From a virus (taxonomy: Duplodnaviria; Caudoviricetes): a DNA stretch of 64,000 nucleotides. Shown here piece by piece: positions 1 through 64,000 of the stretch. The stretch spans positions 32,205-96,204 of the IMG/VR virus record IMGVR_UViG_2799112248_000007; one strand, 5' to 3'. The translations under genes were made by a program, and so were the position numbers. Below the pieces are notes generated by a model that saw nothing but the letters and a program-made list of their open reading frames with translations, was not told where the DNA came from and made no database searches. The first letter of the stretch is position 1. Every line of letters begins with the position of its first letter.

Positions 1-489
1 TACCTAGCATTTTCACTTAGTATTTTAGATATCCTTAAATATAGAACCCATCAAAACCAATCTAAGGACAAAACACACAGCGAGTAAAATCAAATATATT
101 AATCGAAAGTAAATCATCCCTAGAATATGCCTTATACCCTCACGAATTTATTGAAAAGCGGTCTCTTACACACATAGCGACTATTAAACTTAGCAAAAAT
201 CTTGTGCTACTTCATAGCCAAGGTATGACAAAGTTGTAACTTCGCTTCACCTCATGTTGCTGATCGGAAAATCACGAGTAGTAGATGTTAAACCTAGTAT
301 CTAATAACCCCTTTTTCTTGCTTATATAAGCCATCCGCTTCTCTGTTTGATTTACAACTAAAACCGAATTTCTTGTGCCTATTTTCTTTAAATTTCCCTG
401 TTGCTAGTAGTTCATCAAACAATTCAAAAGTGTTAATATCTAGGTTTTAGAAGTTGTTAAACAAGTCTTTATCTATTTGTATAAATCAT
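1..489 (-). pseudogene. Degraded ORF of unknown product
   Basis: Minus-strand AAGGAGAG RBS and ATG at 489, followed by protein-like frames broken by stops and frameshifts. Confidence 0.3.
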
Positions 490-613
490 TCTCTCCTTAA
501 AACTCAAAAAGTGACGTTCAGGCACAGTACTATACTTTTTTTGTATATAATTATATAATTTTTGAGGTTTTACTATTAATTATCTTAGTAGATGATTGCA
601 ACTGTGCGTAACC

Positions 614-3058
614 TTATTGCAACTTAGCGACTTGCTTAATTACTGTCTCTATATCTCCTTTAGCTTTGTGTAATTCTCTAATCATATCACCTAAAAATGT
701 TTGACGGTTTCCACTAGCGTCTGTTCCGATTGCTTTAACTAAAGCAGATGATTGTACAAGTAATACACATTTCTTTGAAGCACGAGTGATTGCTGTATAA
801 ACCCACTGTCTACATAAAAGTGAATATGCAGAGTAATCTAATACAACTACTACGTTTTTGATAGTTGAACCTTGTATGCGGTGACAAGTTACAGTATAAG
901 CTAGTTCCAAACTATCGAGTTCTGATTGTTGGTAAATTTTAATTCCTAGTCCCTCGAAGTTAATCATCAAGCATTGAACTATTTTATTTGTGTTATAGTC
1001 AATTTTCTCAAACACATCTACAACTATCCCCATGGTACCATTGAATAAATCACCAGTGTTTGATGTTGGAATACTATCATAAAACTCAATTCTTTCCTCG
1101 TCAGTTTCCAATGTTAATAAGTATTCCTGAATCTCCTTTTCAGTTAACCCATTGTCTCGCACATTATAATAATGCTCTAAATCATCATAGTAGCTGATTT
1201 CGTAGCTATTGCCCTTTACAATAACCTTGTCACCTTCCCTGAAGTCATATCCATTGTAAGACACAAATGGCTTCTCTAGGTCATTAAAGATTGATTGAGC
1301 TAGGTTATTAATTGCTTTTGCTGACATAGCACCACGTTCTTTCATAGCCACAACAACTTGGAATTCCATTAGATCTTGAGGTGTTTTGATATTCTTTGCT
1401 TGACCTCTTAAAACTCTCTCAACGTTTTCGGGCATATCTTCTTTGTTTTGATAGCTGACCATAATCATATCTTTGTTCTTTCCAAACTTTATCATGCCCT
1501 CTTGGTTAGCAGAGCAAACTTGAACACCTTCACGAATCTTTGTAGCTAATTCAATGATTCCTGAATCTTGGGCTTGACGGTGAACTTGATTTAACTCAAT
1601 AGTTTTGAAGTATTGTGTTTGAAGTAAATCACGAAGCACATCCCCATGCCCAATACCTGAAAGCTGACCACTATCCCCTACTAAAATTACCTTAGTACCA
1701 TCTTGAATTTTAGATAACATTTGGCTAAACAGTCCTGCATCTACCATTGAACTTTCATCAATGATTATTACATCATAGAATGATTTACCATCACCGATTT
1801 CTTCATCATCTGACTTCTTCACACCAATTCCAAACGTGCGGTGAATTGTTGCAGAGTCAATATCTTTCGATAAAAGAACCTGTGAAGCTTTACCACTCAA
1901 TGCACATGCTTTATAAGTAAGGCCTAAAGAGTTTAATACCTCGACAATCCCTTTGACTACAGTGGTCTTACCTGTACCACCTTTACCATTTATAATAAAC
2001 ACACCGTGCAAAACACTCTCACGAATAGCATTTTTTTGCTCGTCAGTATATTTTACATTTAGCGCCGCCTCAGCGTCTTTGATTGCTTCATCAACATCAA
2101 AGCCAATTGGTGCTTCATATCTAGTAGCAAGTCTCAGTAAATTTCGTAATGTGTTGCGCTCATTGTTGTACATAAGAATAGAAGAAATTCTCTTATCCTC
2201 CTGTTGCCAATAGAAGTTTTTCTCACCATCCTCTGACTTCATATAGTTGCGAATATATGTGCCATTAACATCTAGTTCTTTGATAGCTTGTTCTAGGAAC
2301 TCCCGCTCATTGACCCACGAATGCCCTTGATTTGCAATTTCATTAAAGTAGTATTCTGAGTAAGCCTTAATGCGTTTTGAACCAAACTTATCTTCCCCAC
2401 GTATGAGAGCTACGTTGTCAATTCTTTTGAAGCTTAAACCTGAAACGATACATAGATAATATAAAGATTCTTTTGCTTTGAATAGTGCAATTGTAGAATT
2501 TCCAAACTTCTCAACAATCTTATTCAACATTCTCCCTGATGGGTTCAAGTCAGCAAGTTCCGCCATTAAAGCTCCTAAGTCTTTGTTTCGCTTGATTTCT
2601 CTTTTAATCTTTAGAGCTGTAGCTTCCCCGAAACCCTTTATTGTAGTTATATCAATTATATTATCTTTAATATCATCTACAATCATATTGTTAGGAAAGG
2701 CTTCAAGAATCAGCTTTGATTGATACTCTGATAGAACAGCTTGTAGGAAGCGCTGTTGTGCTTCAACTGTGTCAAGTGCTTCTATATGAATACGAATAAT
2801 CTCATAGAACTCACCATACTTAGCGTCTGTCTGCAAATCCGATACTTCAATGTCATACTCTTGCCCCACATTCATAGCCAATGGAATGTTACCTCTAATA
2901 ACAAAGTTGTTATAGCGATTCAGCTCAGGTTCGAAGTCACCCTCTATCTTAGTTGGTGCAACGCTCACAATGCCCCACATGCTTTCTTCCTTATAGTACA
3001 GCACCTTTGCAACCTTGACTTTTAAGCGGTTAGTATTTTGGTGTAAAATGTTTGGCAA
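614..3058 (-). CDS. recD2: ATP-dependent RecD2-like SF1B DNA helicase
   Basis: Walker A GKGGTGKTT, DESSM, VGDSGQL, HRQ, TCHRIQGS and YTAITRA motifs; N-terminal OB/HhH region (IKGFG). Confidence 0.92.
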   Translation of the reverse strand: MPNILHQNTNRLKVKVAKVLYYKEESMWGIVSVAPTKIEGDFEPELNRYNNFVIRGNIPLAMNVGQEYDIEVSDLQTDAKYGEFYEIIRIHIEALDTVEAQQRFLQAVLSEYQSKLILEAFPNNMIVDDIKDNIIDITTIKGFGEATALKIKREIKRNKDLGALMAELADLNPSGRMLNKIVEKFGNSTIALFKAKESLYYLCIVSGLSFKRIDNVALIRGEDKFGSKRIKAYSEYYFNEIANQGHSWVNEREFLEQAIKELDVNGTYIRNYMKSEDGEKNFYWQQEDKRISSILMYNNERNTLRNLLRLATRYEAPIGFDVDEAIKDAEAALNVKYTDEQKNAIRESVLHGVFIINGKGGTGKTTVVKGIVEVLNSLGLTYKACALSGKASQVLLSKDIDSATIHRTFGIGVKKSDDEEIGDGKSFYDVIIIDESSMVDAGLFSQMLSKIQDGTKVILVGDSGQLSGIGHGDVLRDLLQTQYFKTIELNQVHRQAQDSGIIELATKIREGVQVCSANQEGMIKFGKNKDMIMVSYQNKEDMPENVERVLRGQAKNIKTPQDLMEFQVVVAMKERGAMSAKAINNLAQSIFNDLEKPFVSYNGYDFREGDKVIVKGNSYEISYYDDLEHYYNVRDNGLTEKEIQEYLLTLETDEERIEFYDSIPTSNTGDLFNGTMGIVVDVFEKIDYNTNKIVQCLMINFEGLGIKIYQQSELDSLELAYTVTCHRIQGSTIKNVVVVLDYSAYSLLCRQWVYTAITRASKKCVLLVQSSALVKAIGTDASGNRQTFLGDMIRELHKAKGDIETVIKQVAKLQ

Positions 3059-3292
3059 TTTTATCCCTGCTTTCTCCTGAATATACTTAAACGGAACCTT
3101 TATATGTCGCTCCTTTAATATATAATTATATTACTTTTATAAACATATTTATATTAAAAACATATATAATTAAAAAATAATATATTTTTCAAAAAACACA
3201 TCCAAAAATTACGAAATAATATATAATGACTAAAGTCGAAATCAACTACAAAAGGTTGGTGAAGTTACATTATATAGGAAGGAAGATTTAGC

Positions 3293-3805
3293 ATGACACA
3301 CATTACTAGTAAGGACTTAATGTTTCAACCCTTCGTCATGAATGACATTGGCGTGGTTGAGCTTTTAATAGAGTTTAGATACAAATATGATGATAACCTT
3401 TTCTTAGGCGGCGGTAGCACACTTGATGTTACAGGGGTTAAAGCTGTTAATCAAGAAGTGATAGCGACTTATGCTTCATTAGATAGACTAATCAATCAAT
3501 GTAACTTCACGGATCAACAGTTACTTCTTATTAAAATGGTTGAAAAAGGCTACACCCATAGAGAAATCGGTGAAGCCATAGGCATTGAGAATCAGAATGT
3601 CAAGAAAGCGCTCAAGACCGTTTACAAAGCAGTCGTGAAAGAGAATGAGCGTCAATGGCGTAGAGTGATCTACACAAGCACTCTAGGTTTAAAAACAAAA
3701 CAATGTAACAAGTGCGGTGAACACCTACCTGCAACAAACGAGTTCTATAGTGACAATAAATCAGCAAAAGACCGGTTACTTTCCATCTGTAAAACATGTC
3801 GCTAA
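3293..3805 (+). CDS. Sigma70 region-4-like HTH regulator with C-terminal CxxC...CxxC Zn ribbon
   Basis: FTDQQLLLIKMVEKGYTHREIGEAIGIENQNV HTH; KQCNKC...SICKTCR; RBS GGAAGGAAG. Confidence 0.7.
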   Translation: MTHITSKDLMFQPFVMNDIGVVELLIEFRYKYDDNLFLGGGSTLDVTGVKAVNQEVIATYASLDRLINQCNFTDQQLLLIKMVEKGYTHREIGEAIGIENQNVKKALKTVYKAVVKENERQWRRVIYTSTLGLKTKQCNKCGEHLPATNEFYSDNKSAKDRLLSICKTCR

Positions 3806-3856
3806 AACACTTGTACAAAAAAGTATTGCAAATGTCACTTCCCACCGCCTTAAAGA

Positions 3857-4222
3857 ATGAGAGGGTTAATTAATAAAATGAAAATTTTACTACCACACCT
3901 AACGGTGAACTTAGATAGTTCGCTAAATTTAGCACAACGCAAGCAAGTCATTGAACACCTTCTTAACGAAGAAATTGAATTTCTAGCTCAGCCAATGACA
4001 TTGGAAGAATATCTATTGTTTACTTGGGAAAAGCAAAACACTAAAATAATTTTGGATATGTTCGCTTACTACCTCACTAAAGAGGAAAAGAATCTAGAAG
4101 TCTTATCTCATAAGAAAGTAAAGGAAATTAGCAAAGGTTCAGAACGCTATAGTAACTTCTCTTGTCTATCAGAAGAAGATAAGGAACAACTAGGAATCAC
4201 TACTAATAGTAGTGAAGATTAA
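3857..4222 (+). CDS. SPbeta-like phage hypothetical protein (YonP-like); likely start 3878
   Basis: Clean ORF upstream of HU; LDMFAYYL motif recalled from SPbeta-like phages. Confidence 0.5.
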   Translation: MRGLINKMKILLPHLTVNLDSSLNLAQRKQVIEHLLNEEIEFLAQPMTLEEYLLFTWEKQNTKIILDMFAYYLTKEEKNLEVLSHKKVKEISKGSERYSNFSCLSEEDKEQLGITTNSSED

Positions 4223-4325
4223 CTTATAATAAAAATAATATAATAATATATAATCGTTAATTTACTGTTCCAAAGGCGGTAAAAATCACATTTTATTTTT
4301 CAGAGAAAAAGGAGCTTATAACCAA

Positions 4326-4709
4326 ATGGCTAAATTAGGTCGTACAGATTTTATTACAGGAATCTTAGCTGAGGAACTACAAGCTACACTACCAACGGTG
4401 CGTGTATCAAAAGCGTTAGCTAAAGATATCTTAGAAGGTGACACAGATAGCGTAGAAATCCAAATAACAAAAGACTTCGGAACAGCAGTTCTTGATTCAG
4501 TAGAAAAAGCATATGTTCGTGCTATCGTTGAAAGTCAAGTTAATATTGGTTTTGGTACTTTAGGTCAGTTCAAGGTTGAAGTAAAACCTGAGCGTACTTA
4601 CCGTAACCCTCAAGGTGGTTCACCAGTGGTTAAACCAACTCACTTGGCTACAAAGTTTGCTGTTTCTAAAACTTTCAAAGAAGTATTAGAAAAAACAGTT
4701 ATTAACTAA
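4326..4709 (+). CDS. HU/IHF-family DNA-binding protein (YonN-like) with an N-terminal insertion
   Basis: GFGTLGQFKV...PERTYRNPQ...KFAVSKTFKE signature; AAGGAG RBS. Confidence 0.85.
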   Translation: MAKLGRTDFITGILAEELQATLPTVRVSKALAKDILEGDTDSVEIQITKDFGTAVLDSVEKAYVRAIVESQVNIGFGTLGQFKVEVKPERTYRNPQGGSPVVKPTHLATKFAVSKTFKEVLEKTVIN

Positions 4710-4723
4710 TTCAGTAAATGATC

Positions 4724-4754
4724 GGTGTGATACTGTGTGAGTTTCACCTTTTTT
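4724..4754 (+). terminator. Probable intrinsic terminator after HU
   Basis: Imperfect GGTG...CACC stem followed by a T-tract. Confidence 0.45.
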
Positions 4755-4774
4755 ATTCGGATTTTATTAAAAAA

Positions 4775-4836
4775 ACACCTTTTTTCAAATTATTTCGATA
4801 AAACAGTTTGTTAAAGTAATATAATAATATAATATG
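4775..4836 (+). promoter_or_regulatory. Repeated promoter-like motif, copy 1
   Basis: ACACC-T6-CAAATTATTTCGATAAAACAGTTTGTTAAA...AATAATATAATATG aligns with 42454-42518; contains TATAAT. Confidence 0.5.
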
Positions 4837-5164
4837 ATATACAAGGTGAGTCACTTACCTATTTAAGCTACTGCTAATAAACTTATTGAGCGCAAGGTGT
4901 TATTCCTACCTCTTTAACATCTTGCGAACATATGAGTAAGATAATAACTAAACTCACAAACAAGACAAACACATTAATTAGAATTAAGTAAACATCTGAG
5001 ACCCAATCAAGTACTACAAAAACAACTAAAAGAACTTTCGGTGCTACCTACCCTTCGCAAGATAAAGTGAGAAGTTCTTTTGATTTCATAACTTAAACCT
5101 CCTTAGAATCAAAGTTTGAGCGTAGTTCTTCCCTTAACTACGCTCAATGCTGAAAATCAAATAT

Positions 5165-5241
5165 GCGTCATTAGCTCAATGGATTAGAGCAACAGGTTTC
5201 TACCCTGTCGGTTGGGAGTTCGAATCTCTCATGGCGCGCCA
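5165..5241 (+). tRNA. tRNA-Arg (anticodon UCU)
   Basis: Acceptor GCGTCAT/ATGGCGC, D arm TAGCTCAATGGATTAGAGC, anticodon arm ACAGG-TTTCTAC-CCTGT, T loop GTTCGAATC, encoded CCA. Confidence 0.93.
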
Positions 5242-5250
5242 ATAAAATTT

Positions 5251-5325
5251 TGGGCATTTGACGTGGACTACGCCACTCGATTTTCTTTCGAGTATTTAGA
5301 GTTTCGAATACCCTATGCCCTACCA
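5251..5325 (+). pseudogene. Degenerate tRNA (Gln/Glu-like)
   Basis: GGGCAT/ATGCCC acceptor, CTCGA/TCGAG anticodon stem, TTCGAAT, terminal ACCA; D and T stems broken. Confidence 0.55.
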
Positions 5326-5339
5326 AAAAGGATATAACT

Positions 5340-5594
5340 ATGAATTACTATTTTTTAACATATGAAACTAACAACGAACTAGTTAATGAATCTTACTTGT
5401 ATTCTAAGGAATCTGACGATAGTATAGATAACCGTTGGAAGGAAAGAGCATTTGAAATAGCGTTGGATAGATATTTCGATATTTATGATGAAGAAGCAGA
5501 GAAGCTTGAGATTTTTGCTTCAAACACAGCAATATCGAAAGATGATTACACAATGTATAGAATAGATGGTTTAAAAAAATTAGAGTATTTATAA
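5340..5594 (+). CDS. Hypothetical protein
   Basis: 84-aa ORF with AAGGA RBS inside the tRNA region. Confidence 0.55.
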   Translation: MNYYFLTYETNNELVNESYLYSKESDDSIDNRWKERAFEIALDRYFDIYDEEAEKLEIFASNTAISKDDYTMYRIDGLKKLEYL

Positions 5595-5707
5595 AAAATT
5601 TTATCGTATCATTGCATGTTCGACCACAGCCTAATCAGCCAACAGGATTGAATCCTTATTTCACCTGTCTAAGTAAGCAAGCCTCTGTTCAACGCTCACC
5701 CCACTAT

Positions 5708-5780
5708 GCGCTCGATTAGATAGTGACATTACATCTGCTTTTTAATCAAAAAACAACAGTTCGATTCTGTTCCTGAGCTT
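5708..5780 (+). pseudogene. Degenerate tRNA (Lys-UUU-like)
   Basis: Intact T arm AACAG-TTCGATT-CTGTT, CATCTG-CTTTTTAA-TCA anticodon region, GCTC/GAGC acceptor remnant. Confidence 0.45.
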
Positions 5781-6106
5781 AATCTTATGAAGCTACCAAT
5801 TGCGTAAAAGAATAGACAGCAATTCTATTATCGCAGGTTAAAATCTTGTAGGTTGCTCTATGGGAGTTGGACAGAATGTCAACTGTTGCAAAAGCAGAGT
5901 AGATTCAAATCGTATCACCCCTCATATTACATCTTATATTCAAGAAACAAAAAGTTAATAAAATTTTTCGTTTACTCTCCTTTCGCTTTGTTTCCTGAAT
6001 ATAAGGTGTGATTCAGACACAGTAATCTTAAAACAATCTAAAGAATCATTATTATTCTTTAGGGTGAATGTGTCTACTACACAACTGAATATTAAGACAA
6101 TCAATT

Positions 6107-6145
6107 CACTATTAGAAAGGCGTAACTATTCTGATAGTGTTTTTT
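6107..6145 (+). terminator. Intrinsic terminator
   Basis: CACTATTAGAA/TTCTGATAGTG stem followed by T6. Confidence 0.6.
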
Positions 6146-6153
6146 GTTGTAAT

Positions 6154-6226
6154 TGGGGCTTAGTTTAGTGATAAAACGTTAGATCCCTAACCCAAAATCA
6201 TTGGTTCAATCCCACTAGCCCCTACA
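6154..6226 (+). pseudogene. Degenerate tRNA (anticodon possibly CCU)
   Basis: GGGGCT/AGCCCC acceptor, GTTT/AAAC D stem, GGTTCAATCCC T loop; anticodon stem mismatched. Confidence 0.55.
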
Positions 6227-6266
6227 ATAAAATATGGAATTTACTAGAGCAAAGGAGAAATAAGAA

Positions 6267-6521
6267 ATGTTACACATTAGAAAAATTAAGACTATGTATG
6301 GTCTTAGATATGCAGTAGTTGACTTATTCACACACTACGCAGTAAAGCTTGATAAATTTGGCAAGTCTGTGAAGAAAAATGGAAAAGTTGAATACGATAA
6401 AATGCAAACTTATCACGCTATAGATTACTGTGGTGGCGTTGCTATCTTCCCTGTTACACAAAATGGCTTATTACAAGCGAAAGCTGTTCAAAAGTCAGTT
6501 AAAGCAGGTGCTAAGAAATAA
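6267..6521 (+). CDS. Hypothetical phage protein
   Basis: AAGGAG RBS; stop overlaps the next start (TAATG). Confidence 0.65.
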   Translation: MLHIRKIKTMYGLRYAVVDLFTHYAVKLDKFGKSVKKNGKVEYDKMQTYHAIDYCGGVAIFPVTQNGLLQAKAVQKSVKAGAKK

Positions 6522-6775
6522 TGGCAAAGCGCACTAACTCAATAAAACTAAAAGGTAAACTTGATATTGATTGGACTTTAGGAGAGTTAATCGTAACTGA
6601 ATCTGTTAAAGATGGCGATTTCAAGTATAGCCTAAATAAATTACTTGAAGAATTTAACGGTAAAAACATCACTCTTTCTATCAAAGAAGAAGATTCAATT
6701 GCAACTATTAGCAAGTTCAATGTATCTTCTGAAACAGATGGAGAACAAGAAGATGACTTATTTAAGGAAGATTAA
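6521..6775 (+). CDS. YonK-family protein
   Basis: SIKLKGKLD...VTE...LLEEFNGKNITLSIKEE pattern; upstream of the phosphoesterase as in SPbeta. Confidence 0.7.
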   Translation: MAKRTNSIKLKGKLDIDWTLGELIVTESVKDGDFKYSLNKLLEEFNGKNITLSIKEEDSIATISKFNVSSETDGEQEDDLFKED

Positions 6776-6778
6776 TAG

Positions 6779-7963
6779 ATGAATACTAAACAACTTCCTA
6801 ATGAAATCGTTGAAGAATACAAGTATCGAATCTGTGAGAACAAAAAGCTTCTTGGTCTTACATGGGAAGGTATTAGTGACCTTCTTAACAAAGAGCTTAA
6901 ACTTAATTTCGGTGAATCATATTATCGCAAATGGTATAAAGCTTTCAAACAAGGTAGAGATTACGCTATTAAGCAGAGCGCTAATACCTCTGAAGAACTA
7001 GAAGAATTAAACGACAAAATTAAAGAGCTTGAGATTGCTAAAATGCAAGTTCAAGACCAAAAGCGTGAGTACAAACAATTTTTACGCCACGAGGCAAGAT
7101 TGGATAATTTGCTTAAAAAGCTGATTGACTCTATTAAAGATGAAATCAACTACGCTAGACCACTTAACTACAAGAAAGCAGATGTTAAATATAATGGTGA
7201 CACCTCTCTTACTTTAATCTTATCAGACCTTCACAAAGGAATGGTAACAGATAACCATTGGAACACCTTTAATGAAAAAGTGTTCTATGAACGCATTGAA
7301 CAAACAATTAATGAAATAATAGCTTATCAAGAGTTAACAGGAGCTAGAGAGCTTCATATCATGCAATTAGGTGATTTAATTGAGGGCAATCTACACCGCC
7401 TTACTAAGATTGGTGAAACAGAAACAGCAGTTGAGCAAACTAAGTCAGTAGCAGAAGCTTTGGCTAGACTTGTTGCTATTCTAGCAAACTACTTTGAAAA
7501 AGTTAAAGTTTACAGTGTCAAAGGTAATCATGACAGAATTTCTTCTCGCAAAGAGGAGGAAATTAAGACTGAAAGTTTTCATGATTTTGTCACATGGTAT
7601 ATGGGAGCTCGTTTAGAAAACTTGCCGAATGTTACTATGATGGACAACAAGTATGACAGCGAAATCATAGTAGCAACAATCTTAGGTAGAACTTACTTCG
7701 GTGTTCATGGTCACTTAGATAACTATAGCAAAGTGATTCAAGACCTAACAATGATGATTCAAAAGTTCCCTACTGCTGTTTTCGCAGGTCATATTCACAA
7801 GAATTTCGAGAATGAGATTCATGGCGTAGACCTAATAGTAAATGGTGGTTTTGCCGGAACGAACAACTATTCAAAAGACAGTCGCCTACTTTCTAAGGCA
7901 CATCAAAAACTACTATGGCTTGATAGAAATGGTCGTAAGGCTACATTCTATATCAAGTATTAA
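6779..7963 (+). CDS. Calcineurin-like metallophosphoesterase (YonJ-like)
   Basis: SDLH, LGDLIEG, GNHD, HGH and GHIH motifs after an N-terminal coiled coil. Confidence 0.88.
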   Translation: MNTKQLPNEIVEEYKYRICENKKLLGLTWEGISDLLNKELKLNFGESYYRKWYKAFKQGRDYAIKQSANTSEELEELNDKIKELEIAKMQVQDQKREYKQFLRHEARLDNLLKKLIDSIKDEINYARPLNYKKADVKYNGDTSLTLILSDLHKGMVTDNHWNTFNEKVFYERIEQTINEIIAYQELTGARELHIMQLGDLIEGNLHRLTKIGETETAVEQTKSVAEALARLVAILANYFEKVKVYSVKGNHDRISSRKEEEIKTESFHDFVTWYMGARLENLPNVTMMDNKYDSEIIVATILGRTYFGVHGHLDNYSKVIQDLTMMIQKFPTAVFAGHIHKNFENEIHGVDLIVNGGFAGTNNYSKDSRLLSKAHQKLLWLDRNGRKATFYIKY

Positions 7964-7968
7964 GGAGC

Positions 7969-8214
7969 ATGAGAACAATGGAAGAAACAAAATGTCAAGT
8001 ATGTACAACATATGAGGCTTTCGAAAATTTAATTGAAATCGGCACTGAACCTAAGCAAGCCTTTCATATTGTCGTATCACAGCTAATTGCAAGCACGTTA
8101 GAAACAGCTATTGAAGAAGCATATGACGAAGGTTATGAAGTAGGCTTCAAAGAAGCTTCTAATGATATAGCTGAAATCGTTGGTTCATATGCGAAAGCTG
8201 TAAAAGAAGCATAA
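7969..8214 (+). CDS. Hypothetical phage protein
   Basis: AAGGAG RBS; EAYDEGYEVGFKEA motif. Confidence 0.6.
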   Translation: MRTMEETKCQVCTTYEAFENLIEIGTEPKQAFHIVVSQLIASTLETAIEEAYDEGYEVGFKEASNDIAEIVGSYAKAVKEA

Positions 8215-8219
8215 ATTAC

Positions 8220-8416
8220 AAAAACTACTGTTAGATCTAAAAAACGACTAGAAATTAATCGTAATGATTTAATCGTTTTTCGATTAGCAACTACAAATTT
8301 AGTTTTAATCTCCCAGTCGCACTAGCGAAAAGTTTGAATGGGCTAAATTTAGCGTTGTTCAATACATTACTTTAGCTGAGCTAATTTCAATGAAATCAAC
8401 TCACCCCGCTTCTTAA
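8220..8416 (+). pseudogene. Remnant of a post-capsid (YonA-like) head-module gene
   Basis: Startless, frameshifted fragments KKRLEINRNDLIVFRLATTNLVLIS / SRTSEKFEWAKFSVVQYITLAELISMKSTHP, resembling from memory the protein encoded after the capsid gene in SPbeta-like phages. Confidence 0.45.
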
Positions 8417-8474
8417 GGACTCATATAGCGTTGCTTATGTAATAGAATTATTTAATATCAAAGGATAACACACA

Positions 8475-8783
8475 ATGATTGCAAAATTAGATTATTTAAA
8501 CTATATGCACTCATTAAAGGGCTCTATCTTTAAGATTTTGCCACTATATGAGGAAGGTGTTTCTACGCTACCTGACCACATAAATTCAGTTATTTTTGAG
8601 GTTCATAACGTAAAAGAAATCACATCTGAATATGATGGCGCATGGATTGTTCAAACTCATGCTATTCTTAATGGATTGCTTAAAGAGTGTATTAAAGCGG
8701 ACAATAAACCATTCATTAAAAGCAAAGTGTTTGGAACTATTGACACGATTGAAAAACAAATTAAAAAACTAGAACAGGAATAA
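8475..8783 (+). CDS. SPbeta-like conserved late protein (YomY-like)
   Basis: IFKILPLYEE motif; position between head and tail modules. Confidence 0.6.
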   Translation: MIAKLDYLNYMHSLKGSIFKILPLYEEGVSTLPDHINSVIFEVHNVKEITSEYDGAWIVQTHAILNGLLKECIKADNKPFIKSKVFGTIDTIEKQIKKLEQE

Positions 8784-8787
8784 TGTA

Positions 8788-9130
8788 ATGTTCAGCGCTT
8801 ATAGAAAAAGGGTTCGAGCTAATGATAACACAATTTATGACTTATAAAATTCCACAAAAAGACAAATGGTGAACTATATCTTAGATTCTCCTTCCCTATC
8901 TTATGTTTTTATTGATATGCAGGAAACATTACCAATCCCTAGTATCGTAAATGACATTAGACCTTTTTATGGGCGTAGATTTTCCTAATGGTTCAGTTAT
9001 TGTAAAACTACCTTAGAAAATCACATTCCTGAAATTAACTCAACTGTAACCATTTATGAGTATAAGTATCAAGTTGCTGTATTAACAGTATTGGTTACAT
9101 TGAAGTCCAGCTGCAAAGGATTCCAATAAC
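8788..9130 (+). pseudogene. Decayed head-tail joining (YomX-like) gene
   Basis: ATG MFSAYRKRVRA... with an in-frame TAA, continuing ...YILDSPSLSYV, then frameshifts and deletions. Confidence 0.5.
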
Positions 9131-9652
9131 ATGATTAAACAAAGTTCAACAGTAGAGTTCTTCTCAAACATATATCAAATTTTAATCACTGATGAAGAAC
9201 TAATGAGATTATTAAAATATGAGCCTAAAGGATATGACACTCAAGAAAACTACCATCCCGACCCACTTGACCCTGAGTTACCAAACTTAGTTAACATTGA
9301 AAGGGATGATTATTGGAAACTAGTTGATGAGAGAGTCGTTTTAGGCGAAAAAACCTCTGACCTAATAGAAAATAAACTATGCAAGATTTACATTTACGAA
9401 GGTAGACGTAGACCTGTAATTGAAAGCTATCTAGTAGCACAACAAGAGGTTAACATTGACATTTTTATTCATGAATCATTTGACAGAGATTTAAGAATAT
9501 CTCGAATATCTGACAGGATTAATGAGCTGATAGCGCTAGAGCGCATTGCAGGCTTTGGTAAGCTCGAATACAAAGCAGGCAACCCTCGTGAAGCCCCAAC
9601 ACATTATAGACGCTTCTTACATCAATACACAATGAATGTGAGTAAGAAATAA
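9131..9652 (+). CDS. Tail terminator/completion protein (YomW-like)
   Basis: DEELMRLLKY...VNIDIFIH...RISRISDRINELI...GFGKL pattern; synteny. Confidence 0.6.
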   Translation: MIKQSSTVEFFSNIYQILITDEELMRLLKYEPKGYDTQENYHPDPLDPELPNLVNIERDDYWKLVDERVVLGEKTSDLIENKLCKIYIYEGRRRPVIESYLVAQQEVNIDIFIHESFDRDLRISRISDRINELIALERIAGFGKLEYKAGNPREAPTHYRRFLHQYTMNVSKK

Positions 9653-10407
9653 TGCACCGCATTGAAAATTTAGACTACGATAAGAATTTATTTATTTTCG
9701 GTGAAACAGTAAATACAAAATTTGGTTCTATCAGATTTTTAACCTATCGAGAATATCTTAGTCATGCTGCTGAGATAAATCTTATCGCTCAAAACTCTCT
9801 ACACATCTACTACAACTATAGGAATCAACTTAAAGAAGCTATGGCAGATGAATCAAGCTTAAAAGCCTTAATGGAAATCAAGGAAGCAGACCTATTAGAG
9901 ATTGTTCTTAGTACACGACAGTTGTTAAATGCTTATTTGAAGATTTTTCAATTAGTGTTTGATGGAAATGAAGAAATACAATACGAAATAATCTTTGAAT
10001 CTAGTGAGAGTTTTCACTTTGTCAGAAGATTGATTATGGATATGAATGTAATCACAGAAGACAAGGTTTCTCCTAACGAAGAAATTCAAAGAGCTATTGA
10101 ACGCTCTAGAAGATTTAAACAACAATCCTCACAGGAGCAGACATTTGTTGATATTGTTACTTCTATTGTCGCAAGTACAAGTAACAGTTTTGATGATGTA
10201 TGTAGAATGAACATTTTTCAAGTTTACGCTATTTATGCTCGTGTTGGAGCTATCTATAACTATCAGACATCTACCCTATTTGCCACCGTTGCAGAGAAGG
10301 TAAACATTGAATCTTGGAATAAGCATATTGACTTATTCAAATTAGAAGATGATGTAATATCTAAGAATGAATTTGACAAAAAATTTGGTGGGCTACTTCA
10401 AATGTAG
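9652..10407 (+). CDS. Tail assembly protein (YomV-like)
   Basis: Translationally coupled; MNIFQVYAIYARV...YQTSTLFATV...W.KHIDLF pattern. Confidence 0.55.
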   Translation: MHRIENLDYDKNLFIFGETVNTKFGSIRFLTYREYLSHAAEINLIAQNSLHIYYNYRNQLKEAMADESSLKALMEIKEADLLEIVLSTRQLLNAYLKIFQLVFDGNEEIQYEIIFESSESFHFVRRLIMDMNVITEDKVSPNEEIQRAIERSRRFKQQSSQEQTFVDIVTSIVASTSNSFDDVCRMNIFQVYAIYARVGAIYNYQTSTLFATVAEKVNIESWNKHIDLFKLEDDVISKNEFDKKFGGLLQM

Positions 10408-10444
10408 CTCATACACAATATAAATAAATGGAGGAATTTACTCA

Positions 10445-11212
10445 ATGGGTAAAATCGTAATTCAAGACACAGCAGATGTAACAATCACTGACCTAGAAAC
10501 AGGTAAAGTGGTACTAAACGCGGAGGCGCAGTTAGCAGGTATCAAAGGCTCTATCTCAGAAGAAGACCTTAAAGGTGGTATCGGTAACAAAAAACTATAC
10601 AAAATTCGTACTGACAAAGCAATTGATTTAGCAATGCGTTCAGCAGTAGCAGATATTGAGTATTGGGCAATGACTCAAGGTGTAGCTGTAGAAGAAAACG
10701 GTAAAGGTCGATTCACAGCAAATACTAAAGGTATTGTTGTTGTAGACAGCGCCACTTCTGCAAACGAAATCGTATTACCTGATGGTGCTATCGTAGGAAC
10801 TAAAGCACAAGTTGAACTACCTGATGGTACGCAAGAGACTTTAAATGTTGTTGTTTCTTTAACAGACAAAACTAAGAAAGCTGTTGATTTAGCAGGAGCT
10901 ACAGGCACGTTCAAAGCAGGACAAGAGTTACATGTATTCTATCAAGAGGAAGTAGAAGGTCAAAGAATTTCTATTGATTCTACTAAGTTCGCAGGAAAAT
11001 ACAGAGTAGAAATGAAAACAATTGCTTATGACTTAGATACTGCAAAAGTAAAAGCAGATATTCTATTTGATTTCCCTGAAACAATCCCTAGTGGTGAGTT
11101 TGATATTTCATTAGAGAACGGTAATGTTTACACACCTGAAATCAATTTTGCAGTAATTAACCCTAAGGGTGCAGATGAAATGGGTTCAATCCTGCTTAAA
11201 CCACGTAAATAA
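10445..11212 (+). CDS. Major tail tube protein (YomU-like)
   Basis: Strong GGAGG RBS; LKGGIGNK and IDSTKFAGKYRVEMKTIAYD motifs; followed by a terminator and chaperones. Confidence 0.75.
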   Translation: MGKIVIQDTADVTITDLETGKVVLNAEAQLAGIKGSISEEDLKGGIGNKKLYKIRTDKAIDLAMRSAVADIEYWAMTQGVAVEENGKGRFTANTKGIVVVDSATSANEIVLPDGAIVGTKAQVELPDGTQETLNVVVSLTDKTKKAVDLAGATGTFKAGQELHVFYQEEVEGQRISIDSTKFAGKYRVEMKTIAYDLDTAKVKADILFDFPETIPSGEFDISLENGNVYTPEINFAVINPKGADEMGSILLKPRK

Positions 11213-11239
11213 GAAATATAATAATATGTCATAAAAACT

Positions 11240-11270
11240 AGGGTGAGAGGTCAACCTCTCCCCTTTTTAT
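11240..11270 (+). terminator. Intrinsic terminator after the tail tube gene
   Basis: AGGGTGAGAGG/CCTCTCCCCT stem followed by a T-tract. Confidence 0.7.
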
Positions 11271-11306
11271 TTCTAAACTATTAACCGATAAAAAGGAGAT
11301 TTTACC

Positions 11307-11789
11307 ATGACAGCAAAAAGACAGTCACCAATTAAATTAAAAGATATTCTAGCAGAATCTAAGAAAGTAGATGTAATGTCAACGTTCGTAGTTGACCCTG
11401 AGACTAAAAAAACAGTTAAATATAACGAATACTTTGACCGCACTCAAGTTGAGAAGCTAACTCTTGAGCTATTCAACGATATGCAGTATGCAATCGAAAA
11501 AGAATACAGTTTCTTTGAAAGTGAAGAACAACTAATTAAATATGAGCTATTGCTTATTATTAAATACTTCTCTCACTTTAAAAATGAAATCGGTGACACG
11601 TTCGAGGAAAAGATTATGGCAATGGAAGCATTAATGAAGATTGGTTTATTTGACCTATTCTTTGATGAAATTTTTGACCAAAATCAAGTTGGAGAAGTAA
11701 TCGAACGTGTAAACAAGGTTGCTGAAAAAGCTGTATTGGCTCAAGAAGCAATTAATGAAGCATTGGAAACAAAAGGAGATTTTAAATAG
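11307..11789 (+). CDS. Tail assembly chaperone (YomO-like)
   Basis: Acidic helical protein with LIIKYFS motif between tube and TMP. Confidence 0.55.
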   Translation: MTAKRQSPIKLKDILAESKKVDVMSTFVVDPETKKTVKYNEYFDRTQVEKLTLELFNDMQYAIEKEYSFFESEEQLIKYELLLIIKYFSHFKNEIGDTFEEKIMAMEALMKIGLFDLFFDEIFDQNQVGEVIERVNKVAEKAVLAQEAINEALETKGDFK

Positions 11790-11803
11790 TTAGGGTGATG
11801 TAA

Positions 11804-12262
11804 TTGCCTACATTCAGTAATATCAAGGATTTAGAAAAATATGTTCAAGGTAAAGTGAAGGACACCATTAAAAGCCCACAAGTTCTAAACGTGTTTAGAC
11901 ACGCAATGGTAGATTCTGTTTACACAGAAGTCTATGACTATTATGAGCCTAGATATGATGCTGGTGGTCTTTCAGACGCTAGAAATATGGTATTTACAAA
12001 ACATAAGCTTAATGGAAATACCTTCGCTTCTGACTTTGAAAACCTCACTAGTGATACAATGGATGGCTATTTTATTTCAGAGCTAATTGAAAATGGTAGT
12101 GATGTACAGCACACCTCTAGCAATTCTGAGAATGGTTGGTATAACCGTGATGAAAAATGGGCTGAACCTAGACCATTTGCAAAAGCAACAGCAGAAAAGC
12201 TAGATAAAACTACTTATAACAAACACCTTAAAAATGTTTTAGAGCAAGGTATCAACAATTGA
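11804..12262 (+). CDS. YomN-like / HK97 gp10-like tail protein
   Basis: FSNIKDLEKY...VYDYYEP...PRPF motifs; TTG start. Confidence 0.55.
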   Translation: MPTFSNIKDLEKYVQGKVKDTIKSPQVLNVFRHAMVDSVYTEVYDYYEPRYDAGGLSDARNMVFTKHKLNGNTFASDFENLTSDTMDGYFISELIENGSDVQHTSSNSENGWYNRDEKWAEPRPFAKATAEKLDKTTYNKHLKNVLEQGINN

Positions 12263-12275
12263 AGGAGGTGAGAAA

Positions 12276-13235
12276 ATGGCAATTAAAATACCTCCTGTAA
12301 CTACTGAAGAATGGCTTAAATGTAATGAGTGGAATAAAAAGATTGTTGATAAGTTCTTGAAACAACAACATCTATCAGATAAAACACTTAAACAATATAC
12401 AAGCGCATTAAAAATTTTTGTGAGATATGTTAAAGATGAATTTGACAACCGCCCTATCCACAAATTAAAAGCAAGACACGCTTTAGATTATCAGAATCAC
12501 TTGATGTCATTAGAGTTATCTTCAAATGCTGTTAAGTTCAAACGTTCAGCAGTAAGTTCACTTTGTAACTACATTGAACTTTACTATGGCGAAGACTACC
12601 CCGAATTTAGAAATATCTTCAACAAGGCTATTCCCTCCCCTCCTAAACAACTTGTGAGAGAAAAGAAGATTGTAGCGAAAGAAGATATTGACAGGCTTAT
12701 TGCAGAGCTTGAAAAAGAAGGTGAGTATCAAATGATTGCTTATTTCTTATTAAGCTACAGCACAGGCGCACGTAGAGCAGAAATAGCTCAGATGAAAAAA
12801 GAGTTCTTTTATATGCCTAAGGTAAAGAACAAAGACTTTTACGCAACACCTCAAGTTCGTGGTAAAGGTAAAGGTAAGGTTGGTAAACCGATCAAACTGA
12901 TGTATAGCGAAGAAGCTAGACAAGCTGTTTTAAAATGGCTTGAATTTCGTGGTGAAGATGATAACCCGTATGTTTTCGTTCGTAAGTTTAAGAATGGTGA
13001 AACAAAAGAACTTAGTCCCGACGCTTTCAATGCGTGGTTTACTAATAAGTTCAATAACATCTTAGGTTATAAACTTACACCTCACGCACTTAGACGCTCA
13101 AGAGCGACACACTTAGTAGTTGAAGAAGGAAAAGACATTAATAAAGCTAAGGTGCTTTTAAATCACATCTCTACTGAAACAACATCTATCTATGTTATAA
13201 AAGATGTTTCAGATGAACTAGATGATATTTTCTAA
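12276..13235 (+). CDS. Tyrosine recombinase (YomM-like) within the tail operon
   Basis: Catalytic set: TGARRAE (R), GKG (K), HALRR (HxxR), LLNH, TTSIY (Y); SAM-like N-terminus. Confidence 0.9.
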   Translation: MAIKIPPVTTEEWLKCNEWNKKIVDKFLKQQHLSDKTLKQYTSALKIFVRYVKDEFDNRPIHKLKARHALDYQNHLMSLELSSNAVKFKRSAVSSLCNYIELYYGEDYPEFRNIFNKAIPSPPKQLVREKKIVAKEDIDRLIAELEKEGEYQMIAYFLLSYSTGARRAEIAQMKKEFFYMPKVKNKDFYATPQVRGKGKGKVGKPIKLMYSEEARQAVLKWLEFRGEDDNPYVFVRKFKNGETKELSPDAFNAWFTNKFNNILGYKLTPHALRRSRATHLVVEEGKDINKAKVLLNHISTETTSIYVIKDVSDELDDIF

Positions 13236-13341
13236 TACTTTGAATTACATCCCTACCCTATTTCGGTTAGGGGTTTACTTGAGGGTTTTAGACTGCAACA
13301 AAATAGTTGCACAACGACGAATAAAGAAGGAGCTAAACATT

Positions 13342-16300
13342 TTGAGTATTACAAATAACGAAGTAAAGTTTTTGGTTTCGTTAGATATTGATAAAGATAA
13401 ATCCAAAAAAAGGATTGATACATTCTTATCTAAAGAAATGAAAGATAAAAAACTAACTTTTGGTGTAAATGTTGGTGCATCTAATAAAAACATCAAAACA
13501 TTTTTAGACAAGCATAAAAATAAAAACATTAACCTTAGTTTTGATGTTGCAGTTGGACAAAGTAAAGCAAACATTCAAACTTTCCTAAACAACCAAAAAC
13601 AAGCTAAGAAATCTTTGATTTTCTATGTAAATGAACAAGCAACACAAACTACAGTCAAAAGTGCTTTAAAGAAAATTGAGGTGCAACCACTACGGATTTC
13701 TTTTGGTGTGAATGATCAACAATCTAAAGCTAATATTAACAAATTTATAGAGACTGTTAAAGTAAACCAAAAACCAATTGAGCTTATTCTAGAAAAAAAG
13801 GCTAGTGTCCAAAACATTAATAAAAGCCTAGAACAAATTATTTTCGCTAAGGCAAAAGTAAAACTAGAACTTGCTAAAGGCGCATTTAATCATATTAAAG
13901 ACACTGTTGAAACGAAAGAACTACAAGGTCTTAAAACTGTTATGGAGCTTGATATTGAAAAAACGAAGCTACGCATTTCAGAACAGATTAATAAAATGTC
14001 TTTACCGAAGTTCAAAATTGATGTTGTCGCAAATGTTACACCTGTCGTTAGCTCAAAAGCAGTACAAGCTACTGTTAAAGAAGCCCCTTCTAATGTAAAA
14101 GAAATACCGTCACCTCCTACTGACTTTAATGGAACTATTGGAGCACTTAAAGAACTCCGCTCTATTCTTGTAGATATAAATACTAAAGTGACTGACTTGA
14201 AAAAAAATATGTCTGAGGATACCAGTTTGGGAAAACAACTCTCAGACGACGGAGCTAAAATTTTAGAGATTCGCGAAGCAATTACTTCAACAAAAGAAGC
14301 ATACGCAAATTTTAAAGGTGCAAACAACGAAGCAACAGAAGCATCGAACAAAGGATCTAAAGCTGCTAATTTATTATCTTTGGCTTTTGGTAGTCTTGGT
14401 GCTGCTGGTATGATAGCAGGCGCTGCTATTCAGTTTTTTACTGCTAGGTCTGAGGAAGCTAAAAAAGCTAAGGAAGAACTTATCGCTAAAAATGAGCAAG
14501 AGGTAAAGTCATTTGCAGACAATGAAAGAGCTATTGATAGCTTATTATCTAAATATAGTACACTTTCAGCAGAAAGCAAAGGACAACAACTAGATTCTCA
14601 AAAGTATAAAGAATTACTTGATACTCAAAATGAACTAGGTAAACTACTTCCTAACTTAGTTAAAGGCGAAGATGAATATGGTAATAAAATTCTAGTTTCT
14701 TCTATGCAAGCAGAAACTAAAGTTGACATTCTAAAACAAGAGCTTGAGGTTCAAAAACTACTTAATGCTGAAAAGGCAAAAGAAGAACAAGAAAAATCAG
14801 AGGACACAGCTAGAGACACTATTAGTGACGCTGAAAAAGATAAGAAAGATAGTCTTAAAAGCGCTTATAATTTTGTTTACCAAATTGAGAGCGTAAGTAA
14901 TAGATACGCAGAACTAAAAGGTAAGCTTACTAAAGGCATTAACATTGAGGGAGAAACACTCAGTTGGAGTGGAAAATCTCTTAAGAGTATCGAAGATGTT
15001 TCTTTAGCACTTGAAAAAATAGATGAAACCTTAAGCAAGAAAAAGGAATACAACTTAACTGAGGGTTCTATTCGTGACTTAGAAAACTCTAAAGAAGGAT
15101 TACAACAAATCTATCGTGAACTTCTACAAGCTCAAAAAGATGTTATGTCAGGTTTAAATGTATTAAAAACAGGATATACAAAAGACCTAGAAGATACCGT
15201 TAAATTGACGGGTGACTTCTCTAAAGAAGGTCAAGAAGTATTTGAAGATGTTGCTAACAGTGTTATCAACTTAGCTGAAACTGAGTCTGATTTAGATGAT
15301 TTCAACGAAGCTATTACTATGGCGTTAGGTAAAAAAGACGCTGATATTGAGAAAAACTTTACTGAATTAGCAGATACTATTTCTGAAATGAGAAAAAGTG
15401 GTATTACTGATGCTGAAGAACTTGAGAAAAAGTATGGTGATTCATTTGCTAAAATCAAGAAAAGTATTCTAGATGCTCTTGTTAAATCAGGTATAAAAGA
15501 AGGTACTGCTCTTTATGAATCATATGAAAAAACTCTTGATACATTCATAGAATCTAAACTTAACGAAGAAAAAGCAATTAAAGAAATCATGGAAACTCAA
15601 GGTAAAGGGCGCAAAGAAGCTGAGGAATATTTCAAAACTCATAACGAAGGCGCAGAAGGTCTTGCCGATGCTATAGACCCTATGGTGGCGTACGCACAGA
15701 AAATCAAAAGTTTCAGCTCTCTAGGAGAGGAAATGCTTGGTGTCACTGATAAGCTTATAACAGAAACGAATGACCTTATTGATGTCTATGAGTATCTCTC
15801 AAGTATTACTAACAAAACAACAGAAGAAACTAGTAAACTAGAAGAAGTCAAGGGTAAGCTTAACGCTCTATACCCCCACCTAGTTAAAAATGGTGAGATT
15901 CGTATTGAGAATATCAAAAAAGAAAACGAAGCAAACAAAATACTTCGAAAATCATTTGAAAACATGGCTGATGAAAAATACAAATCAGAAAACTCAGCGA
16001 CTTATAACTCTTCTCTCGGTACAAAAGCTCGTATTGAAAACCTACAAAAAGAATTACAAGCTTTAGATACTGTTATGGAAGAGTATAGAAAAGCAAACCT
16101 TGATACTGTTGAAAAAGTCGTGGACAAAGTAAATAGTGGCGAATTGTCTCCACAATTTGGTTTGCCAATGATTAATGAAATAAATGAGTACAATAGTAAA
16201 GTGGGCAAACTTGATGAATTAATGGGCGAACTTAATGATAGTGTAAATACCCTAAGTTCTGCTAATGCTGATTATGAAAAATCTAATGAAAAAGCAAGTA

Positions 16301-19300
16301 AATCTACAAGCAAAAATGCCAAAGAGACATCTGAGCTAGATAAAATCACTAAAAAGTATGCCCTAACACTTGATAAGATTAATACAGCTATGAAAGAAGT
16401 TGAAAGTAGAAAAAAGAAATATCCTACTTACTCTAAGCAATATAGACAAGCTCTTGCAGATGAAAACAAATTAATTCAACAGCAAATTAATTTAAATAAT
16501 CAAAAAATAAAAGACCTATCAAATGTTAAAAATGTACCAACAGATAATAGCGTAACTTACACTACAATGGGAAGTGTGCAACCTAAAGGTTGGTCAGGTA
16601 AGATTACCTCTAATTGGGCTACACGAGCAGATAATCACAAAGGTATCGACATTGATGGTAACAAAGGTGACTTATTACAATCTAACATTTCAGGTAAAGT
16701 AGTTGGAAAAGGTAAAGATGGTGTTTCAGGTAACTATATTTATGTTATGGACGCTAATGGTCTTAAACACTTCTACGCTCACTTAGATAGTATCGCTGTT
16801 GCAATTGGTGATGTTGTACAAGTTGGTTCAAAACTTGGAACGATAGGAAACACAGGTACAGTTTATAGTGGTAGTGGTGGTGATGGTTCTCACCTTCACT
16901 ATGGATTAAAACAAGGTAACACTTGGATTGACCCAACTAACTACGCTAATCAAGCTCGTAGTGGTGTGCAAACTACTTCTCAAGCTACTAAAGCGTCAGG
17001 AAACTCAACACAAGCTACAGTTTGGAACTACTTCAAGTCTAAAGGTCTTTCTGATGTTGCGGTTGCAGGTATCATGGGCAACATGCAACAAGAATCAGGC
17101 TTTAGTCCAAATGCAGGCAAAAACGCTGAAAATCATGCTTATGGTTTAGCACAATGGAGAGGTAGTCGTAGAGTAGGACTCAACTCTTACGCACAAAGCG
17201 TTGGTAAAAGCGCTAGTGATTTACAAACTCAGCTAGACTACATGTGGAAAGAACTTAACAGTACTCAAAGTAGCTCTTTAAAAGTCCTTCAACAACAAGG
17301 TCTTACTGTTTCAGATATGACGAAGCAATTCGAAAACGCATATGAACGTAGTGGAAACTCAGCTATCGCTAAACGTCAAGGCTACGCAAACAACATCTAC
17401 AGCGCTTATGCAGGCTCAGGAGCTACAGCAAGCTCAGGTGGCGGTTCTACTAATGATGATTATGCTAAATCACAGTCTGAAATAGAAGCTCTTAGACAAG
17501 CTAATGTGGCTCTTGCAGACCAAGCTCAAGAAAACTATTACAATCAGATTATAGGTCAATTAGATGAATACAAACGTAATAGAGACATTGAGGATTTAGG
17601 TATTGCTAAACAAGCAGAACTTCAAAAAAATATGCTTGTATACAATAAAGCATATGAAGACAGTGTTAACAAACAGTATACTGCCGAGCAACGTAAGTTA
17701 AAAAGCTATCAACAAGAATACGCATATATTCAAAAAATGTATGACGCAGGTGGACTAACTCTAAAACAACAAGATGAATTGATTGATAGAAGATATGAGT
17801 TACAACAGCAAATGTTGGAATCACAAAATCAAATCAAAGCGTACTATAACGAAGTTATCAGTGGTAAATTAGCAGGCTTCGATTATAAGCAAGACAAGTT
17901 TGCTAAAACTCTTGAGTGGGAGGAAGTTAAAATTCAATCACTTGATAGAACAAGTGAGCGATATAGAAAAACTCTTGAAATCATGGCAAACACTCGTCAA
18001 GGTCAAATTAAAACATCTAAAGCAGAACTTGATTATATCAACAAAGTGCTAAGTAAAGGCAATCTTACAATTGAAATGTATCAGGAGCTTACACAACGAG
18101 CAGATGAACTTAAAAAAGGTCTTGTTGAACTTAATGAAGCTTTACACCAAACAAACTATGAAATGGTTCAAGCTGTTATTATTGCTTCTAATACTAGGAT
18201 AGATGATATTGATTTTGAACTCAACTACAATCAGGCACTAAGAGGATTATATGAAGAAGGCTCAGGAGATTACTTGAAAACTCTTGAAGATGATATGGAA
18301 CTTCTTCAAAAGAAACTTATAGAGATTAAGGAACAAGAGTTCAATACTAAGGATAAAATGAAAGGCATGGACTTAGGCACAAAAGAACTTGAAGACCTTG
18401 AAGAACAACTTGAAGCTAATGCTTTAGCATACCTCGAAGTTCAGAAGGCTGTTAAAGACACTCAGGAAGCCATTGATAACTTTACACAATCAATTGATGA
18501 TAAAGTCAAGGAAATGCGTGAAAAGCTTGCAAATGATATTATAGATGCCTTAAAAGATGCTATCAATGAAGCTAAAGATATTCAAATGGACGCTCTTGAC
18601 AAACTTATTGAAGCTGAGGAAAAGCGTCACGAAAAAGTGATGAAACAGTATGACAAAGAGCTTGAAGCTTACACTAAAATCATTGATGCTAAACGCAGAG
18701 AGATTGCTGATTCTGATAGAGATAGAACTCATGGCAATAAATTAGAAGAACTAAACACTCAAAAGCAAGAGTTGCAAAATAAATTAAACCTTCTTTCTAA
18801 TGTGAATACTTATGAAGGTATCAAAGAGAAAGAAGAACTTCAAAAACAAATTGCAGAGATTGAAAAACAAATTAATGAAGAAAAATATCAATATGAGAAA
18901 GACCTTCGTGAGCAACAGCTTGATGATTTACTTGACGAAAAAACAGAACATATTGATGACCTAAAGGAGAAAGAGGATGAATATTCTAAGGATGTTCTAG
19001 AATCTCTTAATAAGCAAAAAAAATATTGGGAAAAATATTATGCTGACCTTTTAAACGATGAAAAATATTTCGCTAAAATGAGAGAAGACATCTTAGCAGG
19101 AAACTTCGCTGAGGTTGAAGCTAAATTTGCAGAGCATATTAAGCTATTAACAGATAGCCTACCTGACCTTCAGGACACATTTGATGGAACAATGAAAGCT
19201 GTTGGAGCTACTATACGTCAAAATGTTATTGATAAAATGAAAGAACTTTCAAAAGAAATTGAAAAAGTTGAAAAAGAAGTTAGAAAAGTAGAAGCACTTA

Positions 19301-20373
19301 AAAAAAAGGTAACAGGCGACTACGGTAAATCTGACGCTAACCAAACAGTTGAAAATGCAGGCAAAAAAGAAGCTCTAAGCGAAGCTGATTTGAAGGTTAT
19401 TTTAGCTAAGTTTATGAACGAGGAAATTGCAGGTAAACTAAATCCTCAAACAGATGCAGTTAGAATTAAAAACATTAAAGATAAAGCTAATAAACTCGCA
19501 AGCGAAGGTAGAAAAGAAGACTCTAAAATAAACGCCAACCAATCATTAGGTTCTCTCTTTGACTCAATGTCAAAAGAACAGTTATCTCAAGTTGGTGGAT
19601 ACTTCGATAAAAACGCTAGTAATAGTGGTTTCTCTACACAAGAGTATTTAGATTACATCAAAGAGTTTGGTCAAACAGCAGAAAAAGGGAAAGTTATGAC
19701 TCATGGTGATAAGCAAGTAATGCTTGCAAAATACATGAAAGAGTATCTAATGCCTCGAGCTAACACTAAAGCCAAAAAAGATGCCATTAATGGAACAGCA
19801 ACAAAAATTGCTGATTCAGGAAGGAAGCATACTTCTCTTATCTCCCCTAACGTTTCCTATGACCAATCACTTAGTAAGTTATCAGGTAAGCAACAGGCAG
19901 AGCTTGGGCAATTCATGTTGGACAACACAAGTGCTGTTAACTTTACTGAGCTTAAAGATATGTTAATAAGTTATGCTAGTAATCTTAGATTAAATCAATC
20001 TAATGACTTTATTGGCTCTCCTGCTAGTATGGATGTAGGTGGTATGACTAAAGGCTTTGGCTCTACTGGTGGCTCAGATGGTAAAGGTGGTAGATTAGCT
20101 CTACTTCACCAAAATGAGATTGTGAGCAACCCTCTTGATACAGAACGCATGTTACGCATTTCTTCTATCATGGACAATATAATGCGAACTATCAACGGTG
20201 CAATTGCCCTCCCTACTCAACCAAAGGTAAGCACAGTTAGTACACCAACATCAACAGATAACTCAACTGTTGTTCATGTCAATATTGATAAGTTCAATGG
20301 AACTAAGAGCGATATTGATAAATTGGGTGACCAAATCAAAAACAGACTATTAAGAGAGAAAGGAAAACGATAA
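13342..20373 (+). CDS. Tape measure protein (YomI-like) with M23 peptidase and phage tail lysozyme domains
   Basis: Long coiled-coil ORF; HKGIDI...YAHL...HLHY (M23, ~16600-16950); GLSDVAVAGIMGNMQQES...GLAQW (Phage_lysozyme2, ~17000-17410); AAGGAG RBS favours TTG at 13342 over 13222. Confidence 0.9.
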   Translation: MSITNNEVKFLVSLDIDKDKSKKRIDTFLSKEMKDKKLTFGVNVGASNKNIKTFLDKHKNKNINLSFDVAVGQSKANIQTFLNNQKQAKKSLIFYVNEQATQTTVKSALKKIEVQPLRISFGVNDQQSKANINKFIETVKVNQKPIELILEKKASVQNINKSLEQIIFAKAKVKLELAKGAFNHIKDTVETKELQGLKTVMELDIEKTKLRISEQINKMSLPKFKIDVVANVTPVVSSKAVQATVKEAPSNVKEIPSPPTDFNGTIGALKELRSILVDINTKVTDLKKNMSEDTSLGKQLSDDGAKILEIREAITSTKEAYANFKGANNEATEASNKGSKAANLLSLAFGSLGAAGMIAGAAIQFFTARSEEAKKAKEELIAKNEQEVKSFADNERAIDSLLSKYSTLSAESKGQQLDSQKYKELLDTQNELGKLLPNLVKGEDEYGNKILVSSMQAETKVDILKQELEVQKLLNAEKAKEEQEKSEDTARDTISDAEKDKKDSLKSAYNFVYQIESVSNRYAELKGKLTKGINIEGETLSWSGKSLKSIEDVSLALEKIDETLSKKKEYNLTEGSIRDLENSKEGLQQIYRELLQAQKDVMSGLNVLKTGYTKDLEDTVKLTGDFSKEGQEVFEDVANSVINLAETESDLDDFNEAITMALGKKDADIEKNFTELADTISEMRKSGITDAEELEKKYGDSFAKIKKSILDALVKSGIKEGTALYESYEKTLDTFIESKLNEEKAIKEIMETQGKGRKEAEEYFKTHNEGAEGLADAIDPMVAYAQKIKSFSSLGEEMLGVTDKLITETNDLIDVYEYLSSITNKTTEETSKLEEVKGKLNALYPHLVKNGEIRIENIKKENEANKILRKSFENMADEKYKSENSATYNSSLGTKARIENLQKELQALDTVMEEYRKANLDTVEKVVDKVNSGELSPQFGLPMINEINEYNSKVGKLDELMGELNDSVNTLSSANADYEKSNEKASKSTSKNAKETSELDKITKKYALTLDKINTAMKEVESRKKKYPTYSKQYRQALADENKLIQQQINLNNQKIKDLSNVKNVPTDNSVTYTTMGSVQPKGWSGKITSNWATRADNHKGIDIDGNKGDLLQSNISGKVVGKGKDGVSGNYIYVMDANGLKHFYAHLDSIAVAIGDVVQVGSKLGTIGNTGTVYSGSGGDGSHLHYGLKQGNTWIDPTNYANQARSGVQTTSQATKASGNSTQATVWNYFKSKGLSDVAVAGIMGNMQQESGFSPNAGKNAENHAYGLAQWRGSRRVGLNSYAQSVGKSASDLQTQLDYMWKELNSTQSSSLKVLQQQGLTVSDMTKQFENAYERSGNSAIAKRQGYANNIYSAYAGSGATASSGGGSTNDDYAKSQSEIEALRQANVALADQAQENYYNQIIGQLDEYKRNRDIEDLGIAKQAELQKNMLVYNKAYEDSVNKQYTAEQRKLKSYQQEYAYIQKMYDAGGLTLKQQDELIDRRYELQQQMLESQNQIKAYYNEVISGKLAGFDYKQDKFAKTLEWEEVKIQSLDRTSERYRKTLEIMANTRQGQIKTSKAELDYINKVLSKGNLTIEMYQELTQRADELKKGLVELNEALHQTNYEMVQAVIIASNTRIDDIDFELNYNQALRGLYEEGSGDYLKTLEDDMELLQKKLIEIKEQEFNTKDKMKGMDLGTKELEDLEEQLEANALAYLEVQKAVKDTQEAIDNFTQSIDDKVKEMREKLANDIIDALKDAINEAKDIQMDALDKLIEAEEKRHEKVMKQYDKELEAYTKIIDAKRREIADSDRDRTHGNKLEELNTQKQELQNKLNLLSNVNTYEGIKEKEELQKQIAEIEKQINEEKYQYEKDLREQQLDDLLDEKTEHIDDLKEKEDEYSKDVLESLNKQKKYWEKYYADLLNDEKYFAKMREDILAGNFAEVEAKFAEHIKLLTDSLPDLQDTFDGTMKAVGATIRQNVIDKMKELSKEIEKVEKEVRKVEALKKKVTGDYGKSDANQTVENAGKKEALSEADLKVILAKFMNEEIAGKLNPQTDAVRIKNIKDKANKLASEGRKEDSKINANQSLGSLFDSMSKEQLSQVGGYFDKNASNSGFSTQEYLDYIKEFGQTAEKGKVMTHGDKQVMLAKYMKEYLMPRANTKAKKDAINGTATKIADSGRKHTSLISPNVSYDQSLSKLSGKQQAELGQFMLDNTSAVNFTELKDMLISYASNLRLNQSNDFIGSPASMDVGGMTKGFGSTGGSDGKGGRLALLHQNEIVSNPLDTERMLRISSIMDNIMRTINGAIALPTQPKVSTVSTPTSTDNSTVVHVNIDKFNGTKSDIDKLGDQIKNRLLREKGKR

Positions 20374-20973
20374 ATGAAACAATCAATACAATTTATGTAC
20401 GATGGTGTTTCTTCTGAGGATATGGGAGTTTTCATTGCTTGGAATGACGATGGTCTATTCGAAGAAAACTTCCTACCTAATAGGCAAATTATTGAGAAAA
20501 AAATAGCAAATCGTGAAAAACCTTACTTTCAGAGAGTGGAACATGAACCACTCTCTTTTAGTTTGTCTTTTGCTATTGCAGATTGGGAAAACAAAGACAC
20601 GTTAAGAAGATTAGCTCGTTGGTTCTTCCAACCATATTATAAACCATTGGTATTTGATTCTAACCCAAGCAGAGTATTTTATGCAATGTTCGAGGGTGAC
20701 AGTCAACTATTTCACAATGGGCTAAATGAGGGATATATCGAATTAAATATTAGATGTGATTCTCCATATGGCTATTCATTTGAACAAACAAAAGAAAATA
20801 TTGAACTTCGTGATATTAATGTTGGTACAAATGTTAAATTAGATGATTCAAATTTCTCTATGGGAGAAATGAGCAATATGCAAGTTACATCTAATGGTTT
20901 AACTATCGACACTACCCTATCAACATGGGGAAATGTCTATGCAACTACAAGTAATTGGGGAGGAATAACTTAA
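20374..20973 (+). CDS. Distal tail protein (Dit, YomH-like), N-terminal part
   Basis: FMYDGVSSEDMG...RWFFQPYYKPLVFD...GYIELNIRCDSPYGYS directly after the TMP. Confidence 0.75.
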   Translation: MKQSIQFMYDGVSSEDMGVFIAWNDDGLFEENFLPNRQIIEKKIANREKPYFQRVEHEPLSFSLSFAIADWENKDTLRRLARWFFQPYYKPLVFDSNPSRVFYAMFEGDSQLFHNGLNEGYIELNIRCDSPYGYSFEQTKENIELRDINVGTNVKLDDSNFSMGEMSNMQVTSNGLTIDTTLSTWGNVYATTSNWGGIT

Positions 20974-21632
20974 TGGAAAAAACTAATGGTGGACTAGGAT
21001 TAGATATTACTACTAATGCCACTTTTGATAATGATGATATAAAAGAAACAATTGTTGGTTATGGTAAAAACTTTTCAACTATCGAGAAATATTTAAGAGA
21101 ATCAACAAGCTCTCCTAATAACCTTGCTGTTGGTCAAACGGTTGAAAAAGGAAGGATTATTTGGAACGAAAATCCTGTAATCGGCAGTTATGTTGGTTGG
21201 GTAAATATTCGTGAAGGTAAACACGCCCCTAATTGGAAACCAAATGTTAAATATACTGTAGGACAAGAAATTAAAGCATTAACAGATAACGGAAATATTT
21301 ATCGTTGTGTTACAGCAGGAAAAAGTATGGTTAAATCCCCTACTTTCCTTGTTGAAGATGGTGTTGAATTTTATGATGCTATCGGCTATAAATGGTTTCC
21401 TGATTATAACTATAAAGTTAACGATGTAGTCTTCCCTACAAACGGCAGTAAATTATATTACTACATTTGTGAAACAGAAGGTCTTTCAGGAGAAAGTGAA
21501 CCTACATGGTCAGGTGTTTTAGCAGGAACTACATTTATTGATAACTCTGTCACATGGCGAAAAGAAGTAAATGTTAAATGGAAACAAGTAGGTAAATCCG
21601 CAGAATTTAGACCATTTGGTAAGGTTGAGTGA
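20973..21632 (+). CDS. Tail/baseplate protein with two CBM5/12-like W...Y.VG modules
   Basis: WKPNVKYTVGQ...IYRC and WFPDYNYKVNDVV...YYYIC...EPTW repeats; ATG overlaps the previous stop. Confidence 0.6.
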   Translation: MEKTNGGLGLDITTNATFDNDDIKETIVGYGKNFSTIEKYLRESTSSPNNLAVGQTVEKGRIIWNENPVIGSYVGWVNIREGKHAPNWKPNVKYTVGQEIKALTDNGNIYRCVTAGKSMVKSPTFLVEDGVEFYDAIGYKWFPDYNYKVNDVVFPTNGSKLYYYICETEGLSGESEPTWSGVLAGTTFIDNSVTWRKEVNVKWKQVGKSAEFRPFGKVE

Positions 21633-21636
21633 TACT

Positions 21637-22278
21637 ATGGCTAATTGGTCAAGATTGAGCGTTCCTAGAGGTATCTATATCTCCCCTCCTTTCTTTATTT
21701 CAAATGACTTAGATAAATATATTGCAAACATTAAAGAGACACTAATTAATATTCATAATCAAACAGTAGAATACTATTTTAGAGTTTCCTACAATCAAAA
21801 CGATTGGACTGATTGGAAAAGAATGTACATAACTTCCTATGACCTATTAGATGAATATATTTTAACAGGTTTGTATATTCAATTTCAGGTAGTCATGATT
21901 TCTGAGAATGAATCTGTTAAACCATACCTACAAGCTTTTGAAATGGAATTAAAACCATATGGCTTCTTGGAAAACACAGGTGACTTCCCTATCAAACCTA
22001 AGTTATGGATAAGAAAGAAAAACGGTAAAGGTGATATTGCAATTATCAACTTTACAACAGGTCAAAGAGTTGAGTTTAAAGACCTTAATAACAATGAAGA
22101 AATATACATTGATTGTGAGAATGAAGAAATTGTTTCAAGCAATCAAGTTAACGGTGTTTACAGGTATGATTCACACAACGATGAATACTTAGAATTAGCT
22201 CGTGGAAACAACTACATCACATCTGATGGTGACTTTGACCTCGATATTAGACACAAAGCAATACTACTACAAGAATAA
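21637..22278 (+). CDS. Protein carrying the Dit C-terminal domain
   Basis: ENTGDFPIKP...EEIYIDCENEEI...YLELARGNN is the typical siphophage Dit C-terminal signature. Confidence 0.65.
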   Translation: MANWSRLSVPRGIYISPPFFISNDLDKYIANIKETLINIHNQTVEYYFRVSYNQNDWTDWKRMYITSYDLLDEYILTGLYIQFQVVMISENESVKPYLQAFEMELKPYGFLENTGDFPIKPKLWIRKKNGKGDIAIINFTTGQRVEFKDLNNNEEIYIDCENEEIVSSNQVNGVYRYDSHNDEYLELARGNNYITSDGDFDLDIRHKAILLQE

Positions 22279-22294
22279 ACAGGAGGAATGACTA

Positions 22295-25200
22295 GTGAAG
22301 ATAGGTGAAATTGATTATAACCTAAAACTACCTAAGAAAAGTCTTTTTTTATGTAAACCAAATAAAAGCACTATCGCTAAAATTAATGAAGCCTATGATG
22401 TACAATACTATACAAAGTTAAGTACAGTAAATGAGCTTTCATTCAAGATTCCAACAATCATTATTAAAGATGAAGTTCCTATGGACAACCCAAATATCGA
22501 GCGTATTAAGCACAGATATATTTTTAAATATGTTGTTGGCAACACAACTGAGTATTTTCTTTTTAATGAATCTAACAAAACTTACGGTGATGAAGATTAT
22601 ATTGAATATAGAGCATATTCGCTAGGTGTTCAATTAGGTGACAAAAACGTTAGAGAATACGAGAAGATCGGTAACTTAAAAGATGTTGCAGATGGTGTTC
22701 TTGAAGATGTTTATGGTAGCTTAGGAGAAGTCCCTATTAAGCGTTGGACTATCGGTTATGTTGACAGCTACTTCACTACTTCCGAAACAGCAGAAAGAAA
22801 ATACAATGTAAGCTCTATGTCCCTATTAGAAGTTATGTATGACATTGCGACTAAATGGAACGCTGTAATCAAATGGAACACTGAGGATTTAGTAATCGAG
22901 TTCCACAAAGCTGAAAATGTAGGATTAAATAAAGGCTTTTACATTCGTGATGGTAAATACTTAGAAAGCTTCGATCTATCAGTCGATAGTAGCACAACAG
23001 TTACTCGCCTAAGAGCATTTGGTTCAGAAGGATTGACATTTAGAAAAATAAACCCACTTGGAGAAGACTATATACAGGACTTCTCTTTTTATATGTATCC
23101 ATTTGAATATGATAAAGAAAACAACAGGGTAATCAAAAGTTCAGACTACATGAGTGATAATTTATGTATTGCGCTAACAAAGTATGAAGACTTAGTGAAA
23201 AGCTTAGAAAGTGATTTTGAAACTATTTCTAAGAAAATCGAAGCTCTACAAGCAATCCTTACAATTGAATCTGATAGACTTTCTAAAATAACTGTAGAAA
23301 GAATGCTATTAGAAGATGAAAGAGATGTTCTTTTAGCTGATTTTCAAACTGATAAGAGTCTTTGGGGTAAAGATGGATATAACGACAGAGGCACTAAAGA
23401 TGGAACTGAAAGACATGCTGAGGTAATTGAATTACTTAGAGCAAAAGAGATTGAAGAATCTAACCAAAAAGCAGTCGTTGACAATGCTAGATTTGATGTA
23501 GAAGATGCAGAGCGTGAAAAGCAAGTCCACTTAGATAAACTTAAACCTTCTACTAACTTTACTAATGATGAATACGCAGAGTTACAAAACTTTATCATTG
23601 TCCAAGAGTATACAAATGACTCTATCACCCACCCCGAAGATTTGATGAAAGAAGCTAAAACAATCTTCAAACAAAGTCAAGAGCCAAAAATTCAATTAAC
23701 TGTAAGCATTATTGATTTCCTCTCAGTTATTGAATGTCAAAATGATTGGGATAAATTAGGTTTAGGTGACAGTATCAGAATACGATACGATAGGCTCAAA
23801 GTTAATATTCTAGCAAAAATCATTGAAATCAATTATGACTTTGAGAATTTTGAAATCTCTTTAACTATCGCTAACGAGAAAGACCTTAAAGATGGTAGTG
23901 CATTGTTAATGGACTTGCTAAACAAAGCAGATCTCACTTCTACTATCGTGTCGATGGACAAAGATGGTTGGAATCTATCGAAAGAAAACAACGGTAAAAT
24001 CAATGAAATTATCAACAATAAGTGGGACTCATTAAAAAATGCTGTCCTAGCAGGCTATGACCAACAAATAACTATCTCAGAGCGTGGTATCATCGTTAAA
24101 TCGCTTGACGATCCTGATAGTTGGTTGGTTATACAAAACGGCTTCTTGGCTATCACAAATGACCGTGGTAACACATGGAAACACGCAATTTCAAAAGACG
24201 GTATTTGGGGTGAATACATCTTCGGCAAACTTATCTCAGGTGTTAATTTATATATTGAAGATGAATCAGGAGCTTGGAAAACTCAAGGCTCTAGGACTAC
24301 TATCTACAATGCAGATGGTAAAGAAGTTATGTGGCTTGGTCTTGTTTCTGAAAACCTCCGAGATCAATTTGATAATATTATTCGCCAAGAAACAGGAGAA
24401 TGTTTCGGTTTAAAATCATGGAACACTGTAAATAAGGTTGAAATTACTGACTGTAAAGGTTTTGCTATCTCAAGATGGAAAGATAATGATTGGCAAAAAG
24501 TAATGTGGGCTAACCCTGACGGAACACTTTATACGAAAGATATGGTTGCGGAAGGAATTAAGATTGTTAATAATGTTGGCGACCTTATCCTAGACGCAGA
24601 GAACAATTTCTTTGATGTAAGTATTTTCGATAAAATTGTTGCTGACGGAAAACTAACAACTCTTGAAAAACTACAAATTACTACAGAATTGCACCGCATA
24701 CACGCCGACTACAAAGCCCTTCTCAAACACGCTGACAAATATAATAAGAGTGAAAGAGACAATGAAACAGACTTTGATGAAGCATGGAATCAAGATGAAG
24801 GTAGATTCCCTACTACAATATCTGATATTGAGCGATACAGCACAAAAGACCTCATTGAAAAATATACAGCTCTTGTAAACTACCTATCTCAATTCCTCCC
24901 TATTACAAAAAAAGGTATCATTAGAGATGAATTTCTTGAAATTGACCAAAAACACCCACTTATGGAAACAACGAGTGAGATTGCTAATAGAGGTTACTTT
25001 ATTCAAGTATTTAGAGACTATCATGATGCATCAATAAAGCTTAAGCAAGCTATAGAGGATTCGATTTTCTATTCAGGTATTAATATGGGAAGTTACTATA
25101 ACAACCTTATGATGGGTAAACAAGGTTTCGTAGCTGTCAGAAATGATGGTAGGTATCGTGCTTACCTTAATGCTACTAATGGTCTTGCCCTTCAAAAATG

Positions 25201-26302
25201 GGAAAAAGGCAAATGGGTTAGTAAACTATTTGCAACCTTAGGCGACCCTATGTGGGAAGATGGTACATTATTCGCAGAAGGTCTTGTAACTCACAATCTA
25301 CGAATTGTTGATGGTCACATGAACAATAAAATTATTTTTGATTGGCTTGACGGTATCACAATTTTCGGTGACAACAACGGTGCTGTTATTTACCTTAGCG
25401 GTAATGATGGTATTAAAATCGAAGTCGATGGAGATAGAAAGTTTTGGGTTGGTTTGGATGGTAGGCTTTATGCGAAAGACATTACTACTCACAATCTTAA
25501 AATTGTTGACGGTAACTTAGGTGAGAAAATTGTATTTGATCATGAAGAAGGTATTACAATCTATGGCGATAACGCTGACATTTTCTTAAATGCTAATGAC
25601 GCTATTAGAATTAAAACCAAGAGTGGCGAAGATAGATTTTGGGTTGATACTGATGGTTCACTATTTGCTAAAAAGTTATACATCATGGGTGATGACGATG
25701 AAATGATTGAAGATATTGATGGTTCATATATCTCTGATTTAACAGTAAATAGTTTAAAGACACTTGGCAAAGGAAGCACAAAACAAGACATTATCCATAT
25801 TGCTAAAAACTTTATGAGATTCAATACTTTCTTCTCAGATAGCGAAAAAACAAAACTAGAGTTTACCTTTGAAGGCACACGCGACACTTCATTCCCTGTT
25901 ATGATTTTCGGTTCAGGAAATGGTAGAGGATACGGTAGTGGCTCTGAGCAAGCAAAAGTTTACAAAGATAACAAAAAGTTTGCTATTGAATATGATGCAC
26001 CAAATGGAGTTATGACAAAATTCTATTTCAATGAAACAGATACAGATGATGCAGGACAAGCAGTTTACTTTGAGTCTAAAGGTGGCGTTCGATTCCACTC
26101 AGACAAAAAGTTCGTTGCAAAGACTGATTTGTATGAATTTTTCAGGGTTGTTAAAGGTGAAGACGCTAAAATGCAATTTGGTCAATACTCTTGGATTACT
26201 ATTGAAAAGGATAATCTAATGATTCGTTTTGATACTAATAACTACATCAAAATTTCTGCAAGTGGTGTGGAAATCAAAGGAACTAAGATTAGCTTAAACT
26301 AG
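22295..26302 (+). CDS. Tail-associated hub/spike protein (Tal, YomG-like) with C-terminal beta-repeat spike
   Basis: LFLCKPN N-terminus, TRLRAFGSEGLT...NPLG, coiled coil, AISKDGI motif, C-terminal GITI/FWV..DG.L repeats. Confidence 0.8.
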   Translation: MKIGEIDYNLKLPKKSLFLCKPNKSTIAKINEAYDVQYYTKLSTVNELSFKIPTIIIKDEVPMDNPNIERIKHRYIFKYVVGNTTEYFLFNESNKTYGDEDYIEYRAYSLGVQLGDKNVREYEKIGNLKDVADGVLEDVYGSLGEVPIKRWTIGYVDSYFTTSETAERKYNVSSMSLLEVMYDIATKWNAVIKWNTEDLVIEFHKAENVGLNKGFYIRDGKYLESFDLSVDSSTTVTRLRAFGSEGLTFRKINPLGEDYIQDFSFYMYPFEYDKENNRVIKSSDYMSDNLCIALTKYEDLVKSLESDFETISKKIEALQAILTIESDRLSKITVERMLLEDERDVLLADFQTDKSLWGKDGYNDRGTKDGTERHAEVIELLRAKEIEESNQKAVVDNARFDVEDAEREKQVHLDKLKPSTNFTNDEYAELQNFIIVQEYTNDSITHPEDLMKEAKTIFKQSQEPKIQLTVSIIDFLSVIECQNDWDKLGLGDSIRIRYDRLKVNILAKIIEINYDFENFEISLTIANEKDLKDGSALLMDLLNKADLTSTIVSMDKDGWNLSKENNGKINEIINNKWDSLKNAVLAGYDQQITISERGIIVKSLDDPDSWLVIQNGFLAITNDRGNTWKHAISKDGIWGEYIFGKLISGVNLYIEDESGAWKTQGSRTTIYNADGKEVMWLGLVSENLRDQFDNIIRQETGECFGLKSWNTVNKVEITDCKGFAISRWKDNDWQKVMWANPDGTLYTKDMVAEGIKIVNNVGDLILDAENNFFDVSIFDKIVADGKLTTLEKLQITTELHRIHADYKALLKHADKYNKSERDNETDFDEAWNQDEGRFPTTISDIERYSTKDLIEKYTALVNYLSQFLPITKKGIIRDEFLEIDQKHPLMETTSEIANRGYFIQVFRDYHDASIKLKQAIEDSIFYSGINMGSYYNNLMMGKQGFVAVRNDGRYRAYLNATNGLALQKWEKGKWVSKLFATLGDPMWEDGTLFAEGLVTHNLRIVDGHMNNKIIFDWLDGITIFGDNNGAVIYLSGNDGIKIEVDGDRKFWVGLDGRLYAKDITTHNLKIVDGNLGEKIVFDHEEGITIYGDNADIFLNANDAIRIKTKSGEDRFWVDTDGSLFAKKLYIMGDDDEMIEDIDGSYISDLTVNSLKTLGKGSTKQDIIHIAKNFMRFNTFFSDSEKTKLEFTFEGTRDTSFPVMIFGSGNGRGYGSGSEQAKVYKDNKKFAIEYDAPNGVMTKFYFNETDTDDAGQAVYFESKGGVRFHSDKKFVAKTDLYEFFRVVKGEDAKMQFGQYSWITIEKDNLMIRFDTNNYIKISASGVEIKGTKISLN

Positions 26303-26313
26303 GAGGATTTTAT

Positions 26314-26778
26314 ATGGCAAACATAGCTCTAAAAGACGCTACAATATCTGATTCTACTGCCACTGACCACATCACCTATAAGGTTAATGAGCAAGTAGAT
26401 ACAGGTGGTGGGTACTATGGCCAATGGGGTAATTATGTACCAACCTACCCTATCTACGATTGGGTTCAACATCAAACTTCTGCAACAGTCAAAGGAGAAA
26501 CAGTATCAACAGTAACAAACGTTACTATTCAAGGAAAAGCACCAATAGTTCAAGGTGACAAAACAAAAGAGAATGACTCATATAACATACCTAGTGGTGG
26601 CACATATGTTAGTGGTTCTCACACTAACGCTCAAGGCACAGTAACAGTTGGTAACAGTAGAAATGTTTTCATCAATGGTAAATCAGTTGCTATTGATGGC
26701 TCTACCGTTACAACACATGCAGGAACTAGCTCTAAAATTAACGGTGGAACTAGTTCTACTGTAACAATAGGTTCATAA
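26314..26778 (+). CDS. PAAR-like spike-tip protein
   Basis: VTIQGKAPIVQGD, GNSRNVFINGKSVAIDGS and terminal H...I..GSSTVTIG PAAR-type motifs directly after the spike gene. Confidence 0.65.
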   Translation: MANIALKDATISDSTATDHITYKVNEQVDTGGGYYGQWGNYVPTYPIYDWVQHQTSATVKGETVSTVTNVTIQGKAPIVQGDKTKENDSYNIPSGGTYVSGSHTNAQGTVTVGNSRNVFINGKSVAIDGSTVTTHAGTSSKINGGTSSTVTIGS

Positions 26779-26791
26779 AGAAGGTGAGAAT

Positions 26792-27949
26792 TTGGCAGTA
26801 ACAAAACAACCCATAAATTATTTAGAATTTAACAACCCTATTCATATTGTTTGGCGAAAAGGAACACCTAATGACCCTTTCATTGATAGACTAGACATTA
26901 CTCGTATAGTAAATCAACGTGTTGCTCTCTTAGAAATTCCTGATGAACTATATCGAGTAAGGATTGCGAATATGTTTGAAGTAAACTACGAAAAGTTCAT
27001 AAAAAGTAGTTTAGGTAAAAACGAGTTCTATTGTGACTATACAAATGGTTTCATCTACTTCAATGTTGACAGAGAAGCAGAAACAGTTTCTATTGTGTAT
27101 AAAGGCAGAGGTGTCATTCTATACCCTTCTAATCGAATTATTCACTATGATGGCACTAATAGCACAGAAACACTATACAAAATCATTGAAGAAGCAAAAT
27201 CTCAGATTCAAGAATTAATCGGTCAAACAGCAAACTTTGAAGAAGTTTTAGAGAATATGATTATCGCTACGAATTTAACAAAAGAAGCTACAGACATTGT
27301 TCTTGAAACAAATGATAAAGCACAGCAATATATTGATCTTGTCAAAGATGCTTACGAAACCACTGTATTAATCTATCAACCATATGTACAAACACAGAAT
27401 GAAATAGCGCAAAAGTACCCTAACCCACACGTTGGTTGGACTGTGCAAGTATATGACACAGGTATTCGTTACCGTTGGAATGGCAAAGAGTGGATTCCAA
27501 TAGATAATTTAGGTGGGAATATCCCTAAGGCATCTGATAAATATGATGGTCTTATGTCTAAAGAACATTACATTAAAGTGGAAGACATTAGTAATGAAAC
27601 AGACTATAGAACTATCGTTTTTATTTGCCCTCAAGAAATTTTACAAGGTGTCCAAGACCCTCATGTAGTCTTCCCTCATAATGGAGAAATTTTAGACATT
27701 AAAGCATTTGTCTCAAAAAAAGGTACTGTCGATACTTTAATAGATATTGAATTATCAAAAGATTTCAATAATTGGTATTCTATTATTGATAAACCTGTTT
27801 CAATTAATGCAGGTAATCACAAAGATAGCAGACTACACAAATTAAAAACAACAAAAATTAAAGAAAATGATGTTTTCAGGTTGAATGTATCTAATTTTAA
27901 TACAGACGCATATAACCTGACAGTAAATATTAAAATAAAAATTGATTAG
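26792..27949 (+). CDS. Baseplate/fibre-anchoring protein (YomF-like)
   Basis: FNNP...RKGTPNDP...LLEIPD N-terminus, coiled coil, YPNP.VGW...YRWNG.EW and DGLMSKE motifs. Confidence 0.6.
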   Translation: MAVTKQPINYLEFNNPIHIVWRKGTPNDPFIDRLDITRIVNQRVALLEIPDELYRVRIANMFEVNYEKFIKSSLGKNEFYCDYTNGFIYFNVDREAETVSIVYKGRGVILYPSNRIIHYDGTNSTETLYKIIEEAKSQIQELIGQTANFEEVLENMIIATNLTKEATDIVLETNDKAQQYIDLVKDAYETTVLIYQPYVQTQNEIAQKYPNPHVGWTVQVYDTGIRYRWNGKEWIPIDNLGGNIPKASDKYDGLMSKEHYIKVEDISNETDYRTIVFICPQEILQGVQDPHVVFPHNGEILDIKAFVSKKGTVDTLIDIELSKDFNNWYSIIDKPVSINAGNHKDSRLHKLKTTKIKENDVFRLNVSNFNTDAYNLTVNIKIKID

Positions 27950-27966
27950 AGAGTAGGAATTTAATT

Positions 27967-28725
27967 ATGGCAACAAAAGCGCCTGAGGTTTCATGGTATG
28001 AAGGTACAAATGAATTTTCTAAACAAGTAAACTATACAGTAAACTACGGTACTGTAGATGCTGACTCACCGTCACAAACTAAAGTATTCTATATTTGGAA
28101 TAACCGTGGAGGTAAAGAAGATTGCTCTAAAATGGAGGAAGTAACATTCACAACTCGTGACCGTAAGGGTGGTGATGGAAGTCAAGATGGAAACATTGTT
28201 CAGGCAGTTAAAGATTGTTGGTTCAATGTTCGTGTAGATAGCTTAGGTGAAGAAGATAAATTTTTACCTGTTGGTAAAAGTGGTGTTAAAGATACAAATA
28301 GGTCAGGTGTTAAAGACTTAGGTACAACAGGAACTACAACAAATGTAAATGCATCTACTGCCCAAGTTTGGTCTGCTAAAAAAGATTTAGCATTAAACAC
28401 TTATGTCCAACCAACAAATCCAAATGGTTTCATTTATAAGGTTACTAAAGCAGGTACAACAGATGTTAACGAGCCACAATGGGCAGATAAGGAAGGAAAC
28501 CCTACATTTGATGGTTTAGATATTGAATACCAAGCTATCAAAATTGAAAAAACACCTGCAACAAAAGAAATTTTAGGCTTTGCAAATAATACGAAGGAAG
28601 ATGGCTCTGACGCTCACTTAGCAGGCGGTAACTTCGTTAAGATTTCTGTATATGCAGATGTACCAGTTGATGCATTAGCAGGTAAAAACCTATTAATGCA
28701 ACGTGTTTCATACCGTTACGTTTAA
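27967..28725 (+). CDS. Structural protein with a CBM-like insert (cassette A slot 0)
   Basis: VNYGTVDA...YIWNNRGG; WSAKKD.ALNTYVQP...IYKVTKAG...EPQW module. Confidence 0.6.
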   Translation: MATKAPEVSWYEGTNEFSKQVNYTVNYGTVDADSPSQTKVFYIWNNRGGKEDCSKMEEVTFTTRDRKGGDGSQDGNIVQAVKDCWFNVRVDSLGEEDKFLPVGKSGVKDTNRSGVKDLGTTGTTTNVNASTAQVWSAKKDLALNTYVQPTNPNGFIYKVTKAGTTDVNEPQWADKEGNPTFDGLDIEYQAIKIEKTPATKEILGFANNTKEDGSDAHLAGGNFVKISVYADVPVDALAGKNLLMQRVSYRYV

Positions 28726-28766
28726 AAGTAACATAATAATATAATTAGGTAAAAGAGTGATTTTAC

Positions 28767-28800
28767 AGGGTAAGGGGATTTCTCCCCTACCCTATTTTTT
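28767..28800 (+). terminator. Terminator-like hairpin; copies at ~44616-44648 and ~53311-53344
   Basis: AGGGTAAGGGGA/TCCCCTACCCT stem followed by a T-tract. Confidence 0.65.
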
Positions 28801-28848
28801 ATGAATTTTTTAATAAAAAACTTCAATGCAATGAAGGAGATTGATAAT

Positions 28849-29448
28849 ATGTTATTCACAAATGGACAAAATTTACAGGCGATCGGTATCCCCTTTAATT
28901 GGAACGCTGATTATGTAAATGGTAAAAACTATGCTGAGTATGACCTACTTACGCATGAGAAAAATGATTTTTATTTAATTCAGAGAAATCAGGTTATTCG
29001 TTTTGGTTTGTTTGGTCAAGGAATGAAATTTTTCTTCGAAATGTCAGATGGTTCATTCAACCTAATGAAGAGAAGAATTGAAGTTGAGTACATTGACGAA
29101 AATGGAGAAACTTATCATTTAACAACAAATTTCGAAAACAAAGACCTTATCACATATAAAGAAGCTTACACTGACTACAGCAATGTACAAGGTGTTCAAC
29201 GCTCAAATATCAAGTCCATTAATTTTGGCTACAAAACAATTTACAAGAAAGATGATGTTCAACTATTTTTCCAACCTGTTGTATCCCTACCCTTTAATGA
29301 GAGCGCCTTTATTGAGGTCAAATTAACATCGAATAAGGACATGAACGGCTACTTGGTGTTCAAATCAAGTGGGATTGAAATAGAACGCTTCTACGCCCCT
29401 TTAGAAGCCAATAGAGCAGGTCAAATTAATTGGACTATCAAAAACTAA
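28849..29448 (+). CDS. Conserved hypothetical protein (A slot 1)
   Basis: AAGGAG RBS before ATG at 28849; 3' half near-identical to 44766-45182. Confidence 0.75.
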   Translation: MLFTNGQNLQAIGIPFNWNADYVNGKNYAEYDLLTHEKNDFYLIQRNQVIRFGLFGQGMKFFFEMSDGSFNLMKRRIEVEYIDENGETYHLTTNFENKDLITYKEAYTDYSNVQGVQRSNIKSINFGYKTIYKKDDVQLFFQPVVSLPFNESAFIEVKLTSNKDMNGYLVFKSSGIEIERFYAPLEANRAGQINWTIKN

Positions 29449-29469
29449 CACAAAGAGAGGAAATGCACT

Positions 29470-29802
29470 ATGAAGAGATTTTGGCTACGTCTTCCTGAAA
29501 AAAATGACTACTTAGAAATAACAGCTACGAACAATAAGTTATCATTATTTGAGTCTTCAACTGAAAAAGCTTACACAGTAGACATAGGTAATTATTCACT
29601 TGAGAAACTACGAGATAATCTAGTTAGTAAAGGCTTAGATGCTCGGATTGGAGAAATTAAAGCACCTAAAAACTCTAAATTCATTGTATTGTTCTTAGAC
29701 AGCTCATTCACAAATGTAAATGGTAGCTTTGTTACTTTTGTAGGCGGTATAGAGTCTATTGACACAGGAGATAGACAAGAAGAAAACATAATTCACATTT
29801 AA
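29470..29802 (+). CDS. Hypothetical protein (A slot 2)
   Basis: Paralogue at 45204-45536; GAGAGG RBS. Confidence 0.75.
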   Translation: MKRFWLRLPEKNDYLEITATNNKLSLFESSTEKAYTVDIGNYSLEKLRDNLVSKGLDARIGEIKAPKNSKFIVLFLDSSFTNVNGSFVTFVGGIESIDTGDRQEENIIHI

Positions 29803-29818
29803 GAAAGGAAGATGCTCT

Positions 29819-30892
29819 ATGACAGTAGTAGGCGGTAATTTAGAGCGCAAAGAGGTAGGATTACCTATTGGTGTTTCAGGAACTCACGATAATACTGAAA
29901 TTAATAGGACAACAGGTTTTCTACAATTGATGCAAGTTGATGTTGATGGTCAAGGAAGACCTATTTATACAGAAAAAGGCTCTTGGACTTCCGATGTGAT
30001 TGATTTAGGCGATAAGTTTAAGGATTTTGAAAAAGTATTTACAACCAATACAAAGAATGAAAGAAGCTCTTTCGCAGTATTAACAAGAGTATCAGACAAT
30101 GGTATAGATTGGTCTGATTGGACTGCTATTGCAATGGATGGAACTATTCAATCTGATATAAAACAATATATTCAAGTTAGAATAAATTTGTTTGCAGGTT
30201 TTGTTACAGATTTATTCATTATTTCAAATTCAGATTTCGAAAAAAATGAATTTGTTTTAGAAAAGAAATTAACTGATAGTGGTTATGCAGTTCCAACTTT
30301 AACATCAAATACATCTTCTTCACTTGGTTTTGCTTTTGCTTCTAGTGAATATAACTATAGCTACGCTCCGTGGAAAGCATTCGATAAAACTGATTCAGGA
30401 TACTATAATACAAAGAATGGTGAAGCGACTGGATTCTTAGGATTTTATTTCAAAGAAAAAAAAGTAATCACTAGGTATAAGGTAAGGAGTGCGAATAGTA
30501 ATCAAACATTGTTTTTTCAATGTTTACCTAAAAATTGGGTTTTACAAGGCAGCAATGACACTACAAATGGTACTGATGGCACTTGGGATGACTTGGATGT
30601 TCAAAACAATCAATCATGGACTACAATAAACACAGATAAGGTATTTGAAGTAAAAAGAGTAAATAAATATCATGCTTATAGACTAAATTGGTCTGCAAAC
30701 AATGGTTATGCGGGTTATTCAATTATTGGAGAACTAGATTTTTATGAAGAAGGAACAACGTCACTAAGTCTTAAACGAGATTATAAATTTGATATGAAAC
30801 TTGACACTAAATGGTCAGATACAGGAAGCTTACACAGACAAAAAATTACTCGTGCTGATTGGTTAAAGATTGATAGACTTGAGGTGTTATAA
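29819..30892 (+). CDS. Tail-tip protein with a discoidin (F5/8C-like) domain (A slot 3)
   Basis: GSWTSDVIDLG N-terminal domain; LTSNTS...PWKAFD...PKNWVLQGSND...YHAYRL discoidin. Confidence 0.75.
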   Translation: MTVVGGNLERKEVGLPIGVSGTHDNTEINRTTGFLQLMQVDVDGQGRPIYTEKGSWTSDVIDLGDKFKDFEKVFTTNTKNERSSFAVLTRVSDNGIDWSDWTAIAMDGTIQSDIKQYIQVRINLFAGFVTDLFIISNSDFEKNEFVLEKKLTDSGYAVPTLTSNTSSSLGFAFASSEYNYSYAPWKAFDKTDSGYYNTKNGEATGFLGFYFKEKKVITRYKVRSANSNQTLFFQCLPKNWVLQGSNDTTNGTDGTWDDLDVQNNQSWTTINTDKVFEVKRVNKYHAYRLNWSANNGYAGYSIIGELDFYEEGTTSLSLKRDYKFDMKLDTKWSDTGSLHRQKITRADWLKIDRLEVL

Positions 30893-32200
30893 ATGGACAT
30901 TGTAACAAGCTATGATAATTGGGGTGGAAAAGGAAACCGAACAACTATACTCAGTGGCAACTCAGAAGTGTTTGATGGAACTGAAACTACCTATATGTAT
31001 TATGGTAATGGTGGGCAAATCAATATTAATATTATTTTCAGTGGGCTAGAAGGAAGATTATATATTGATGGCATTAAAGTAATTAGAACAAACTATGGAT
31101 TTAGTGATAAGCAAATATTATTAAATGATGTAGTAATAGGAACTTTTAACGATAATACAGACTCTCCACTACCTATGTTAAAACTCAAGAGAAATGACAA
31201 ATTAACTATCAAAGGAAAGAACAAAGAAACAGGTGGCGGTACATACCCTACCTATATCAGAGAAATTGAGTTTAAAACATATTATGTTCCTGATAAGTCT
31301 TTTATCTATCATGATGGTGAATATAAAAAAATTGAGCAGAAAAAAACTAGTTCAGCGTTTTATAATGGTACAAATTCCTATATGAGAACAACGAAAGTCC
31401 ACAAATATAACTTAGTGACATTAGAAACTTGGGTCAGACCCCATGCAATAACTAGTACACATCAAGATATTATGTCAAACGTTGAAAATGGAGGACACTC
31501 TATAGGTCTTCTAAACGGAAAACCTTATTCAAGATTTTATTTAAATGGTGCATATAGATATTGTTATGGAAACGAGCTTCCATTAAACCAATGGTCGCAT
31601 ATAGCAACAACATTTGATGGCAAAAATATTATATTTTATGTAAATGGCGTTAAGGTGAGTGAGCTTGCCTATAGTGGAACGGTTGGAAAGACATCTGCTA
31701 TATTTTCATTAGGAGCTAACCCTGCTGTTACCTCTGGATATATAGAGTATTTTCAAGGAGAATTAAAAGATTCAAGAATTTGGACTGTCGCTAGAACAGA
31801 ATTAGAAATATCAGAAAACATGTATCAACTCTCTGAAAAAGATAGTATGTCTGATAATTTAGTAGCATGGTATCCACAAGACGAGACTTTTGGCACAATA
31901 TGTATAGATAAAAGTAAATATGCTAGTAATGGAACTTATTCACAAGCTACTTTTCTTGTTAAGTATTCTACTAAAAAGATACTTACAGTTTCAAACTCCC
32001 TTCCAAATTCTACACAATTCCTAGAGCATGGAATATCTTTAGCTCCTCTATTTGACCGAGAAGTAACACAATTAGAACCTACTGATATGACAAAAAGAAA
32101 TGACATTCTTGGTTTAGGAGAAGTTGGCAAAGTATTTAGTAAAAGTATTGACTTAAAGAAATATTTTGATATTAGAACTATTAGAACTGAGATGAAGTAA
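30893..32200 (+). CDS. LamG-domain receptor-binding protein (A slot 4)
   Basis: TLETWV...WSHIATTFDG...FYVNG...RIW LamG; constant C-terminus KVFSKSIDLKKYFDIR. Confidence 0.75.
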   Translation: MDIVTSYDNWGGKGNRTTILSGNSEVFDGTETTYMYYGNGGQININIIFSGLEGRLYIDGIKVIRTNYGFSDKQILLNDVVIGTFNDNTDSPLPMLKLKRNDKLTIKGKNKETGGGTYPTYIREIEFKTYYVPDKSFIYHDGEYKKIEQKKTSSAFYNGTNSYMRTTKVHKYNLVTLETWVRPHAITSTHQDIMSNVENGGHSIGLLNGKPYSRFYLNGAYRYCYGNELPLNQWSHIATTFDGKNIIFYVNGVKVSELAYSGTVGKTSAIFSLGANPAVTSGYIEYFQGELKDSRIWTVARTELEISENMYQLSEKDSMSDNLVAWYPQDETFGTICIDKSKYASNGTYSQATFLVKYSTKKILTVSNSLPNSTQFLEHGISLAPLFDREVTQLEPTDMTKRNDILGLGEVGKVFSKSIDLKKYFDIRTIRTEMK

Positions 32201-33489
32201 TGAGTGAAACTATTTGGTATGAAACAAACATGACTTCTAATGACAAACCTTCTCCTTTAAAAGCGAGTGCAAGTAGTGAATATCAAGGCGCTAGTTTTTA
32301 TCCTGCATATCAAGCATTTGATGGGAAAGTTGGGGCAGTTAAATTTTGGAGAACTTATACTGATAACTTCCCCTATTGGCTTAAGATAGATTTTAACAAA
32401 AGAATACAAGTTAATAAAGTAAGAGTCCAAGCTACAGACTCAGACCTACCATCTCACCCAACAGAATTTAAGATTTATTCATCTATTGATGATGTAGAAT
32501 ACAAAGAATTAGGTCATTTTACTAATATAAATAGTTGGAGTGCCAATGAGACAAGAGAGTTTAAAATAAATGATACAACAGCTAGATACTTTAGAATCAA
32601 TGTTATAAGCTCAGGAGCAAGTTATACTACTATTGGCGAAGTTACTTATGGCTATGAAAACACTAATAAAACATTTATTTTACATGATGGCGAATATAAA
32701 ACTGTAGAATTAATACCATCCAAAGTAGTAGAGCCTGAAGGTAAGACACCTCAAAGCCTAGTTCCTCTTATGACATCAAATACAGCTCCTATGGGAGTAG
32801 CATTAGCTAGTGAAGAAATCAGTGCAGGAGATAGAGCGTACAGGGCATTTGATGGGAGCTTTAACACTGATAATACAGGATGGATGGCTAACTCAAGAAA
32901 AGCATGGATTCAATATCAATTCGCTAATAACAAGAGGTATAAAGTTATTAAATATAGAATGAAACCAGTGCAAAGAACACCATCAACAGACCCATTTCAT
33001 CTCAATAGAGCGCCTAAAACTTGGACATTTGAAGGTAGTAATGATGGTGTGAATTTTGAAATACTAGATACTCAAAATATGACTAGTTCATGGACTAATA
33101 ATTTCAGAGATTTTGAAATTGACAATGACAAATATTACAATATTTATCGTGTTAATATTACAGCACCAATGTCAGATTCAGAAACTTATATCACTATTGG
33201 TGAAATTCAATATATAGGTAAAATTTTCAGCGAGGATGAACTTACTGTTATCTATGATAAACAATGGACTACAATACCATCAACTCTTCCAACTCACACT
33301 AAATTTAATGATTATGGGATGGACAACCTATCTCCTCTATTAGACCGAGCAGTAACAGAGTTTGCGCCTTTACCAATGTCAGATAAAAGTGAGATTTTAG
33401 GTGTTGATGTTATAGGAAAAGTGTTTAGTAAAACTATTGATTTAAAGAAATATTTTGATATAAGGAGTATCAGAACTCAGGTGAAGTAA
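32200..33489 (+). CDS. Double discoidin-domain receptor-binding protein (A slot 5)
   Basis: Two MTSN...ASSE...AFDG domains; constant KYFDIR C-terminus. Confidence 0.75.
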   Translation: MSETIWYETNMTSNDKPSPLKASASSEYQGASFYPAYQAFDGKVGAVKFWRTYTDNFPYWLKIDFNKRIQVNKVRVQATDSDLPSHPTEFKIYSSIDDVEYKELGHFTNINSWSANETREFKINDTTARYFRINVISSGASYTTIGEVTYGYENTNKTFILHDGEYKTVELIPSKVVEPEGKTPQSLVPLMTSNTAPMGVALASEEISAGDRAYRAFDGSFNTDNTGWMANSRKAWIQYQFANNKRYKVIKYRMKPVQRTPSTDPFHLNRAPKTWTFEGSNDGVNFEILDTQNMTSSWTNNFRDFEIDNDKYYNIYRVNITAPMSDSETYITIGEIQYIGKIFSEDELTVIYDKQWTTIPSTLPTHTKFNDYGMDNLSPLLDRAVTEFAPLPMSDKSEILGVDVIGKVFSKTIDLKKYFDIRSIRTQVK

Positions 33490-33490
33490 T

Positions 33491-34734
33491 ATGACAATAT
33501 CTTTGATTGATGGTCGTTGGAACTCTACAAATGACTACACAGTAACAAATGGAGTTTTATCATCAAAAAGTACAATTGGCTCTAGATTTCTTGGAGAAGG
33601 TAAATTTTATTTTGAAATCACCAATACCACAGCTACAACAAATAGATGGATAGGTGTAACTTCTAAAACAGACCCTGCATGGGTTAGTTATGGTAATATG
33701 GTTGGAACATTTAGAAATAATGTAAGTCTTACTGCTTTAACTACTAATGCTGTATATGGGTTTCACTTAGACTTAACCTCTACTGAAAAAGGTAGATTGA
33801 GATATAACATCAATGGAGGGGTTTTCTCAAATTGGTTTGATATTGTTGATTATGCAGGAAACACCTTTAATGAAATAAAGCCTGCAATCGGAAGTTCCTC
33901 TAGCTCAAATGGAGAAACCCCTTTCTTTATTAATACAGGACAAATAAAATTTTATAATGATATAAAAGAGTTATCTAACGATAAAGAGTTCATAGACACT
34001 TATTTTTTTGATGGAAGTGGCTCTATTAAAGCCATAAGATTCTTCTTCAATCAAGCAATAAAACTTACTCATTAGATTCAATTGACACTGTATACGAAAC
34101 AAAAATGACATCTAATACTGCCCCTGCTCCATTAATTGCAAGTGCAAGTAGTGAATTTAGTACAACATATCCTGCATGGAAAGCTTTTAATGGCACTAAT
34201 ACAGGTGGTAACTATGACTATTGGATTAGTGTTGCAGGAACAACAGGTTGGATACAAATTAATTATGGTAAAAGAGTTCATGTTAATATCCTTGAGTTAA
34301 GTTCCACAATGTTAACACAACAAGTAGCAAATGGTATGCCAAAAGACTTCAATATTTTAGCGTCAAATGACAATTCTAAATTTATAAAATTAGCTGAATT
34401 TAAAGAACAGACATGGAACAATGGAGAAACTAAAAAATATAAATTTAGAAACAACATTGCATATCAGTATTACAGAATAGAGATATTTAGTACTAATGGA
34501 TATGGATATGTGTGTATTGGGGAGATATTATTCAAAAGCATAAGAAACATTACTATAGAAATACCAAAAATAAATGTAAATAATTTTGTCAAATATGGTG
34601 TATCTGACCTTAAAAATTTAAATAGAGTTAATGATAGTAAAAACTATATTTTACAAAATGAAGTATCAGAAAACGAAGATGGATTGTGGCCAACTAAACT
34701 AGATAGAAAACCATTAAGTATAGGATTTAATTAA
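33491..34734 (+). pseudogene. SPRY-like plus discoidin protein split by a frameshift near 34030 (A slot 6; ORFs 33491-34075 and 34105-34734)
   Basis: Alternate frame reads SHKILLQSSNKTYSLDSIDTVYETKMTSN, the linker seen in intact paralogues; ends with KLDRKPLSIGFN. Confidence 0.75.
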
Positions 34735-34760
34735 AATAAAGGGTGAGGTGAATCATAAAA

Positions 34761-35888
34761 ATGAATTGGTATTTAAAAGTAGAAGGCTCAGGCGGAGGAA
34801 CTAGTGGCAGTGGAATACTACTTATTGAAGTATATGACCAAAAAGGGAATTTAGTAAAACTAACTAAAAACGATGTCATTGAAACTAATGCTACATCACG
34901 AATTGCAGATGATAATTATCTTCAAATGTTCCAAACAAGAAGTTCATTACAACCATACAATGGGATTGCGAGTGGAATTTTTTATATCATAAGATTACCT
35001 AATTATGTTGATGGTTTTGCAAAAGTTGTTTTAAAGAATTGGACAAATACTTCTTATGATATTAGAAACATTAAAGTAAGTGTTTCAAAAGATAATAAAA
35101 AATATGAAGAAGTTTATTATGGTTCTTTTGCAACAAGTGAAGAAAAAACAGTTTTGCAAAACTATTCTTTAGGAATGCATAGACTTCTTCTTCAATCAAA
35201 TAACAAAATATATTCATTAAAAGAATCAGATAAAGATGGTATTTGGTATGAAACTAAAATGACTTCTGATACTTCCCCCTCCCCTTTAAATTCTAGCGCT
35301 AGTAGTATTTGGAGTTCTACTTTTCAAGCTTGGAAAGCATTTAATGGAACAAATATTGATAGTAATGATTGTTGGGTAACAGTTGGTGGTTCTATAGCAG
35401 GTTGGATTCAACTAGACTTCGGTTCTCCTAAATACTGTAATCAAATAAAACTTACTTCTAGGTCAGGAAGCACAGCAAATGCTTGTCCAAAGGATTTTAC
35501 AATAAGTGCATCAAATGATGGTTTAACTTTTGATGTAATAGCAAATATTACAGGACAGACAAAGTGGGCATTGAATGAAACACGTATAATTACATTCAAA
35601 AACGTTAGAAAATATCGCATATATAGGCTAACAGTGATTTCGAATGACGGATACAGTAGTTATAGTGCTATTGGAGAATTGCAATTCGGATATAAAGGTA
35701 ACACTGTTTTTGACTTGCCTAAATGTTCACAAAAAAACTTCATTGAATATGGTCAAAAAGAGCTGTTAAATCTAAATGAACCAATCCCTACTAAAAGTTA
35801 CATTTTACAAGATGAAGCTTCAAAAAATGAGCAAGGTCTTTTAACAACTAAATTAGACAAAAAACCACTCATCATTAGTTTTGAATAG
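34761..35888 (+). CDS. Discoidin-domain receptor-binding protein (A slot 7)
   Basis: Variable N-terminal domain, discoidin, constant TTKLDKKPL C-terminus. Confidence 0.75.
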   Translation: MNWYLKVEGSGGGTSGSGILLIEVYDQKGNLVKLTKNDVIETNATSRIADDNYLQMFQTRSSLQPYNGIASGIFYIIRLPNYVDGFAKVVLKNWTNTSYDIRNIKVSVSKDNKKYEEVYYGSFATSEEKTVLQNYSLGMHRLLLQSNNKIYSLKESDKDGIWYETKMTSDTSPSPLNSSASSIWSSTFQAWKAFNGTNIDSNDCWVTVGGSIAGWIQLDFGSPKYCNQIKLTSRSGSTANACPKDFTISASNDGLTFDVIANITGQTKWALNETRIITFKNVRKYRIYRLTVISNDGYSSYSAIGELQFGYKGNTVFDLPKCSQKNFIEYGQKELLNLNEPIPTKSYILQDEASKNEQGLLTTKLDKKPLIISFE

Positions 35889-35981
35889 TTAAAAACAGTT
35901 TTAAATTGTTTTAAACTATTTAAAATGTCGCTGAGTTTTTATTTTGATTTTCTTAATACAATAAGAAAGGAATGATTTACA

Positions 35982-37187
35982 ATGGCGGTTGGCACTCAAT
36001 ATAGCGTTGCAGAGAATGGATGGATAAGATTCGAGGAAAATAACTCCAATTTTGAATATTCTACAGGATGGACTAATTGGAGTGGTATAGACACAAGTGG
36101 AGGTACTGACAAAAGAACAAACACAGTTGGTCAAACTATAAAATTTGGTTTCATAGGAAATTCAATTAGAATAATAGCTCCTATTAATAAGGATTTATCA
36201 AACTCATTAAAGATTTCTATAGATGGAAAAGAAGAAGATTTCACTGAATATAACGCTACATTAGTTTGGAGAGTTTGTGTATACGAAAAAACAGGATTAT
36301 CAAATAAAAAACACTCTGTAGTTATTACAACTAATTCTACTGCAACAAATATTTTAGATGCTGTGGACTTGGTGTTAGGTAGCTCGATAATTCCTTACCA
36401 AGATAGTCTTCCTATCAGAAAAATGGTCTTACAAAACCCTAGTAACTCTACTCAATATTATTCCCTTTCAGACAACACTCTAATTCACCTACCTGATAAC
36501 TCACATAAAAACATGATTTTACATGGCATTGAACAAGGCAAAGAGATTCAATTAGATGTGCTTTTTACTAAGCATAATTACTTTAATGACACACCTATTG
36601 CTAATGTGAGTGGCAAAGTGTTCACACATGATATTGGTGAAATCAATACCTTGAATATCAAAGAAATAAGTGACAATAGTAGTGAACCTATCTTTACTTG
36701 GTACAATACAAATATGACTTCCGATACAGCACCAAGCCCTCTTGTTGCTAGTGCTAGTAGCTCGTACAGTGCAGACTATTTGCCATTTAGAGCTTTTGAT
36801 GGCTCTATAGAATTATTACCAAATGGTGCTAATAGCACATGGCTAACTGCTAATAATGTTACTACTGGATTTATTCAAATAGATTTTGGTACAAATAAAA
36901 AGGTTAATATATTTAAGATTTATCCAAGACAAAATGAGCTTGCAAATGCAGGTATTTCAGCAACTCCAAAAAGGTTTACCTTGATGGGTTCTAATGATGG
37001 AAGCAATTTCAGTAAGATAAAGGAATTTGAAAATATTGTTTGGAATAACCTACGTGAAAAACAATTTGTTTTAGATAGCGAAGTCAATTATAGATTTTAC
37101 AAAATAGATGTTATGGAAAATAACGGTAGTACGTTGTATGTTGCAATAGGAGAATTATTATTTGGATATAAAAGAGAGGTGAATTAA
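35982..37187 (+). CDS. Carbohydrate-binding jelly-roll plus discoidin protein (A slot 8)
   Basis: ENGWIRFEE...F.G.SIRII...LDAVD domain, constant DNTLIHLPDNS linker, discoidin, GYKREV end. Confidence 0.75.
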   Translation: MAVGTQYSVAENGWIRFEENNSNFEYSTGWTNWSGIDTSGGTDKRTNTVGQTIKFGFIGNSIRIIAPINKDLSNSLKISIDGKEEDFTEYNATLVWRVCVYEKTGLSNKKHSVVITTNSTATNILDAVDLVLGSSIIPYQDSLPIRKMVLQNPSNSTQYYSLSDNTLIHLPDNSHKNMILHGIEQGKEIQLDVLFTKHNYFNDTPIANVSGKVFTHDIGEINTLNIKEISDNSSEPIFTWYNTNMTSDTAPSPLVASASSSYSADYLPFRAFDGSIELLPNGANSTWLTANNVTTGFIQIDFGTNKKVNIFKIYPRQNELANAGISATPKRFTLMGSNDGSNFSKIKEFENIVWNNLREKQFVLDSEVNYRFYKIDVMENNGSTLYVAIGELLFGYKREVN

Positions 37188-37188
37188 T

Positions 37189-38142
37189 TTGTCAACTACA
37201 GAAAATTTAATGGCACAATATGGTGTCGCATGGTTTGGTTTTGATGAGCCTAGTGGAAACGTTGTAGACAAGTTAGGTAATAGTTATGTTGGAACTGTTA
37301 CAGGAGCAACAAGAGTTGGTGGTTGGAATGGTAAAGGTTATACCATGAATTTTAATGGTACTAGCGATAGATTAGAGTTTAATAATAAAGTACTTCCATT
37401 AGGCGAAAAAACAGTATCTTTCAAAATAAAAACAGAAAGTTATAGTACAACTACTCAAGCTATTATGGAAAATTATACAACAACATCATCTAATAGTTTT
37501 GGTTATCTTTTTGCTATAAATTCAGGGAGAGTATCTGTAAATTGGTATACTTCTGCAAATCCTCTTACAAACTCTTTGTCATTAGTGACACCTCCTAATA
37601 TTAATCTATGTGATGGGAAATGGCACAGTATACTATTCTCATGGACAGGGAGAGTAAAAGATGTTGCAAAACTATATTTAGATGATGAACTAGTATCAAC
37701 GGTTAAACCATCACAAACAGAAACTAGTGCTAATTATACAGGTCAAAACCTTAGTATTGGTGGAATGAAATTCACGAGCTATAGATACTGGTTTGCAGGT
37801 CAGGTTGATGATTTACAAATCTACAACAAAGCTCTCTCCCCTTCTGACTTCACTCAAAAGCGTTTAGTAGTTAAAACAACAGATAATAAAAACCTTGTTT
37901 TATCTCCTACCTCAACTCGTGTGAAAGAGATTCCTAACACAGCAGAATATATGATGTTAGCTCAAGGTGGAGTAGTTAGAGAGATTGACTCAGCAGTTGA
38001 TAATCAACCAATTGATTTCACTAAAATTACAACTGAATATGAGATTGTAAACAACGATAAAACACCTTTAGGGAAAAATAGAATGATTACTATTCCTATT
38101 GGGAGTGATTTTAAAACAGCAATGATTGAGGACAACTATTAA
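37189..38142 (+). CDS. LamG-domain protein (A slot 9)
   Basis: WFGFDEPSGN...DGKWH...DDLQIYNKAL; constant C-terminus ending IEDNY. Confidence 0.75.
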   Translation: MSTTENLMAQYGVAWFGFDEPSGNVVDKLGNSYVGTVTGATRVGGWNGKGYTMNFNGTSDRLEFNNKVLPLGEKTVSFKIKTESYSTTTQAIMENYTTTSSNSFGYLFAINSGRVSVNWYTSANPLTNSLSLVTPPNINLCDGKWHSILFSWTGRVKDVAKLYLDDELVSTVKPSQTETSANYTGQNLSIGGMKFTSYRYWFAGQVDDLQIYNKALSPSDFTQKRLVVKTTDNKNLVLSPTSTRVKEIPNTAEYMMLAQGGVVREIDSAVDNQPIDFTKITTEYEIVNNDKTPLGKNRMITIPIGSDFKTAMIEDNY

Positions 38143-38186
38143 ACTAGTTGTCCTTTTATTATGGAAAAATATTGGAGGTCAATACA

Positions 38187-40481
38187 ATGGCTAATAGTAA
38201 AGATAATTTAAGTAAATATGGTAAGGCATTTATTGGTTTTGATGAATCTAGTGGCAATACTATGGATTCTATAGGTGGATATTCAGGAACACTTGTTAAT
38301 ACCCCAACTCGTGTAACAGGTTGGAATGGTAAAGGTTATGCTATGAGTTTTAATGGTAGTCAAAAAATTTCGTTTACTGACTTATTACCTGTTGGTGTGC
38401 ATTCTTTAAGGTTCAAGTTTAAATTAGGAAACATCCTTACCAATGGTTATATTTTATCAAACTCAGGTTCTTATAAAGACTATAAAGGTTTGGCTATAGC
38501 TTTTAATGATAGGGGAAGATTAGAGATAGGAGAAACATATGCTCCTAATCAATTCAATTACTTAACACAGGATACTGTAGGTAATTTCAAAGATAACAAG
38601 TGGCACGATTTTTTACTAGTAAGAAGCTTAACAGATGTGAAAGTATATATAGATGACATGTCAACCCCTCTTTTCCAAGCTGTGACAGCTAATTCTTATA
38701 ACGGTGCAGTTAGACCACTTTTTGTAGGTGGAGTACATGATACTAATGCTAGTGCATTTATTGGAGAATTAGACCAAATCGAAATATACGATAGAGTTAT
38801 CTCTCCTATTCCTGATAAATATCTAATTCAACACAACTCACAATACAAATACCATGATGGTACTGCTTGGCAACTAACAACAAACACAGAAGAAAACTTC
38901 ATCCAATATGGTATGAACAATTTAAACCATATCACAGAAAAACAATGGAAAGAGCTATCAGGTGATAAATCAGTAGTTATGTGGTCTGATTTCGAGGATA
39001 AACAATATGCTTCTGTTGTGTTAAATAAAAAGGAATTTAAAGCACAGGATTTATTAGGTGACAATCCTCAAGCTATTTACTACACCGACTCAGACGCTTC
39101 ACAAATCGTTGTAGAGACAGGTGTTGATGAATACAGTGTGTATGACTATATCGGTGAATTACCTACTGTAGTGGCTTATACAGAATCCACAGACGATATT
39201 ATCGTATCAACAGCAGTTGAGCCATTCGACATCTACGATGAATTTGGTGATAGTGTTGAAGTTCTTTATTACACAGATGATGAAGCTGTAAAAGAAGCCG
39301 ACTTAATCCTAGAAGCTAATTGGTCGCCTGTCGATGAACTAGAAGGTGACTTCGAAGTTGTGACATGGACAGATGAAGCCCCTGAGACTGCTCAAAGAGT
39401 GCTTGAAATGAAAGCAGTACCAAAACCTCAATTCATTAAATTAACAAGCCCTAAACGTGTGTATGGGGCTTTAGACGATGTGTTTGTTAACGACATCTCT
39501 CAGTCATATCGAGATGAAGGTCGCTACTTTGTCACAGGTGAAGAAACTGATAAATGGTATGTTTGGGATAAAAAGGATAATAAATTCGTGGTTGCCGATG
39601 CTTCTACTGAGCAAGCAATCATGAAGAATGGTATGACACAAAAAATCTTAAATAGTATCACCGATAAACAATGGCGCACATGGAAAAGTGAATATTTTAA
39701 TATTGGTATGTTCTTAGTAGATAATCCTCGTGACACTATCAAAACAATTGTTGAGACTGTTTCATTTGAAGACTACCTTCCTCGTAATACTACAACTATT
39801 AAGGATACAAGTTTATATATTTTAAATACTACTGCTAAGATTGATATTTCGATAGATGGTAATATTCTAAAAGGTATTTTAAGTGATGATGATTTAACTC
39901 GTGTTCAATATCGTGTCCTATTAAACAATGGGAACTTCTACCCTTCTGATGGAAGCTTTACTAAACTTGGCGAATCACCTCAAAACATTGAGTTAGTTAT
40001 CGGAAGTAAAGATATTAAGATTGATGATTGGAATACTCTTAAAGTAGAGTTCCAAGACTATTATGGTACTACTGACTATTGGTCAACTCGGTTCATAGGA
40101 ACATACTCAGGTCTTATGTTTAAAGATATATATGGGAAATACTTCTCTAGTGAGATTGGTGAGGTTCTACAGTATCTTGACTTTGGTATTATCATTGCAG
40201 GTCAAACTACTATGGAGCATGAAATCATTCTTAAAAATCAGTATGGATACGATGTTGAGAATGTGCATCTATATGCAAACACAGCAAACTTCCCTACTGG
40301 CATGACTTGTGAGTTTAGCACAAGCAATTCCCCTTTCATTCCTCAGCCTGATTTAAAACTAAGTGGTGTGCTAAAAAACAACGAAGAAAAGTCATTCTTC
40401 ATTAGACTAAAAACTGAATTAGGTTCAACGCCTGACGCTAACGGTTCATTTGACATTATCGTGAGAGCAGATAAAGCCTAA
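38187..40481 (+). CDS. LamG-domain plus large acidic constant region protein (A slot 10)
   Basis: GGAGG RBS before ATG at 38187; variable LamG then a long region near-identical to the copy at 62290-64000. Confidence 0.78.
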   Translation: MANSKDNLSKYGKAFIGFDESSGNTMDSIGGYSGTLVNTPTRVTGWNGKGYAMSFNGSQKISFTDLLPVGVHSLRFKFKLGNILTNGYILSNSGSYKDYKGLAIAFNDRGRLEIGETYAPNQFNYLTQDTVGNFKDNKWHDFLLVRSLTDVKVYIDDMSTPLFQAVTANSYNGAVRPLFVGGVHDTNASAFIGELDQIEIYDRVISPIPDKYLIQHNSQYKYHDGTAWQLTTNTEENFIQYGMNNLNHITEKQWKELSGDKSVVMWSDFEDKQYASVVLNKKEFKAQDLLGDNPQAIYYTDSDASQIVVETGVDEYSVYDYIGELPTVVAYTESTDDIIVSTAVEPFDIYDEFGDSVEVLYYTDDEAVKEADLILEANWSPVDELEGDFEVVTWTDEAPETAQRVLEMKAVPKPQFIKLTSPKRVYGALDDVFVNDISQSYRDEGRYFVTGEETDKWYVWDKKDNKFVVADASTEQAIMKNGMTQKILNSITDKQWRTWKSEYFNIGMFLVDNPRDTIKTIVETVSFEDYLPRNTTTIKDTSLYILNTTAKIDISIDGNILKGILSDDDLTRVQYRVLLNNGNFYPSDGSFTKLGESPQNIELVIGSKDIKIDDWNTLKVEFQDYYGTTDYWSTRFIGTYSGLMFKDIYGKYFSSEIGEVLQYLDFGIIIAGQTTMEHEIILKNQYGYDVENVHLYANTANFPTGMTCEFSTSNSPFIPQPDLKLSGVLKNNEEKSFFIRLKTELGSTPDANGSFDIIVRADKA

Positions 40482-40512
40482 TCACAATACAATGTGATAA
40501 GGAAGTGTAATC

Positions 40513-42441
40513 ATGGGAGAAAATCACTCTCTAAATAAAGGAGAGTTACTGATTGATGTACAGTCTTTCAGTAGCTCAAACAGAATAAATATTGATATTG
40601 ACAATACCGTTGATACAATTATTGAAATAAAACCAACAAATAACTTCAAAGTAAAATATACACTTATTGCTGTAGGAGATTCAAAGCAAGAAGTTGAAAT
40701 TATACCTAGAGCAATCGGGAAAGACACTAAAGATACAGAACTTATTTCTCGTGCAATAGGTAAAAATGAAAAAGATATTTATTTGAATATCATGTATGGT
40801 CGCAATTCAGATGTGTTCACTGAGATTCAACCTATTGGTTATAATAATATGCCAACAGAGATTGAAGTACCACCTCACAATAAAATGTTTGCTATCTATG
40901 AAGTACAACAACCACCAATAGTTACAGATATATTCAACCCTACTCAAGATGCTTTCACAAGAGAGCAAACTTCTTACCAATCTATTAACTATGGTACAAA
41001 TTCATCTATGATTGTTGGTCGAAGCACAGAAGATATATATCGCTCGTTTGTTCAATTTGATTTATCTTCAATTAATAAATCGTATGTGCTAAAAGAATCG
41101 CATTTTCGCTTATACTATAAAGATTCAGCACCCACTAACCTAAAGTTAGAAATTTTAAATGCAGATAGAGCTTGGCAAGAAACAAATATTACTGATTTAA
41201 ATAAGCCAAACCCTATTAATTTAATAACTAATGCATTTACAATAAACAAGGAACATGGCTATATCGAATTTGATGTACTTAATATTGTTAAGTCTTGGGT
41301 AGCGCTAGAGAAGATTAATAATGGTTTCATTATTCGTTTATCAAATGAAACAGAGTTTGGTCAAACAACATTCTTCACTAAAGAATCTAAGTTTCCACCT
41401 GAATTAATTGTTAAATATTTTGATTCTAGAATATTCTCTCAAGGGAGAAGTCAACACCTAGTTGAAATTTTTGCATACAAGAGAAGAAACTCTGATAAAA
41501 ATACTGAAATAACTGTTGATTCTGTATTCACTTCAAGAGAAAAACCAGTTGAAATTTATGTTCACAGAAGAGAAGTTCCTTTACATTCTGAGCCATCTGC
41601 CGAAATCGTTGTAACTAAGCCTTATGCATGGTCAGAAATTACCTCAGCAATTCGTAAGGAAGATAAAAAACTTGTCGAAATCAGTGTTAGAGTACCTAAG
41701 GACGATGATAGAATTTTAGCTGAAATAGCTGTCAATAAACTATTTATCTTAGGTGAGATTACTTGTATTAGAAGTGAAGACAGTACAAAGGAAACAACAA
41801 TATCTGTAACAAAACCTTTAGTATATGCTGAGATTTCTGTCCCTACTCATGATAGCGATAAAGTTGATACAGAAATTGAGATTAACGAAACTTGGTCTTC
41901 TATTACTTATGCAGAAATTTATGTAGCAAAAGACAAAATACCAACTGAAATCACACCGAGAGTTATAGATGAAAATTCACCAAGAACAGAAATCACCATT
42001 TCAAAACCAAATCTTGAAATTGAAGTTGAGGTTAAACATAGAAGAGATATTTGGGTAGAAATCGAACCAAACATTATTTCTGACGTTTTCACTGAAATTA
42101 TTGTAACTAAGCCTTATGTTGATTCTGTTATCACAGTGCAACGATACGATGTTTCAGAGCAAGATACTGAAATCTTTGTTAAGTATACTGATGATGTACC
42201 TACTGAAATTGATGCAAAAGCTGTAAGACAAGTTGACACTATCATTGATATTAAAGCTGTATCTCAGGTATATGTTGAAATTTCTGTAACTAAAAAAGAT
42301 GCAATCACTGAAATCACTATTCCAACATGGACTAAATCTGTTATATTAGCTGAAATTAAACCTCGTGTCTTGATGGTAGACAATGTTTATACTGTAATCC
42401 AAGTAGGTTCTAAAGGTGGCGCTTATGCGTTCATCATCTAA
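40513..42441 (+). CDS. DNRLRE (CBM96-like) domain protein with C-terminal EI.V repeats
   Basis: PTQDAF...NYG...YRSFVQFDLS...FDV..IVKSW...NNGF...PELIV. Confidence 0.72.
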   Translation: MGENHSLNKGELLIDVQSFSSSNRINIDIDNTVDTIIEIKPTNNFKVKYTLIAVGDSKQEVEIIPRAIGKDTKDTELISRAIGKNEKDIYLNIMYGRNSDVFTEIQPIGYNNMPTEIEVPPHNKMFAIYEVQQPPIVTDIFNPTQDAFTREQTSYQSINYGTNSSMIVGRSTEDIYRSFVQFDLSSINKSYVLKESHFRLYYKDSAPTNLKLEILNADRAWQETNITDLNKPNPINLITNAFTINKEHGYIEFDVLNIVKSWVALEKINNGFIIRLSNETEFGQTTFFTKESKFPPELIVKYFDSRIFSQGRSQHLVEIFAYKRRNSDKNTEITVDSVFTSREKPVEIYVHRREVPLHSEPSAEIVVTKPYAWSEITSAIRKEDKKLVEISVRVPKDDDRILAEIAVNKLFILGEITCIRSEDSTKETTISVTKPLVYAEISVPTHDSDKVDTEIEINETWSSITYAEIYVAKDKIPTEITPRVIDENSPRTEITISKPNLEIEVEVKHRRDIWVEIEPNIISDVFTEIIVTKPYVDSVITVQRYDVSEQDTEIFVKYTDDVPTEIDAKAVRQVDTIIDIKAVSQVYVEISVTKKDAITEITIPTWTKSVILAEIKPRVLMVDNVYTVIQVGSKGGAYAFII

Positions 42442-42453
42442 CTCTTATAGATC

Positions 42454-42518
42454 ACACCATTTTTTTCGAAATATTTTGAAAAACCGTTTGGTAAATTTGA
42501 AAAATAATATATAATATG
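42454..42518 (+). promoter_or_regulatory. Repeated promoter-like motif, copy 2
   Basis: Aligns with 4775-4836; TTGGTA-16 bp-TATAAT. Confidence 0.5.
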
Positions 42519-42555
42519 GACTAGGATTCGCATATTCATGTGTCCTCTATTTTGA

Positions 42556-43023
42556 ATGGAAAGGAATAAAAATAACATGATTTTAGTATTTAAAAACTAT
42601 GAGCTTAAAGCTTTCGGAGATTTCCTATATGAGCTTTCATTAAAAGGAAAGGACTCTCGTATGCGCTCTCGATTTATTGCAATCTTAGAGACTCAGTTGC
42701 AATTAATCGCTAATGAGCGTGATATTCTATTACAGGATTACGCTAAGAAAGATGAAAAAGGAGAACCTATTCGTGACAAAGATGAAGAAGGTCAAGAGTT
42801 CGTTATCCTTGAAGACAGTCTCTCATTTAACCTTGAAGTATCTAAGTTAATGGGTGAAGAATTTATTATTGAAATCAAAAACGAGAAAGTTGAAATGATT
42901 AAAACTATTCAACGTATTGTATTTGATGTTGACAAAGAGTTCTCAGGTATTGAAGCAGAGCGCTACAATCGGTTCTGCGACATTTTAGAAACAGTATCTT
43001 TCGAAGAAACTAATAAAAAGTAA
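42556..43023 (+). CDS. DUF1617-family phage protein; likely start 42577
   Basis: FLYELSLKGKDSRMRSRF...YAKKDEKGEP pattern. Confidence 0.7.
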   Translation: MERNKNNMILVFKNYELKAFGDFLYELSLKGKDSRMRSRFIAILETQLQLIANERDILLQDYAKKDEKGEPIRDKDEEGQEFVILEDSLSFNLEVSKLMGEEFIIEIKNEKVEMIKTIQRIVFDVDKEFSGIEAERYNRFCDILETVSFEETNKK

Positions 43024-43327
43024 CATAATAATATTGAAAGAAAAAAACCTCATTGCTAGTTAAGTATCTCGCCACCCTGACAAAATTTGATGAAGTTCGA
43101 GTTGAGTTTGGTTCTCTTGCAAATTATTAGAGCTGTAGAAAAAGTTCCTTCTACCCCTTCTGACATCAAGACCTAATACTTATGTGGCTAGTATAGGTAG
43201 TAAAAGTCAAAATGTTTGATAGCAAATACGAAGTACTCGGTATCTTTGTTCTCAAACAATATTCGAAAATGTTGTTAATAAAGCCTAAGCAACTCTGGAA
43301 GAAACATTCAAAGAAGAACTCAGTGAG

Positions 43328-43353
43328 AAGCAGTCTAAATAGACTGCTTTTTT
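43328..43353 (+). terminator. Terminator-like hairpin before the endolysin
   Basis: AAGCAGTCT/AGACTGCTT stem followed by a T-tract. Confidence 0.6.
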
Positions 43354-43390
43354 ATATTCAAAAAATTAATTAATCGAAGGTGATTTTTAT

Positions 43391-44149
43391 ATGTTAGAAA
43401 TTAAACAAATGTTAGTAAGCTTTGCTAAGTATTCTCTTAAAGCACCATACAGTATGACACCTCAATACGTCACAATTCATAACACAGCTAATGATGCACC
43501 TGCTCTGAATGAAGCTCGTTATCACAATAGCAACAATAATCAAGTTTCGTTCCACTATGTTGTAGATGATAAGGAAATCATTCAAGTATTACCTGATAAT
43601 CGAACAGCTTGGCATTGTGGTGATGGTAGAGGAAATGGCAACATGAAATCTATTGGTGTAGAAATCTGCTACTCTAAGAGTGGTGGAGATAGATATGATA
43701 AAGCTGAGAATAATGCAGTTGAGCTTACAGCTTATCTATTGAATAAACATGGCTTAGGAATCAACTCTGTTAAGAAACATCAAGATTGGTCAGGTAAGTA
43801 TTGCCCACATAGAATCTTGGACAGAGGAACTTGGAAGGACTTCTTAAATCGTGTCGAGAAGGCTCTTAACAAGATTCAAGGCAAAGGTGGAACAAATACA
43901 CCACCTGCTAAAAACGAACCTTACAGAATACAGTCAGGCACGTATAGTACGAAGAAAGAAGCCGAGAGTGCCAAAGCTAAGGTTGCGCAAAACAAACTTG
44001 CCAATATTGATTACATCACAATCAATGAAGACAAAGGTAAGTTCTACTTCCAAACAGGTACATATGCTAACGAAGCTTCCGCTAAACAATATCTTCAAAA
44101 AATGAAAGACTTGAAAATTCTTTGGGTTGGCTCAGTTATTAAAGCATAA
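43391..44149 (+). CDS. N-acetylmuramoyl-L-alanine amidase endolysin (Amidase_2, XlyA/CwlA-like) with SPOR-like C-terminus
   Basis: TIHNTAN, SFHYVVD, AWHCGDG, SIGVEICYS, HQDWSGKYCPH; YRIQSGTY and FQTGTY repeats. Confidence 0.9.
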   Translation: MLEIKQMLVSFAKYSLKAPYSMTPQYVTIHNTANDAPALNEARYHNSNNNQVSFHYVVDDKEIIQVLPDNRTAWHCGDGRGNGNMKSIGVEICYSKSGGDRYDKAENNAVELTAYLLNKHGLGINSVKKHQDWSGKYCPHRILDRGTWKDFLNRVEKALNKIQGKGGTNTPPAKNEPYRIQSGTYSTKKEAESAKAKVAQNKLANIDYITINEDKGKFYFQTGTYANEASAKQYLQKMKDLKILWVGSVIKA

Positions 44150-44167
44150 ATTAATTGAATTTTAAAG

Positions 44168-44200
44168 ATCTCCTTAACGCTTTTGTTAAGGAGATTTTTT
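44168..44200 (+). terminator. Intrinsic terminator after the endolysin
   Basis: ATCTCCTTAAC/GTTAAGGAGAT stem followed by a T-tract. Confidence 0.8.
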
Positions 44201-44216
44201 GGTTTATTTGACAGAA

Positions 44217-44575
44217 CCACTTGGAAATATCATACACAACTCGTGATCGCAATGGTGGTGATGGAAACCCAACAGGAAGCATTGTTGAAGCCTGTTAAAG
44301 ACTGTTGGTTCAATGTTCGTGTAGATAGTTTGAGAGAAGAGCCTTTCACTCCAGTTGGTAGAAGTGATGTTAAATATAAAAACAAATCAGGTTTTTGAGA
44401 ATTAGGAACAGCAGGAACTACTACAGGTTTGGCTTACAACACAAATGTCAATAGAACTAACACTAAATTAACAAGTGGTAACTTTGTTCAGACTTCTGTA
44501 ATGCAGATGTGCCTAAAACAGCTTTAGCAGATAAAAACCTTTTAGTACAACGTGTTTTATACCCTTACATATAAA
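44217..44575 (+). pseudogene. 5'-truncated, degraded copy of slot 0
   Basis: VKDCWFNVRVDSL and other patches match 28150-28725; multiple indels. Confidence 0.75.
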
Positions 44576-44649
44576 AGTAACATAATTGTATTTACAAATA
44601 AAAGAGTGATTTTACAGGGTTAGGGGCATTCTCTCCTACCCTATTTTAT

Positions 44650-45182
44650 AATGATTTTTTTAATAGAAAACTTCAATACAATGAAGGCGATTGATAAAGT
44701 GTTATTCACAAATTCAGGAAACCAGCCGTCGATATTCCCTTAACTGAAAGGCTGAATGTAAACTCTTCTTCGAAATGTCAGATGGTTCATTCAACCTAAT
44801 GAAAAGAAGAATTGAAGTTGAGTACATTGACGAAAATGGAGAAACTTATCATTTAACAACAAATTTCGAAAACAAAGACCTTATCACATATAAAGAAGCT
44901 TACACTGACTACAGCAATGTACAAGGTGTTCAACGCTCAAATATCAAGTCCATTAATTTTGGCTACAAAACAATTTACAAGAAAGATGATGTTCAACTAT
45001 TTTTCCAACCTGTTGTATCCCTACCTTTTAATGAGAGCGCCTTTATTGAGGTCAAATTAACATCGAATAAGGATATGAACGGCTACTTGGTGTTCAAATC
45101 AAGTGGGATTGAAATAGAACGCTTCTACGCCCCTTTAGAAGCCAATAGAACAGGTCAAATTAATTGGACTATCAAAAACTAA
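44650..45182 (+). pseudogene. Internally deleted copy of slot 1 (residual ORF 44775-45182)
   Basis: 5' part degraded, with the start codon mutated and a deletion; 3' ~415 bp near-identical to A slot 1. Confidence 0.75.
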
Positions 45183-45203
45183 GGCAAAGAGAGGAAATGC
45201 ACT

Positions 45204-45536
45204 ATGAAGAGATTTTGGCTACGTCTTCCTGAAAAAAATGATTACTTAGAAATAACAGCTATGAACAATAAGTTATCATTATTTGAATCTTCAACTGAGA
45301 AAGTTTACACAGTAGACATAGGTAATTATTCACTTGAGAAATTAAGAGACAATCTAGTTAGCAAAGGTTTAAATGCTAGGATTGGAGAAATCAAAGCACC
45401 TAAAAACTCAAAATTAATTGTATTATTCTTAGATAACTCATTCACAAATGTAAGTGGTAGTTTCGTTACTTTTGTAGGCGGTATCGAGTCTATTGATACA
45501 GGAGATAGACAAGAAGAAAGCATAGTTCATATTTAA
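45204..45536 (+). CDS. Hypothetical protein (B slot 2)
   Basis: Intact paralogue of 29470-29802. Confidence 0.72.
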   Translation: MKRFWLRLPEKNDYLEITAMNNKLSLFESSTEKVYTVDIGNYSLEKLRDNLVSKGLNARIGEIKAPKNSKLIVLFLDNSFTNVSGSFVTFVGGIESIDTGDRQEESIVHI

Positions 45537-45552
45537 GAAAGGAAGATACTCT

Positions 45553-46634
45553 ATGACAATAGTAGGCGGTAATTTAGAACGCAAAGAGGTAGGATTACCT
45601 ATTGGTGTTTCAGGAACTCATGATAATACTGAAATTAATAGGACAACAGGTTTTCTTCAATTGATGCAAGTTGATGTTGATGGTCAAGGAAGACCTATTT
45701 ATACAGAACAAGGTTCTTGGACTTCTGATGTGATTGATTTAGGAGATAAGTTCAAGGACTTCGAAAAAGTATTTACAACTGATACAAGCAATGGAGCAAG
45801 CTCTTTCGCAGTTTTAACGAGAGTGTCAGACAACAATAAAGATTGGTCTGATTGGACAGCTATTGCTATGGATGGAGCTATCCAATCTGAAATTAAGCAA
45901 TATATTCAAGTAAGAATTGATTTATTTGCAGGGTTTGTTACTGATTTATTCATTATCTCAAAATCAGACTTCGAGAAAAATGATTTTATTTTAAAAAAGA
46001 AATTAACTGATAGTGGTTATGCAGTTCCAACTTTAACATCAAATACATCTTCTACACTTGGTTTCGCTTTTGCTTCTAGTGAATATAACTATAGCTACGC
46101 TCCGTGGAAAGCTTTCGATAAAGCTGATTCAGGCTACTATAATACCAAAAATGGTGAAGTGACTGGATTTTTAGGATTTTATTTCAAAGAAAAAAAATAA
46201 TCACTAAGTATAAGGTAAGGAGTGCGAATAGTAATCAAACATTGTTTTTTCAATGTTTACCTAAAAACTGGGTTTTACAAGGAAGCAATGACACTACAAA
46301 TGGTGCTGATGGCACTTGGGATGACTTAGATGTTCAAAGCAATCAATCATGGACTACGATAAACACAGATAAGGTTTTTGAAGTAAACAGAGTAAATAAA
46401 TATCATGCTTATAGAATAAATTGGTCTGCAAATAATGGTTATGCAAGTTACTCAATTATTGGAGAACTAGATTTCTATGCGGATGAAACAACATCACTAA
46501 GTCTTAATCGTGATTACAAGTATGATATGAAATTAGATTCTACATGGTCAGATTCAGGAAGTCTTCATAGAAAAAAAGTTATTCGTGAAGAATGGGTAAA
46601 GATTGATAAATCAAATGTAGCAACGAGGGATTAA
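45553..46634 (+). pseudogene. Slot 3 discoidin protein frameshifted at an A8 tract (46190-46197)
   Basis: GAAAAAAAATAATC versus in-frame A and C copies; ORFs 45553-46200 and 46242-46634. Confidence 0.8.
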
Positions 46635-46637
46635 ACG

Positions 46638-47858
46638 ATGAGTAAAACTTTAGAATATACTTGGTTTCCACTAACTATGACTAGCAATAACACACCTTCT
46701 CCATATGTTGCGAGTGCTAGTTCAAACATGTCACTTAACCCTCCTTTTCTAGCATTTGACGGTAAACTTACTAGTGATTCTAGATGGATAAGTAATGCTC
46801 CAATATGCCATATTACAGTAGACTTTGGTTCAATGAAACTATTTAATTGTTTAAAGTATTCTTGTTCATCAATCGTTATAGAAGCATACCCTAAATTAGT
46901 TACAATACAAGGTTCTAATGATGGTACAAATTTTATTGATATTGCTACTTTTAATGTCACTAATACATCTACAGATTTTATGACTATAGAATTTGTGAAT
47001 AATACTAGATACAGATATTATCGTTTTAATATAAAATCTAATTTTGGTCACGCTAGTTACTCAGGTTTGAATGAGTTAGTTTACGGTTTTACAAAAATAC
47101 CAATTAATAAAACTCTTATTTTACATGATGATGATTATAAGAAGTATAATGCATATATTCCTGCAATATCTCCTAGCACTAGTCTAAATACAATTATTCC
47201 TGCTATGACCTCCAACACTAGCCAATATGGAGAAGCATTTTCACAAAATCACCCCGAAAGCGCTTATAAGCTTTTTGATGGGAATACCTCTACCAATTTC
47301 CCTGTAGATTACAGACAAACTAGCGGAATCATTGGTTATAATTTCAATAAAAAAGTAAAGATGGTTAAATATGGTGTAATCTGCGCTAAATACTATGGTC
47401 TTAATACATGGGATTTCGAGGGGTCAAATGATGGTGTGAATTGGACAAAACTAAATTCTCAAACAGGACAAAGTTGGAATGAAAATGGAGAGAAAATCTA
47501 CGAAATATCTTCTCCTGACTATTATGAGATGTACAGAATAAATTTCACAAAAGTTACAAATAACGAAAGAACTAATTTCTCTGAGTTAAAAATGTACGAA
47601 TACATTGATGGAGTACCATCAATCCCTGCTTATTGGTCAACAATATCTAACATTCTACCTAATTCAGAAAAATTCTTAGAAAGTGGAATGGACTCTCTCT
47701 CTCCCCTACTCGACAGAGCATTAACAGAGTTAGAACCAATTACAATGACACAAAGAAATAACATTTTGCAAACAGGCGAAGTTGGTAAAATATTTGGCAA
47801 GACCTTTGACTTAAAAAAATATTTCGATATTAGAAGCATTAGAACTGAGGTGAAATAA
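46638..47858 (+). CDS. Double discoidin-domain protein (B slot 4)
   Basis: Two MTSN discoidins; KYFDIRSIRTEVK end. Confidence 0.75.
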   Translation: MSKTLEYTWFPLTMTSNNTPSPYVASASSNMSLNPPFLAFDGKLTSDSRWISNAPICHITVDFGSMKLFNCLKYSCSSIVIEAYPKLVTIQGSNDGTNFIDIATFNVTNTSTDFMTIEFVNNTRYRYYRFNIKSNFGHASYSGLNELVYGFTKIPINKTLILHDDDYKKYNAYIPAISPSTSLNTIIPAMTSNTSQYGEAFSQNHPESAYKLFDGNTSTNFPVDYRQTSGIIGYNFNKKVKMVKYGVICAKYYGLNTWDFEGSNDGVNWTKLNSQTGQSWNENGEKIYEISSPDYYEMYRINFTKVTNNERTNFSELKMYEYIDGVPSIPAYWSTISNILPNSEKFLESGMDSLSPLLDRALTELEPITMTQRNNILQTGEVGKIFGKTFDLKKYFDIRSIRTEVK

Positions 47859-49060
47859 TGGCAGGACTAGCAAGACCCACTCATTTAACAGATGTGAAAG
47901 AATCGAGTATTACTATATTATCCTCATATCACGAAGGAGCAGACCCAAAATCAACTTTATTAAATGGTGTAACAGGTGATGGGTTATCAAACGCTACGCT
48001 ACTAAATACAAATGGGTATATCGAGTTCTCTTGTACCGAAAAAATTATTTTGTGGGCTTGTGGTGGATATTATTCAGATAGTGGTGGTAACTCAGGAACA
48101 GGGAAAGTCTTTATTCAGAAAAAACAAACTGATGGAACTTATGCTAATTTAAAAGAATCAAATTGTCCTTCGAATTCTACTACTTGGTTAAATCTGACAG
48201 GTGAAATATCAGCAGGCACTTACAGAATCGCCACTTCAACTTCAAGATACCCTGTCTTCTCTGAGCTTTTTGCACAAAATGTAGTAATCAATAAAACATT
48301 TATTTTACATGATAAAAAATACAAGAAGTTAATACCAAAAGTAAATGAAATAACTGGATTAAAAAATGCTGTCCCTATAATGTTAGCTAATAATAGACCT
48401 AGTGGTATTGCATCATCCTCAGTTTCTACTAGCCCAACATATGATAACTATAAAGCATTTGATAATAATGTTAGCACATTTTGGTCTTCAGGGACAGGCT
48501 CTCCTGTGGATATAGAAGGACATTGGCTTCAATATAAGTTTGATAATGCTGATAACATTGGGTATGTAGAATTAAAATCTAATGCTGTATCAAGTGGTAG
48601 CTATGGGCTAAGAAATTTTAAGATTTTTGGAAGTAATGATGGAAAATCGTTTATAGAATTATTGTCAGTAATCAATCATCCTAATAACGATAGCAATGTA
48701 AGGTATAAATTAAATAACAACGAGTCTTTTATGTATTATAGATTACAAGGAAAAAATTCATACTACTATGAAGTACTCAATATTGCCGAATGGAAAATGT
48801 TTGAGAATCCAGTATCACCAACTAATGCCTATTGGGAAGATGTATCATCTGATGAACCGACAGTTGAACAGTTTATAAGTCATGGAATGGACAACCTATC
48901 TTTATTAAATGACTACCGTGAAGTTACAGAATTAAAACCATTCCCAATGACAAATAAAAGTGAGTTTTTAGGTGTTGGTGAGATAGGTAAAGTATTTAGT
49001 AAAACTATTGATTTAAAGAGATATTTTGATATAAGGAATATCAGAACAGAGGTGAAATAA
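47858..49060 (+). CDS. Variable N-terminal domain plus discoidin protein (B slot 5)
   Basis: YSDSGG N-terminal domain shared with C slot 5; RYFDIRNIRTEVK end. Confidence 0.75.
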   Translation: MAGLARPTHLTDVKESSITILSSYHEGADPKSTLLNGVTGDGLSNATLLNTNGYIEFSCTEKIILWACGGYYSDSGGNSGTGKVFIQKKQTDGTYANLKESNCPSNSTTWLNLTGEISAGTYRIATSTSRYPVFSELFAQNVVINKTFILHDKKYKKLIPKVNEITGLKNAVPIMLANNRPSGIASSSVSTSPTYDNYKAFDNNVSTFWSSGTGSPVDIEGHWLQYKFDNADNIGYVELKSNAVSSGSYGLRNFKIFGSNDGKSFIELLSVINHPNNDSNVRYKLNNNESFMYYRLQGKNSYYYEVLNIAEWKMFENPVSPTNAYWEDVSSDEPTVEQFISHGMDNLSLLNDYREVTELKPFPMTNKSEFLGVGEIGKVFSKTIDLKRYFDIRNIRTEVK

Positions 49061-50250
49061 TGGCAGTAAAAGAAATAGTTTTCAAGTGTACTAAAGCAAG
49101 CACATACTACACTATTGGAGGTGTCAGGATATATGATAGCAATGGTAATATATATCCTATAAAGTTCCCTTCAAAGAATAGTCTAACATCTAGTATTTTC
49201 TACATTCAAGGAACAGATATAACAGGAACAGTAAGTACTGCAAATAGTTATAGTACTTACTATTATGTTGACTCTCCTTTCGATATTGATAAGTCCATAG
49301 TTACTAATTATCCAAGTGCCAATTATTGGCTAAGTAGCTCGGCAGACACTATAAAAATATCATTTGATAAGGATATTGCTATAAGCAGGATTGATTTTGT
49401 TCCCTATTGTGGTAACGGTGCTAATAGAAAACAGAACGCAGTTGAAATAACAGCAGTAGATAATGAAAGTAACATATTACTACAAGAAAAATACAATACT
49501 TCATCTTTTGTGGAGAATCAGGTCTATTCAGCATTAACACCAATCCTGTCTTTTTCCAATAATATTCTATTAACCTCAAACAATAAAACATACTCACTAA
49601 AGTCAATCGATACTTGGTATGAAACAAAAATGACTTCCAATATTGCCCCCTCCCCATTAGTTGTAAGTGCAAGCAACTACTATACTGCTCCATATTTGGC
49701 TTTTGATGCCTCAAAAACAAGTTTGTATTCAACAGCTAGTCGTAGTGATGATAATGCTTGGATTCAAATTGATTTTGGGAAAAATAAAAGAGTCAATATG
49801 CTTTCATTCACAGCAGGTTCAGGCTCAGTAGATTATATTTTTACCCCAAAAAGATTTCAGATTTTAGCTTCGTTTGATGGTTTAACATTTGTGAATATAT
49901 TTGAGGTATCTAACCTATCTTGGATTAATGGTGAAACAAAAAAGTTTACATTCCCCAATACTACCCCTTATAGGTTTTATAGGATTTTTTGTCCTGATGG
50001 GACACCGTCAGGCTCAGATGGAATATTCAGGGTTGCTGAACTATTGTATGGGTATAGAGGGTTGTATATGAATGCACTACCATCTTATTCAATTAAAAAT
50101 TTCATTGATTATAGTCAAAAAACAATACCCGATTTAGATAGCCAAATATTTAATAAAAACTATATTTTACAGGATGAAGTATCTGAAAATTCAGAAGGAC
50201 TTTGGACAACAAAACTAGACAGAAAACCATTAAGTATAAGTTTTAATTAG
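49060..50250 (+). CDS. Discoidin-domain protein (B slot 6)
   Basis: MTSNIAPSPL discoidin; LWTTKLDRKPLSISFN end. Confidence 0.75.
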   Translation: MAVKEIVFKCTKASTYYTIGGVRIYDSNGNIYPIKFPSKNSLTSSIFYIQGTDITGTVSTANSYSTYYYVDSPFDIDKSIVTNYPSANYWLSSSADTIKISFDKDIAISRIDFVPYCGNGANRKQNAVEITAVDNESNILLQEKYNTSSFVENQVYSALTPILSFSNNILLTSNNKTYSLKSIDTWYETKMTSNIAPSPLVVSASNYYTAPYLAFDASKTSLYSTASRSDDNAWIQIDFGKNKRVNMLSFTAGSGSVDYIFTPKRFQILASFDGLTFVNIFEVSNLSWINGETKKFTFPNTTPYRFYRIFCPDGTPSGSDGIFRVAELLYGYRGLYMNALPSYSIKNFIDYSQKTIPDLDSQIFNKNYILQDEVSENSEGLWTTKLDRKPLSISFN

Positions 50251-50269
50251 AGAAGAGAGATGAATAAAA

Positions 50270-51736
50270 ATGGCTAGAATAAAATTAAAAAATGGTTTGG
50301 AGCTAACATTCAATAATATCTTCTATGTTGACTCAGAAAAAGGTTCAAATAACAATAGTGGCTCTAAAACTTCTCCTTTTGCAACAGTAAACTATGCTAT
50401 ATCTCAATGTGATACCACAGGTGACGCAATCTTTGCTAAAAAAGGAACTCATGATGTAACAAGAATCGCAGGAACATATGACTCAGGTGGACTTTGGGAT
50501 GATAACAAAGCAATATCCTTTATTGGCGAAAAAGGAAAAACAGTTTTTTTGTGCGATGGTACTAAGCATAGTGGCAGAGATACACATTGTATTATGTTCC
50601 AAAATGCAAATACAAAAGCATACCAAATAACATTTGATTTTAGAATCGGTAACAGAAGTGGTAATAACTATCAAAATGCCATTTGTGGTGCTAATGGTAA
50701 TGCTGTAAAAGGAGAAGTTATAAATTGTTTATTTAAAATTGATAGCCAATCCCCTAACTTTACCTACTCAAACGGTGGTACATCTGTGATAAAATTCACA
50801 AATTGCGTTTTCGATGTTAAAGCAAATTTTGTAGGGAGCTATTCAGGCTCAGGGTTCACTATCGAAAACTGTGTTACAAATTTCTCATTCTATAACGAGG
50901 GAACTAGAAAGAATATATATAACAAAGTTGAATTTGACTCAGATTACCATGTCACAAACTACGATGAAGCACTTTTAAATATAGGTGCATATTCAGGGGA
51001 ATATTCTTGGAAATACACTTGGTATACAGGTGTATTTCTATTAAAAGCTAAGAACAAAACATATTCACTAGAATCAATTGACACTGTTTACCAAACTAAA
51101 ATGACATCTAATACTACCCCTGCTCCATTTATCGCAAGTGCTAGTAGTGAATTTAATTCTACATATCCTGCATATAAAGCTTTTAATGGTACTAATACAG
51201 GTGGTAACTATGATTATTGGAGTAGCATTGCAGGAACAACAGGTTGGATACAAATTAACTATGGTAAAAGAGTTCATGCTAATATCCTTGAATTAAGTTC
51301 TACAATGCTAACTCAACAAGTAGCAAATGGTATGCCAAGAGACTTCAATATTTTAGCGTCAAATGACAATTCTAGATTTATAAAATTAGCTGAATTTAAA
51401 GAACAGACATGGAACAATGGAGAAACTAAAAAATATAAATTTAGAAACAACATTGCATATCAGTATTACAGAATAGAGATATTTAGTACTAATGGATATG
51501 GATATGTGTGTATTGGGGAGATATTATTCAAAAGTATTAGAAACATCACTATAGATATACCAAAAATAAACGTAAATAATTTCTTTAATTACGGTATTGA
51601 TAAATCTAAAATAGAAAAACTAAACAATACTTTTGAAAATAAAAGCTACATTCTACAAGATGATGTTTCTAAAATAGAAGAGAATCTTTGGACAACTAAA
51701 TCAGATAGAAAACCACTCAGCATTACTTTCAACTAG
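50270..51736 (+). CDS. DUF1565/right-handed beta-helix plus discoidin protein (B slot 7)
   Basis: IFYVDSEKGSNNNSGSKTSPFATVNYAI cap; INCLF, TNCVF and ENCV rungs; discoidin near-identical to A slot 6. Confidence 0.72.
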   Translation: MARIKLKNGLELTFNNIFYVDSEKGSNNNSGSKTSPFATVNYAISQCDTTGDAIFAKKGTHDVTRIAGTYDSGGLWDDNKAISFIGEKGKTVFLCDGTKHSGRDTHCIMFQNANTKAYQITFDFRIGNRSGNNYQNAICGANGNAVKGEVINCLFKIDSQSPNFTYSNGGTSVIKFTNCVFDVKANFVGSYSGSGFTIENCVTNFSFYNEGTRKNIYNKVEFDSDYHVTNYDEALLNIGAYSGEYSWKYTWYTGVFLLKAKNKTYSLESIDTVYQTKMTSNTTPAPFIASASSEFNSTYPAYKAFNGTNTGGNYDYWSSIAGTTGWIQINYGKRVHANILELSSTMLTQQVANGMPRDFNILASNDNSRFIKLAEFKEQTWNNGETKKYKFRNNIAYQYYRIEIFSTNGYGYVCIGEILFKSIRNITIDIPKINVNNFFNYGIDKSKIEKLNNTFENKSYILQDDVSKIEENLWTTKSDRKPLSITFN

Positions 51737-51750
51737 TGCTGAGTTTTTAT
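51716..51750 (+). terminator. Terminator-like hairpin after slot 7; related elements at 35865-35940 and 59420-59455
   Basis: ACTCAGCA/TGCTGAGT stem followed by a T-tract. Confidence 0.55.
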
Positions 51751-51786
51751 TTTAATTTCTTAATACAATAAGAAAGGATTGATTAA

Positions 51787-52983
51787 ATGGCAATAATCGG
51801 AAGTATTTTAACAAATCCTGAAAATGGATGGATAAGAATTGAAGAGACTGACTCAAATTTTACTTATGAAGGTGTATGGGGTTCAAGGTCAAACCCTGCC
51901 TATAGTGGAGGAAGTCAAAAAACTCAACCAAACACAGTTCTTAATAACAAGATTAAATTCAAATTCTATGGTACAAAGATAAGAATTATTTCATCACTTT
52001 ACCCATCTTACACACCAAAAGTAAAAATTACTATAGATGGAATAGAAGAATATTATACACTTCAAGGAACTGCATCTAACTCAGCTCTTGCATATGAAAA
52101 AACAAATTTACCATTAGGTCTACACTATATTGAAATTGAAAAAATAACTAACGGTGGTTATGACCCTGATTTCATATGGGATGCTATTGATATTGACTAT
52201 AATGGTTATATTGCAAATAAGGATTTCTCGATTAAAAGATTAGCAATCAAAGACCAAACAACAAACGAACACTATTCTCTTGTAGACAACACTTTAATTC
52301 ACATGCCTGACAATTCACCTAAAAACATGATTTTACATGGCATTGAACAAGGTAAAGAGATTCAATTAGATGTCCCTTTTACTAAACATAAATACTTTAA
52401 TGATAAACCTGTTGCTAGTGTGAGTGGAAAAGTATTCACACATGATATTGGAAAGATTAACACTTTAAATATCAAGGAATTAAAAGAGAGTAAAAATATT
52501 GTGACAACTTTGCATGAAACTAAAATGACTTCAAATACTTCCCCCTCTCCTTTGGTTGCAAGCGCTAGTAATGAGTTATTAGGTAACAGTGGAAATACAC
52601 TTTATGAAGCATATAAAGCATTTGATGGAATAAATGGAACTAGTACAGATTCTTGGATTTTTGAGGGTACTAGTGGTTGGGTTAAGCTAGATTTTGGCAA
52701 AAAAATTCTAGTTACTTTTATCTTAATAGCATCTAGAAACTTAACAAGCGACATAAATTCTTCACCAAAAGATTTCATACTATATGGTTCTAACGATGAT
52801 AAAGATTGGATTGAACTATGTAGTGTTACATCACAAAAATGGGCTAGTAATGAGAAACGTAGCTATAATTTCTCAAACACCACCCAATATAGATATTATA
52901 GATTAAATATATCTTCAAATAATGGTGAAAGCTTATATACTTCTGTTGGTGAATTACAATTTGGCGCAAGAGAGGTGAAATAA
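51787..52983 (+). CDS. Jelly-roll plus discoidin protein (B slot 8)
   Basis: PENGWIRIEE..., constant DNTLIHMPDNS linker, discoidin, GAREVK end. Confidence 0.75.
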   Translation: MAIIGSILTNPENGWIRIEETDSNFTYEGVWGSRSNPAYSGGSQKTQPNTVLNNKIKFKFYGTKIRIISSLYPSYTPKVKITIDGIEEYYTLQGTASNSALAYEKTNLPLGLHYIEIEKITNGGYDPDFIWDAIDIDYNGYIANKDFSIKRLAIKDQTTNEHYSLVDNTLIHMPDNSPKNMILHGIEQGKEIQLDVPFTKHKYFNDKPVASVSGKVFTHDIGKINTLNIKELKESKNIVTTLHETKMTSNTSPSPLVASASNELLGNSGNTLYEAYKAFDGINGTSTDSWIFEGTSGWVKLDFGKKILVTFILIASRNLTSDINSSPKDFILYGSNDDKDWIELCSVTSQKWASNEKRSYNFSNTTQYRYYRLNISSNNGESLYTSVGELQFGAREVK

Positions 52984-52984
52984 T

Positions 52985-53080
52985 ATGGCAACAACAGAGC
53001 AATTAATGGCATTCTTTGGTGTCGCATGGTTTGGTTTTGATGAAGCAAGTGGAAACGTTGTAGACAAACTAGGAAATGGC
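52985..53080 (+). pseudogene. Truncated slot 9 gene
   Basis: MATTEQLMAFFGVAWFGFDEASGNVVDKLGN matches the slot 9 N-terminus, then homology ends. Confidence 0.8.
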
Positions 53081-53190
53081 TTTGAGCTAACCACATCATT
53101 CGAACACTGTCTTTTACGAGATCTTCAATTTTTCTTCTAGAGAAAACAGATTGGGTGTAAGCACACAGAATAATTTTTAACATCATTCGT
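53078..53190 (-). mobile_element. Internal fragment of an IS1182-family transposase
   Basis: RMMLKIILCAYTQSVFSRRKIEDLVKDSVRMMWLAQ matches the DUF772 region of Bacillaceae IS1182 transposases; no IS ends visible. Confidence 0.8.
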
Positions 53191-53346
53191 TCTGTAATGC
53201 AGATGTGCCTAAAACAGCTTTAGCAGATAAAAACCTTTTAGTACAACGTGTTTTATACCCTTACATGTAAAAGTAACATAATTGTATTTACAAATAAAAG
53301 AGTGATTTTACAGGGTTAGGGGCATTCTCTCCTACCCTATTTTATA

Positions 53347-53950
53347 ATGATTTTTTTAATAGAAAACTTCAATACAATGAAGGCGATTGATAAAGTGTTA
53401 TTCACAAATTCAGGAAACCAGCCATCGATATTCCCTTAACTGAAAGGCTGAATGTAAACTCTTCTTCGAAATGTCAGATGGTTCATTCAACCTAATGAAA
53501 AGAAGAATTGAAGTTGAGTACATTGACGAAAATGGAGAAACTTATCATTTAACAACAAATTTCGAAAACAAAGACCTTATCACATATAAAGAAGCTACGC
53601 TGACTACAGCAATGTACAACGTGTTCAACGCTCAAATATCAAGTCAATTAATTTTGGCTACAAAACAATTTACAAGAAAGATGATGTTCAACTATTCTTC
53701 CAACCTGTTGTATCCCTACCTTTTTAATGAGAGCGCCTTGATTGAGGTCAAATTAACATCGAATAAGGACATGAACGGCTACTTGGTGTTCAAATCAAGT
53801 GGGATTGAAATAGAACGCTTCTACGCCCCTTTAGAAGCCAATAGAGCAGGTCAAATTAATTGGACTATCAAAAAAGGAAATGCTTTTGTAGGCGGTATAG
53901 AGTCTATTGACACAGGAGATAGACAAGAAGAAAACATAATTCATATTTAA
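53347..53950 (+). pseudogene. Frameshifted slot 1 copy fused by deletion to the end of slot 2
   Basis: Indels relative to A and B; ...WTIK joined to FVGGIESIDTGDRQEENIIHI. Confidence 0.75.
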
Positions 53951-53966
53951 GAAAGGAAGATGCTCT

Positions 53967-55046
53967 ATGACAGTAGTAGGCGGTAATTTAGAGCGCAAAG
54001 AGGTAGGATTACCTATTGGTGTTTCAGGAACTCACGATAATACTGAAATTAATAGGACAACAGGTTTTCTTCAATTGATGCAAGTTGATGTTGATGGTCA
54101 AGGAAGACCTATTTATACAGAAAAAGGCTCTTGGACTTCCGATGTGATTGATTTAGGCGATAAGTTCAAGGACTTCGAAAAAGTATTTACAACTGATACA
54201 AGCAATGGAGCAAGCTCATTCGCAGTTTTAACGAGAGTGTCAGACAACAATAAAGATTGGTCTGATTGGACAGCTATTGCTATGGATGGAGCTATCCAAT
54301 CTGAAATTAAGCAATATATTCAAGTAAGAATTGATTTATTTGCAGGGTTTGTTACTGATTTATTCATTATCTCAAAATCAGACTTCGAGAAAAATGATTT
54401 TATTTTAAAAAAGAAATTAACTGATAGTGGTTATGCAGTTCCAACTTTAACATCAAATACATCTTCTACACTTGGTTTCGCTTTTGCTTCTAGTGAATAT
54501 AACTATAGCTACGCTCCGTGGAAAGCTTTCGATAAAGCTGATTCAGGCTACTATAATACAAAAAATGGTGAAGTGACTGGATTTTTAGGATTTTATTTCA
54601 AAGAGAAAAAAATAATCACTAAGTATAAGGTAAGGAGTGCGAATAGTAATCAAACATTGTTTTTTCAATGTTTACCTAAAAATTGGGTTTTACAAGGAAG
54701 CAATGACACTACAAATGGTACTGATGGCACTTGGGATGACTTAGATGTTCAAAACAATCAATCATGGACTACGATAAACACAGATAAGGTTTTTGAAGTA
54801 AACAGAGTAAATAAATATCATGCTTATAGAATAAATTGGTCTGCAAATAATGGTTATGCAAGTTACTCAATTATTGGAGAACTAGATTTCTATGCGGATG
54901 AAACAACATCACTAAGTCTTAAGCATGATTACAAGTATGATATGAAATTAGATTCTACATGGTCAGATACAGGTAGTTTACACAGACAGAAGATTAATAG
55001 AAGTGATTTTGTAAAAATTGATAAACTTTATATTTTTGAAAAATAA
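53967..55046 (+). CDS. Slot 3 discoidin protein (C), an A/B chimera
   Basis: Intact paralogue; 5' alleles mostly A-type, B-type after ~54165. Confidence 0.78.
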   Translation: MTVVGGNLERKEVGLPIGVSGTHDNTEINRTTGFLQLMQVDVDGQGRPIYTEKGSWTSDVIDLGDKFKDFEKVFTTDTSNGASSFAVLTRVSDNNKDWSDWTAIAMDGAIQSEIKQYIQVRIDLFAGFVTDLFIISKSDFEKNDFILKKKLTDSGYAVPTLTSNTSSTLGFAFASSEYNYSYAPWKAFDKADSGYYNTKNGEVTGFLGFYFKEKKIITKYKVRSANSNQTLFFQCLPKNWVLQGSNDTTNGTDGTWDDLDVQNNQSWTTINTDKVFEVNRVNKYHAYRINWSANNGYASYSIIGELDFYADETTSLSLKHDYKYDMKLDSTWSDTGSLHRQKINRSDFVKIDKLYIFEK

Positions 55047-55049
55047 GGG

Positions 55050-55925
55050 GTGAGAAAAATAGAAACAAGAGCTATAACAGGTGGAACTATTAATTATGAT
55101 GTATCCACACCTAGCGTAAACACAATTGAGTTTTGGATAAAACTAAAAAGTGATTTCAATAAAACTATGAAATTATTCTTTAATGGAACACTCTCTGAAA
55201 TAATGCTAGATGCTAGGGGTTCAATTGGAGTGAGACATGCTGTGAATAATTATGGAAATCCAGGTAGTATTGTATATGGAAATATTCTTTTAGAGAAAGA
55301 TAAGTCTAATCACATAGCGATAACTATAGGAAACTCAGGGTGCAAAATATATATTAATGGAGAACTTAGTCTATCTACTACATCTATTAACTCATATAGT
55401 AGAAGTTTTAAAATGATTTCTTTTACAGAAAAAGATGGTGTTATTCTTGAGTTTCCAAAATTTTGGAACAGAGAGCTTAGTAAAACGGAAATCCTAGAAA
55501 GCTATGAGAAAAAAAGAGTCCTTATCTCTAATATAGATGGCTTAATTATGTATGATTTATTTGCAGACACAGGCTCAATAAATGAAGTATCCAATATACC
55601 TACAACATCATCTAATATCACTTATCACTCTAAACAGACAATTCTTTATATTACTAAATCTCTTATTACACATGATAGTGAGTATAAGAAATTTCATGGA
55701 GGATGGTCAACAGTTTCTAATACTCTACCTAACCCTACTCAATTCCTTGAGAAAGGGATGAACAACCTATCTCCTCTTGACCGCAAAGTAACACAATTAG
55801 AGCCAATACCAATGACTCAAAGAAATGATATTCTATCGTCAGGAGAAGTTGGTAAAGTTTTTAGTAAAGAAATTGATTTAAAAAAATATTTTGACATAAG
55901 ACGTACTAGAACTGAGGTGAGATAA
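55050..55925 (+). CDS. LamG-domain protein (C slot 4)
   Basis: TIEFWIK...HIAIT...IYING...FWNREL; KYFDIR end; GTG start. Confidence 0.7.
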   Translation: MRKIETRAITGGTINYDVSTPSVNTIEFWIKLKSDFNKTMKLFFNGTLSEIMLDARGSIGVRHAVNNYGNPGSIVYGNILLEKDKSNHIAITIGNSGCKIYINGELSLSTTSINSYSRSFKMISFTEKDGVILEFPKFWNRELSKTEILESYEKKRVLISNIDGLIMYDLFADTGSINEVSNIPTTSSNITYHSKQTILYITKSLITHDSEYKKFHGGWSTVSNTLPNPTQFLEKGMNNLSPLDRKVTQLEPIPMTQRNDILSSGEVGKVFSKEIDLKKYFDIRRTRTEVR

Positions 55926-57142
55926 TGGCAACCATGAATACACCAAAAAATGCAAAACCAATGGTTAAATTTAATTTTATCTCTTCAAACTATGTAAGCT
56001 CAGTAAACACACATGCTAATACACCGACACCACTTAACAAATTAACGGAAGTTTTACATGATGGAATAACATCTAAACAAGGAACATATGGAGCTGTACT
56101 GTTAGTTGGAGGTACAACAGCATATATAGAGTTTAAAGTAGAAGAAGATTGTAGATTTTGGGCTACTAGTGGATTATACAGTGATAGTGGTGGAGCGTCA
56201 GGAAACGAATTAAATATCTTCAAATACAACAACGAACTTCAAACATACCAACTATTTAAAACTGTACCAACAACCGCTACAGAAGATTGGTATGTTGTTT
56301 GTGATTTACTAACTAAAGGAACATATAAAATTCAAGCTAAAGGAAATTACGTTCAATTCAACGAATTTTACTTTGAATCTATAGTAGAAAATAAAACACT
56401 TGTTTTACATGATGGTCAGTTTAAGAAATTTACACCATTAAACAAAAGTAATTTTGTGAGCATAATTCCTGAAATGACCTCAAACACAGCTCCAATTGGT
56501 GTAGCAGAAACTAGTAGTATTTACGGAAGTAGCTACGATGCATGGAAAGCTTTTGATAAGAAGGACACCACTATTTGGCATAGTGGTAGTGGTACACCAC
56601 AATGGATTTCATATGAAGGTTTATCAAAAAAAAGAGTAACAAGGCTTTTAATAGTAGGTAGATATGATTCACTTATTTCCTCTCAAGGATTAAAGACTTT
56701 TACTATACAGGGCTACAACACCAATACAAATTCATATGTTGATATTGCAACAATTACTGATAATACTACTTGGCAGGAGACTGAAAAAAGAATTTATGAT
56801 TTTGAAAATAAAAATGAATATTTAAAATATCGCTTATATATAACAGCTACAACAGGAACGAGCGCATTTGCTGTAACACAAGTGGACTTTTTAGAGCCGT
56901 TAGATATTGTAGAAGCTCATTGGTCAACAGTTTCTAATACTCTACCTACACCTACTCAATTCTTAGAACAAGGTATGGACAATCTATCTCCTCTTGACCG
57001 CAAAGTTATAGACCTAGAACCTTTACCCATGATAAATAAAAGTGAGATTTTAGGTGTTGGTGAATTAGGAAAAATGTTTAGTAAAACAGTAGATTTAAGA
57101 AAGTATTTTGACATAAGAAGTATAGGAATTGAGGAGAAATAA
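55925..57142 (+). CDS. Variable N-terminal domain plus discoidin protein (C slot 5)
   Basis: YSDSGG domain, MTSNTAP discoidin, KYFDIR end. Confidence 0.75.
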   Translation: MATMNTPKNAKPMVKFNFISSNYVSSVNTHANTPTPLNKLTEVLHDGITSKQGTYGAVLLVGGTTAYIEFKVEEDCRFWATSGLYSDSGGASGNELNIFKYNNELQTYQLFKTVPTTATEDWYVVCDLLTKGTYKIQAKGNYVQFNEFYFESIVENKTLVLHDGQFKKFTPLNKSNFVSIIPEMTSNTAPIGVAETSSIYGSSYDAWKAFDKKDTTIWHSGSGTPQWISYEGLSKKRVTRLLIVGRYDSLISSQGLKTFTIQGYNTNTNSYVDIATITDNTTWQETEKRIYDFENKNEYLKYRLYITATTGTSAFAVTQVDFLEPLDIVEAHWSTVSNTLPTPTQFLEQGMDNLSPLDRKVIDLEPLPMINKSEILGVGELGKMFSKTVDLRKYFDIRSIGIEEK

Positions 57143-58366
57143 ATGGTCATTAAAATAGATGGGAATTGGAGCAACAAAAGTTTAAGAACAGGAGTTTCTA
57201 ACCTTGGAGGGGTCACTACCAATGGGCTTAGAAGACTAGGAGATGGTATGTTTTATTGTGAAATTCTTTCTGAAAACACAGTGAGTTATAAACATATAGG
57301 TGTTGCAACCCCTCTTAATCAAAGTTGGGTTAGCTACGGAAAGTTCACTAATGCCCTATATCCAATTGGCTCAGCAGTTGCCGGTGCAACATATGGTATT
57401 CTCCTTGATTTAACAGGTACAGTTGGAAGGTTCAGTTGGAACAAAGATGGTGGGGAATTTTCTAGTTGGACTAACTTAATTGATTCACAAGGAAACACGA
57501 TTAAAGATTTTAGATTAGGTATAGTCGGAAGTTCTTCAGGTGGAGGCACACAATATTTTACCCTCAACTATAATGCAAAAACATTTAAAACAAAACATAG
57601 TGATATTTTAGGTGTTGCTAAAGGAGAAGTTTACACTTTTGATGGCTCTGAGAAACTTCGGATAGAAAAATCTCTGTTTAAATCTAAAAATAAGACATAT
57701 TCACTAGAATTAATTGACACTTGGTACAATCTTAAAATGACCTCAAATAATACCCCTTCTCCTTTGGTAGCTAGTGCTAGTAGCATTTGGAGTGACACTT
57801 TCCCTGCTTGGAAAGCATTTAATGGAACAAATAATGATAGTAGTGATTGTTGGGTAACGGTTGGTGGCTCTATAACAGGTTGGATTCAACTAGATTTCGG
57901 TTCTCCCAAAAACTGTAATCAAATAAAACTTACTTCTAGGTCAGGAAGTACAGCAAATGCCTGTCCAAAGGATTTTACAATAAGTGCTTCAAATGATGGC
58001 ATAACTTTTGATGTCATAGCAAATATCACAGGACAATCAAAGTGGGCATTAAATGAAACTCGTATGTTTACATTTAAAAATGCTAAAAAATATCGCATTT
58101 ATAGATTAATAATAATTTCTAATGATGGATATAGTAGTTATAGTGCTATTGGACAATTACAATTTGGATATAAAGGTAACACTATGATTTGTTTACCTAA
58201 AATTTCACAAGATAACTTAATTAAATATGGTCAAATAGAGCTATTAAAACTAAATGAGCCTATACCGATTAAAAACTACCTTTTACAAGATAAAATATCT
58301 GAAAGTTCAGAAGGATTATGGACAACAAAGCTAGACAGAAAACCATTGAGTATTAGTTTTAACTAG
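57143..58366 (+). CDS. SPRY-like plus discoidin protein (C slot 6)
   Basis: N-terminal domain homologous to A slot 6; discoidin near-identical to A slot 7; KLDRKPLSISFN end. Confidence 0.75.
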   Translation: MVIKIDGNWSNKSLRTGVSNLGGVTTNGLRRLGDGMFYCEILSENTVSYKHIGVATPLNQSWVSYGKFTNALYPIGSAVAGATYGILLDLTGTVGRFSWNKDGGEFSSWTNLIDSQGNTIKDFRLGIVGSSSGGGTQYFTLNYNAKTFKTKHSDILGVAKGEVYTFDGSEKLRIEKSLFKSKNKTYSLELIDTWYNLKMTSNNTPSPLVASASSIWSDTFPAWKAFNGTNNDSSDCWVTVGGSITGWIQLDFGSPKNCNQIKLTSRSGSTANACPKDFTISASNDGITFDVIANITGQSKWALNETRMFTFKNAKKYRIYRLIIISNDGYSSYSAIGQLQFGYKGNTMICLPKISQDNLIKYGQIELLKLNEPIPIKNYLLQDKISESSEGLWTTKLDRKPLSISFN

Positions 58367-58383
58367 ATAAGAGAGGTGAGAAA

Positions 58384-59441
58384 ATGAATTGGTATTTAAA
58401 AGTAGAAGGCTCAGGTGGAGGAACTAGCGGTAGTGGAATACTTTTTATTGAAGTATATGACCAAAAAGGTAGTTTAGTAAAACTAACAAAAGGTGATGTT
58501 ATTGAAACTAATGCTTCACAAAGAATTGCTGATGATAACTACATTCGAATGTTCCAAACAAAAGGTTCGTTACAACCATATAACGGGATTGCTAGTGGTA
58601 TTTTTTATACTATAAAACTTCCTGAATATGTTAACGTTTTTGCAAAAGTGCTACTAAAGAATGAGACAAACAATTCTTATGATGTTAGAAACATCAAAAT
58701 AAGTATTTCTAAAGATAATATTGAATATCAGCAAATTTTTTATGATACTTTTGCCACAAGTGAAGAAAAAATAATTTTACAAGCCTATTCATTTTACAAA
58801 CATAGAATACTATTACAATCTAACAATAAAACACACTCAATCCAAACCATATATAAACCATATGAATTAAATATGACTTCAAACACTTCCCCTTCCCCAT
58901 TGGTTTCCAATGGCTACAAAGCATTTGATGGAAATTTATCAACATATCATATTGTCTCTAACGATTACAACGGGCTTATAACTTTAGATATAGGAAAAGA
59001 AATATTAATAAGTAAAATAGAGTGGATAGTGAATAAAAAATTTTCAACTACTAGTTTTGTTATTAAAGCTTCTAAAGACAAGAAAACATGGAATACTTTA
59101 TATAATGAAACTAAAGAATGTCAATGGCTTTCGGCAATAACGTACGAAAAAACTTTTATTGAAGATTCTTATAGATATTTTCAAATCTCTTTTGGTTATC
59201 ACACAAGAACAGATTTTAATTTTTCTGAAATAAGATTTTAAAAAAATATATAGGTATTTTAGAAGTTCCTGTTTTAAACGATAGTAATATCTTGAAATAT
59301 GGAGGAGAGCTTAGATTCGAAAATCTTGATAGTGGTATTGAAGATAAAAGCTACATTTTACAAGATGGAGTGTCAGTAAATGTAGAAGGTCTTTGGACAA
59401 CTAAATTAGATAGGAAACCACTTAGCATTAGTTTTAAATAG
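58384..59441 (+). pseudogene. C slot 7, frameshifted near 59236-59246
   Basis: ORF stops at TTTTAAAAAAA; the constant tail ...LWTTKLDRKPLSISFK continues in another frame to 59441. Confidence 0.75.
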
Positions 59442-59492
59442 TGCTGAGTTTTATTTTGACTTCTTAATACAATAAGAAAGGAAGGATTTACA

Positions 59493-60686
59493 ATGGCAGT
59501 TGGCACTCAATATAGTATTGCAGAAAATGGATGGATAAGATTCGAGGAGGATAATCCCAATTTTGAATATTCTACAGGATGGAGTAATTGGAGTGGTATT
59601 GACACAAGTGGAGGTACTGATAAAAGAACAAACACAGTTGGTCAAACTATGAAATTTGGTTTCATAGGAAATTCAATTAGAATAATAGCTCCTATTAATA
59701 AGGATTTATCAAACTCATTAAAGATTTCTATAGATGGAAAAGAAGAAGATTTCACTGAATATAACGCTACATTAGTTTGGAGAGTTTGTGTATACGAAAA
59801 AACAGGATTATCAAATAAAAAACACTCTGTAGTTGTTACAACTAATTCTACTGCAACAAATATTTTAGATGCTGTGGACTTGGTGTTAGGTAGTTCGATA
59901 ATTCCTTACCAAGATAGTCTTCCTATTAGAAAAATGGTCTTACAAAACCCTGGTAACTCTACTCAATATTATTCCCTTTCAGACAACACTCTAATTCACC
60001 TACCTGATAACTCACATAAAAACATGATTTTACATGGTATTGAACAAGGCAAGGAAGTTCAATTAGATGTGCCTTTTGATAAACATAGATATTTTAATGA
60101 CACACCTGTTGCTAATGTGAGTGGCAAGGTATTTACACATGATATTGGTAAAATTAATACTTTAAGTATCAAGGAAATAAGAGAGAATAATAGTATTGTA
60201 ACAACTTGGTATGAAACAAATATGACTTCCAACAACACCCCTACTCCACTAGTCGCAAGTGCTAGTAGTATTTATAGCAATGACTTTATGCCATATATAC
60301 CATTTAGTGCGAGTCCATCCACAGGAAATACTTAAGATTGTTGGGCGTCAGTTAATGGCGTTACAAATGGTTGGTTAAAAATAGACTATGGTAAAGAGAT
60401 AATTGTTAACACATACAGATTAAGAAATAGATATTCTACTAGTAGTCCCTTAATAGCTAACATGCCAAAAACTTGGACTATAGAAGCATCTAATAATAAT
60501 TCTGATCGGACTACCATCCACAGTGTTAATAATTATACAAATTGGGTTGAACATCAAGAGTCATTTTTTACATTCGATAATACTAAAAAGTTTAGATATT
60601 ACAGAATAAATATTAGTCAAATAAACGGTGGGAATAATTATGTAGCTATAGGTAAGTTGTTATTTGGCGCAAGAGAGGTGAAATAA
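59493..60686 (+). pseudogene. C slot 8 with one in-frame nonsense codon (TAA 60333-60335)
   Basis: Frame continues DCWASVNGVTNGW...MPKTW...GAREVK after the stop. Confidence 0.78.
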
Positions 60687-61634
60687 ATGGCAACAACAGA
60701 ACAATTAATGTATCAATATGGTGTCGCATGGTTTGGTTTTGATGAAGCTAGTGGGAACGTTGTAAATAAGTTAGATAACAATTATATAGGAACAGTATCA
60801 GGTGGAGTAAGGGTTGAAGGATGGAATGGCGAAGGAAAAGCTATGAATTTAGATACTGTGGCTAATAAGAAAGTTGCCTTTAATTCAACTTTACTACCTT
60901 ATGGGGGAAAAACCGTACGTTTTAAATTTAAGTGTACTACTATAAACAATCAGTATTTTTTATTTATGGGTAATGCAAAAGGTTATAATACAAATGGCTG
61001 GTCTTTTCAATTTAGTGGTGGTAATGGATGGAATGGAACAATGCATATTGGCTTTAGAGGAAGTAGTGCCACTTATGAGTACCCAACATTATCAACGAAG
61101 AATGTTTGTGATGGGAAATGGCATGAAAGTATATTTTCATTAGAAGGTGGCACTATAGGGAGCAAATGGAGGACATACCTTGACGGTGAGCTTGTAAGTG
61201 AAGGAATATTAAAGCAAAACGAATCTTCATTTTCTAAAAACTTCGAGATTAATAATAGGTCTTATGGAAATTCAGGTAATTATGAAAATCTATTTTTAGA
61301 TGATTTACAAATTTACAATAAAGCTCTTTCCCCATCTGATTTTGAACAAAGAAGATTAGCTGTTAAAACAACAAATAATAAAAATCTTGTTTTATCCCCT
61401 ACTTCAACTCGTGTGAAAGAAATCCCTAACACAGCAGAATATATGATGTTAGCTCAAGGTGGAGTAGTGAAAGAGATTGATTCAGCAGTTGATAGACCAC
61501 CAATTGATTTTACTAAACCTACAACTGAATATGAGATTGTAACTAATAACAGGACACCTTTAGGGAAAGGTAGATTGTTTACTATTCCTATTAATAGTGA
61601 TTTTAAAACAATAATAATTGAGGACAACTATTAA
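60687..61634 (+). CDS. LamG-domain protein (C slot 9)
   Basis: Constant ends shared with 37189-38142; divergent LamG core. Confidence 0.75.
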   Translation: MATTEQLMYQYGVAWFGFDEASGNVVNKLDNNYIGTVSGGVRVEGWNGEGKAMNLDTVANKKVAFNSTLLPYGGKTVRFKFKCTTINNQYFLFMGNAKGYNTNGWSFQFSGGNGWNGTMHIGFRGSSATYEYPTLSTKNVCDGKWHESIFSLEGGTIGSKWRTYLDGELVSEGILKQNESSFSKNFEINNRSYGNSGNYENLFLDDLQIYNKALSPSDFEQRRLAVKTTNNKNLVLSPTSTRVKEIPNTAEYMMLAQGGVVKEIDSAVDRPPIDFTKPTTEYEIVTNNRTPLGKGRLFTIPINSDFKTIIIEDNY

Positions 61635-61678
61635 AATAGCTGTCCTTTTAATATGGAAAAATATTGGAGGTCAATACA

Positions 61679-64000
61679 ATGGCTAATATTAAAGATAATT
61701 TAAGTAAATATGGTAAAGCATTTATTGGTTTTGATGAACCTAGTGGTAATGCTATGGATTCTATAGGCGGTTATACAGGCACTTTATATAATTCTCCTAC
61801 TCGTGTAACAGGTTGGAATGGTCAAGGCAATGCTATGAATTTTAATGGGAGTAATCAATATGTGGAATTTAATAATTTAATTATCCCAAATACCTCTTTT
61901 TCAATAAGGTTCAAGATTAAGTTTTCTCAAATAAACAAAACTCAATATATATTTGGAACAAATGATAATTCAAGTAACATCAAAAATATAGGGGTTTATG
62001 TTACACTCATGGAGAATAATTCAATACGAGCATCTATACGCAGCTCTACTGGTGTTGACGCTAGTTGTTTCAGCACTATAGAAGTAACAACAGATAAATG
62101 GTATGATATATTGTTTATTTGGGATAAAGAAATTAAATCAAACAACGTTAAACTATATGTGAATGATATGACAGCTCCTAATGCCACAACAACTTTCAAT
62201 GACAATCTTACACATTATAGAAACCTAGTAATTGGAAACTTGTGGTCAAGTACTGCTCCTACAAGTGGCTATTATTTCAATGGTCACATAGACCAATTTG
62301 AAGTATATGATAAAGTAATCTCCCCTATTCCTGACAAATATCTAATTCAACACAACTCACAATATAAATACTATGATGGTACTGCTTGGCAACTAACAAC
62401 AAACACAGAAGAAAACTTTATCCAATATGGTATGAACAACCTAAACCACATTACAGAAAAACAATGGAAAGAGTTATCAGGCGATAAATCAGTGGTTATG
62501 TGGTCTGATTTTGAAGATAAGCAATTTGCTTCTGTTGTGTTAAATAAAAAGGAATTTAAAGCACAGGATTTATTAGGTGACAATCCTCAAGCTATTTACT
62601 ACACCGACTCAGACGCCTCACAAATCGTTGTAGAGACAGGTGTTGACCCTTACAGTATTTATGACTACATTGGAGAACTACCTACTGTAGTAGCTTATAC
62701 AGAGTCTACAGACGATATTATCGTATCAACAACAGTAGAACCATTTGACATCTACGATGAATTTGGTGATAGTGTTGAGGTTCTATACTACACAGATGAT
62801 GAAGCCGTAACAAATGCTGATTTAATCTTAGAGGCAAATTGGTCGCCGGTCGATGAACTTGATGGTGACTTTGAAGTTGTAACATGGACTGATGAAGCCC
62901 CTGAGACTGCTCAGAGAGTGTTAGAAATGAAAGCAGTACCCAAACCTCAATTTATTAAATTGGTCAGTCCTAAACGATTGTATGGTTATTTAGATGATGT
63001 GTTCGTCAATGAAATTTCTCAATCATATCGTGATGAAGCTCGTTACTTTGTTGCAGGCGAGAAAACTGATAAATGGTACTTTTGGAGCAAAAAGGAAAAT
63101 AAATTTGTGGTAGCCGATGCTTCCACTGAGCAAGAAATCACGACAAATGGTATGACACATAAAGACTTAAACAATTTAACCGATAAGCAATGGCGCACAT
63201 GGAATAGTGAATATATTAATATTGGTATGTTCTTAGTAGACAATCCTCGTGACACAATTAAAACAATTGTTGAGACAGTTTCATTTGAAGACTATCTTCC
63301 TCGTATTACTACAACTATCAAAGATACAAGTCTTTATATCATAAACACAACTGCTAAAATTAATATTTCTTTCGATGGTAACGTTCTAAAAGGTATTTTA
63401 AGTGATGATGATTTAACTCGTGTTCAATATCGTGTTCTATTAAACAATGGGAACTTCTACCCTTCTGATGGAAGTTTTACTAAACTTGGCGAATCACCTC
63501 AAAATATTGAATTAGTAATCGGAAGTAAAGATATTAAAATCGACGATTGGAATACACTTAAAGTAGAGTTCCAAGATTTCTATGGAACTACTGATTATTG
63601 GCAAGCAAACTTCATTGGAACATATTCAGGTCTTATGTTTAAAGATATATATGGGAAATACTTCTCTAGTGAGATTGGTGAGGTTCTACAGTATCTTGAC
63701 TTTGGTATCATCATTGCAGGTCAAACTACTATGGAGCATGAAATCATTCTTAAAAATCAGTATGGATATGATGTTGAGAATGTACATCTATATGCAAATA
63801 CAGCGAATTTCCCTACAGGTATGACTTGTGAGTTTAGCACAAGCCTCTCCCCTTTCATTCCTCATCCTGACTTAAGACTAAATGGTGTGCTAAAAAATAA
63901 CGAAGAAATAAGATTCTTCATTCGACTAAAATCTGAATTAGGCGCAACACCTGACGCTAACGGTTCATTTGACATTATCGTGAGAGCAGATAAGGCCTAA
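61679..64000 (+). CDS. LamG plus constant region protein (C slot 10)
   Basis: GGAGG RBS; divergent LamG; constant region near-identical to A slot 10; stop at 64000. Confidence 0.78.
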   Translation: MANIKDNLSKYGKAFIGFDEPSGNAMDSIGGYTGTLYNSPTRVTGWNGQGNAMNFNGSNQYVEFNNLIIPNTSFSIRFKIKFSQINKTQYIFGTNDNSSNIKNIGVYVTLMENNSIRASIRSSTGVDASCFSTIEVTTDKWYDILFIWDKEIKSNNVKLYVNDMTAPNATTTFNDNLTHYRNLVIGNLWSSTAPTSGYYFNGHIDQFEVYDKVISPIPDKYLIQHNSQYKYYDGTAWQLTTNTEENFIQYGMNNLNHITEKQWKELSGDKSVVMWSDFEDKQFASVVLNKKEFKAQDLLGDNPQAIYYTDSDASQIVVETGVDPYSIYDYIGELPTVVAYTESTDDIIVSTTVEPFDIYDEFGDSVEVLYYTDDEAVTNADLILEANWSPVDELDGDFEVVTWTDEAPETAQRVLEMKAVPKPQFIKLVSPKRLYGYLDDVFVNEISQSYRDEARYFVAGEKTDKWYFWSKKENKFVVADASTEQEITTNGMTHKDLNNLTDKQWRTWNSEYINIGMFLVDNPRDTIKTIVETVSFEDYLPRITTTIKDTSLYIINTTAKINISFDGNVLKGILSDDDLTRVQYRVLLNNGNFYPSDGSFTKLGESPQNIELVIGSKDIKIDDWNTLKVEFQDFYGTTDYWQANFIGTYSGLMFKDIYGKYFSSEIGEVLQYLDFGIIIAGQTTMEHEIILKNQYGYDVENVHLYANTANFPTGMTCEFSTSLSPFIPHPDLRLNGVLKNNEEIRFFIRLKSELGATPDANGSFDIIVRADKA

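Follow-up and report, generated by a model that had tools for sequence, protein, structure and literature searches.

The window, 64,000 nucleotides long, covers the right arm of an element of ~96 kb in Lysinibacillus. This element derives from a prophage of the SPbeta/Sundance type, a group of temperate siphoviruses, and it has lost its head genes and kept those of a non-contractile tail. The best explanation, to which we give an even chance of being correct, is a headless derivative that is maintained by selection and would make free flexible tails similar to F-type tailocins. The first-pass annotation had proposed domestication into a tail-only bactericidal particle. Selective, old head loss, purifying selection on the tail and the lack of a cognate head in the element or in the draft genome of a second carrier (G002) favor that proposal, while a retained replisome and dNTP module and the failure to find a holin do not, and the bactericidal role is that of a candidate only. 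"Candidate tailocin" is a fair name, and "domesticated tailocin" is not yet earned.

Chromosomal locus and gene order

A host HAD-hydrolase gene and yfkB border the element; these two genes are adjacent in most of 48 genomes of the genus, and both ends of the element adjoin host genes. It is fixed there in a small clade, the carriers being a few soil Lysinibacillus that make up only two of the 49 species genomes of the genus. In G002, a draft assembly, the contig end carries a copy of the terminal fibre gene followed by host genes, with yfkB first. The element combines a fixed chromosomal locus in related strains and species with genes under purifying selection.

The SPbeta gene order given in the first-pass annotation is correct; NC_001884 reads yonO-yonN-yonK-yonJ-yonI-yonH-yonG-yonF(terminase)-yonE(portal)-yonD-yonC-yonB-yonA-yomZ-Y-X-W-V-U...yomM...yomI. 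The order and families YonK, YonJ, YomW, YomV, YomU, YomM, YomI and YomH are conserved in the element. SPBc2 (NC_001884), Brevibacillus phage Sundance and Psychrobacillus phage Perkons share with it the arrangement YonN-YonK-YonJ ... YomW-YomV-YomU ... YomM-tape measure-YomH, a recombinase gene within the tail module and a tape measure with wall hydrolase domains. All three, in contrast, are complete phages (134-137 kb) in which genes for YonG, terminase, portal and capsid separate YonJ from the tail.

Loss of the head module

All features with an assigned strand lie on the plus strand. A YonN-like gene (4326-4709) and a YonK-like gene (6521-6775; Pfam PF09642, E 1e-14) precede a YonJ-like exonuclease gene (6779-7963; phrog_284, E 4e-64; tblastn to SPBc2 YonJ, E 3e-26), the final gene ahead of the lost head module. 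The left edge of the deletion is an 81-aa ORF (7969-8214), intact in G002 and in a third carrier, G003. Its homologue in the metagenome contig L064, a 94-aa ORF (39% identity, E 1e-20), lies directly upstream of a YonG-like gene. The right edge is a 102-aa gene at the position of Sundance gp026 (8475-8783; phrog_5523, E 2e-14), which has zero indels across the three genomes. It encodes a conserved four-helix protein, modeled by AlphaFold as a helical bundle (pLDDT 91.8), and PDB searches with this fold returned generic helical-bundle matches only.

As first read, only about 260 bp separate the YonJ side from the tail block, with the first ORF ending at 8214 and the second starting at 8475. In L064, a close head-bearing relative (53-86% protein identity), ~9.5 kb lies between the same two homologues and holds the YonG-like gene, terminase, portal, two further head-module genes, capsid and two post-capsid genes. 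The head and packaging module YonG-YonF-YonE-YonD-YonC-YonB is absent from the element. The first-pass annotation had placed a frameshifted post-capsid remnant in the gap, and L064 revealed it: 8230-8407 comes from the interior of the first post-capsid gene, which resembles Sundance gp024, and here 8230-8316 matches residues 46-74 and 8318-8407 residues 75-104 of the 198-aa L064 gene, in two frames (E 3e-16). At the DNA level the match covers 175 bp at 71%. When the gap was queried with distant phages there was no match, and the remnant came to light with this close relative. Four single-base indels distinguish the three genomes in this region.

The connector-position gene at 8788-9130 (SPbeta YomX and Sundance gp027 position), first read as a pseudogenised head-tail joining gene, is indeed a pseudogene and is broken differently in each of the three genomes. 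In L064 an intact gene of 218 aa separates the 102-aa gene from the tail terminator gene. Compared with it, the window keeps residues 1-66, has lost ~67-158 and carries 159-218 in pieces spread over three frames; the G002 and G003 pseudogenes are 245-275 bp longer with different frameshifts. Sundance gp027 itself has a weak Pfam Phage_HCP match (E 0.052), which is under the cut-off.

HMM searches found no SPbeta-type portal (phrog_2739), capsid (phrog_12438), YonF-type terminase (phrog_15503) or generic terminase (phrog_2) in the 96-kb G000 record to which the window belongs. The element contigs of G002 and G003 gave no portal or terminase match, and the whole G002 draft has no SPbeta-type portal or YonF-type terminase. 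The junction is identical in layout in G002 and G003, at 93-97% DNA identity, and is also spanned by a 70-kb isolate contig (X2) and by metagenome contigs. Its recurrence in three assemblies, another isolate contig and several metagenome contigs is more than chance would give.

It is very unlikely that this is a complete phage with head genes elsewhere in the host genome, or that the deletion is an assembly error. G000 was read over its 96 kb only, and the G002 and G003 assemblies are interrupted within the repeated fibre genes, which leaves some room for such an explanation. However, the same junction in three independent assemblies and further contigs, the remnants of deleted genes at the junction itself, the host genes at both ends and the negative G002 whole-genome searches all argue against it.

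These data support a head loss that was selective and old: it predates the divergence of the copies, and the junction is common to three diverged ones. Two adjacent deletions took ~9.5 kb before the known copies diverged, leaving ~175 bp of one gene, and the connector-position gene decayed afterwards, separately in each lineage. With a head-bearing relative, deletion scars and lineage-specific decay of the first useless gene, the event is legible base by base.

The tail module and its selection

The tail-core genes from 9131 to 27949 were confirmed to be intact, being 13 tightly packed ORFs, each of which is present at full length in G002 and G003. They begin with the tail terminator of the YomW family (9131-9652; phrog_9587). 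Its AlphaFold model (pLDDT 86.4) gave 23 PDB matches in Foldseek at E<=1e-3, including T5 p142 and lambda gpU, and the monocin cap at E 3e-3. A YomV-family protein follows (9652-10407; phrog_4051; SPBc2 YomV, E 2e-33), 99% identical in G002 and G003, and then the tail tube protein of the YomU family (10445-11212), which matches PDB 8k98_A, "tail tube protein", over residues 3-250 (E 3e-43). Two genes of 160 and 152 aa (11307-12262), both intact in G002 and G003, are putative tail chaperones from their position between tube and tape measure; the second matches phrog_19892 and phrog_16506. A YomM-like tyrosine recombinase gene (12276-13235; Pfam Phage_integrase, E 2e-18; SPBc2 YomM, E 9e-41) lies ahead of the tape measure gene (13222-20373; phrog_4211, E 8e-91), whose 2383-aa product has peptidase and lysozyme-like domains (phrog_7767 metallo-endopeptidase, residues 1134-1256) and is 2384 aa long in G002 and 2386 aa in G003. 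Tail length follows a rule of ~0.15 nm per tape-measure residue, which predicts a tail of ~350 nm here.

Downstream are a YomH-like distal tail protein gene and two more baseplate genes (20374-22278; phrog_33 Dit; 50-57% identity to Perkons ORF190-188), a gene for a tail-tip or hub protein of 1335 aa (22295-26302; phrog_6211 minor tail protein, E 3e-208), and a PAAR-like 154-aa gene with a conserved 385-aa tail gene (26314-27949; phrog_281, E 1e-11; phrog_11315, E 4e-107). A first set of fibre or adhesin genes (27967-42441; phrog_17517 tail protein and relatives) comes next, and two more sets, partly truncated, reach the right end of the element (44183-64000). The set of terminator, tube, tape measure, distal tail protein, hub and receptor-binding proteins is complete for a non-contractile tail. 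No sheath had been noticed at first, and a search with PF04984 gave zero matches.

Among the three copies, the six proximal tail genes have a pN/pS of 0.15 (binomial P ~1e-17 against neutrality) and the eight distal ones 0.17-0.24, while the tape measure has 0.38-0.41. Across the collinear 48 kb, the 11,019 non-coding bp carry 218 indel events and the 37,093 coding bp carry 36, or ~20 per kb versus ~1, and 25 of the 36 coding indels are in three doubtful ORFs of 64-70 aa. Divergence is 8.8-9.7% in non-coding and 3.9-4.2% in coding DNA. It is therefore extremely unlikely that this is a recently crippled prophage in neutral decay, the least probable of the readings considered. A non-coding share of 23% in the collinear 48 kb and the eroded look of the accessory genes would fit such decay, but the deletion is older than the 4-10% divergence among the copies, indels since then are ~20 times denser in non-coding DNA, and pN/pS is 0.15-0.4. 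Neutral decay of the tail genes, which the first-pass annotation had listed as a possible refutation, is contradicted.

From the middle of the tape measure onward pS rises to 0.38-0.52, compared with 0.07-0.12 elsewhere. These genes were probably imported by recombination, as judged from this pattern, and the intactness of the distal tail is weaker evidence for that reason. The proximal tail genes were not imported, because their pS is as low as that of their neighbors. They are free of frameshifts, and 1 bp upstream of the terminator the sequence is decaying freely. Head loss left the connector-position gene without use, and it decays; its neighbor, a single base away, is a tail gene under strong constraint. 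This comparison supports purifying selection on the tail genes since the head was lost.

Another possible explanation is a grounded prophage kept for other genes of benefit to the host, such as thymidylate synthase, ribonucleotide reductase or immunity/exclusion genes, whose tail genes yield no useful particle. We consider this unlikely. The left arm does carry thyA, nrd genes, a MazG-like hydrolase gene and a full replisome, and the 24 replisome and dNTP genes are under a constraint equal to that of the tail (pN/pS 0.15-0.17); a holin was not found, and the distal tail shows recombination with incoming phages. A metabolic benefit does not account for proximal tail genes at a pN/pS of 0.15, without frameshift or import, beside freely decaying DNA.

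Replication, lysis and the proposed particle

DNA polymerase, primase, RecJ, Sak4, RuvC, RecD helicase, nrd genes and two tyrosine recombinase genes are intact, so the element is not a streamlined locus without replication and recombination genes. The lack of a large phage RNA polymerase noted in the window extends over all 96 kb, where tblastn with the Perkons polymerase and one from G003 (contig C107) found no YonO-type single-subunit enzyme. This absence is not a sign of reduction, since Sundance, in its annotated stretch of 8-40 kb, has a sigma factor at the place of the YonO polymerase, and the element carries sigma-like genes. One of them opens the rightward, structural arm (3293-3805; phrog_5767 sigma factor, E 4e-17; tblastn to the C-terminal part of the Sundance gp013 sigma factor, E 2e-6). 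The place of the YonO polymerase is taken in the element by a sigma factor and a RecD helicase that resemble those of Sundance. LexA-type boxes show no excess (two found versus 1.05 expected), and a promoter-like motif is no more conserved than the remaining non-coding DNA.

An amidase endolysin gene is present and conserved (43391-44149; phrog_3088 amidase, E 2e-82), with no holin found beside it. Near it there is no membrane-protein ORF, and a hydrophobicity scan gave no small ORF with a hydrophobic segment that is free of a larger gene. PF09682, the one holin Pfam family searched, had no match. In Perkons three membrane-protein genes stand ahead of the lysin, and by tblastn they are absent from all three copies.

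The element alone would be incapable of forming a virion, and judging by its genes it probably makes free flexible tails. Upon induction, sigma-like factors would drive both arms, and the element DNA could perhaps be amplified in place. Free tails of ~350 nm would be assembled and act on neighboring cells in the manner of F-type tailocins. Because no holin was found, release would need the amidase together with a membrane lesion of other origin. Two features do not match characterized F-type tailocins: the replisome is constrained like the tail, though characterized tailocin loci need none, and no holin was found beside the endolysin. In G003, moreover, a different contig carries a complete SPbeta-like prophage, so that help in trans is possible there. 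The equal conservation of the replisome suggests either that in-place amplification is part of particle production or that the element still lives independently. A more specific version, which we offer tentatively and regard as somewhat improbable, is a replicating tailocin in which induced self-copying in place, by its own replisome, raises gene dosage for the release of ~350-nm tails armed by three fibre-gene sets, a prophage-to-bacteriocin intermediate kept by selection since before the carrier species split.

The G003 prophage also fits a helper-dependent element, a mirror of capsid-forming satellites, which would replicate itself, make its own tails and fibres and be packaged in the heads of a co-resident SPbeta-like helper. 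Selection at the level of the element would account for the conservation of both replisome and tail, the yfkB site is used by SPbeta-like phages in two other genomes (G004 and G025), and the head-side 102-aa gene at the junction is conserved. Nevertheless, searches of the G002 draft found no SPbeta-type portal or YonF-type terminase, and the G003 candidate matches at 27-34% identity over only three tail proteins. No small terminase, recognized integration module or end repeat was seen in the element. In addition, every copy occupies a single chromosomal locus, and the divergence of the host flanks is about that of the element (pS 0.145 versus 0.093). Dependence on a helper is, on balance, quite unlikely.

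If the tail-only reading is right, the product would be of practical interest as a Gram-positive tail particle of great length, equipped with a tape measure that degrades the wall and with a large set of adhesins that can be exchanged. The element may represent a step between phage and tail-shaped bacterial weapon. Tailocins are thought to descend from prophages, and the discussion section of the efagin study describes few intermediates between prophage and tail particle (bioRxiv 10.64898/2025.12.13.693970); the element would be one. The efagins of Enterococcus, and F-type pyocins, are likewise chromosomally fixed, headless non-contractile tail loci kept across strains; unlike the element they are streamlined, and the likeness is one of organization.

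The monocin is also similar, with a Gram-positive host and chromosomal non-contractile tail genes (terminator with a tube-like fold, tube, chaperones, tape measure, distal tail protein, hub and receptor-binding protein), and the description of its locus names no head genes. The monocin locus comprises 18 genes, includes a regulatory region and a holin-lysin cassette, and is related to TP901-1-like phages, whereas the element is ~96 kb, SPbeta-like and known from its genes alone, with a replisome, three fibre-gene sets, a 2383-aa tape measure and no holin found. PBSX-type defective phages of Bacillus are prophage-derived killer particles encoded at one fixed place in the chromosome of spore-forming Bacillota, with a contractile tail and small heads that are still made. 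The element, which has neither sheath nor head genes, shares with them its prophage origin and fixed site.

Gene order and the missing head module

In the reference phage SPBc2 (NC_001884), the genes run in the order yonO-yonN-yonK-yonJ-yonI-H-G-yonF(terminase)-yonE(portal)-yonD-C-yonB-yonA-yomZ-Y-X-W-V-U ... yomM ... yomI(tape measure)-yomH. The phages Perkons and Sundance share this plan. Sundance (8-40 kb portion examined) carries a RecD-type helicase and a sigma factor at the place of SPbeta YonO. In the window, a Sundance-like helicase (614-3058) and a sigma-like gene (3293-3805) are followed by genes for a YonN-like HU protein (4326-4709), YonK (6521-6775; Pfam E 1e-14) and a YonJ-like exonuclease (6779-7963). 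Members of the YomW, YomV and YomU families start at 9131, 9652 and 10445, and are followed by a YomM-like recombinase (12276-13235), a tape measure of 2383 aa (13222-20373) and a YomH-like Dit starting at 20374. From YonJ to YomW there are just two ORFs, of 81 and 102 aa, with 260 bp between them and 347 ORF-free bp after the second. A megablast search of 6000-14000 against phage records returned no match. A tRNA-Arg (TCT) gene was seen at 5165-5241, in the non-coding stretch between the HU-like and YonK-like genes.

The closest head-bearing relative found was L064, a 28-kb metagenome contig. Its proteins are 78% (YomW), 71% (YomV), 61% (tube), 68% and 53% (the next two genes) and 86% (YomM) identical to those of the window. 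L064 contains the end of YonJ, a 94-aa ORF, a YonG-like gene, terminase, portal, gp021-like and gp022-like genes, capsid, a gp024-like gene (198 aa), a gp025-like gene, a homologue of the 102-aa ORF, an intact 218-aa gene at the YomX/gp027 position and a YomW-like gene, in that order. The end of the 94-aa ORF and the start of the 102-aa homologue are ~9.5 kb apart in L064 versus 260 bp in the window. In L064, a 239-aa ORF, perhaps an intron or homing element, interrupts the terminase gene (1518-4390) and leaves coding parts of 90 and 510 aa.

The first-pass annotation had proposed that the head genes were lost, and direct searches bore this out. Head proteins of Perkons, SPBc2, Sundance and C107, a complete SPbeta-like prophage contig in the Lysinibacillus zambalensis M3 draft (G003), had no tblastn hit in the 96 kb of the element. 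Profile searches of the whole record (G000) gave no matches to portal (phrog_2739), capsid (phrog_12438), YonF-type terminase (phrog_15503) or generic large terminase (phrog_2). The first three profiles recovered targets in Perkons, C107 or a Bacillus subtilis control. Since phrog_12438 missed the capsid gene of C107, the capsid search is weak by itself, and the absence of head genes is best judged from the portal and terminase searches.

Dependence on the heads of a helper phage is an unlikely alternative. SPbeta-type portal and YonF-type terminase genes in G003 were located solely on C107, a prophage without similarity to the element in DNA, of which only three ORFs match, at 27-34% protein identity. 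Profile searches of the whole draft of Lysinibacillus sp. KCTC 33748 (G002), which also carries a copy of the element, found no SPbeta-type portal and no YonF-type terminase, and its five generic terminase matches were all on contigs other than that of the element.

Remnants of the deleted region were identified by comparison with L064. As the first-pass annotation had claimed, the 260-bp gap contains a frameshifted piece of a post-capsid gene: two stretches in different frames, 8230-8316 and 8318-8407, match the gp024-like gene at residues 46-74 and 75-104 (E 3e-16), with 71% DNA identity over 175 bp. No remnant was detected in the gap with SPBc2, Sundance or Perkons because those queries are too distant. 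A pseudogenised head-tail joining gene had also been claimed at 8788-9130. The pseudogene was confirmed, as the stretch carries, spread over three frames, residues 1-66 of the 218-aa gene followed by residues 159-218. Its joining role is less firm; the position and a sub-threshold Pfam hit of Sundance gp027 to Phage_HCP (E 0.052) point to a putative head-completion protein. Phrog_24208 (YomX family) had no match anywhere in the element. The 218-aa gene is almost whole in G003, with a frameshift near residue 47, and is in four pieces in G002, with breaks near residues 72, 157 and 170. No break position is common to the three copies, suggesting that they decayed separately once the gene was useless.

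The 102-aa protein is predicted to form a four-helix bundle (pLDDT 91.8). It had no PDB sequence match, and Foldseek and VIA-align gave generic helical bundles only. The 81-aa ORF (7973-8214) is 96% identical in DNA, over exactly its own length, to 21943-22184 of G002:C30, an unrelated 25-kb siphovirus-type prophage contig with its own terminase, portal, capsid and 1557-aa tape measure. A foreign insert was considered and rejected, since the 94-aa homologue in L064 (39% identity) sits at the same place. The ORF is therefore native, and two resident prophages have apparently swapped alleles of it.

Chromosomal site and occurrence

Almost every long ORF in 3293-64000 is on the plus strand, and the 32 kb to the left of the window are on the minus strand. 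The G+C content is ~33% throughout the window. Both ends of the 96,204-base provirus record, of which the window forms bases 32205-96204, are cut exactly at stop codons, and head genes could in principle lie in unseen DNA. The flanks make this very unlikely. The first gene at the left end encodes thymidylate synthase, and in G002 (contig C53) and G003 (contig C20) it is preceded on the left by genes for MFS transporters, LysR, ribosomal protein L25, opine dehydrogenase and HAD hydrolase. At the right end, G002 contig C1 ends in a copy of the terminal fibre gene, and yfkB, a luciferase-like gene, TauE and the gerA operon come next. HAD and yfkB are at most about 1.5 kb apart in most of the 48 genus genomes with both genes, which represents the empty site, versus 132 kb in G025 and 155 kb in G004, genomes of two other species. 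In both, the interval is a complete SPbeta/Perkons-type prophage (G025:C31 402635-536340; G004:C1 3243321-3400678) with the standard order of YonO-like polymerase, terminase, portal and capsid, and therefore the site is used by SPbeta-like phages. Given this and the host genes at both flanks, no head genes are hidden at either end of the element.

The yfkB beside these elements is a distinct allele, with 81-84% identity among carriers versus 57-60% to the usual host gene, and G025 retains a partial second yfkB next to HAD. The phage may have brought in its own yfkB. In the G004 prophage (portal and tape-measure positions G004:C1 3346931-3348442 and 3367051-3369468), the portal match is interrupted by TAA and the tape measure consists of an 805-aa ORF and fragments only. 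This copy may be decaying in a different way.

The element was rare among species representatives (two of 49 in the genus), and the 102-aa family had matches in five of the 370 genomes of the family-level scan. No closer carrier was found among these 49 and 370 representatives; further relatives were found at 63-92% identity, one example being L. xylanilyticus (locus tags ACIQ1D_19410-19420). Part of the 7700-9700 region was present in 20 of the 21 sequencing runs listed, and at least half of its words in seven, one of which is a possible source of the window. RNA accounted for one recorded and one guessed run among the 21, with 5% and 9% of words. The junction was also recovered in further contigs. 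A 70,194-base isolate contig (X2) spans 6000-14000 entirely and shows one gap and 85 differences, and a metagenome contig of 1,274 bases matches 7795-9068 at 99.8% identity. Where their contigs cover the stretch, and only there, three more sets are informative: in X5 a contig from the rhizosphere reaches from 7878 to 9068, in X6 sediment contigs together cover the junction, and X8 has the G002-type state with an extra 245 bases present.

Divergence and selection

The three copies (G000, G002 and G003) align collinearly across G000 1-48112, with 93-97% identity, and the junction is common to all. G001, a viral record, was not counted separately because its coordinates are identical to those of the G002 contig. 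Between G002 and G003, pS was 0.145 for host flank genes (12 genes) and 0.093 for the left arm of the element (22 genes), which fits the presence of the element before or near the split of these lineages.

Next, pN/pS was calculated for G000 against G002 and against G003, using ORFs covered over at least 90%. The ratio was 0.15-0.17 for the left arm (24 genes; binomial P about 1e-143 to 1e-176), 0.15 for the proximal tail (9131-13235; six genes; P about 1e-17), 0.38-0.41 for the tape measure (P about 1e-57 to 1e-64), 0.17-0.24 for the distal tail (20374-29448; eight genes; P about 1e-196 to 1e-224) and 0.13-0.20 for the lysis region (two genes; P about 1e-18 to 1e-24). Indels were counted after aligning the three copies over their collinear 48 kb, of which 23% is non-coding. 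Of 254 events, non-coding DNA (11,019 bases) held 218 and coding DNA (37,093 bases) the remaining 36. Twenty-five of the coding events fell within three doubtful ORFs of 64-70 aa; the other 11 were multiples of three (six) or lay within about 40 bases of an ORF end (five). The 6.8 kb of 9131-15908 contained five events versus about 134 expected at the non-coding rate. Divergence was 8.8-9.7% in non-coding versus 3.9-4.2% in coding DNA. These contrasts indicate long divergence after head loss, with tail and replication genes equally under strong selection since then. Neutral decay, the fate suggested for the 218-aa gene, is thus extremely improbable for the element at large. The headless SPbeta-like element is old, occupies a fixed locus, and has its tail, lysin and replisome under selection.

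The distal tail must be read with more care. Midway through the tape measure, pS climbs from about 0.07-0.12 to 0.38-0.52 and remains high through the baseplate genes (13222-29448); beyond this point DNA identity also drops to about 80%. The length of the tape measure was held despite this jump (2383, 2384 and 2386 aa in the three copies). The jump points to a recombination boundary inside the tape measure and to replacement from other phages, and the intactness of the distal tail genes could be partly imported. The proximal tail genes have low pS like their neighbours and so provide the clean test of selection.

Tail, lysis and comparison with tailocins

The first-pass annotation had described an intact tail without a sheath, and this description held as far as the genes can be read. 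The predicted fold of the 173-aa protein at 9131 (pLDDT 86.4) matched tail terminators (23 PDB chains at E<=1e-3, including T5 p142 and lambda gpU), followed by the monocin cap (E 3e-3). The 255-aa protein matched the solved tail tube protein 8k98 (E 3e-43). Downstream are the tape measure, Dit, hub, a PAAR-like protein and many fibre-type genes, and a sheath family search gave no match. PDB sequence searches with YomW, YomV, Dit and hub yielded nothing useful, and an Atlas look-up returned the family names YomW and YomV and no more.

Several features of this region were seen in passing. The PAAR-like gene (154 aa, 26314-26778) is next after the hub gene of a siphovirus-type tail, and the tape measure has metallopeptidase and lysozyme-like domains, like SPbeta YomI. 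Three tandem fibre/adhesin gene sets occupy 27967-64000; the second opens with truncated or split copies (135 aa versus 215 aa; 215+130 aa versus 357 aa). The G002 and G003 assemblies both break within the fibre-gene region.

In the left arm, genes for a 1353-aa DNA polymerase, primase, a helicase, RecJ, Sak4, RuvC, an initiator-like protein and a tyrosine recombinase stand with those for thymidylate synthase, both ribonucleotide reductase subunits, a MazG-like hydrolase, a sigma-like protein and a peptidase; every one of them is intact in the three genomes. An amidase is present at 43391-44149 with no adjoining holin. Perkons has three membrane-protein genes between its homologue of 42556-43023 and the lysin, and these are absent from all three copies of the element. 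Scanning every ORF of 40-200 aa for hydrophobic segments gave no holin candidate outside larger genes, and PF09682, the one holin family tried, had no match. The small ORF just before the endolysin (43212-43373) has no hydrophobic segment; its length is 72 aa in G003, 68 aa in G002 and 53 aa in G000, the latter two copies being shortened or frameshifted. That it might be an LL-H-type holin was not supported, PF09682 giving no match.

F-pyocins are streamlined head-less loci with holin-lysin cassettes. The same is described for monocins and efagins in PMC11830787 and bioRxiv 10.64898/2025.12.13.693970, respectively. The element differs from all three in retaining a replisome. For lysis, it has an amidase, and no holin was seen in the hydrophobicity scan, the comparison with Perkons or the one family search. 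The tailocin proposed in the first-pass annotation agrees with the complete tail set, the absence of head genes and the fixed locus. The expected streamlining was not observed, since the replisome and dNTP genes are intact. With middling confidence, we consider that the element most likely produces free flexible tails that would constitute an F-type tailocin-like particle; its replisome may serve to amplify the locus. A less probable alternative is that the host retains the element for benefits of another kind. No Lysinibacillus tailocin and no SPbeta-derived tailocin was found reported in the literature searched, which included passages of PMC9406221.

Possible regulatory sites were also examined. 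The count of LexA-type boxes (Cheo-box) was at chance, with no excess seen. A promoter-like motif, AAAGTAATATAAT[AT]ATAT, occurred seven times in the window versus 0.87 expected; its sites were no better conserved than other non-coding DNA in the three genomes. The motif is oriented with transcription in both arms, with plus-strand sites at 4237, 4818, 11215, 28730 and 43022 and 11 minus-strand sites in the left arm. Sites precede genes in both arms, such as those at 11307, 28801 and 43391.

Follow-up and report, generated by a model that had tools for sequence, protein, structure and literature searches.

A probable tandem array of tail-tip adhesin operons at the right-hand end of an SPbeta-like prophage of Lysinibacillus

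Introduction

Behind an SPbeta-like tail core, the DNA analysed here (the window, a 64,000-nt part of a 96-kb IMG/VR provirus record which itself covers only part of the provirus) carries three collinear paralogous gene sets, or cassettes: A (27967-40481), B (44217-53080) and C (53190-64000). All three encode LamG and discoidin (F5/8 type C) proteins. The locus raises the question of what the two additional sets are. In the first-pass annotation, A had been read as an expression site and B and C as a reserve archive, from which whole sets of receptor-binding proteins would be swapped into A by homologous recombination.

Results

Host element and tail core

The host element is prophage-like and SPbeta-like and belongs to Lysinibacillus. 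The tail module upstream of the array is of the SPbeta-like siphovirus type, with a YomG-type Tal, a giant tape measure and a DUF6558 Dit in the conserved order; YOMG_N, Prophage_tail, DUF6558 and DUF6558_C were matched in it by Pfam. The major capsid protein of Psychrobacillus phage Perkons gave no match in the 96-kb record (tblastn, E<=1e-5), which suggests that head genes may be missing from the element. The CheckV completeness of the record was 29%. Both record ends sit exactly at gene ends, as is expected from provirus trimming, so the array may continue beyond base 64000. The positions of the features are presented in Table 1.

Table 1. Features of the tail module, the three cassettes and the block between A and B, with the nucleotide identities of the repeated parts.
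Feature	Positions	Strand	Remarks
Tyrosine recombinase	12276-13235		Phage_integrase family, within the tail module
Tail core, 5' of the array	13222-27949	+	Collinear with G020 and, at 43-62%, with Perkons
Tape measure	13222-20373	+	Tail core
Dit, three ORFs	20374-22278	+	Tail core
Tal	22295-26302	+	Tail core
PAAR-like protein	26314-26778	+	PAAR motif
385-aa conserved protein	26792-27949	+	Tail core
A slot 0	27967-28725	+	Only intact copy; 252-aa ORF, 58% identical to Perkons ORF182
A head control element	28723-28795	+	Promoter-like motif (28723-28742), then terminator-like hairpin and U-run
A slots 1-3	28801-30892	+	Conserved head; PHROG tail-protein matches; Perkons ORF181 and ORF180 homologous
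A slots 4, 5	30893-33489	+	KYFDIR-tailed; LamG_3 in slot 4, discoidin in slot 5 (Pfam)
A slots 6, 7	33491-35888	+	KPL-tailed discoidin proteins
A slots 8-10	35982-40481	+	Slot 8, discoidin, REV end; slot 9, LamG, IEDNY end; slot 10, LamG head and constant C-terminal part
Non-repeated block	40513-44199	+	Between A and B
CBM96 protein	40513-42441	+	Non-repeated block
Endolysin	43391-44149	+	Amidase_2 and SPOR
Strong terminator	44164-44199	+	3' of the endolysin; z -7.2
B head	44217-44762	+	Slot 0 remnant, promoter-like motif (44572-44591), hairpin, decayed slot 1 5' end
B slots 1-3	44775-46634	+	Slot 1 remnant without Shine-Dalgarno; slot 2 intact (45204-45536); slot 3 frameshifted
B slots 4-8	46638-52983	+	Five open genes, 396-488 aa, each with a discoidin domain
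B slot 9 stub and B-to-C junction	52987-53189	+	31 homologous codons; junction unique
C head	53190-53950	+	Slot 0 remnant, promoter-like motif (53268-53287), hairpin, slot 1/2 fusion (53471-53950)
C slots 3-6	53967-58366	+	All open
C slots 7, 8	58384-60686	+	Slot 7 broken; slot 8 with one in-frame stop
C slots 9, 10	60687-64000	+	Both open; record end is the slot 10 stop codon
Head slots 1-3, A/B	29021-30875 and 44754-46608		92.8%
Head, A/C	29021-29444 and 53450-53874		97.2%
Head, A/C	29735-30880 and 53883-55028		92.0%
Head, B/C			Two blocks, 98.4% and 96.6%
Slot 10 constant part, A/C			89.4% over 1712 nt
Inner slots, all pairs			Patchy, 65-88%

Layout and condition of the cassettes

Self-blastn of the window (E<=1e-10) resulted in 44 HSPs, all of them direct and collinear among A, B and C. 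The common gene order described earlier was reproduced: two KYFDIR-tailed genes, two KPL-tailed, one with the REV end, one with IEDNY and a large LamG gene, the series in B ending after the first 31 codons of slot 9. LamG_3 or F5/8 type C domains were found by Pfam in slots 4-10 of A, B and C. Slot 3 consists of an N-terminal anchor and a discoidin-like domain, and the proteins of the inner slots are 35-55% identical in most pairs. C had been credited with near-identical anchors at both ends. The head blocks are 97.2% and 92.0% identical to A; for the constant part of slot 10, at 89.4%, the term is generous. The non-repeated block also contains a 155-aa protein and a promoter-like motif at 43015-43034.

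Only A follows the tail core with intact slots 0 and 1. The ruined beginnings of B and C were borne out: their slot 0 remnants are 77-79% identical in nucleotides to A and both carry the same 111-bp deletion in slot 1, while an additional 270 bp is missing from C, which fuses slots 1 and 2. A itself is not wholly intact, as its slot 6 is split by a frameshift, relative to the 407-aa gene of C, into 33491-34075 and 34105-34734. In B, a frameshift divides slot 3 into ORFs of 45553-46200 and 46242-46634. In C, slot 7 is an ORF of 58384-59241 with a tail remnant as far as 59441, and slot 8 is open to 60686 apart from a single in-frame stop at 60333-60335.

Altogether, 12 of the 19 slots of B and C are open and seven are damaged. 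Neither slot 0 nor slot 1 has survived intact in any extra cassette, be it in the window or in the close relative G020. Because of the seven damaged slots and the broken genes in the cassettes of G020, including slot 3 of its own A, part of the array is judged to be decaying. The 12 open genes are 110-778 aa in length, and neutral change of 3%, 6.5% or 13% would leave 2.9, 0.9 or 0.2 of them open, respectively. The dN/dS values of post-endolysin genes between genomes were 0.27 and 0.13, compared with 0.08 for Tal. These figures indicate that most B and C genes are held open by purifying selection, and the low dN/dS could also stem from selection before a recent import instead of selection in place.

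The array in related elements

G020 has one Tal, with 90% amino acid identity, and is collinear with the entire 96-kb record. In G020, cassette A is followed by CBM96, the endolysin (97.6%) and at least five additional cassettes, on contigs C53, C36, C37, C38 and C39; the array ends at host genes on C1. Behind the slot 10 stop, contigs C37, C39 and C1 carry sequence homologous to window positions 43979-44301, i.e. the endolysin 3' end, the terminator and the slot 0 remnant. The X1, X2 and X3 evidence comes from Logan contigs. Those of X2 and X3, which stem from two other sources, bridge the endolysin, the terminator and the slot 0 remnant, and their loose ends at 44033 represent the same junction of slot 10 to an endolysin fragment. 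The repeat unit in the relatives comprises an endolysin 3' fragment, the terminator, the slot 0 remnant, the promoter-like motif with its hairpin and slots 1-10.

An X1 contig matched 52323-53219, the B-to-C junction included, without mismatch, and the depth of the X1 contigs was even (42-60) across the endolysin, B and C and about 3x at slot 3; this support is not independent, as X1 is probably the source sample. The order of the B and C bodies behind heads of 96.6-98.4% identity rests on the original assembly. From the junctions and their recurrence, the array is judged to be real DNA and not an artefact.

A single cassette was detected in 9 of the 10 Lysinibacillus genomes having slot 3 (49 searched) and in 12 of the 14 genomes having the slot 10 constant part (370 searched). 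In G043, nothing cassette-like was found within 16 kb after its endolysin. The slot 0 remnants common to the window and G020 differ by 12-14%. The comparison indicates that the array structure is older than the split of the window and G020, that it was kept or even enlarged in G020 and that its origin was a tandem duplication at the right-hand end of the prophage.

Sequence exchange between cassettes

Exchange by homologous recombination, which had been proposed earlier, is visible in the mosaic head of C and in exact tracts inside diverged genes. The C head first resembles B (54 of 55 informative sites), then A at 53770-54158 (14 of 16) and finally B again. The longest exact tracts inside diverged genes are 221 and 159 nt between A and B, 183 nt between A and C and 341 nt between B and C; as far as can be read from them, those shared with A give no direction of transfer. 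The variable domains lie between conserved stretches, namely linkers (SNNKTYSL, for example) and tails. In G020, C39 joins a homologue of window-A slot 4 (80%) to one of window-C slot 6 (92%), and an X2 contig runs from the end of B slot 4 into the beginning of C slot 5. Parts of genes, genes and domains are thus what is exchanged, and not whole sets as had been proposed.

As expected from the earlier proposal, relatives have other contents in the A position and rearranged modules; genes and domains are reshuffled relative to G020 and to run X2. Between the window and G020, the contents of this position are fully different despite flanks of 76-98% identity. The best G020 homologues of window-A slot 4 (80%) lie in post-endolysin cassettes and not in G020 A. 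No A-cassette module of either genome was more than 81% identical to the post-endolysin modules of the other (best, 80.6% at the amino acid level), and recent archive-to-A transfer between the genomes is therefore not shown. Related elements are 93-99% identical in early and neck genes and have quite different sets of binding domains, which is attributed to cassette recombination.

Expression signals

The promoter-like motif was found eight times, compared with 0.1 matches expected; it stands at all three cassette heads and, in G020, at five of the five heads having slots 1-3. The complete genes of B and C have start codons and Shine-Dalgarno sequences like those of A, and in the relatives a separate copy of the endolysin terminator closes every unit. 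The endolysin terminator and the terminator-like hairpin behind each head motif could silence B and C, barring antitermination. According to PMC5467207, YonO reads the late genes of SPbeta as one operon.

The stored copies of a silent archive would be expected to lack a promoter, a start or a complete frame. With 12 of the 19 B and C slots being complete ORFs with Shine-Dalgarno sequences and the motif at the heads, the array does not correspond to that type in this respect, and the view of B and C as a silent reserve finds no support in their gene signals.

Discussion

If A were the sole expressed set, B and C could form a silent archive that is copied into A by gene conversion and thereby alters the tail specificity. 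Such an arrangement would agree with the position of A, the only set with intact slots 0 and 1, next to the tail core, with the placement of B and C behind a strong terminator and with the exact tracts of 159 nt (A-B) and 183 nt (A-C) and the A-like patch in C. The different contents of the A position in G020 and the location of the best slot 4 matches also fit, and selection on stored copies is expected if these are often used. However, the copies are complete operons with their own translation signals, promoter-like motif and, in the relatives, terminators, and classical silent cassettes are not known to carry such expression signals. Moreover, the A-like patch in C, as the sole clue to a direction, suggests transfer from A to the store or gives no clear direction, no archive module exceeds 81% identity with the A modules of the other genome, and the exchange is piecemeal. 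The archive is thus considered unlikely.

It is more doubtful still that B and C have no function and slowly decay at the prophage end, as the residue of a duplication or of recombination with other prophages. The damaged slots, the loss of slots 0 and 1 from every extra cassette and a possibly defective element (no matched capsid homologue, low CheckV completeness) would suit this explanation, but twelve genes remain open where drift of 3-13% would leave 0.2-2.9, the dN/dS values are low and the array predates the split from G020, where it was kept or enlarged. A false array, chained from multi-strain variants of one hypervariable region or from misjoined repeats, is very improbable. In its favour, the gene at which the record exactly stops bears a repeat, B and C have heads of 96.6-98.4% identity and the G020 assembly breaks within slot 10; against this, the endolysin-to-B and B-to-C junctions lie in unique or diverged sequence, the X1 contigs cross the latter with even depth (probably in the source sample itself), junctions of the same types occur in X2, X3 and G020, and record ends at gene ends fit provirus trimming. 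Equally little credit is given to integron-like shuffling, in which the tyrosine recombinase would excise and reinsert cassettes at the inverted-repeat hairpin of the heads. A Phage_integrase-family gene does lie in the tail module and an imperfect inverted repeat with a 6-nt centre at each head, but the boundaries are not at the hairpin: the units join from the slot 10 stop to an endolysin fragment, B joins C at 53078-53189 and the mosaic switches fall inside slots 1-3. In addition, the recombinase is conserved in the array-less Perkons, and other copies of the motif are followed by hairpins of different sequence, as expected for terminators or leaders.

The locus is probably an array of complete adhesin operons for the tail tip, amplified in tandem at the right-hand end of an SPbeta-like prophage of Lysinibacillus. 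The ancestral single set comprised slots 0-3, the KYFDIR-, KPL- and REV-tailed discoidin/LamG proteins and slots 9 and 10. By duplication, a copy of this set arose beyond the endolysin terminator; its redundant lysis genes were lost, and what remained of it was amplified. Slots 0 and 1 have been lost from the extra copies, most of whose other genes are kept open by purifying selection, and the copies recombine homologously at conserved heads, tails and linkers. The cassette proteins are putative virion components, presumably receptor- or carbohydrate-binding parts of the distal tail; Perkons, an isolated phage, has homologues (43-62%) of slot 0, slot 1, the slot 3 N-terminus and the slot 10 C-terminus in the same order, and further homologues are gp363 and gp366 of phage G. 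Each cassette is predicted to be its own late unit, transcribed from the promoter-like motif at its head, and B and C would add binding specificities and act as recombination partners for A, not as a silent store.

A bolder possibility, which is rather unlikely, is a standing, selection-kept library of whole adhesin operons that feeds the tail-proximal set by gene conversion in the tailocin-like particle of a headless element. If this were true, the target range would be reprogrammed without a reverse transcriptase or an invertase, and no packaging limit would apply to the array, which in G020 has expanded to at least six cassettes.

Comparison with known systems

Other switches of binding specificity are diversity-generating retroelements (DGR; BPP-1) and tail-fibre inversion (Mu Gin/G, Min, Rin), and an altered phage binding specificity as the aim is common to them and the array. 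The earlier statement that the array is neither a DGR nor a shufflon was upheld. A DGR was rejected with 0 matches to the reverse transcriptase family PF00078 in the 96-kb record. An invertible switch was rejected as well: all self-HSPs are direct (44 of 44), the only inverted repeats are seven weak pairs of 25-31 nt at 71-84%, and the recombinase also occurs in Perkons. Likewise, attC-like hairpin boundaries of an integron-like array were not found at the unit junctions.

The closest order of genes is that of the SPbeta-like siphoviruses (Bacillus SPbeta; Perkons, MT325768.1): tyrosine recombinase, tape measure, three-ORF Dit, YomG-like Tal, PAAR-like protein, 385-aa protein, slot 0, slot 1, slot 3 anchor, slot 10-constant-part protein, CBM96-like protein and lysis genes. 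Perkons has one set with a reverse transcriptase gene in its variable stretch, whereas in the window, which has no such gene, a further two sets follow the endolysin. Klebsiella phage PhiK64-1 and E. coli phage CBA120 encode several receptor-binding proteins or tailspikes side by side. As in the array, many binding proteins of different specificity are present per genome, with modular domains on conserved anchors. In contrast to that type, which multiplies single genes inside the structural operon, the array repeats an operon of about 10 genes behind the lysis genes, each copy without the first two genes.

Silent-cassette antigenic variation is represented by Neisseria pilE/pilS and Borrelia vlsE. 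The likeness lies in one complete locus beside related copies and in gene-conversion-like tracts; unlike those cassettes, the array copies consist of whole genes and have translation signals as well as a promoter-like motif. Module shuffling through conserved linkers occurs at the His boxes of T-even gp37/gp38 and at the collagen-like repeats of Streptococcus thermophilus phages. The array shares the conserved linkers and the domain-level exchange, but its partners stand in the same genome as tandem copies and are not only other phages. The array was rated as a form of phage receptor-binding-module shuffling.

Organization of the cassettes

The window was compared with itself by blastn at a cut-off of E<=1e-10. 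All 44 self-HSPs were direct and collinear among the cassettes A, B and C, which confirmed the three paralogous sets proposed in the first-pass annotation; the order of the C-terminal tail types was also as described there. The cassette heads (slots 1-3) were 92-98% identical in DNA sequence, and the constant part of slot 10 was 89.4% identical over 1712 nt between A and C. The near-identity claimed for the anchors at both ends of C thus holds for the head and less closely for slot 10. The inner slots gave patchy DNA matches of 65-88%, their proteins being mostly 35-55% identical. According to Pfam, LamG_3 or F5/8 type C (discoidin) domains were present in slots 4-10 of A, B and C.

As previously noted, B and C start with remnants of slots 0 and 1: slot 0 was decayed and a 111-bp deletion in slot 1 was common to both. 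An additional 270-bp deletion fused slots 1 and 2 of C, and B was found to break off after 31 codons of slot 9, also in agreement with the earlier description. Further lesions were detected in slot 6 of A (split by a frameshift), slot 3 of B (frameshifted), slot 7 of C (broken) and slot 8 of C (a single in-frame stop). With slot 0 not counted, 12/19 gene slots of B and C and 10/11 of A were open. Slots 0 and 1 were ruined in all the extra cassettes, both in the window and in its close relative G020.

The dN/dS values determined between window and G020 gene pairs were 0.27 for slot 6 of C with its counterpart on G020 contig C39 (dS 0.15) and 0.13 for slot 4 of C with that on contig C37, both pairs being post-endolysin. 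The values for slot 4 of A (with C39) and Tal were 0.19 and 0.08, respectively. Of the 12 B/C genes that are open, a neutral-drift simulation with no indels modelled left 2.9, 0.9 and 0.2 open at 3%, 6.5% and 13% change, respectively. These low expected counts indicate that the extra genes are either kept by selection or very recent arrivals.

Features of the window and of the corresponding Perkons locus
Feature	Position	Strand	Description
G020-collinear stretch	6779-9131		collinear with the window here too
Tyrosine recombinase	12276-13235	+	Phage_integrase and SAM-like N-domain (Pfam); directly upstream of the tape measure gene
Tape measure			2383 aa
Dit	20374-22278	+	three consecutive ORFs of 199, 225 and 220 aa; DUF6558 N- and C-terminal domains
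Tal			1335 aa; YOMG_N and Prophage_tail
PAAR-like protein	26314-26778	+	directly 3' of Tal; weak Pfam match, PHROG 281; kept in G020 and Perkons
Cassette A	27967-40481
Cassette B	44217-53080
Cassette C	53190-64000
Slot 10	38148-40481		acidic repeat-like linker at residues ~291-426, between LamG head and constant part; pLDDT <50
Repeat joint sequence	43979-44301		final ~170 nt of the endolysin gene, terminator, slot 0 remnant
B-to-C junction	52323-53219		covered by one X1 contig, zero mismatches
C head, B-like	53207-53722		54/55 informative sites
C head, A-like	53770-54158		14/16 informative sites
C head, B-like again	54167-54958
20-nt motif	545, 3120	-
20-nt motif	4230, 4811	+
20-nt motif	28723, 44572, 53268	+	heads of A, B and C
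20-nt motif	43015	+	ahead of the lysis genes
Slot 8 hairpin	35940-35975, 51756-51778, 59460-59485	+	small; pairs the Shine-Dalgarno region; all three cassettes
Perkons ORF175	L018 (Perkons) 31759-32835		reverse transcriptase gene; lies between the slot 3 anchor homologue and that of the slot 10 constant part

Element, tail core and slot proteins

The window is the final 64 kb of a single-contig provirus record of 96,204 bp. Both termini of the record coincided exactly with gene ends, as expected of boundary trimming, so the array probably runs on beyond base 64000. The tail genes were of the SPbeta type (Pfam). The three-gene Dit was also present in G020 and in Perkons (ORF190-188), an isolated Psychrobacillus phage (MT325768.1) with one adhesin set, and is therefore not a lesion. 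A homologue of the tyrosine recombinase was located at the equivalent place in Perkons (ORF195, 33% identity), which makes it a family trait with no tie to the array. Neither the major capsid protein of Perkons nor any of the four proteins encoded next downstream had a tblastn match in the 96-kb record; by contrast, the Perkons tail proteins matched at 43-62%. No match to the tail core was obtained by megablast in the phage collection, and the relatives of the cassette proteins were nearly all from Lysinibacillus.

In Perkons, slots 0 and 1, the anchor of slot 3 and the constant part of slot 10 all had homologues (43-62% identity), arranged in the same order. The reverse transcriptase gene within this locus suggests a DGR at the place equivalent to the cassettes, and its position in the variable stretch points to the same locus as a diversification hot spot that uses a different route. 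The constant part of slot 10 recurred in over 250 proteins, whose heads (LamG, discoidin, SPRY, RCC1, Glug) were interchangeable. The proteins included gp366 (P0214, 52%) of the jumbo Bacillus phage G, whose gp363 (P0079) was 60% identical to the slot 3 anchor over 37% of the query; unrelated types of phage in this host group thus have these modules in common.

The predicted model of slot 10, with a mediocre pLDDT of 69.6, had a LamG head modelled with confidence, followed by a disordered, acidic linker and by C-terminal domains rich in beta structure. Fold searches with slot 10 resulted only in generic LamG jelly roll matches, including the tailspike of a cyanophage, a module from an arabinanase and the lectin-like halves of the binding domains of clostridial neurotoxins, and nothing informative was obtained for the constant C-terminal part. 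In the PDB sequence search, slot 10 matched neurexin LamG and slot 3 gave no match. We infer that the slot proteins are distal-tail carbohydrate-binding proteins.

Presence of the array in relatives and contigs

Slot 3 was detected in 10/49 Lysinibacillus species genomes, as a single copy in 9/10 and at five places in G020. G020 was collinear with the whole record, its early and neck genes having 93-99% protein identity, and carried one Tal, 90% identical to that of the window. Its layout was the same: cassette A, the CBM96 protein, a 155-aa protein, endolysin (97.6%) and another cassette. Four small G020 contigs held one further cassette each and all broke inside slot 10, just behind the acidic linker; the last contig ran from the slot 10 end into host genes (YfkB-like radical SAM, GerA).

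The contigs of sequencing run X1, which is probably the source sample and hence not independent evidence, contained 94% of the sampled words. Their depth was even, 42-60, over endolysin, B and C, and about three-fold over slot 3. Contigs of the runs X2 and X3 (metagenome) spanned endolysin, terminator and slot 0 remnant. Given the G020 layout, the X1 contig over the B-to-C junction and these bridging contigs, an assembly artefact is unlikely. No slot 3 relatives were found among the viral contigs searched. Scanning viral contigs with the head-element pattern resulted in five contigs, four with a single slot 10, one of which looks like another record of the G020 element; none of the five showed a new array.

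Exchange between cassettes

The head of C was a B-A-B mosaic. The B and C heads were 96.6-98.4% identical and had lesions in common, whereas the bodies were unrelated paralogues, indicating replacement of either the head or the body. Exact tracts of 159 nt (slot 6 of A and slot 7 of B) and 183 nt (slot 8 of A and C) were observed in genes otherwise about 87% identical; the longest were 221 nt for A-B, 183 nt for A-C and 341 nt for B-C. On G020 contig C39, the homologue of slot 4 of window A (80%) adjoined that of slot 6 of window C (92%), and on C37 the slot 4 head of window C (93.5%) was fused to the slot 4 body of window A (81%). As judged from these contigs, modules are reassorted singly between genomes. 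An X2 contig ran from the end of slot 4 of B into the beginning of slot 5 of C. The X1 joints 50249->58381 and 51582->50154 were rejected as recombinants, being based on 30-78 nt of conserved tails.

In the alignment of KPL-type proteins (n=12), a variable N-domain was followed by the linker SNNKTYSL and a discoidin domain, with a conserved tail of 65 aa at the end, and the N-domains and discoidin domains occurred in differing combinations. The order of KYFDIR and KPL genes alternated in G020; slot order is therefore only partly conserved. The proposed recombination among cassettes is thus borne out by the mosaic, the exact tracts and the mixing of modules across genomes. When the arrangement was compared with that of G020, the layout was retained, the gene content was reassorted and slot order was kept only in part.

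Origin of the array

In three G020 cassettes, the slot 10 stop was followed at once by a homologue of the repeat joint sequence, and the same slot 10/endolysin-fragment joint was seen in X2 and X3 loose ends at 44033. Based on these joints, the repeat unit can be defined as the endolysin 3' fragment, terminator, slot 0 remnant, head element and slots 1-10. The X1 contig over endolysin terminated at 44035; this end would be a repeat boundary, implying a further copy of the endolysin fragment, most likely just past base 64000. The repeat unit is accounted for by a tandem duplication that reached from the middle of slot 0 as far as the terminator, followed by loss of the CBM96 and lysis genes from the copy and amplification of what remained.

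Single-cassette elements were the norm, accounting for 12/14 family genomes with the slot 10 constant part (370 searched). One of the relatives, G043, had one minimal set and nothing cassette-like within 16 kb past endolysin. Between the window and G020, the slot 0 remnants were 86-88% identical, which dates the array before the split of the two elements.

Expression signals

A 20-nt motif with a TATAAT-like core occurred 8 times in the window, compared with 0.1 expected, with more copies upstream in the record; all were co-oriented with the flanking genes. In G020, it was present at 5/5 heads carrying slots 1-3. A terminator-like hairpin with a U-run came after the cassette-head motif, and the hairpins behind the late-region copies differed in sequence. 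The motif may serve as a phage promoter that is coupled to a leader or attenuator. The sigma-70 promoter scan remained at background level (62 found, 72 expected). According to PMC5467207, the SPbeta late genes form one operon read by YonO, its promoter being undefined.

The B and C genes had Shine-Dalgarno sequences resembling those of A, except for the truncated slot 1, which was without one. The slot 8 hairpin was located just after the terminator-like hairpin behind slot 7. The head motif and Shine-Dalgarno signals would fit better with separate regulated transcription units than with promoterless stores.

Comparison with known systems

The first-pass annotation had interpreted B and C as a silent archive for the expressed cassette A. 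In silent-cassette systems, the stored copies are incomplete or promoterless, and this defining feature was not found here. Gene conversion, the mechanism of such systems, does appear to operate. The interpretation was thus partly supported, in its recombination part; the silent store, given the Shine-Dalgarno sequences and head motif of B and C, was not supported. The annotation had correctly set aside a DGR and a shufflon: the record contained no RT, and no inverted repeats were found, all HSPs being direct. Integron-like shuffling was also excluded, as the boundaries lie off the hairpin and the recombinase is present in Perkons as well. The best reading of the sequences is that the array represents tandemly amplified, selection-maintained adhesin operons that recombine with each other. 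No account of such an array turned up in our literature searches.

A few binding proteins determine the host range of phages and tailocins. In the slot proteins, the conserved grammar of anchor, linker and tail offers a natural blueprint for binding-domain swaps. If the extra sets are expressed, the tail would be unusually multivalent; if they serve as a donor pool, they would form a recombination-based diversification system. To our knowledge, binding proteins vary within one genome by way of DGRs, inversion switches or recombination with other phages; this lineage retains, beside the working set, 20 to >50 kb of additional binding-protein operons that are mostly intact and that recombine.
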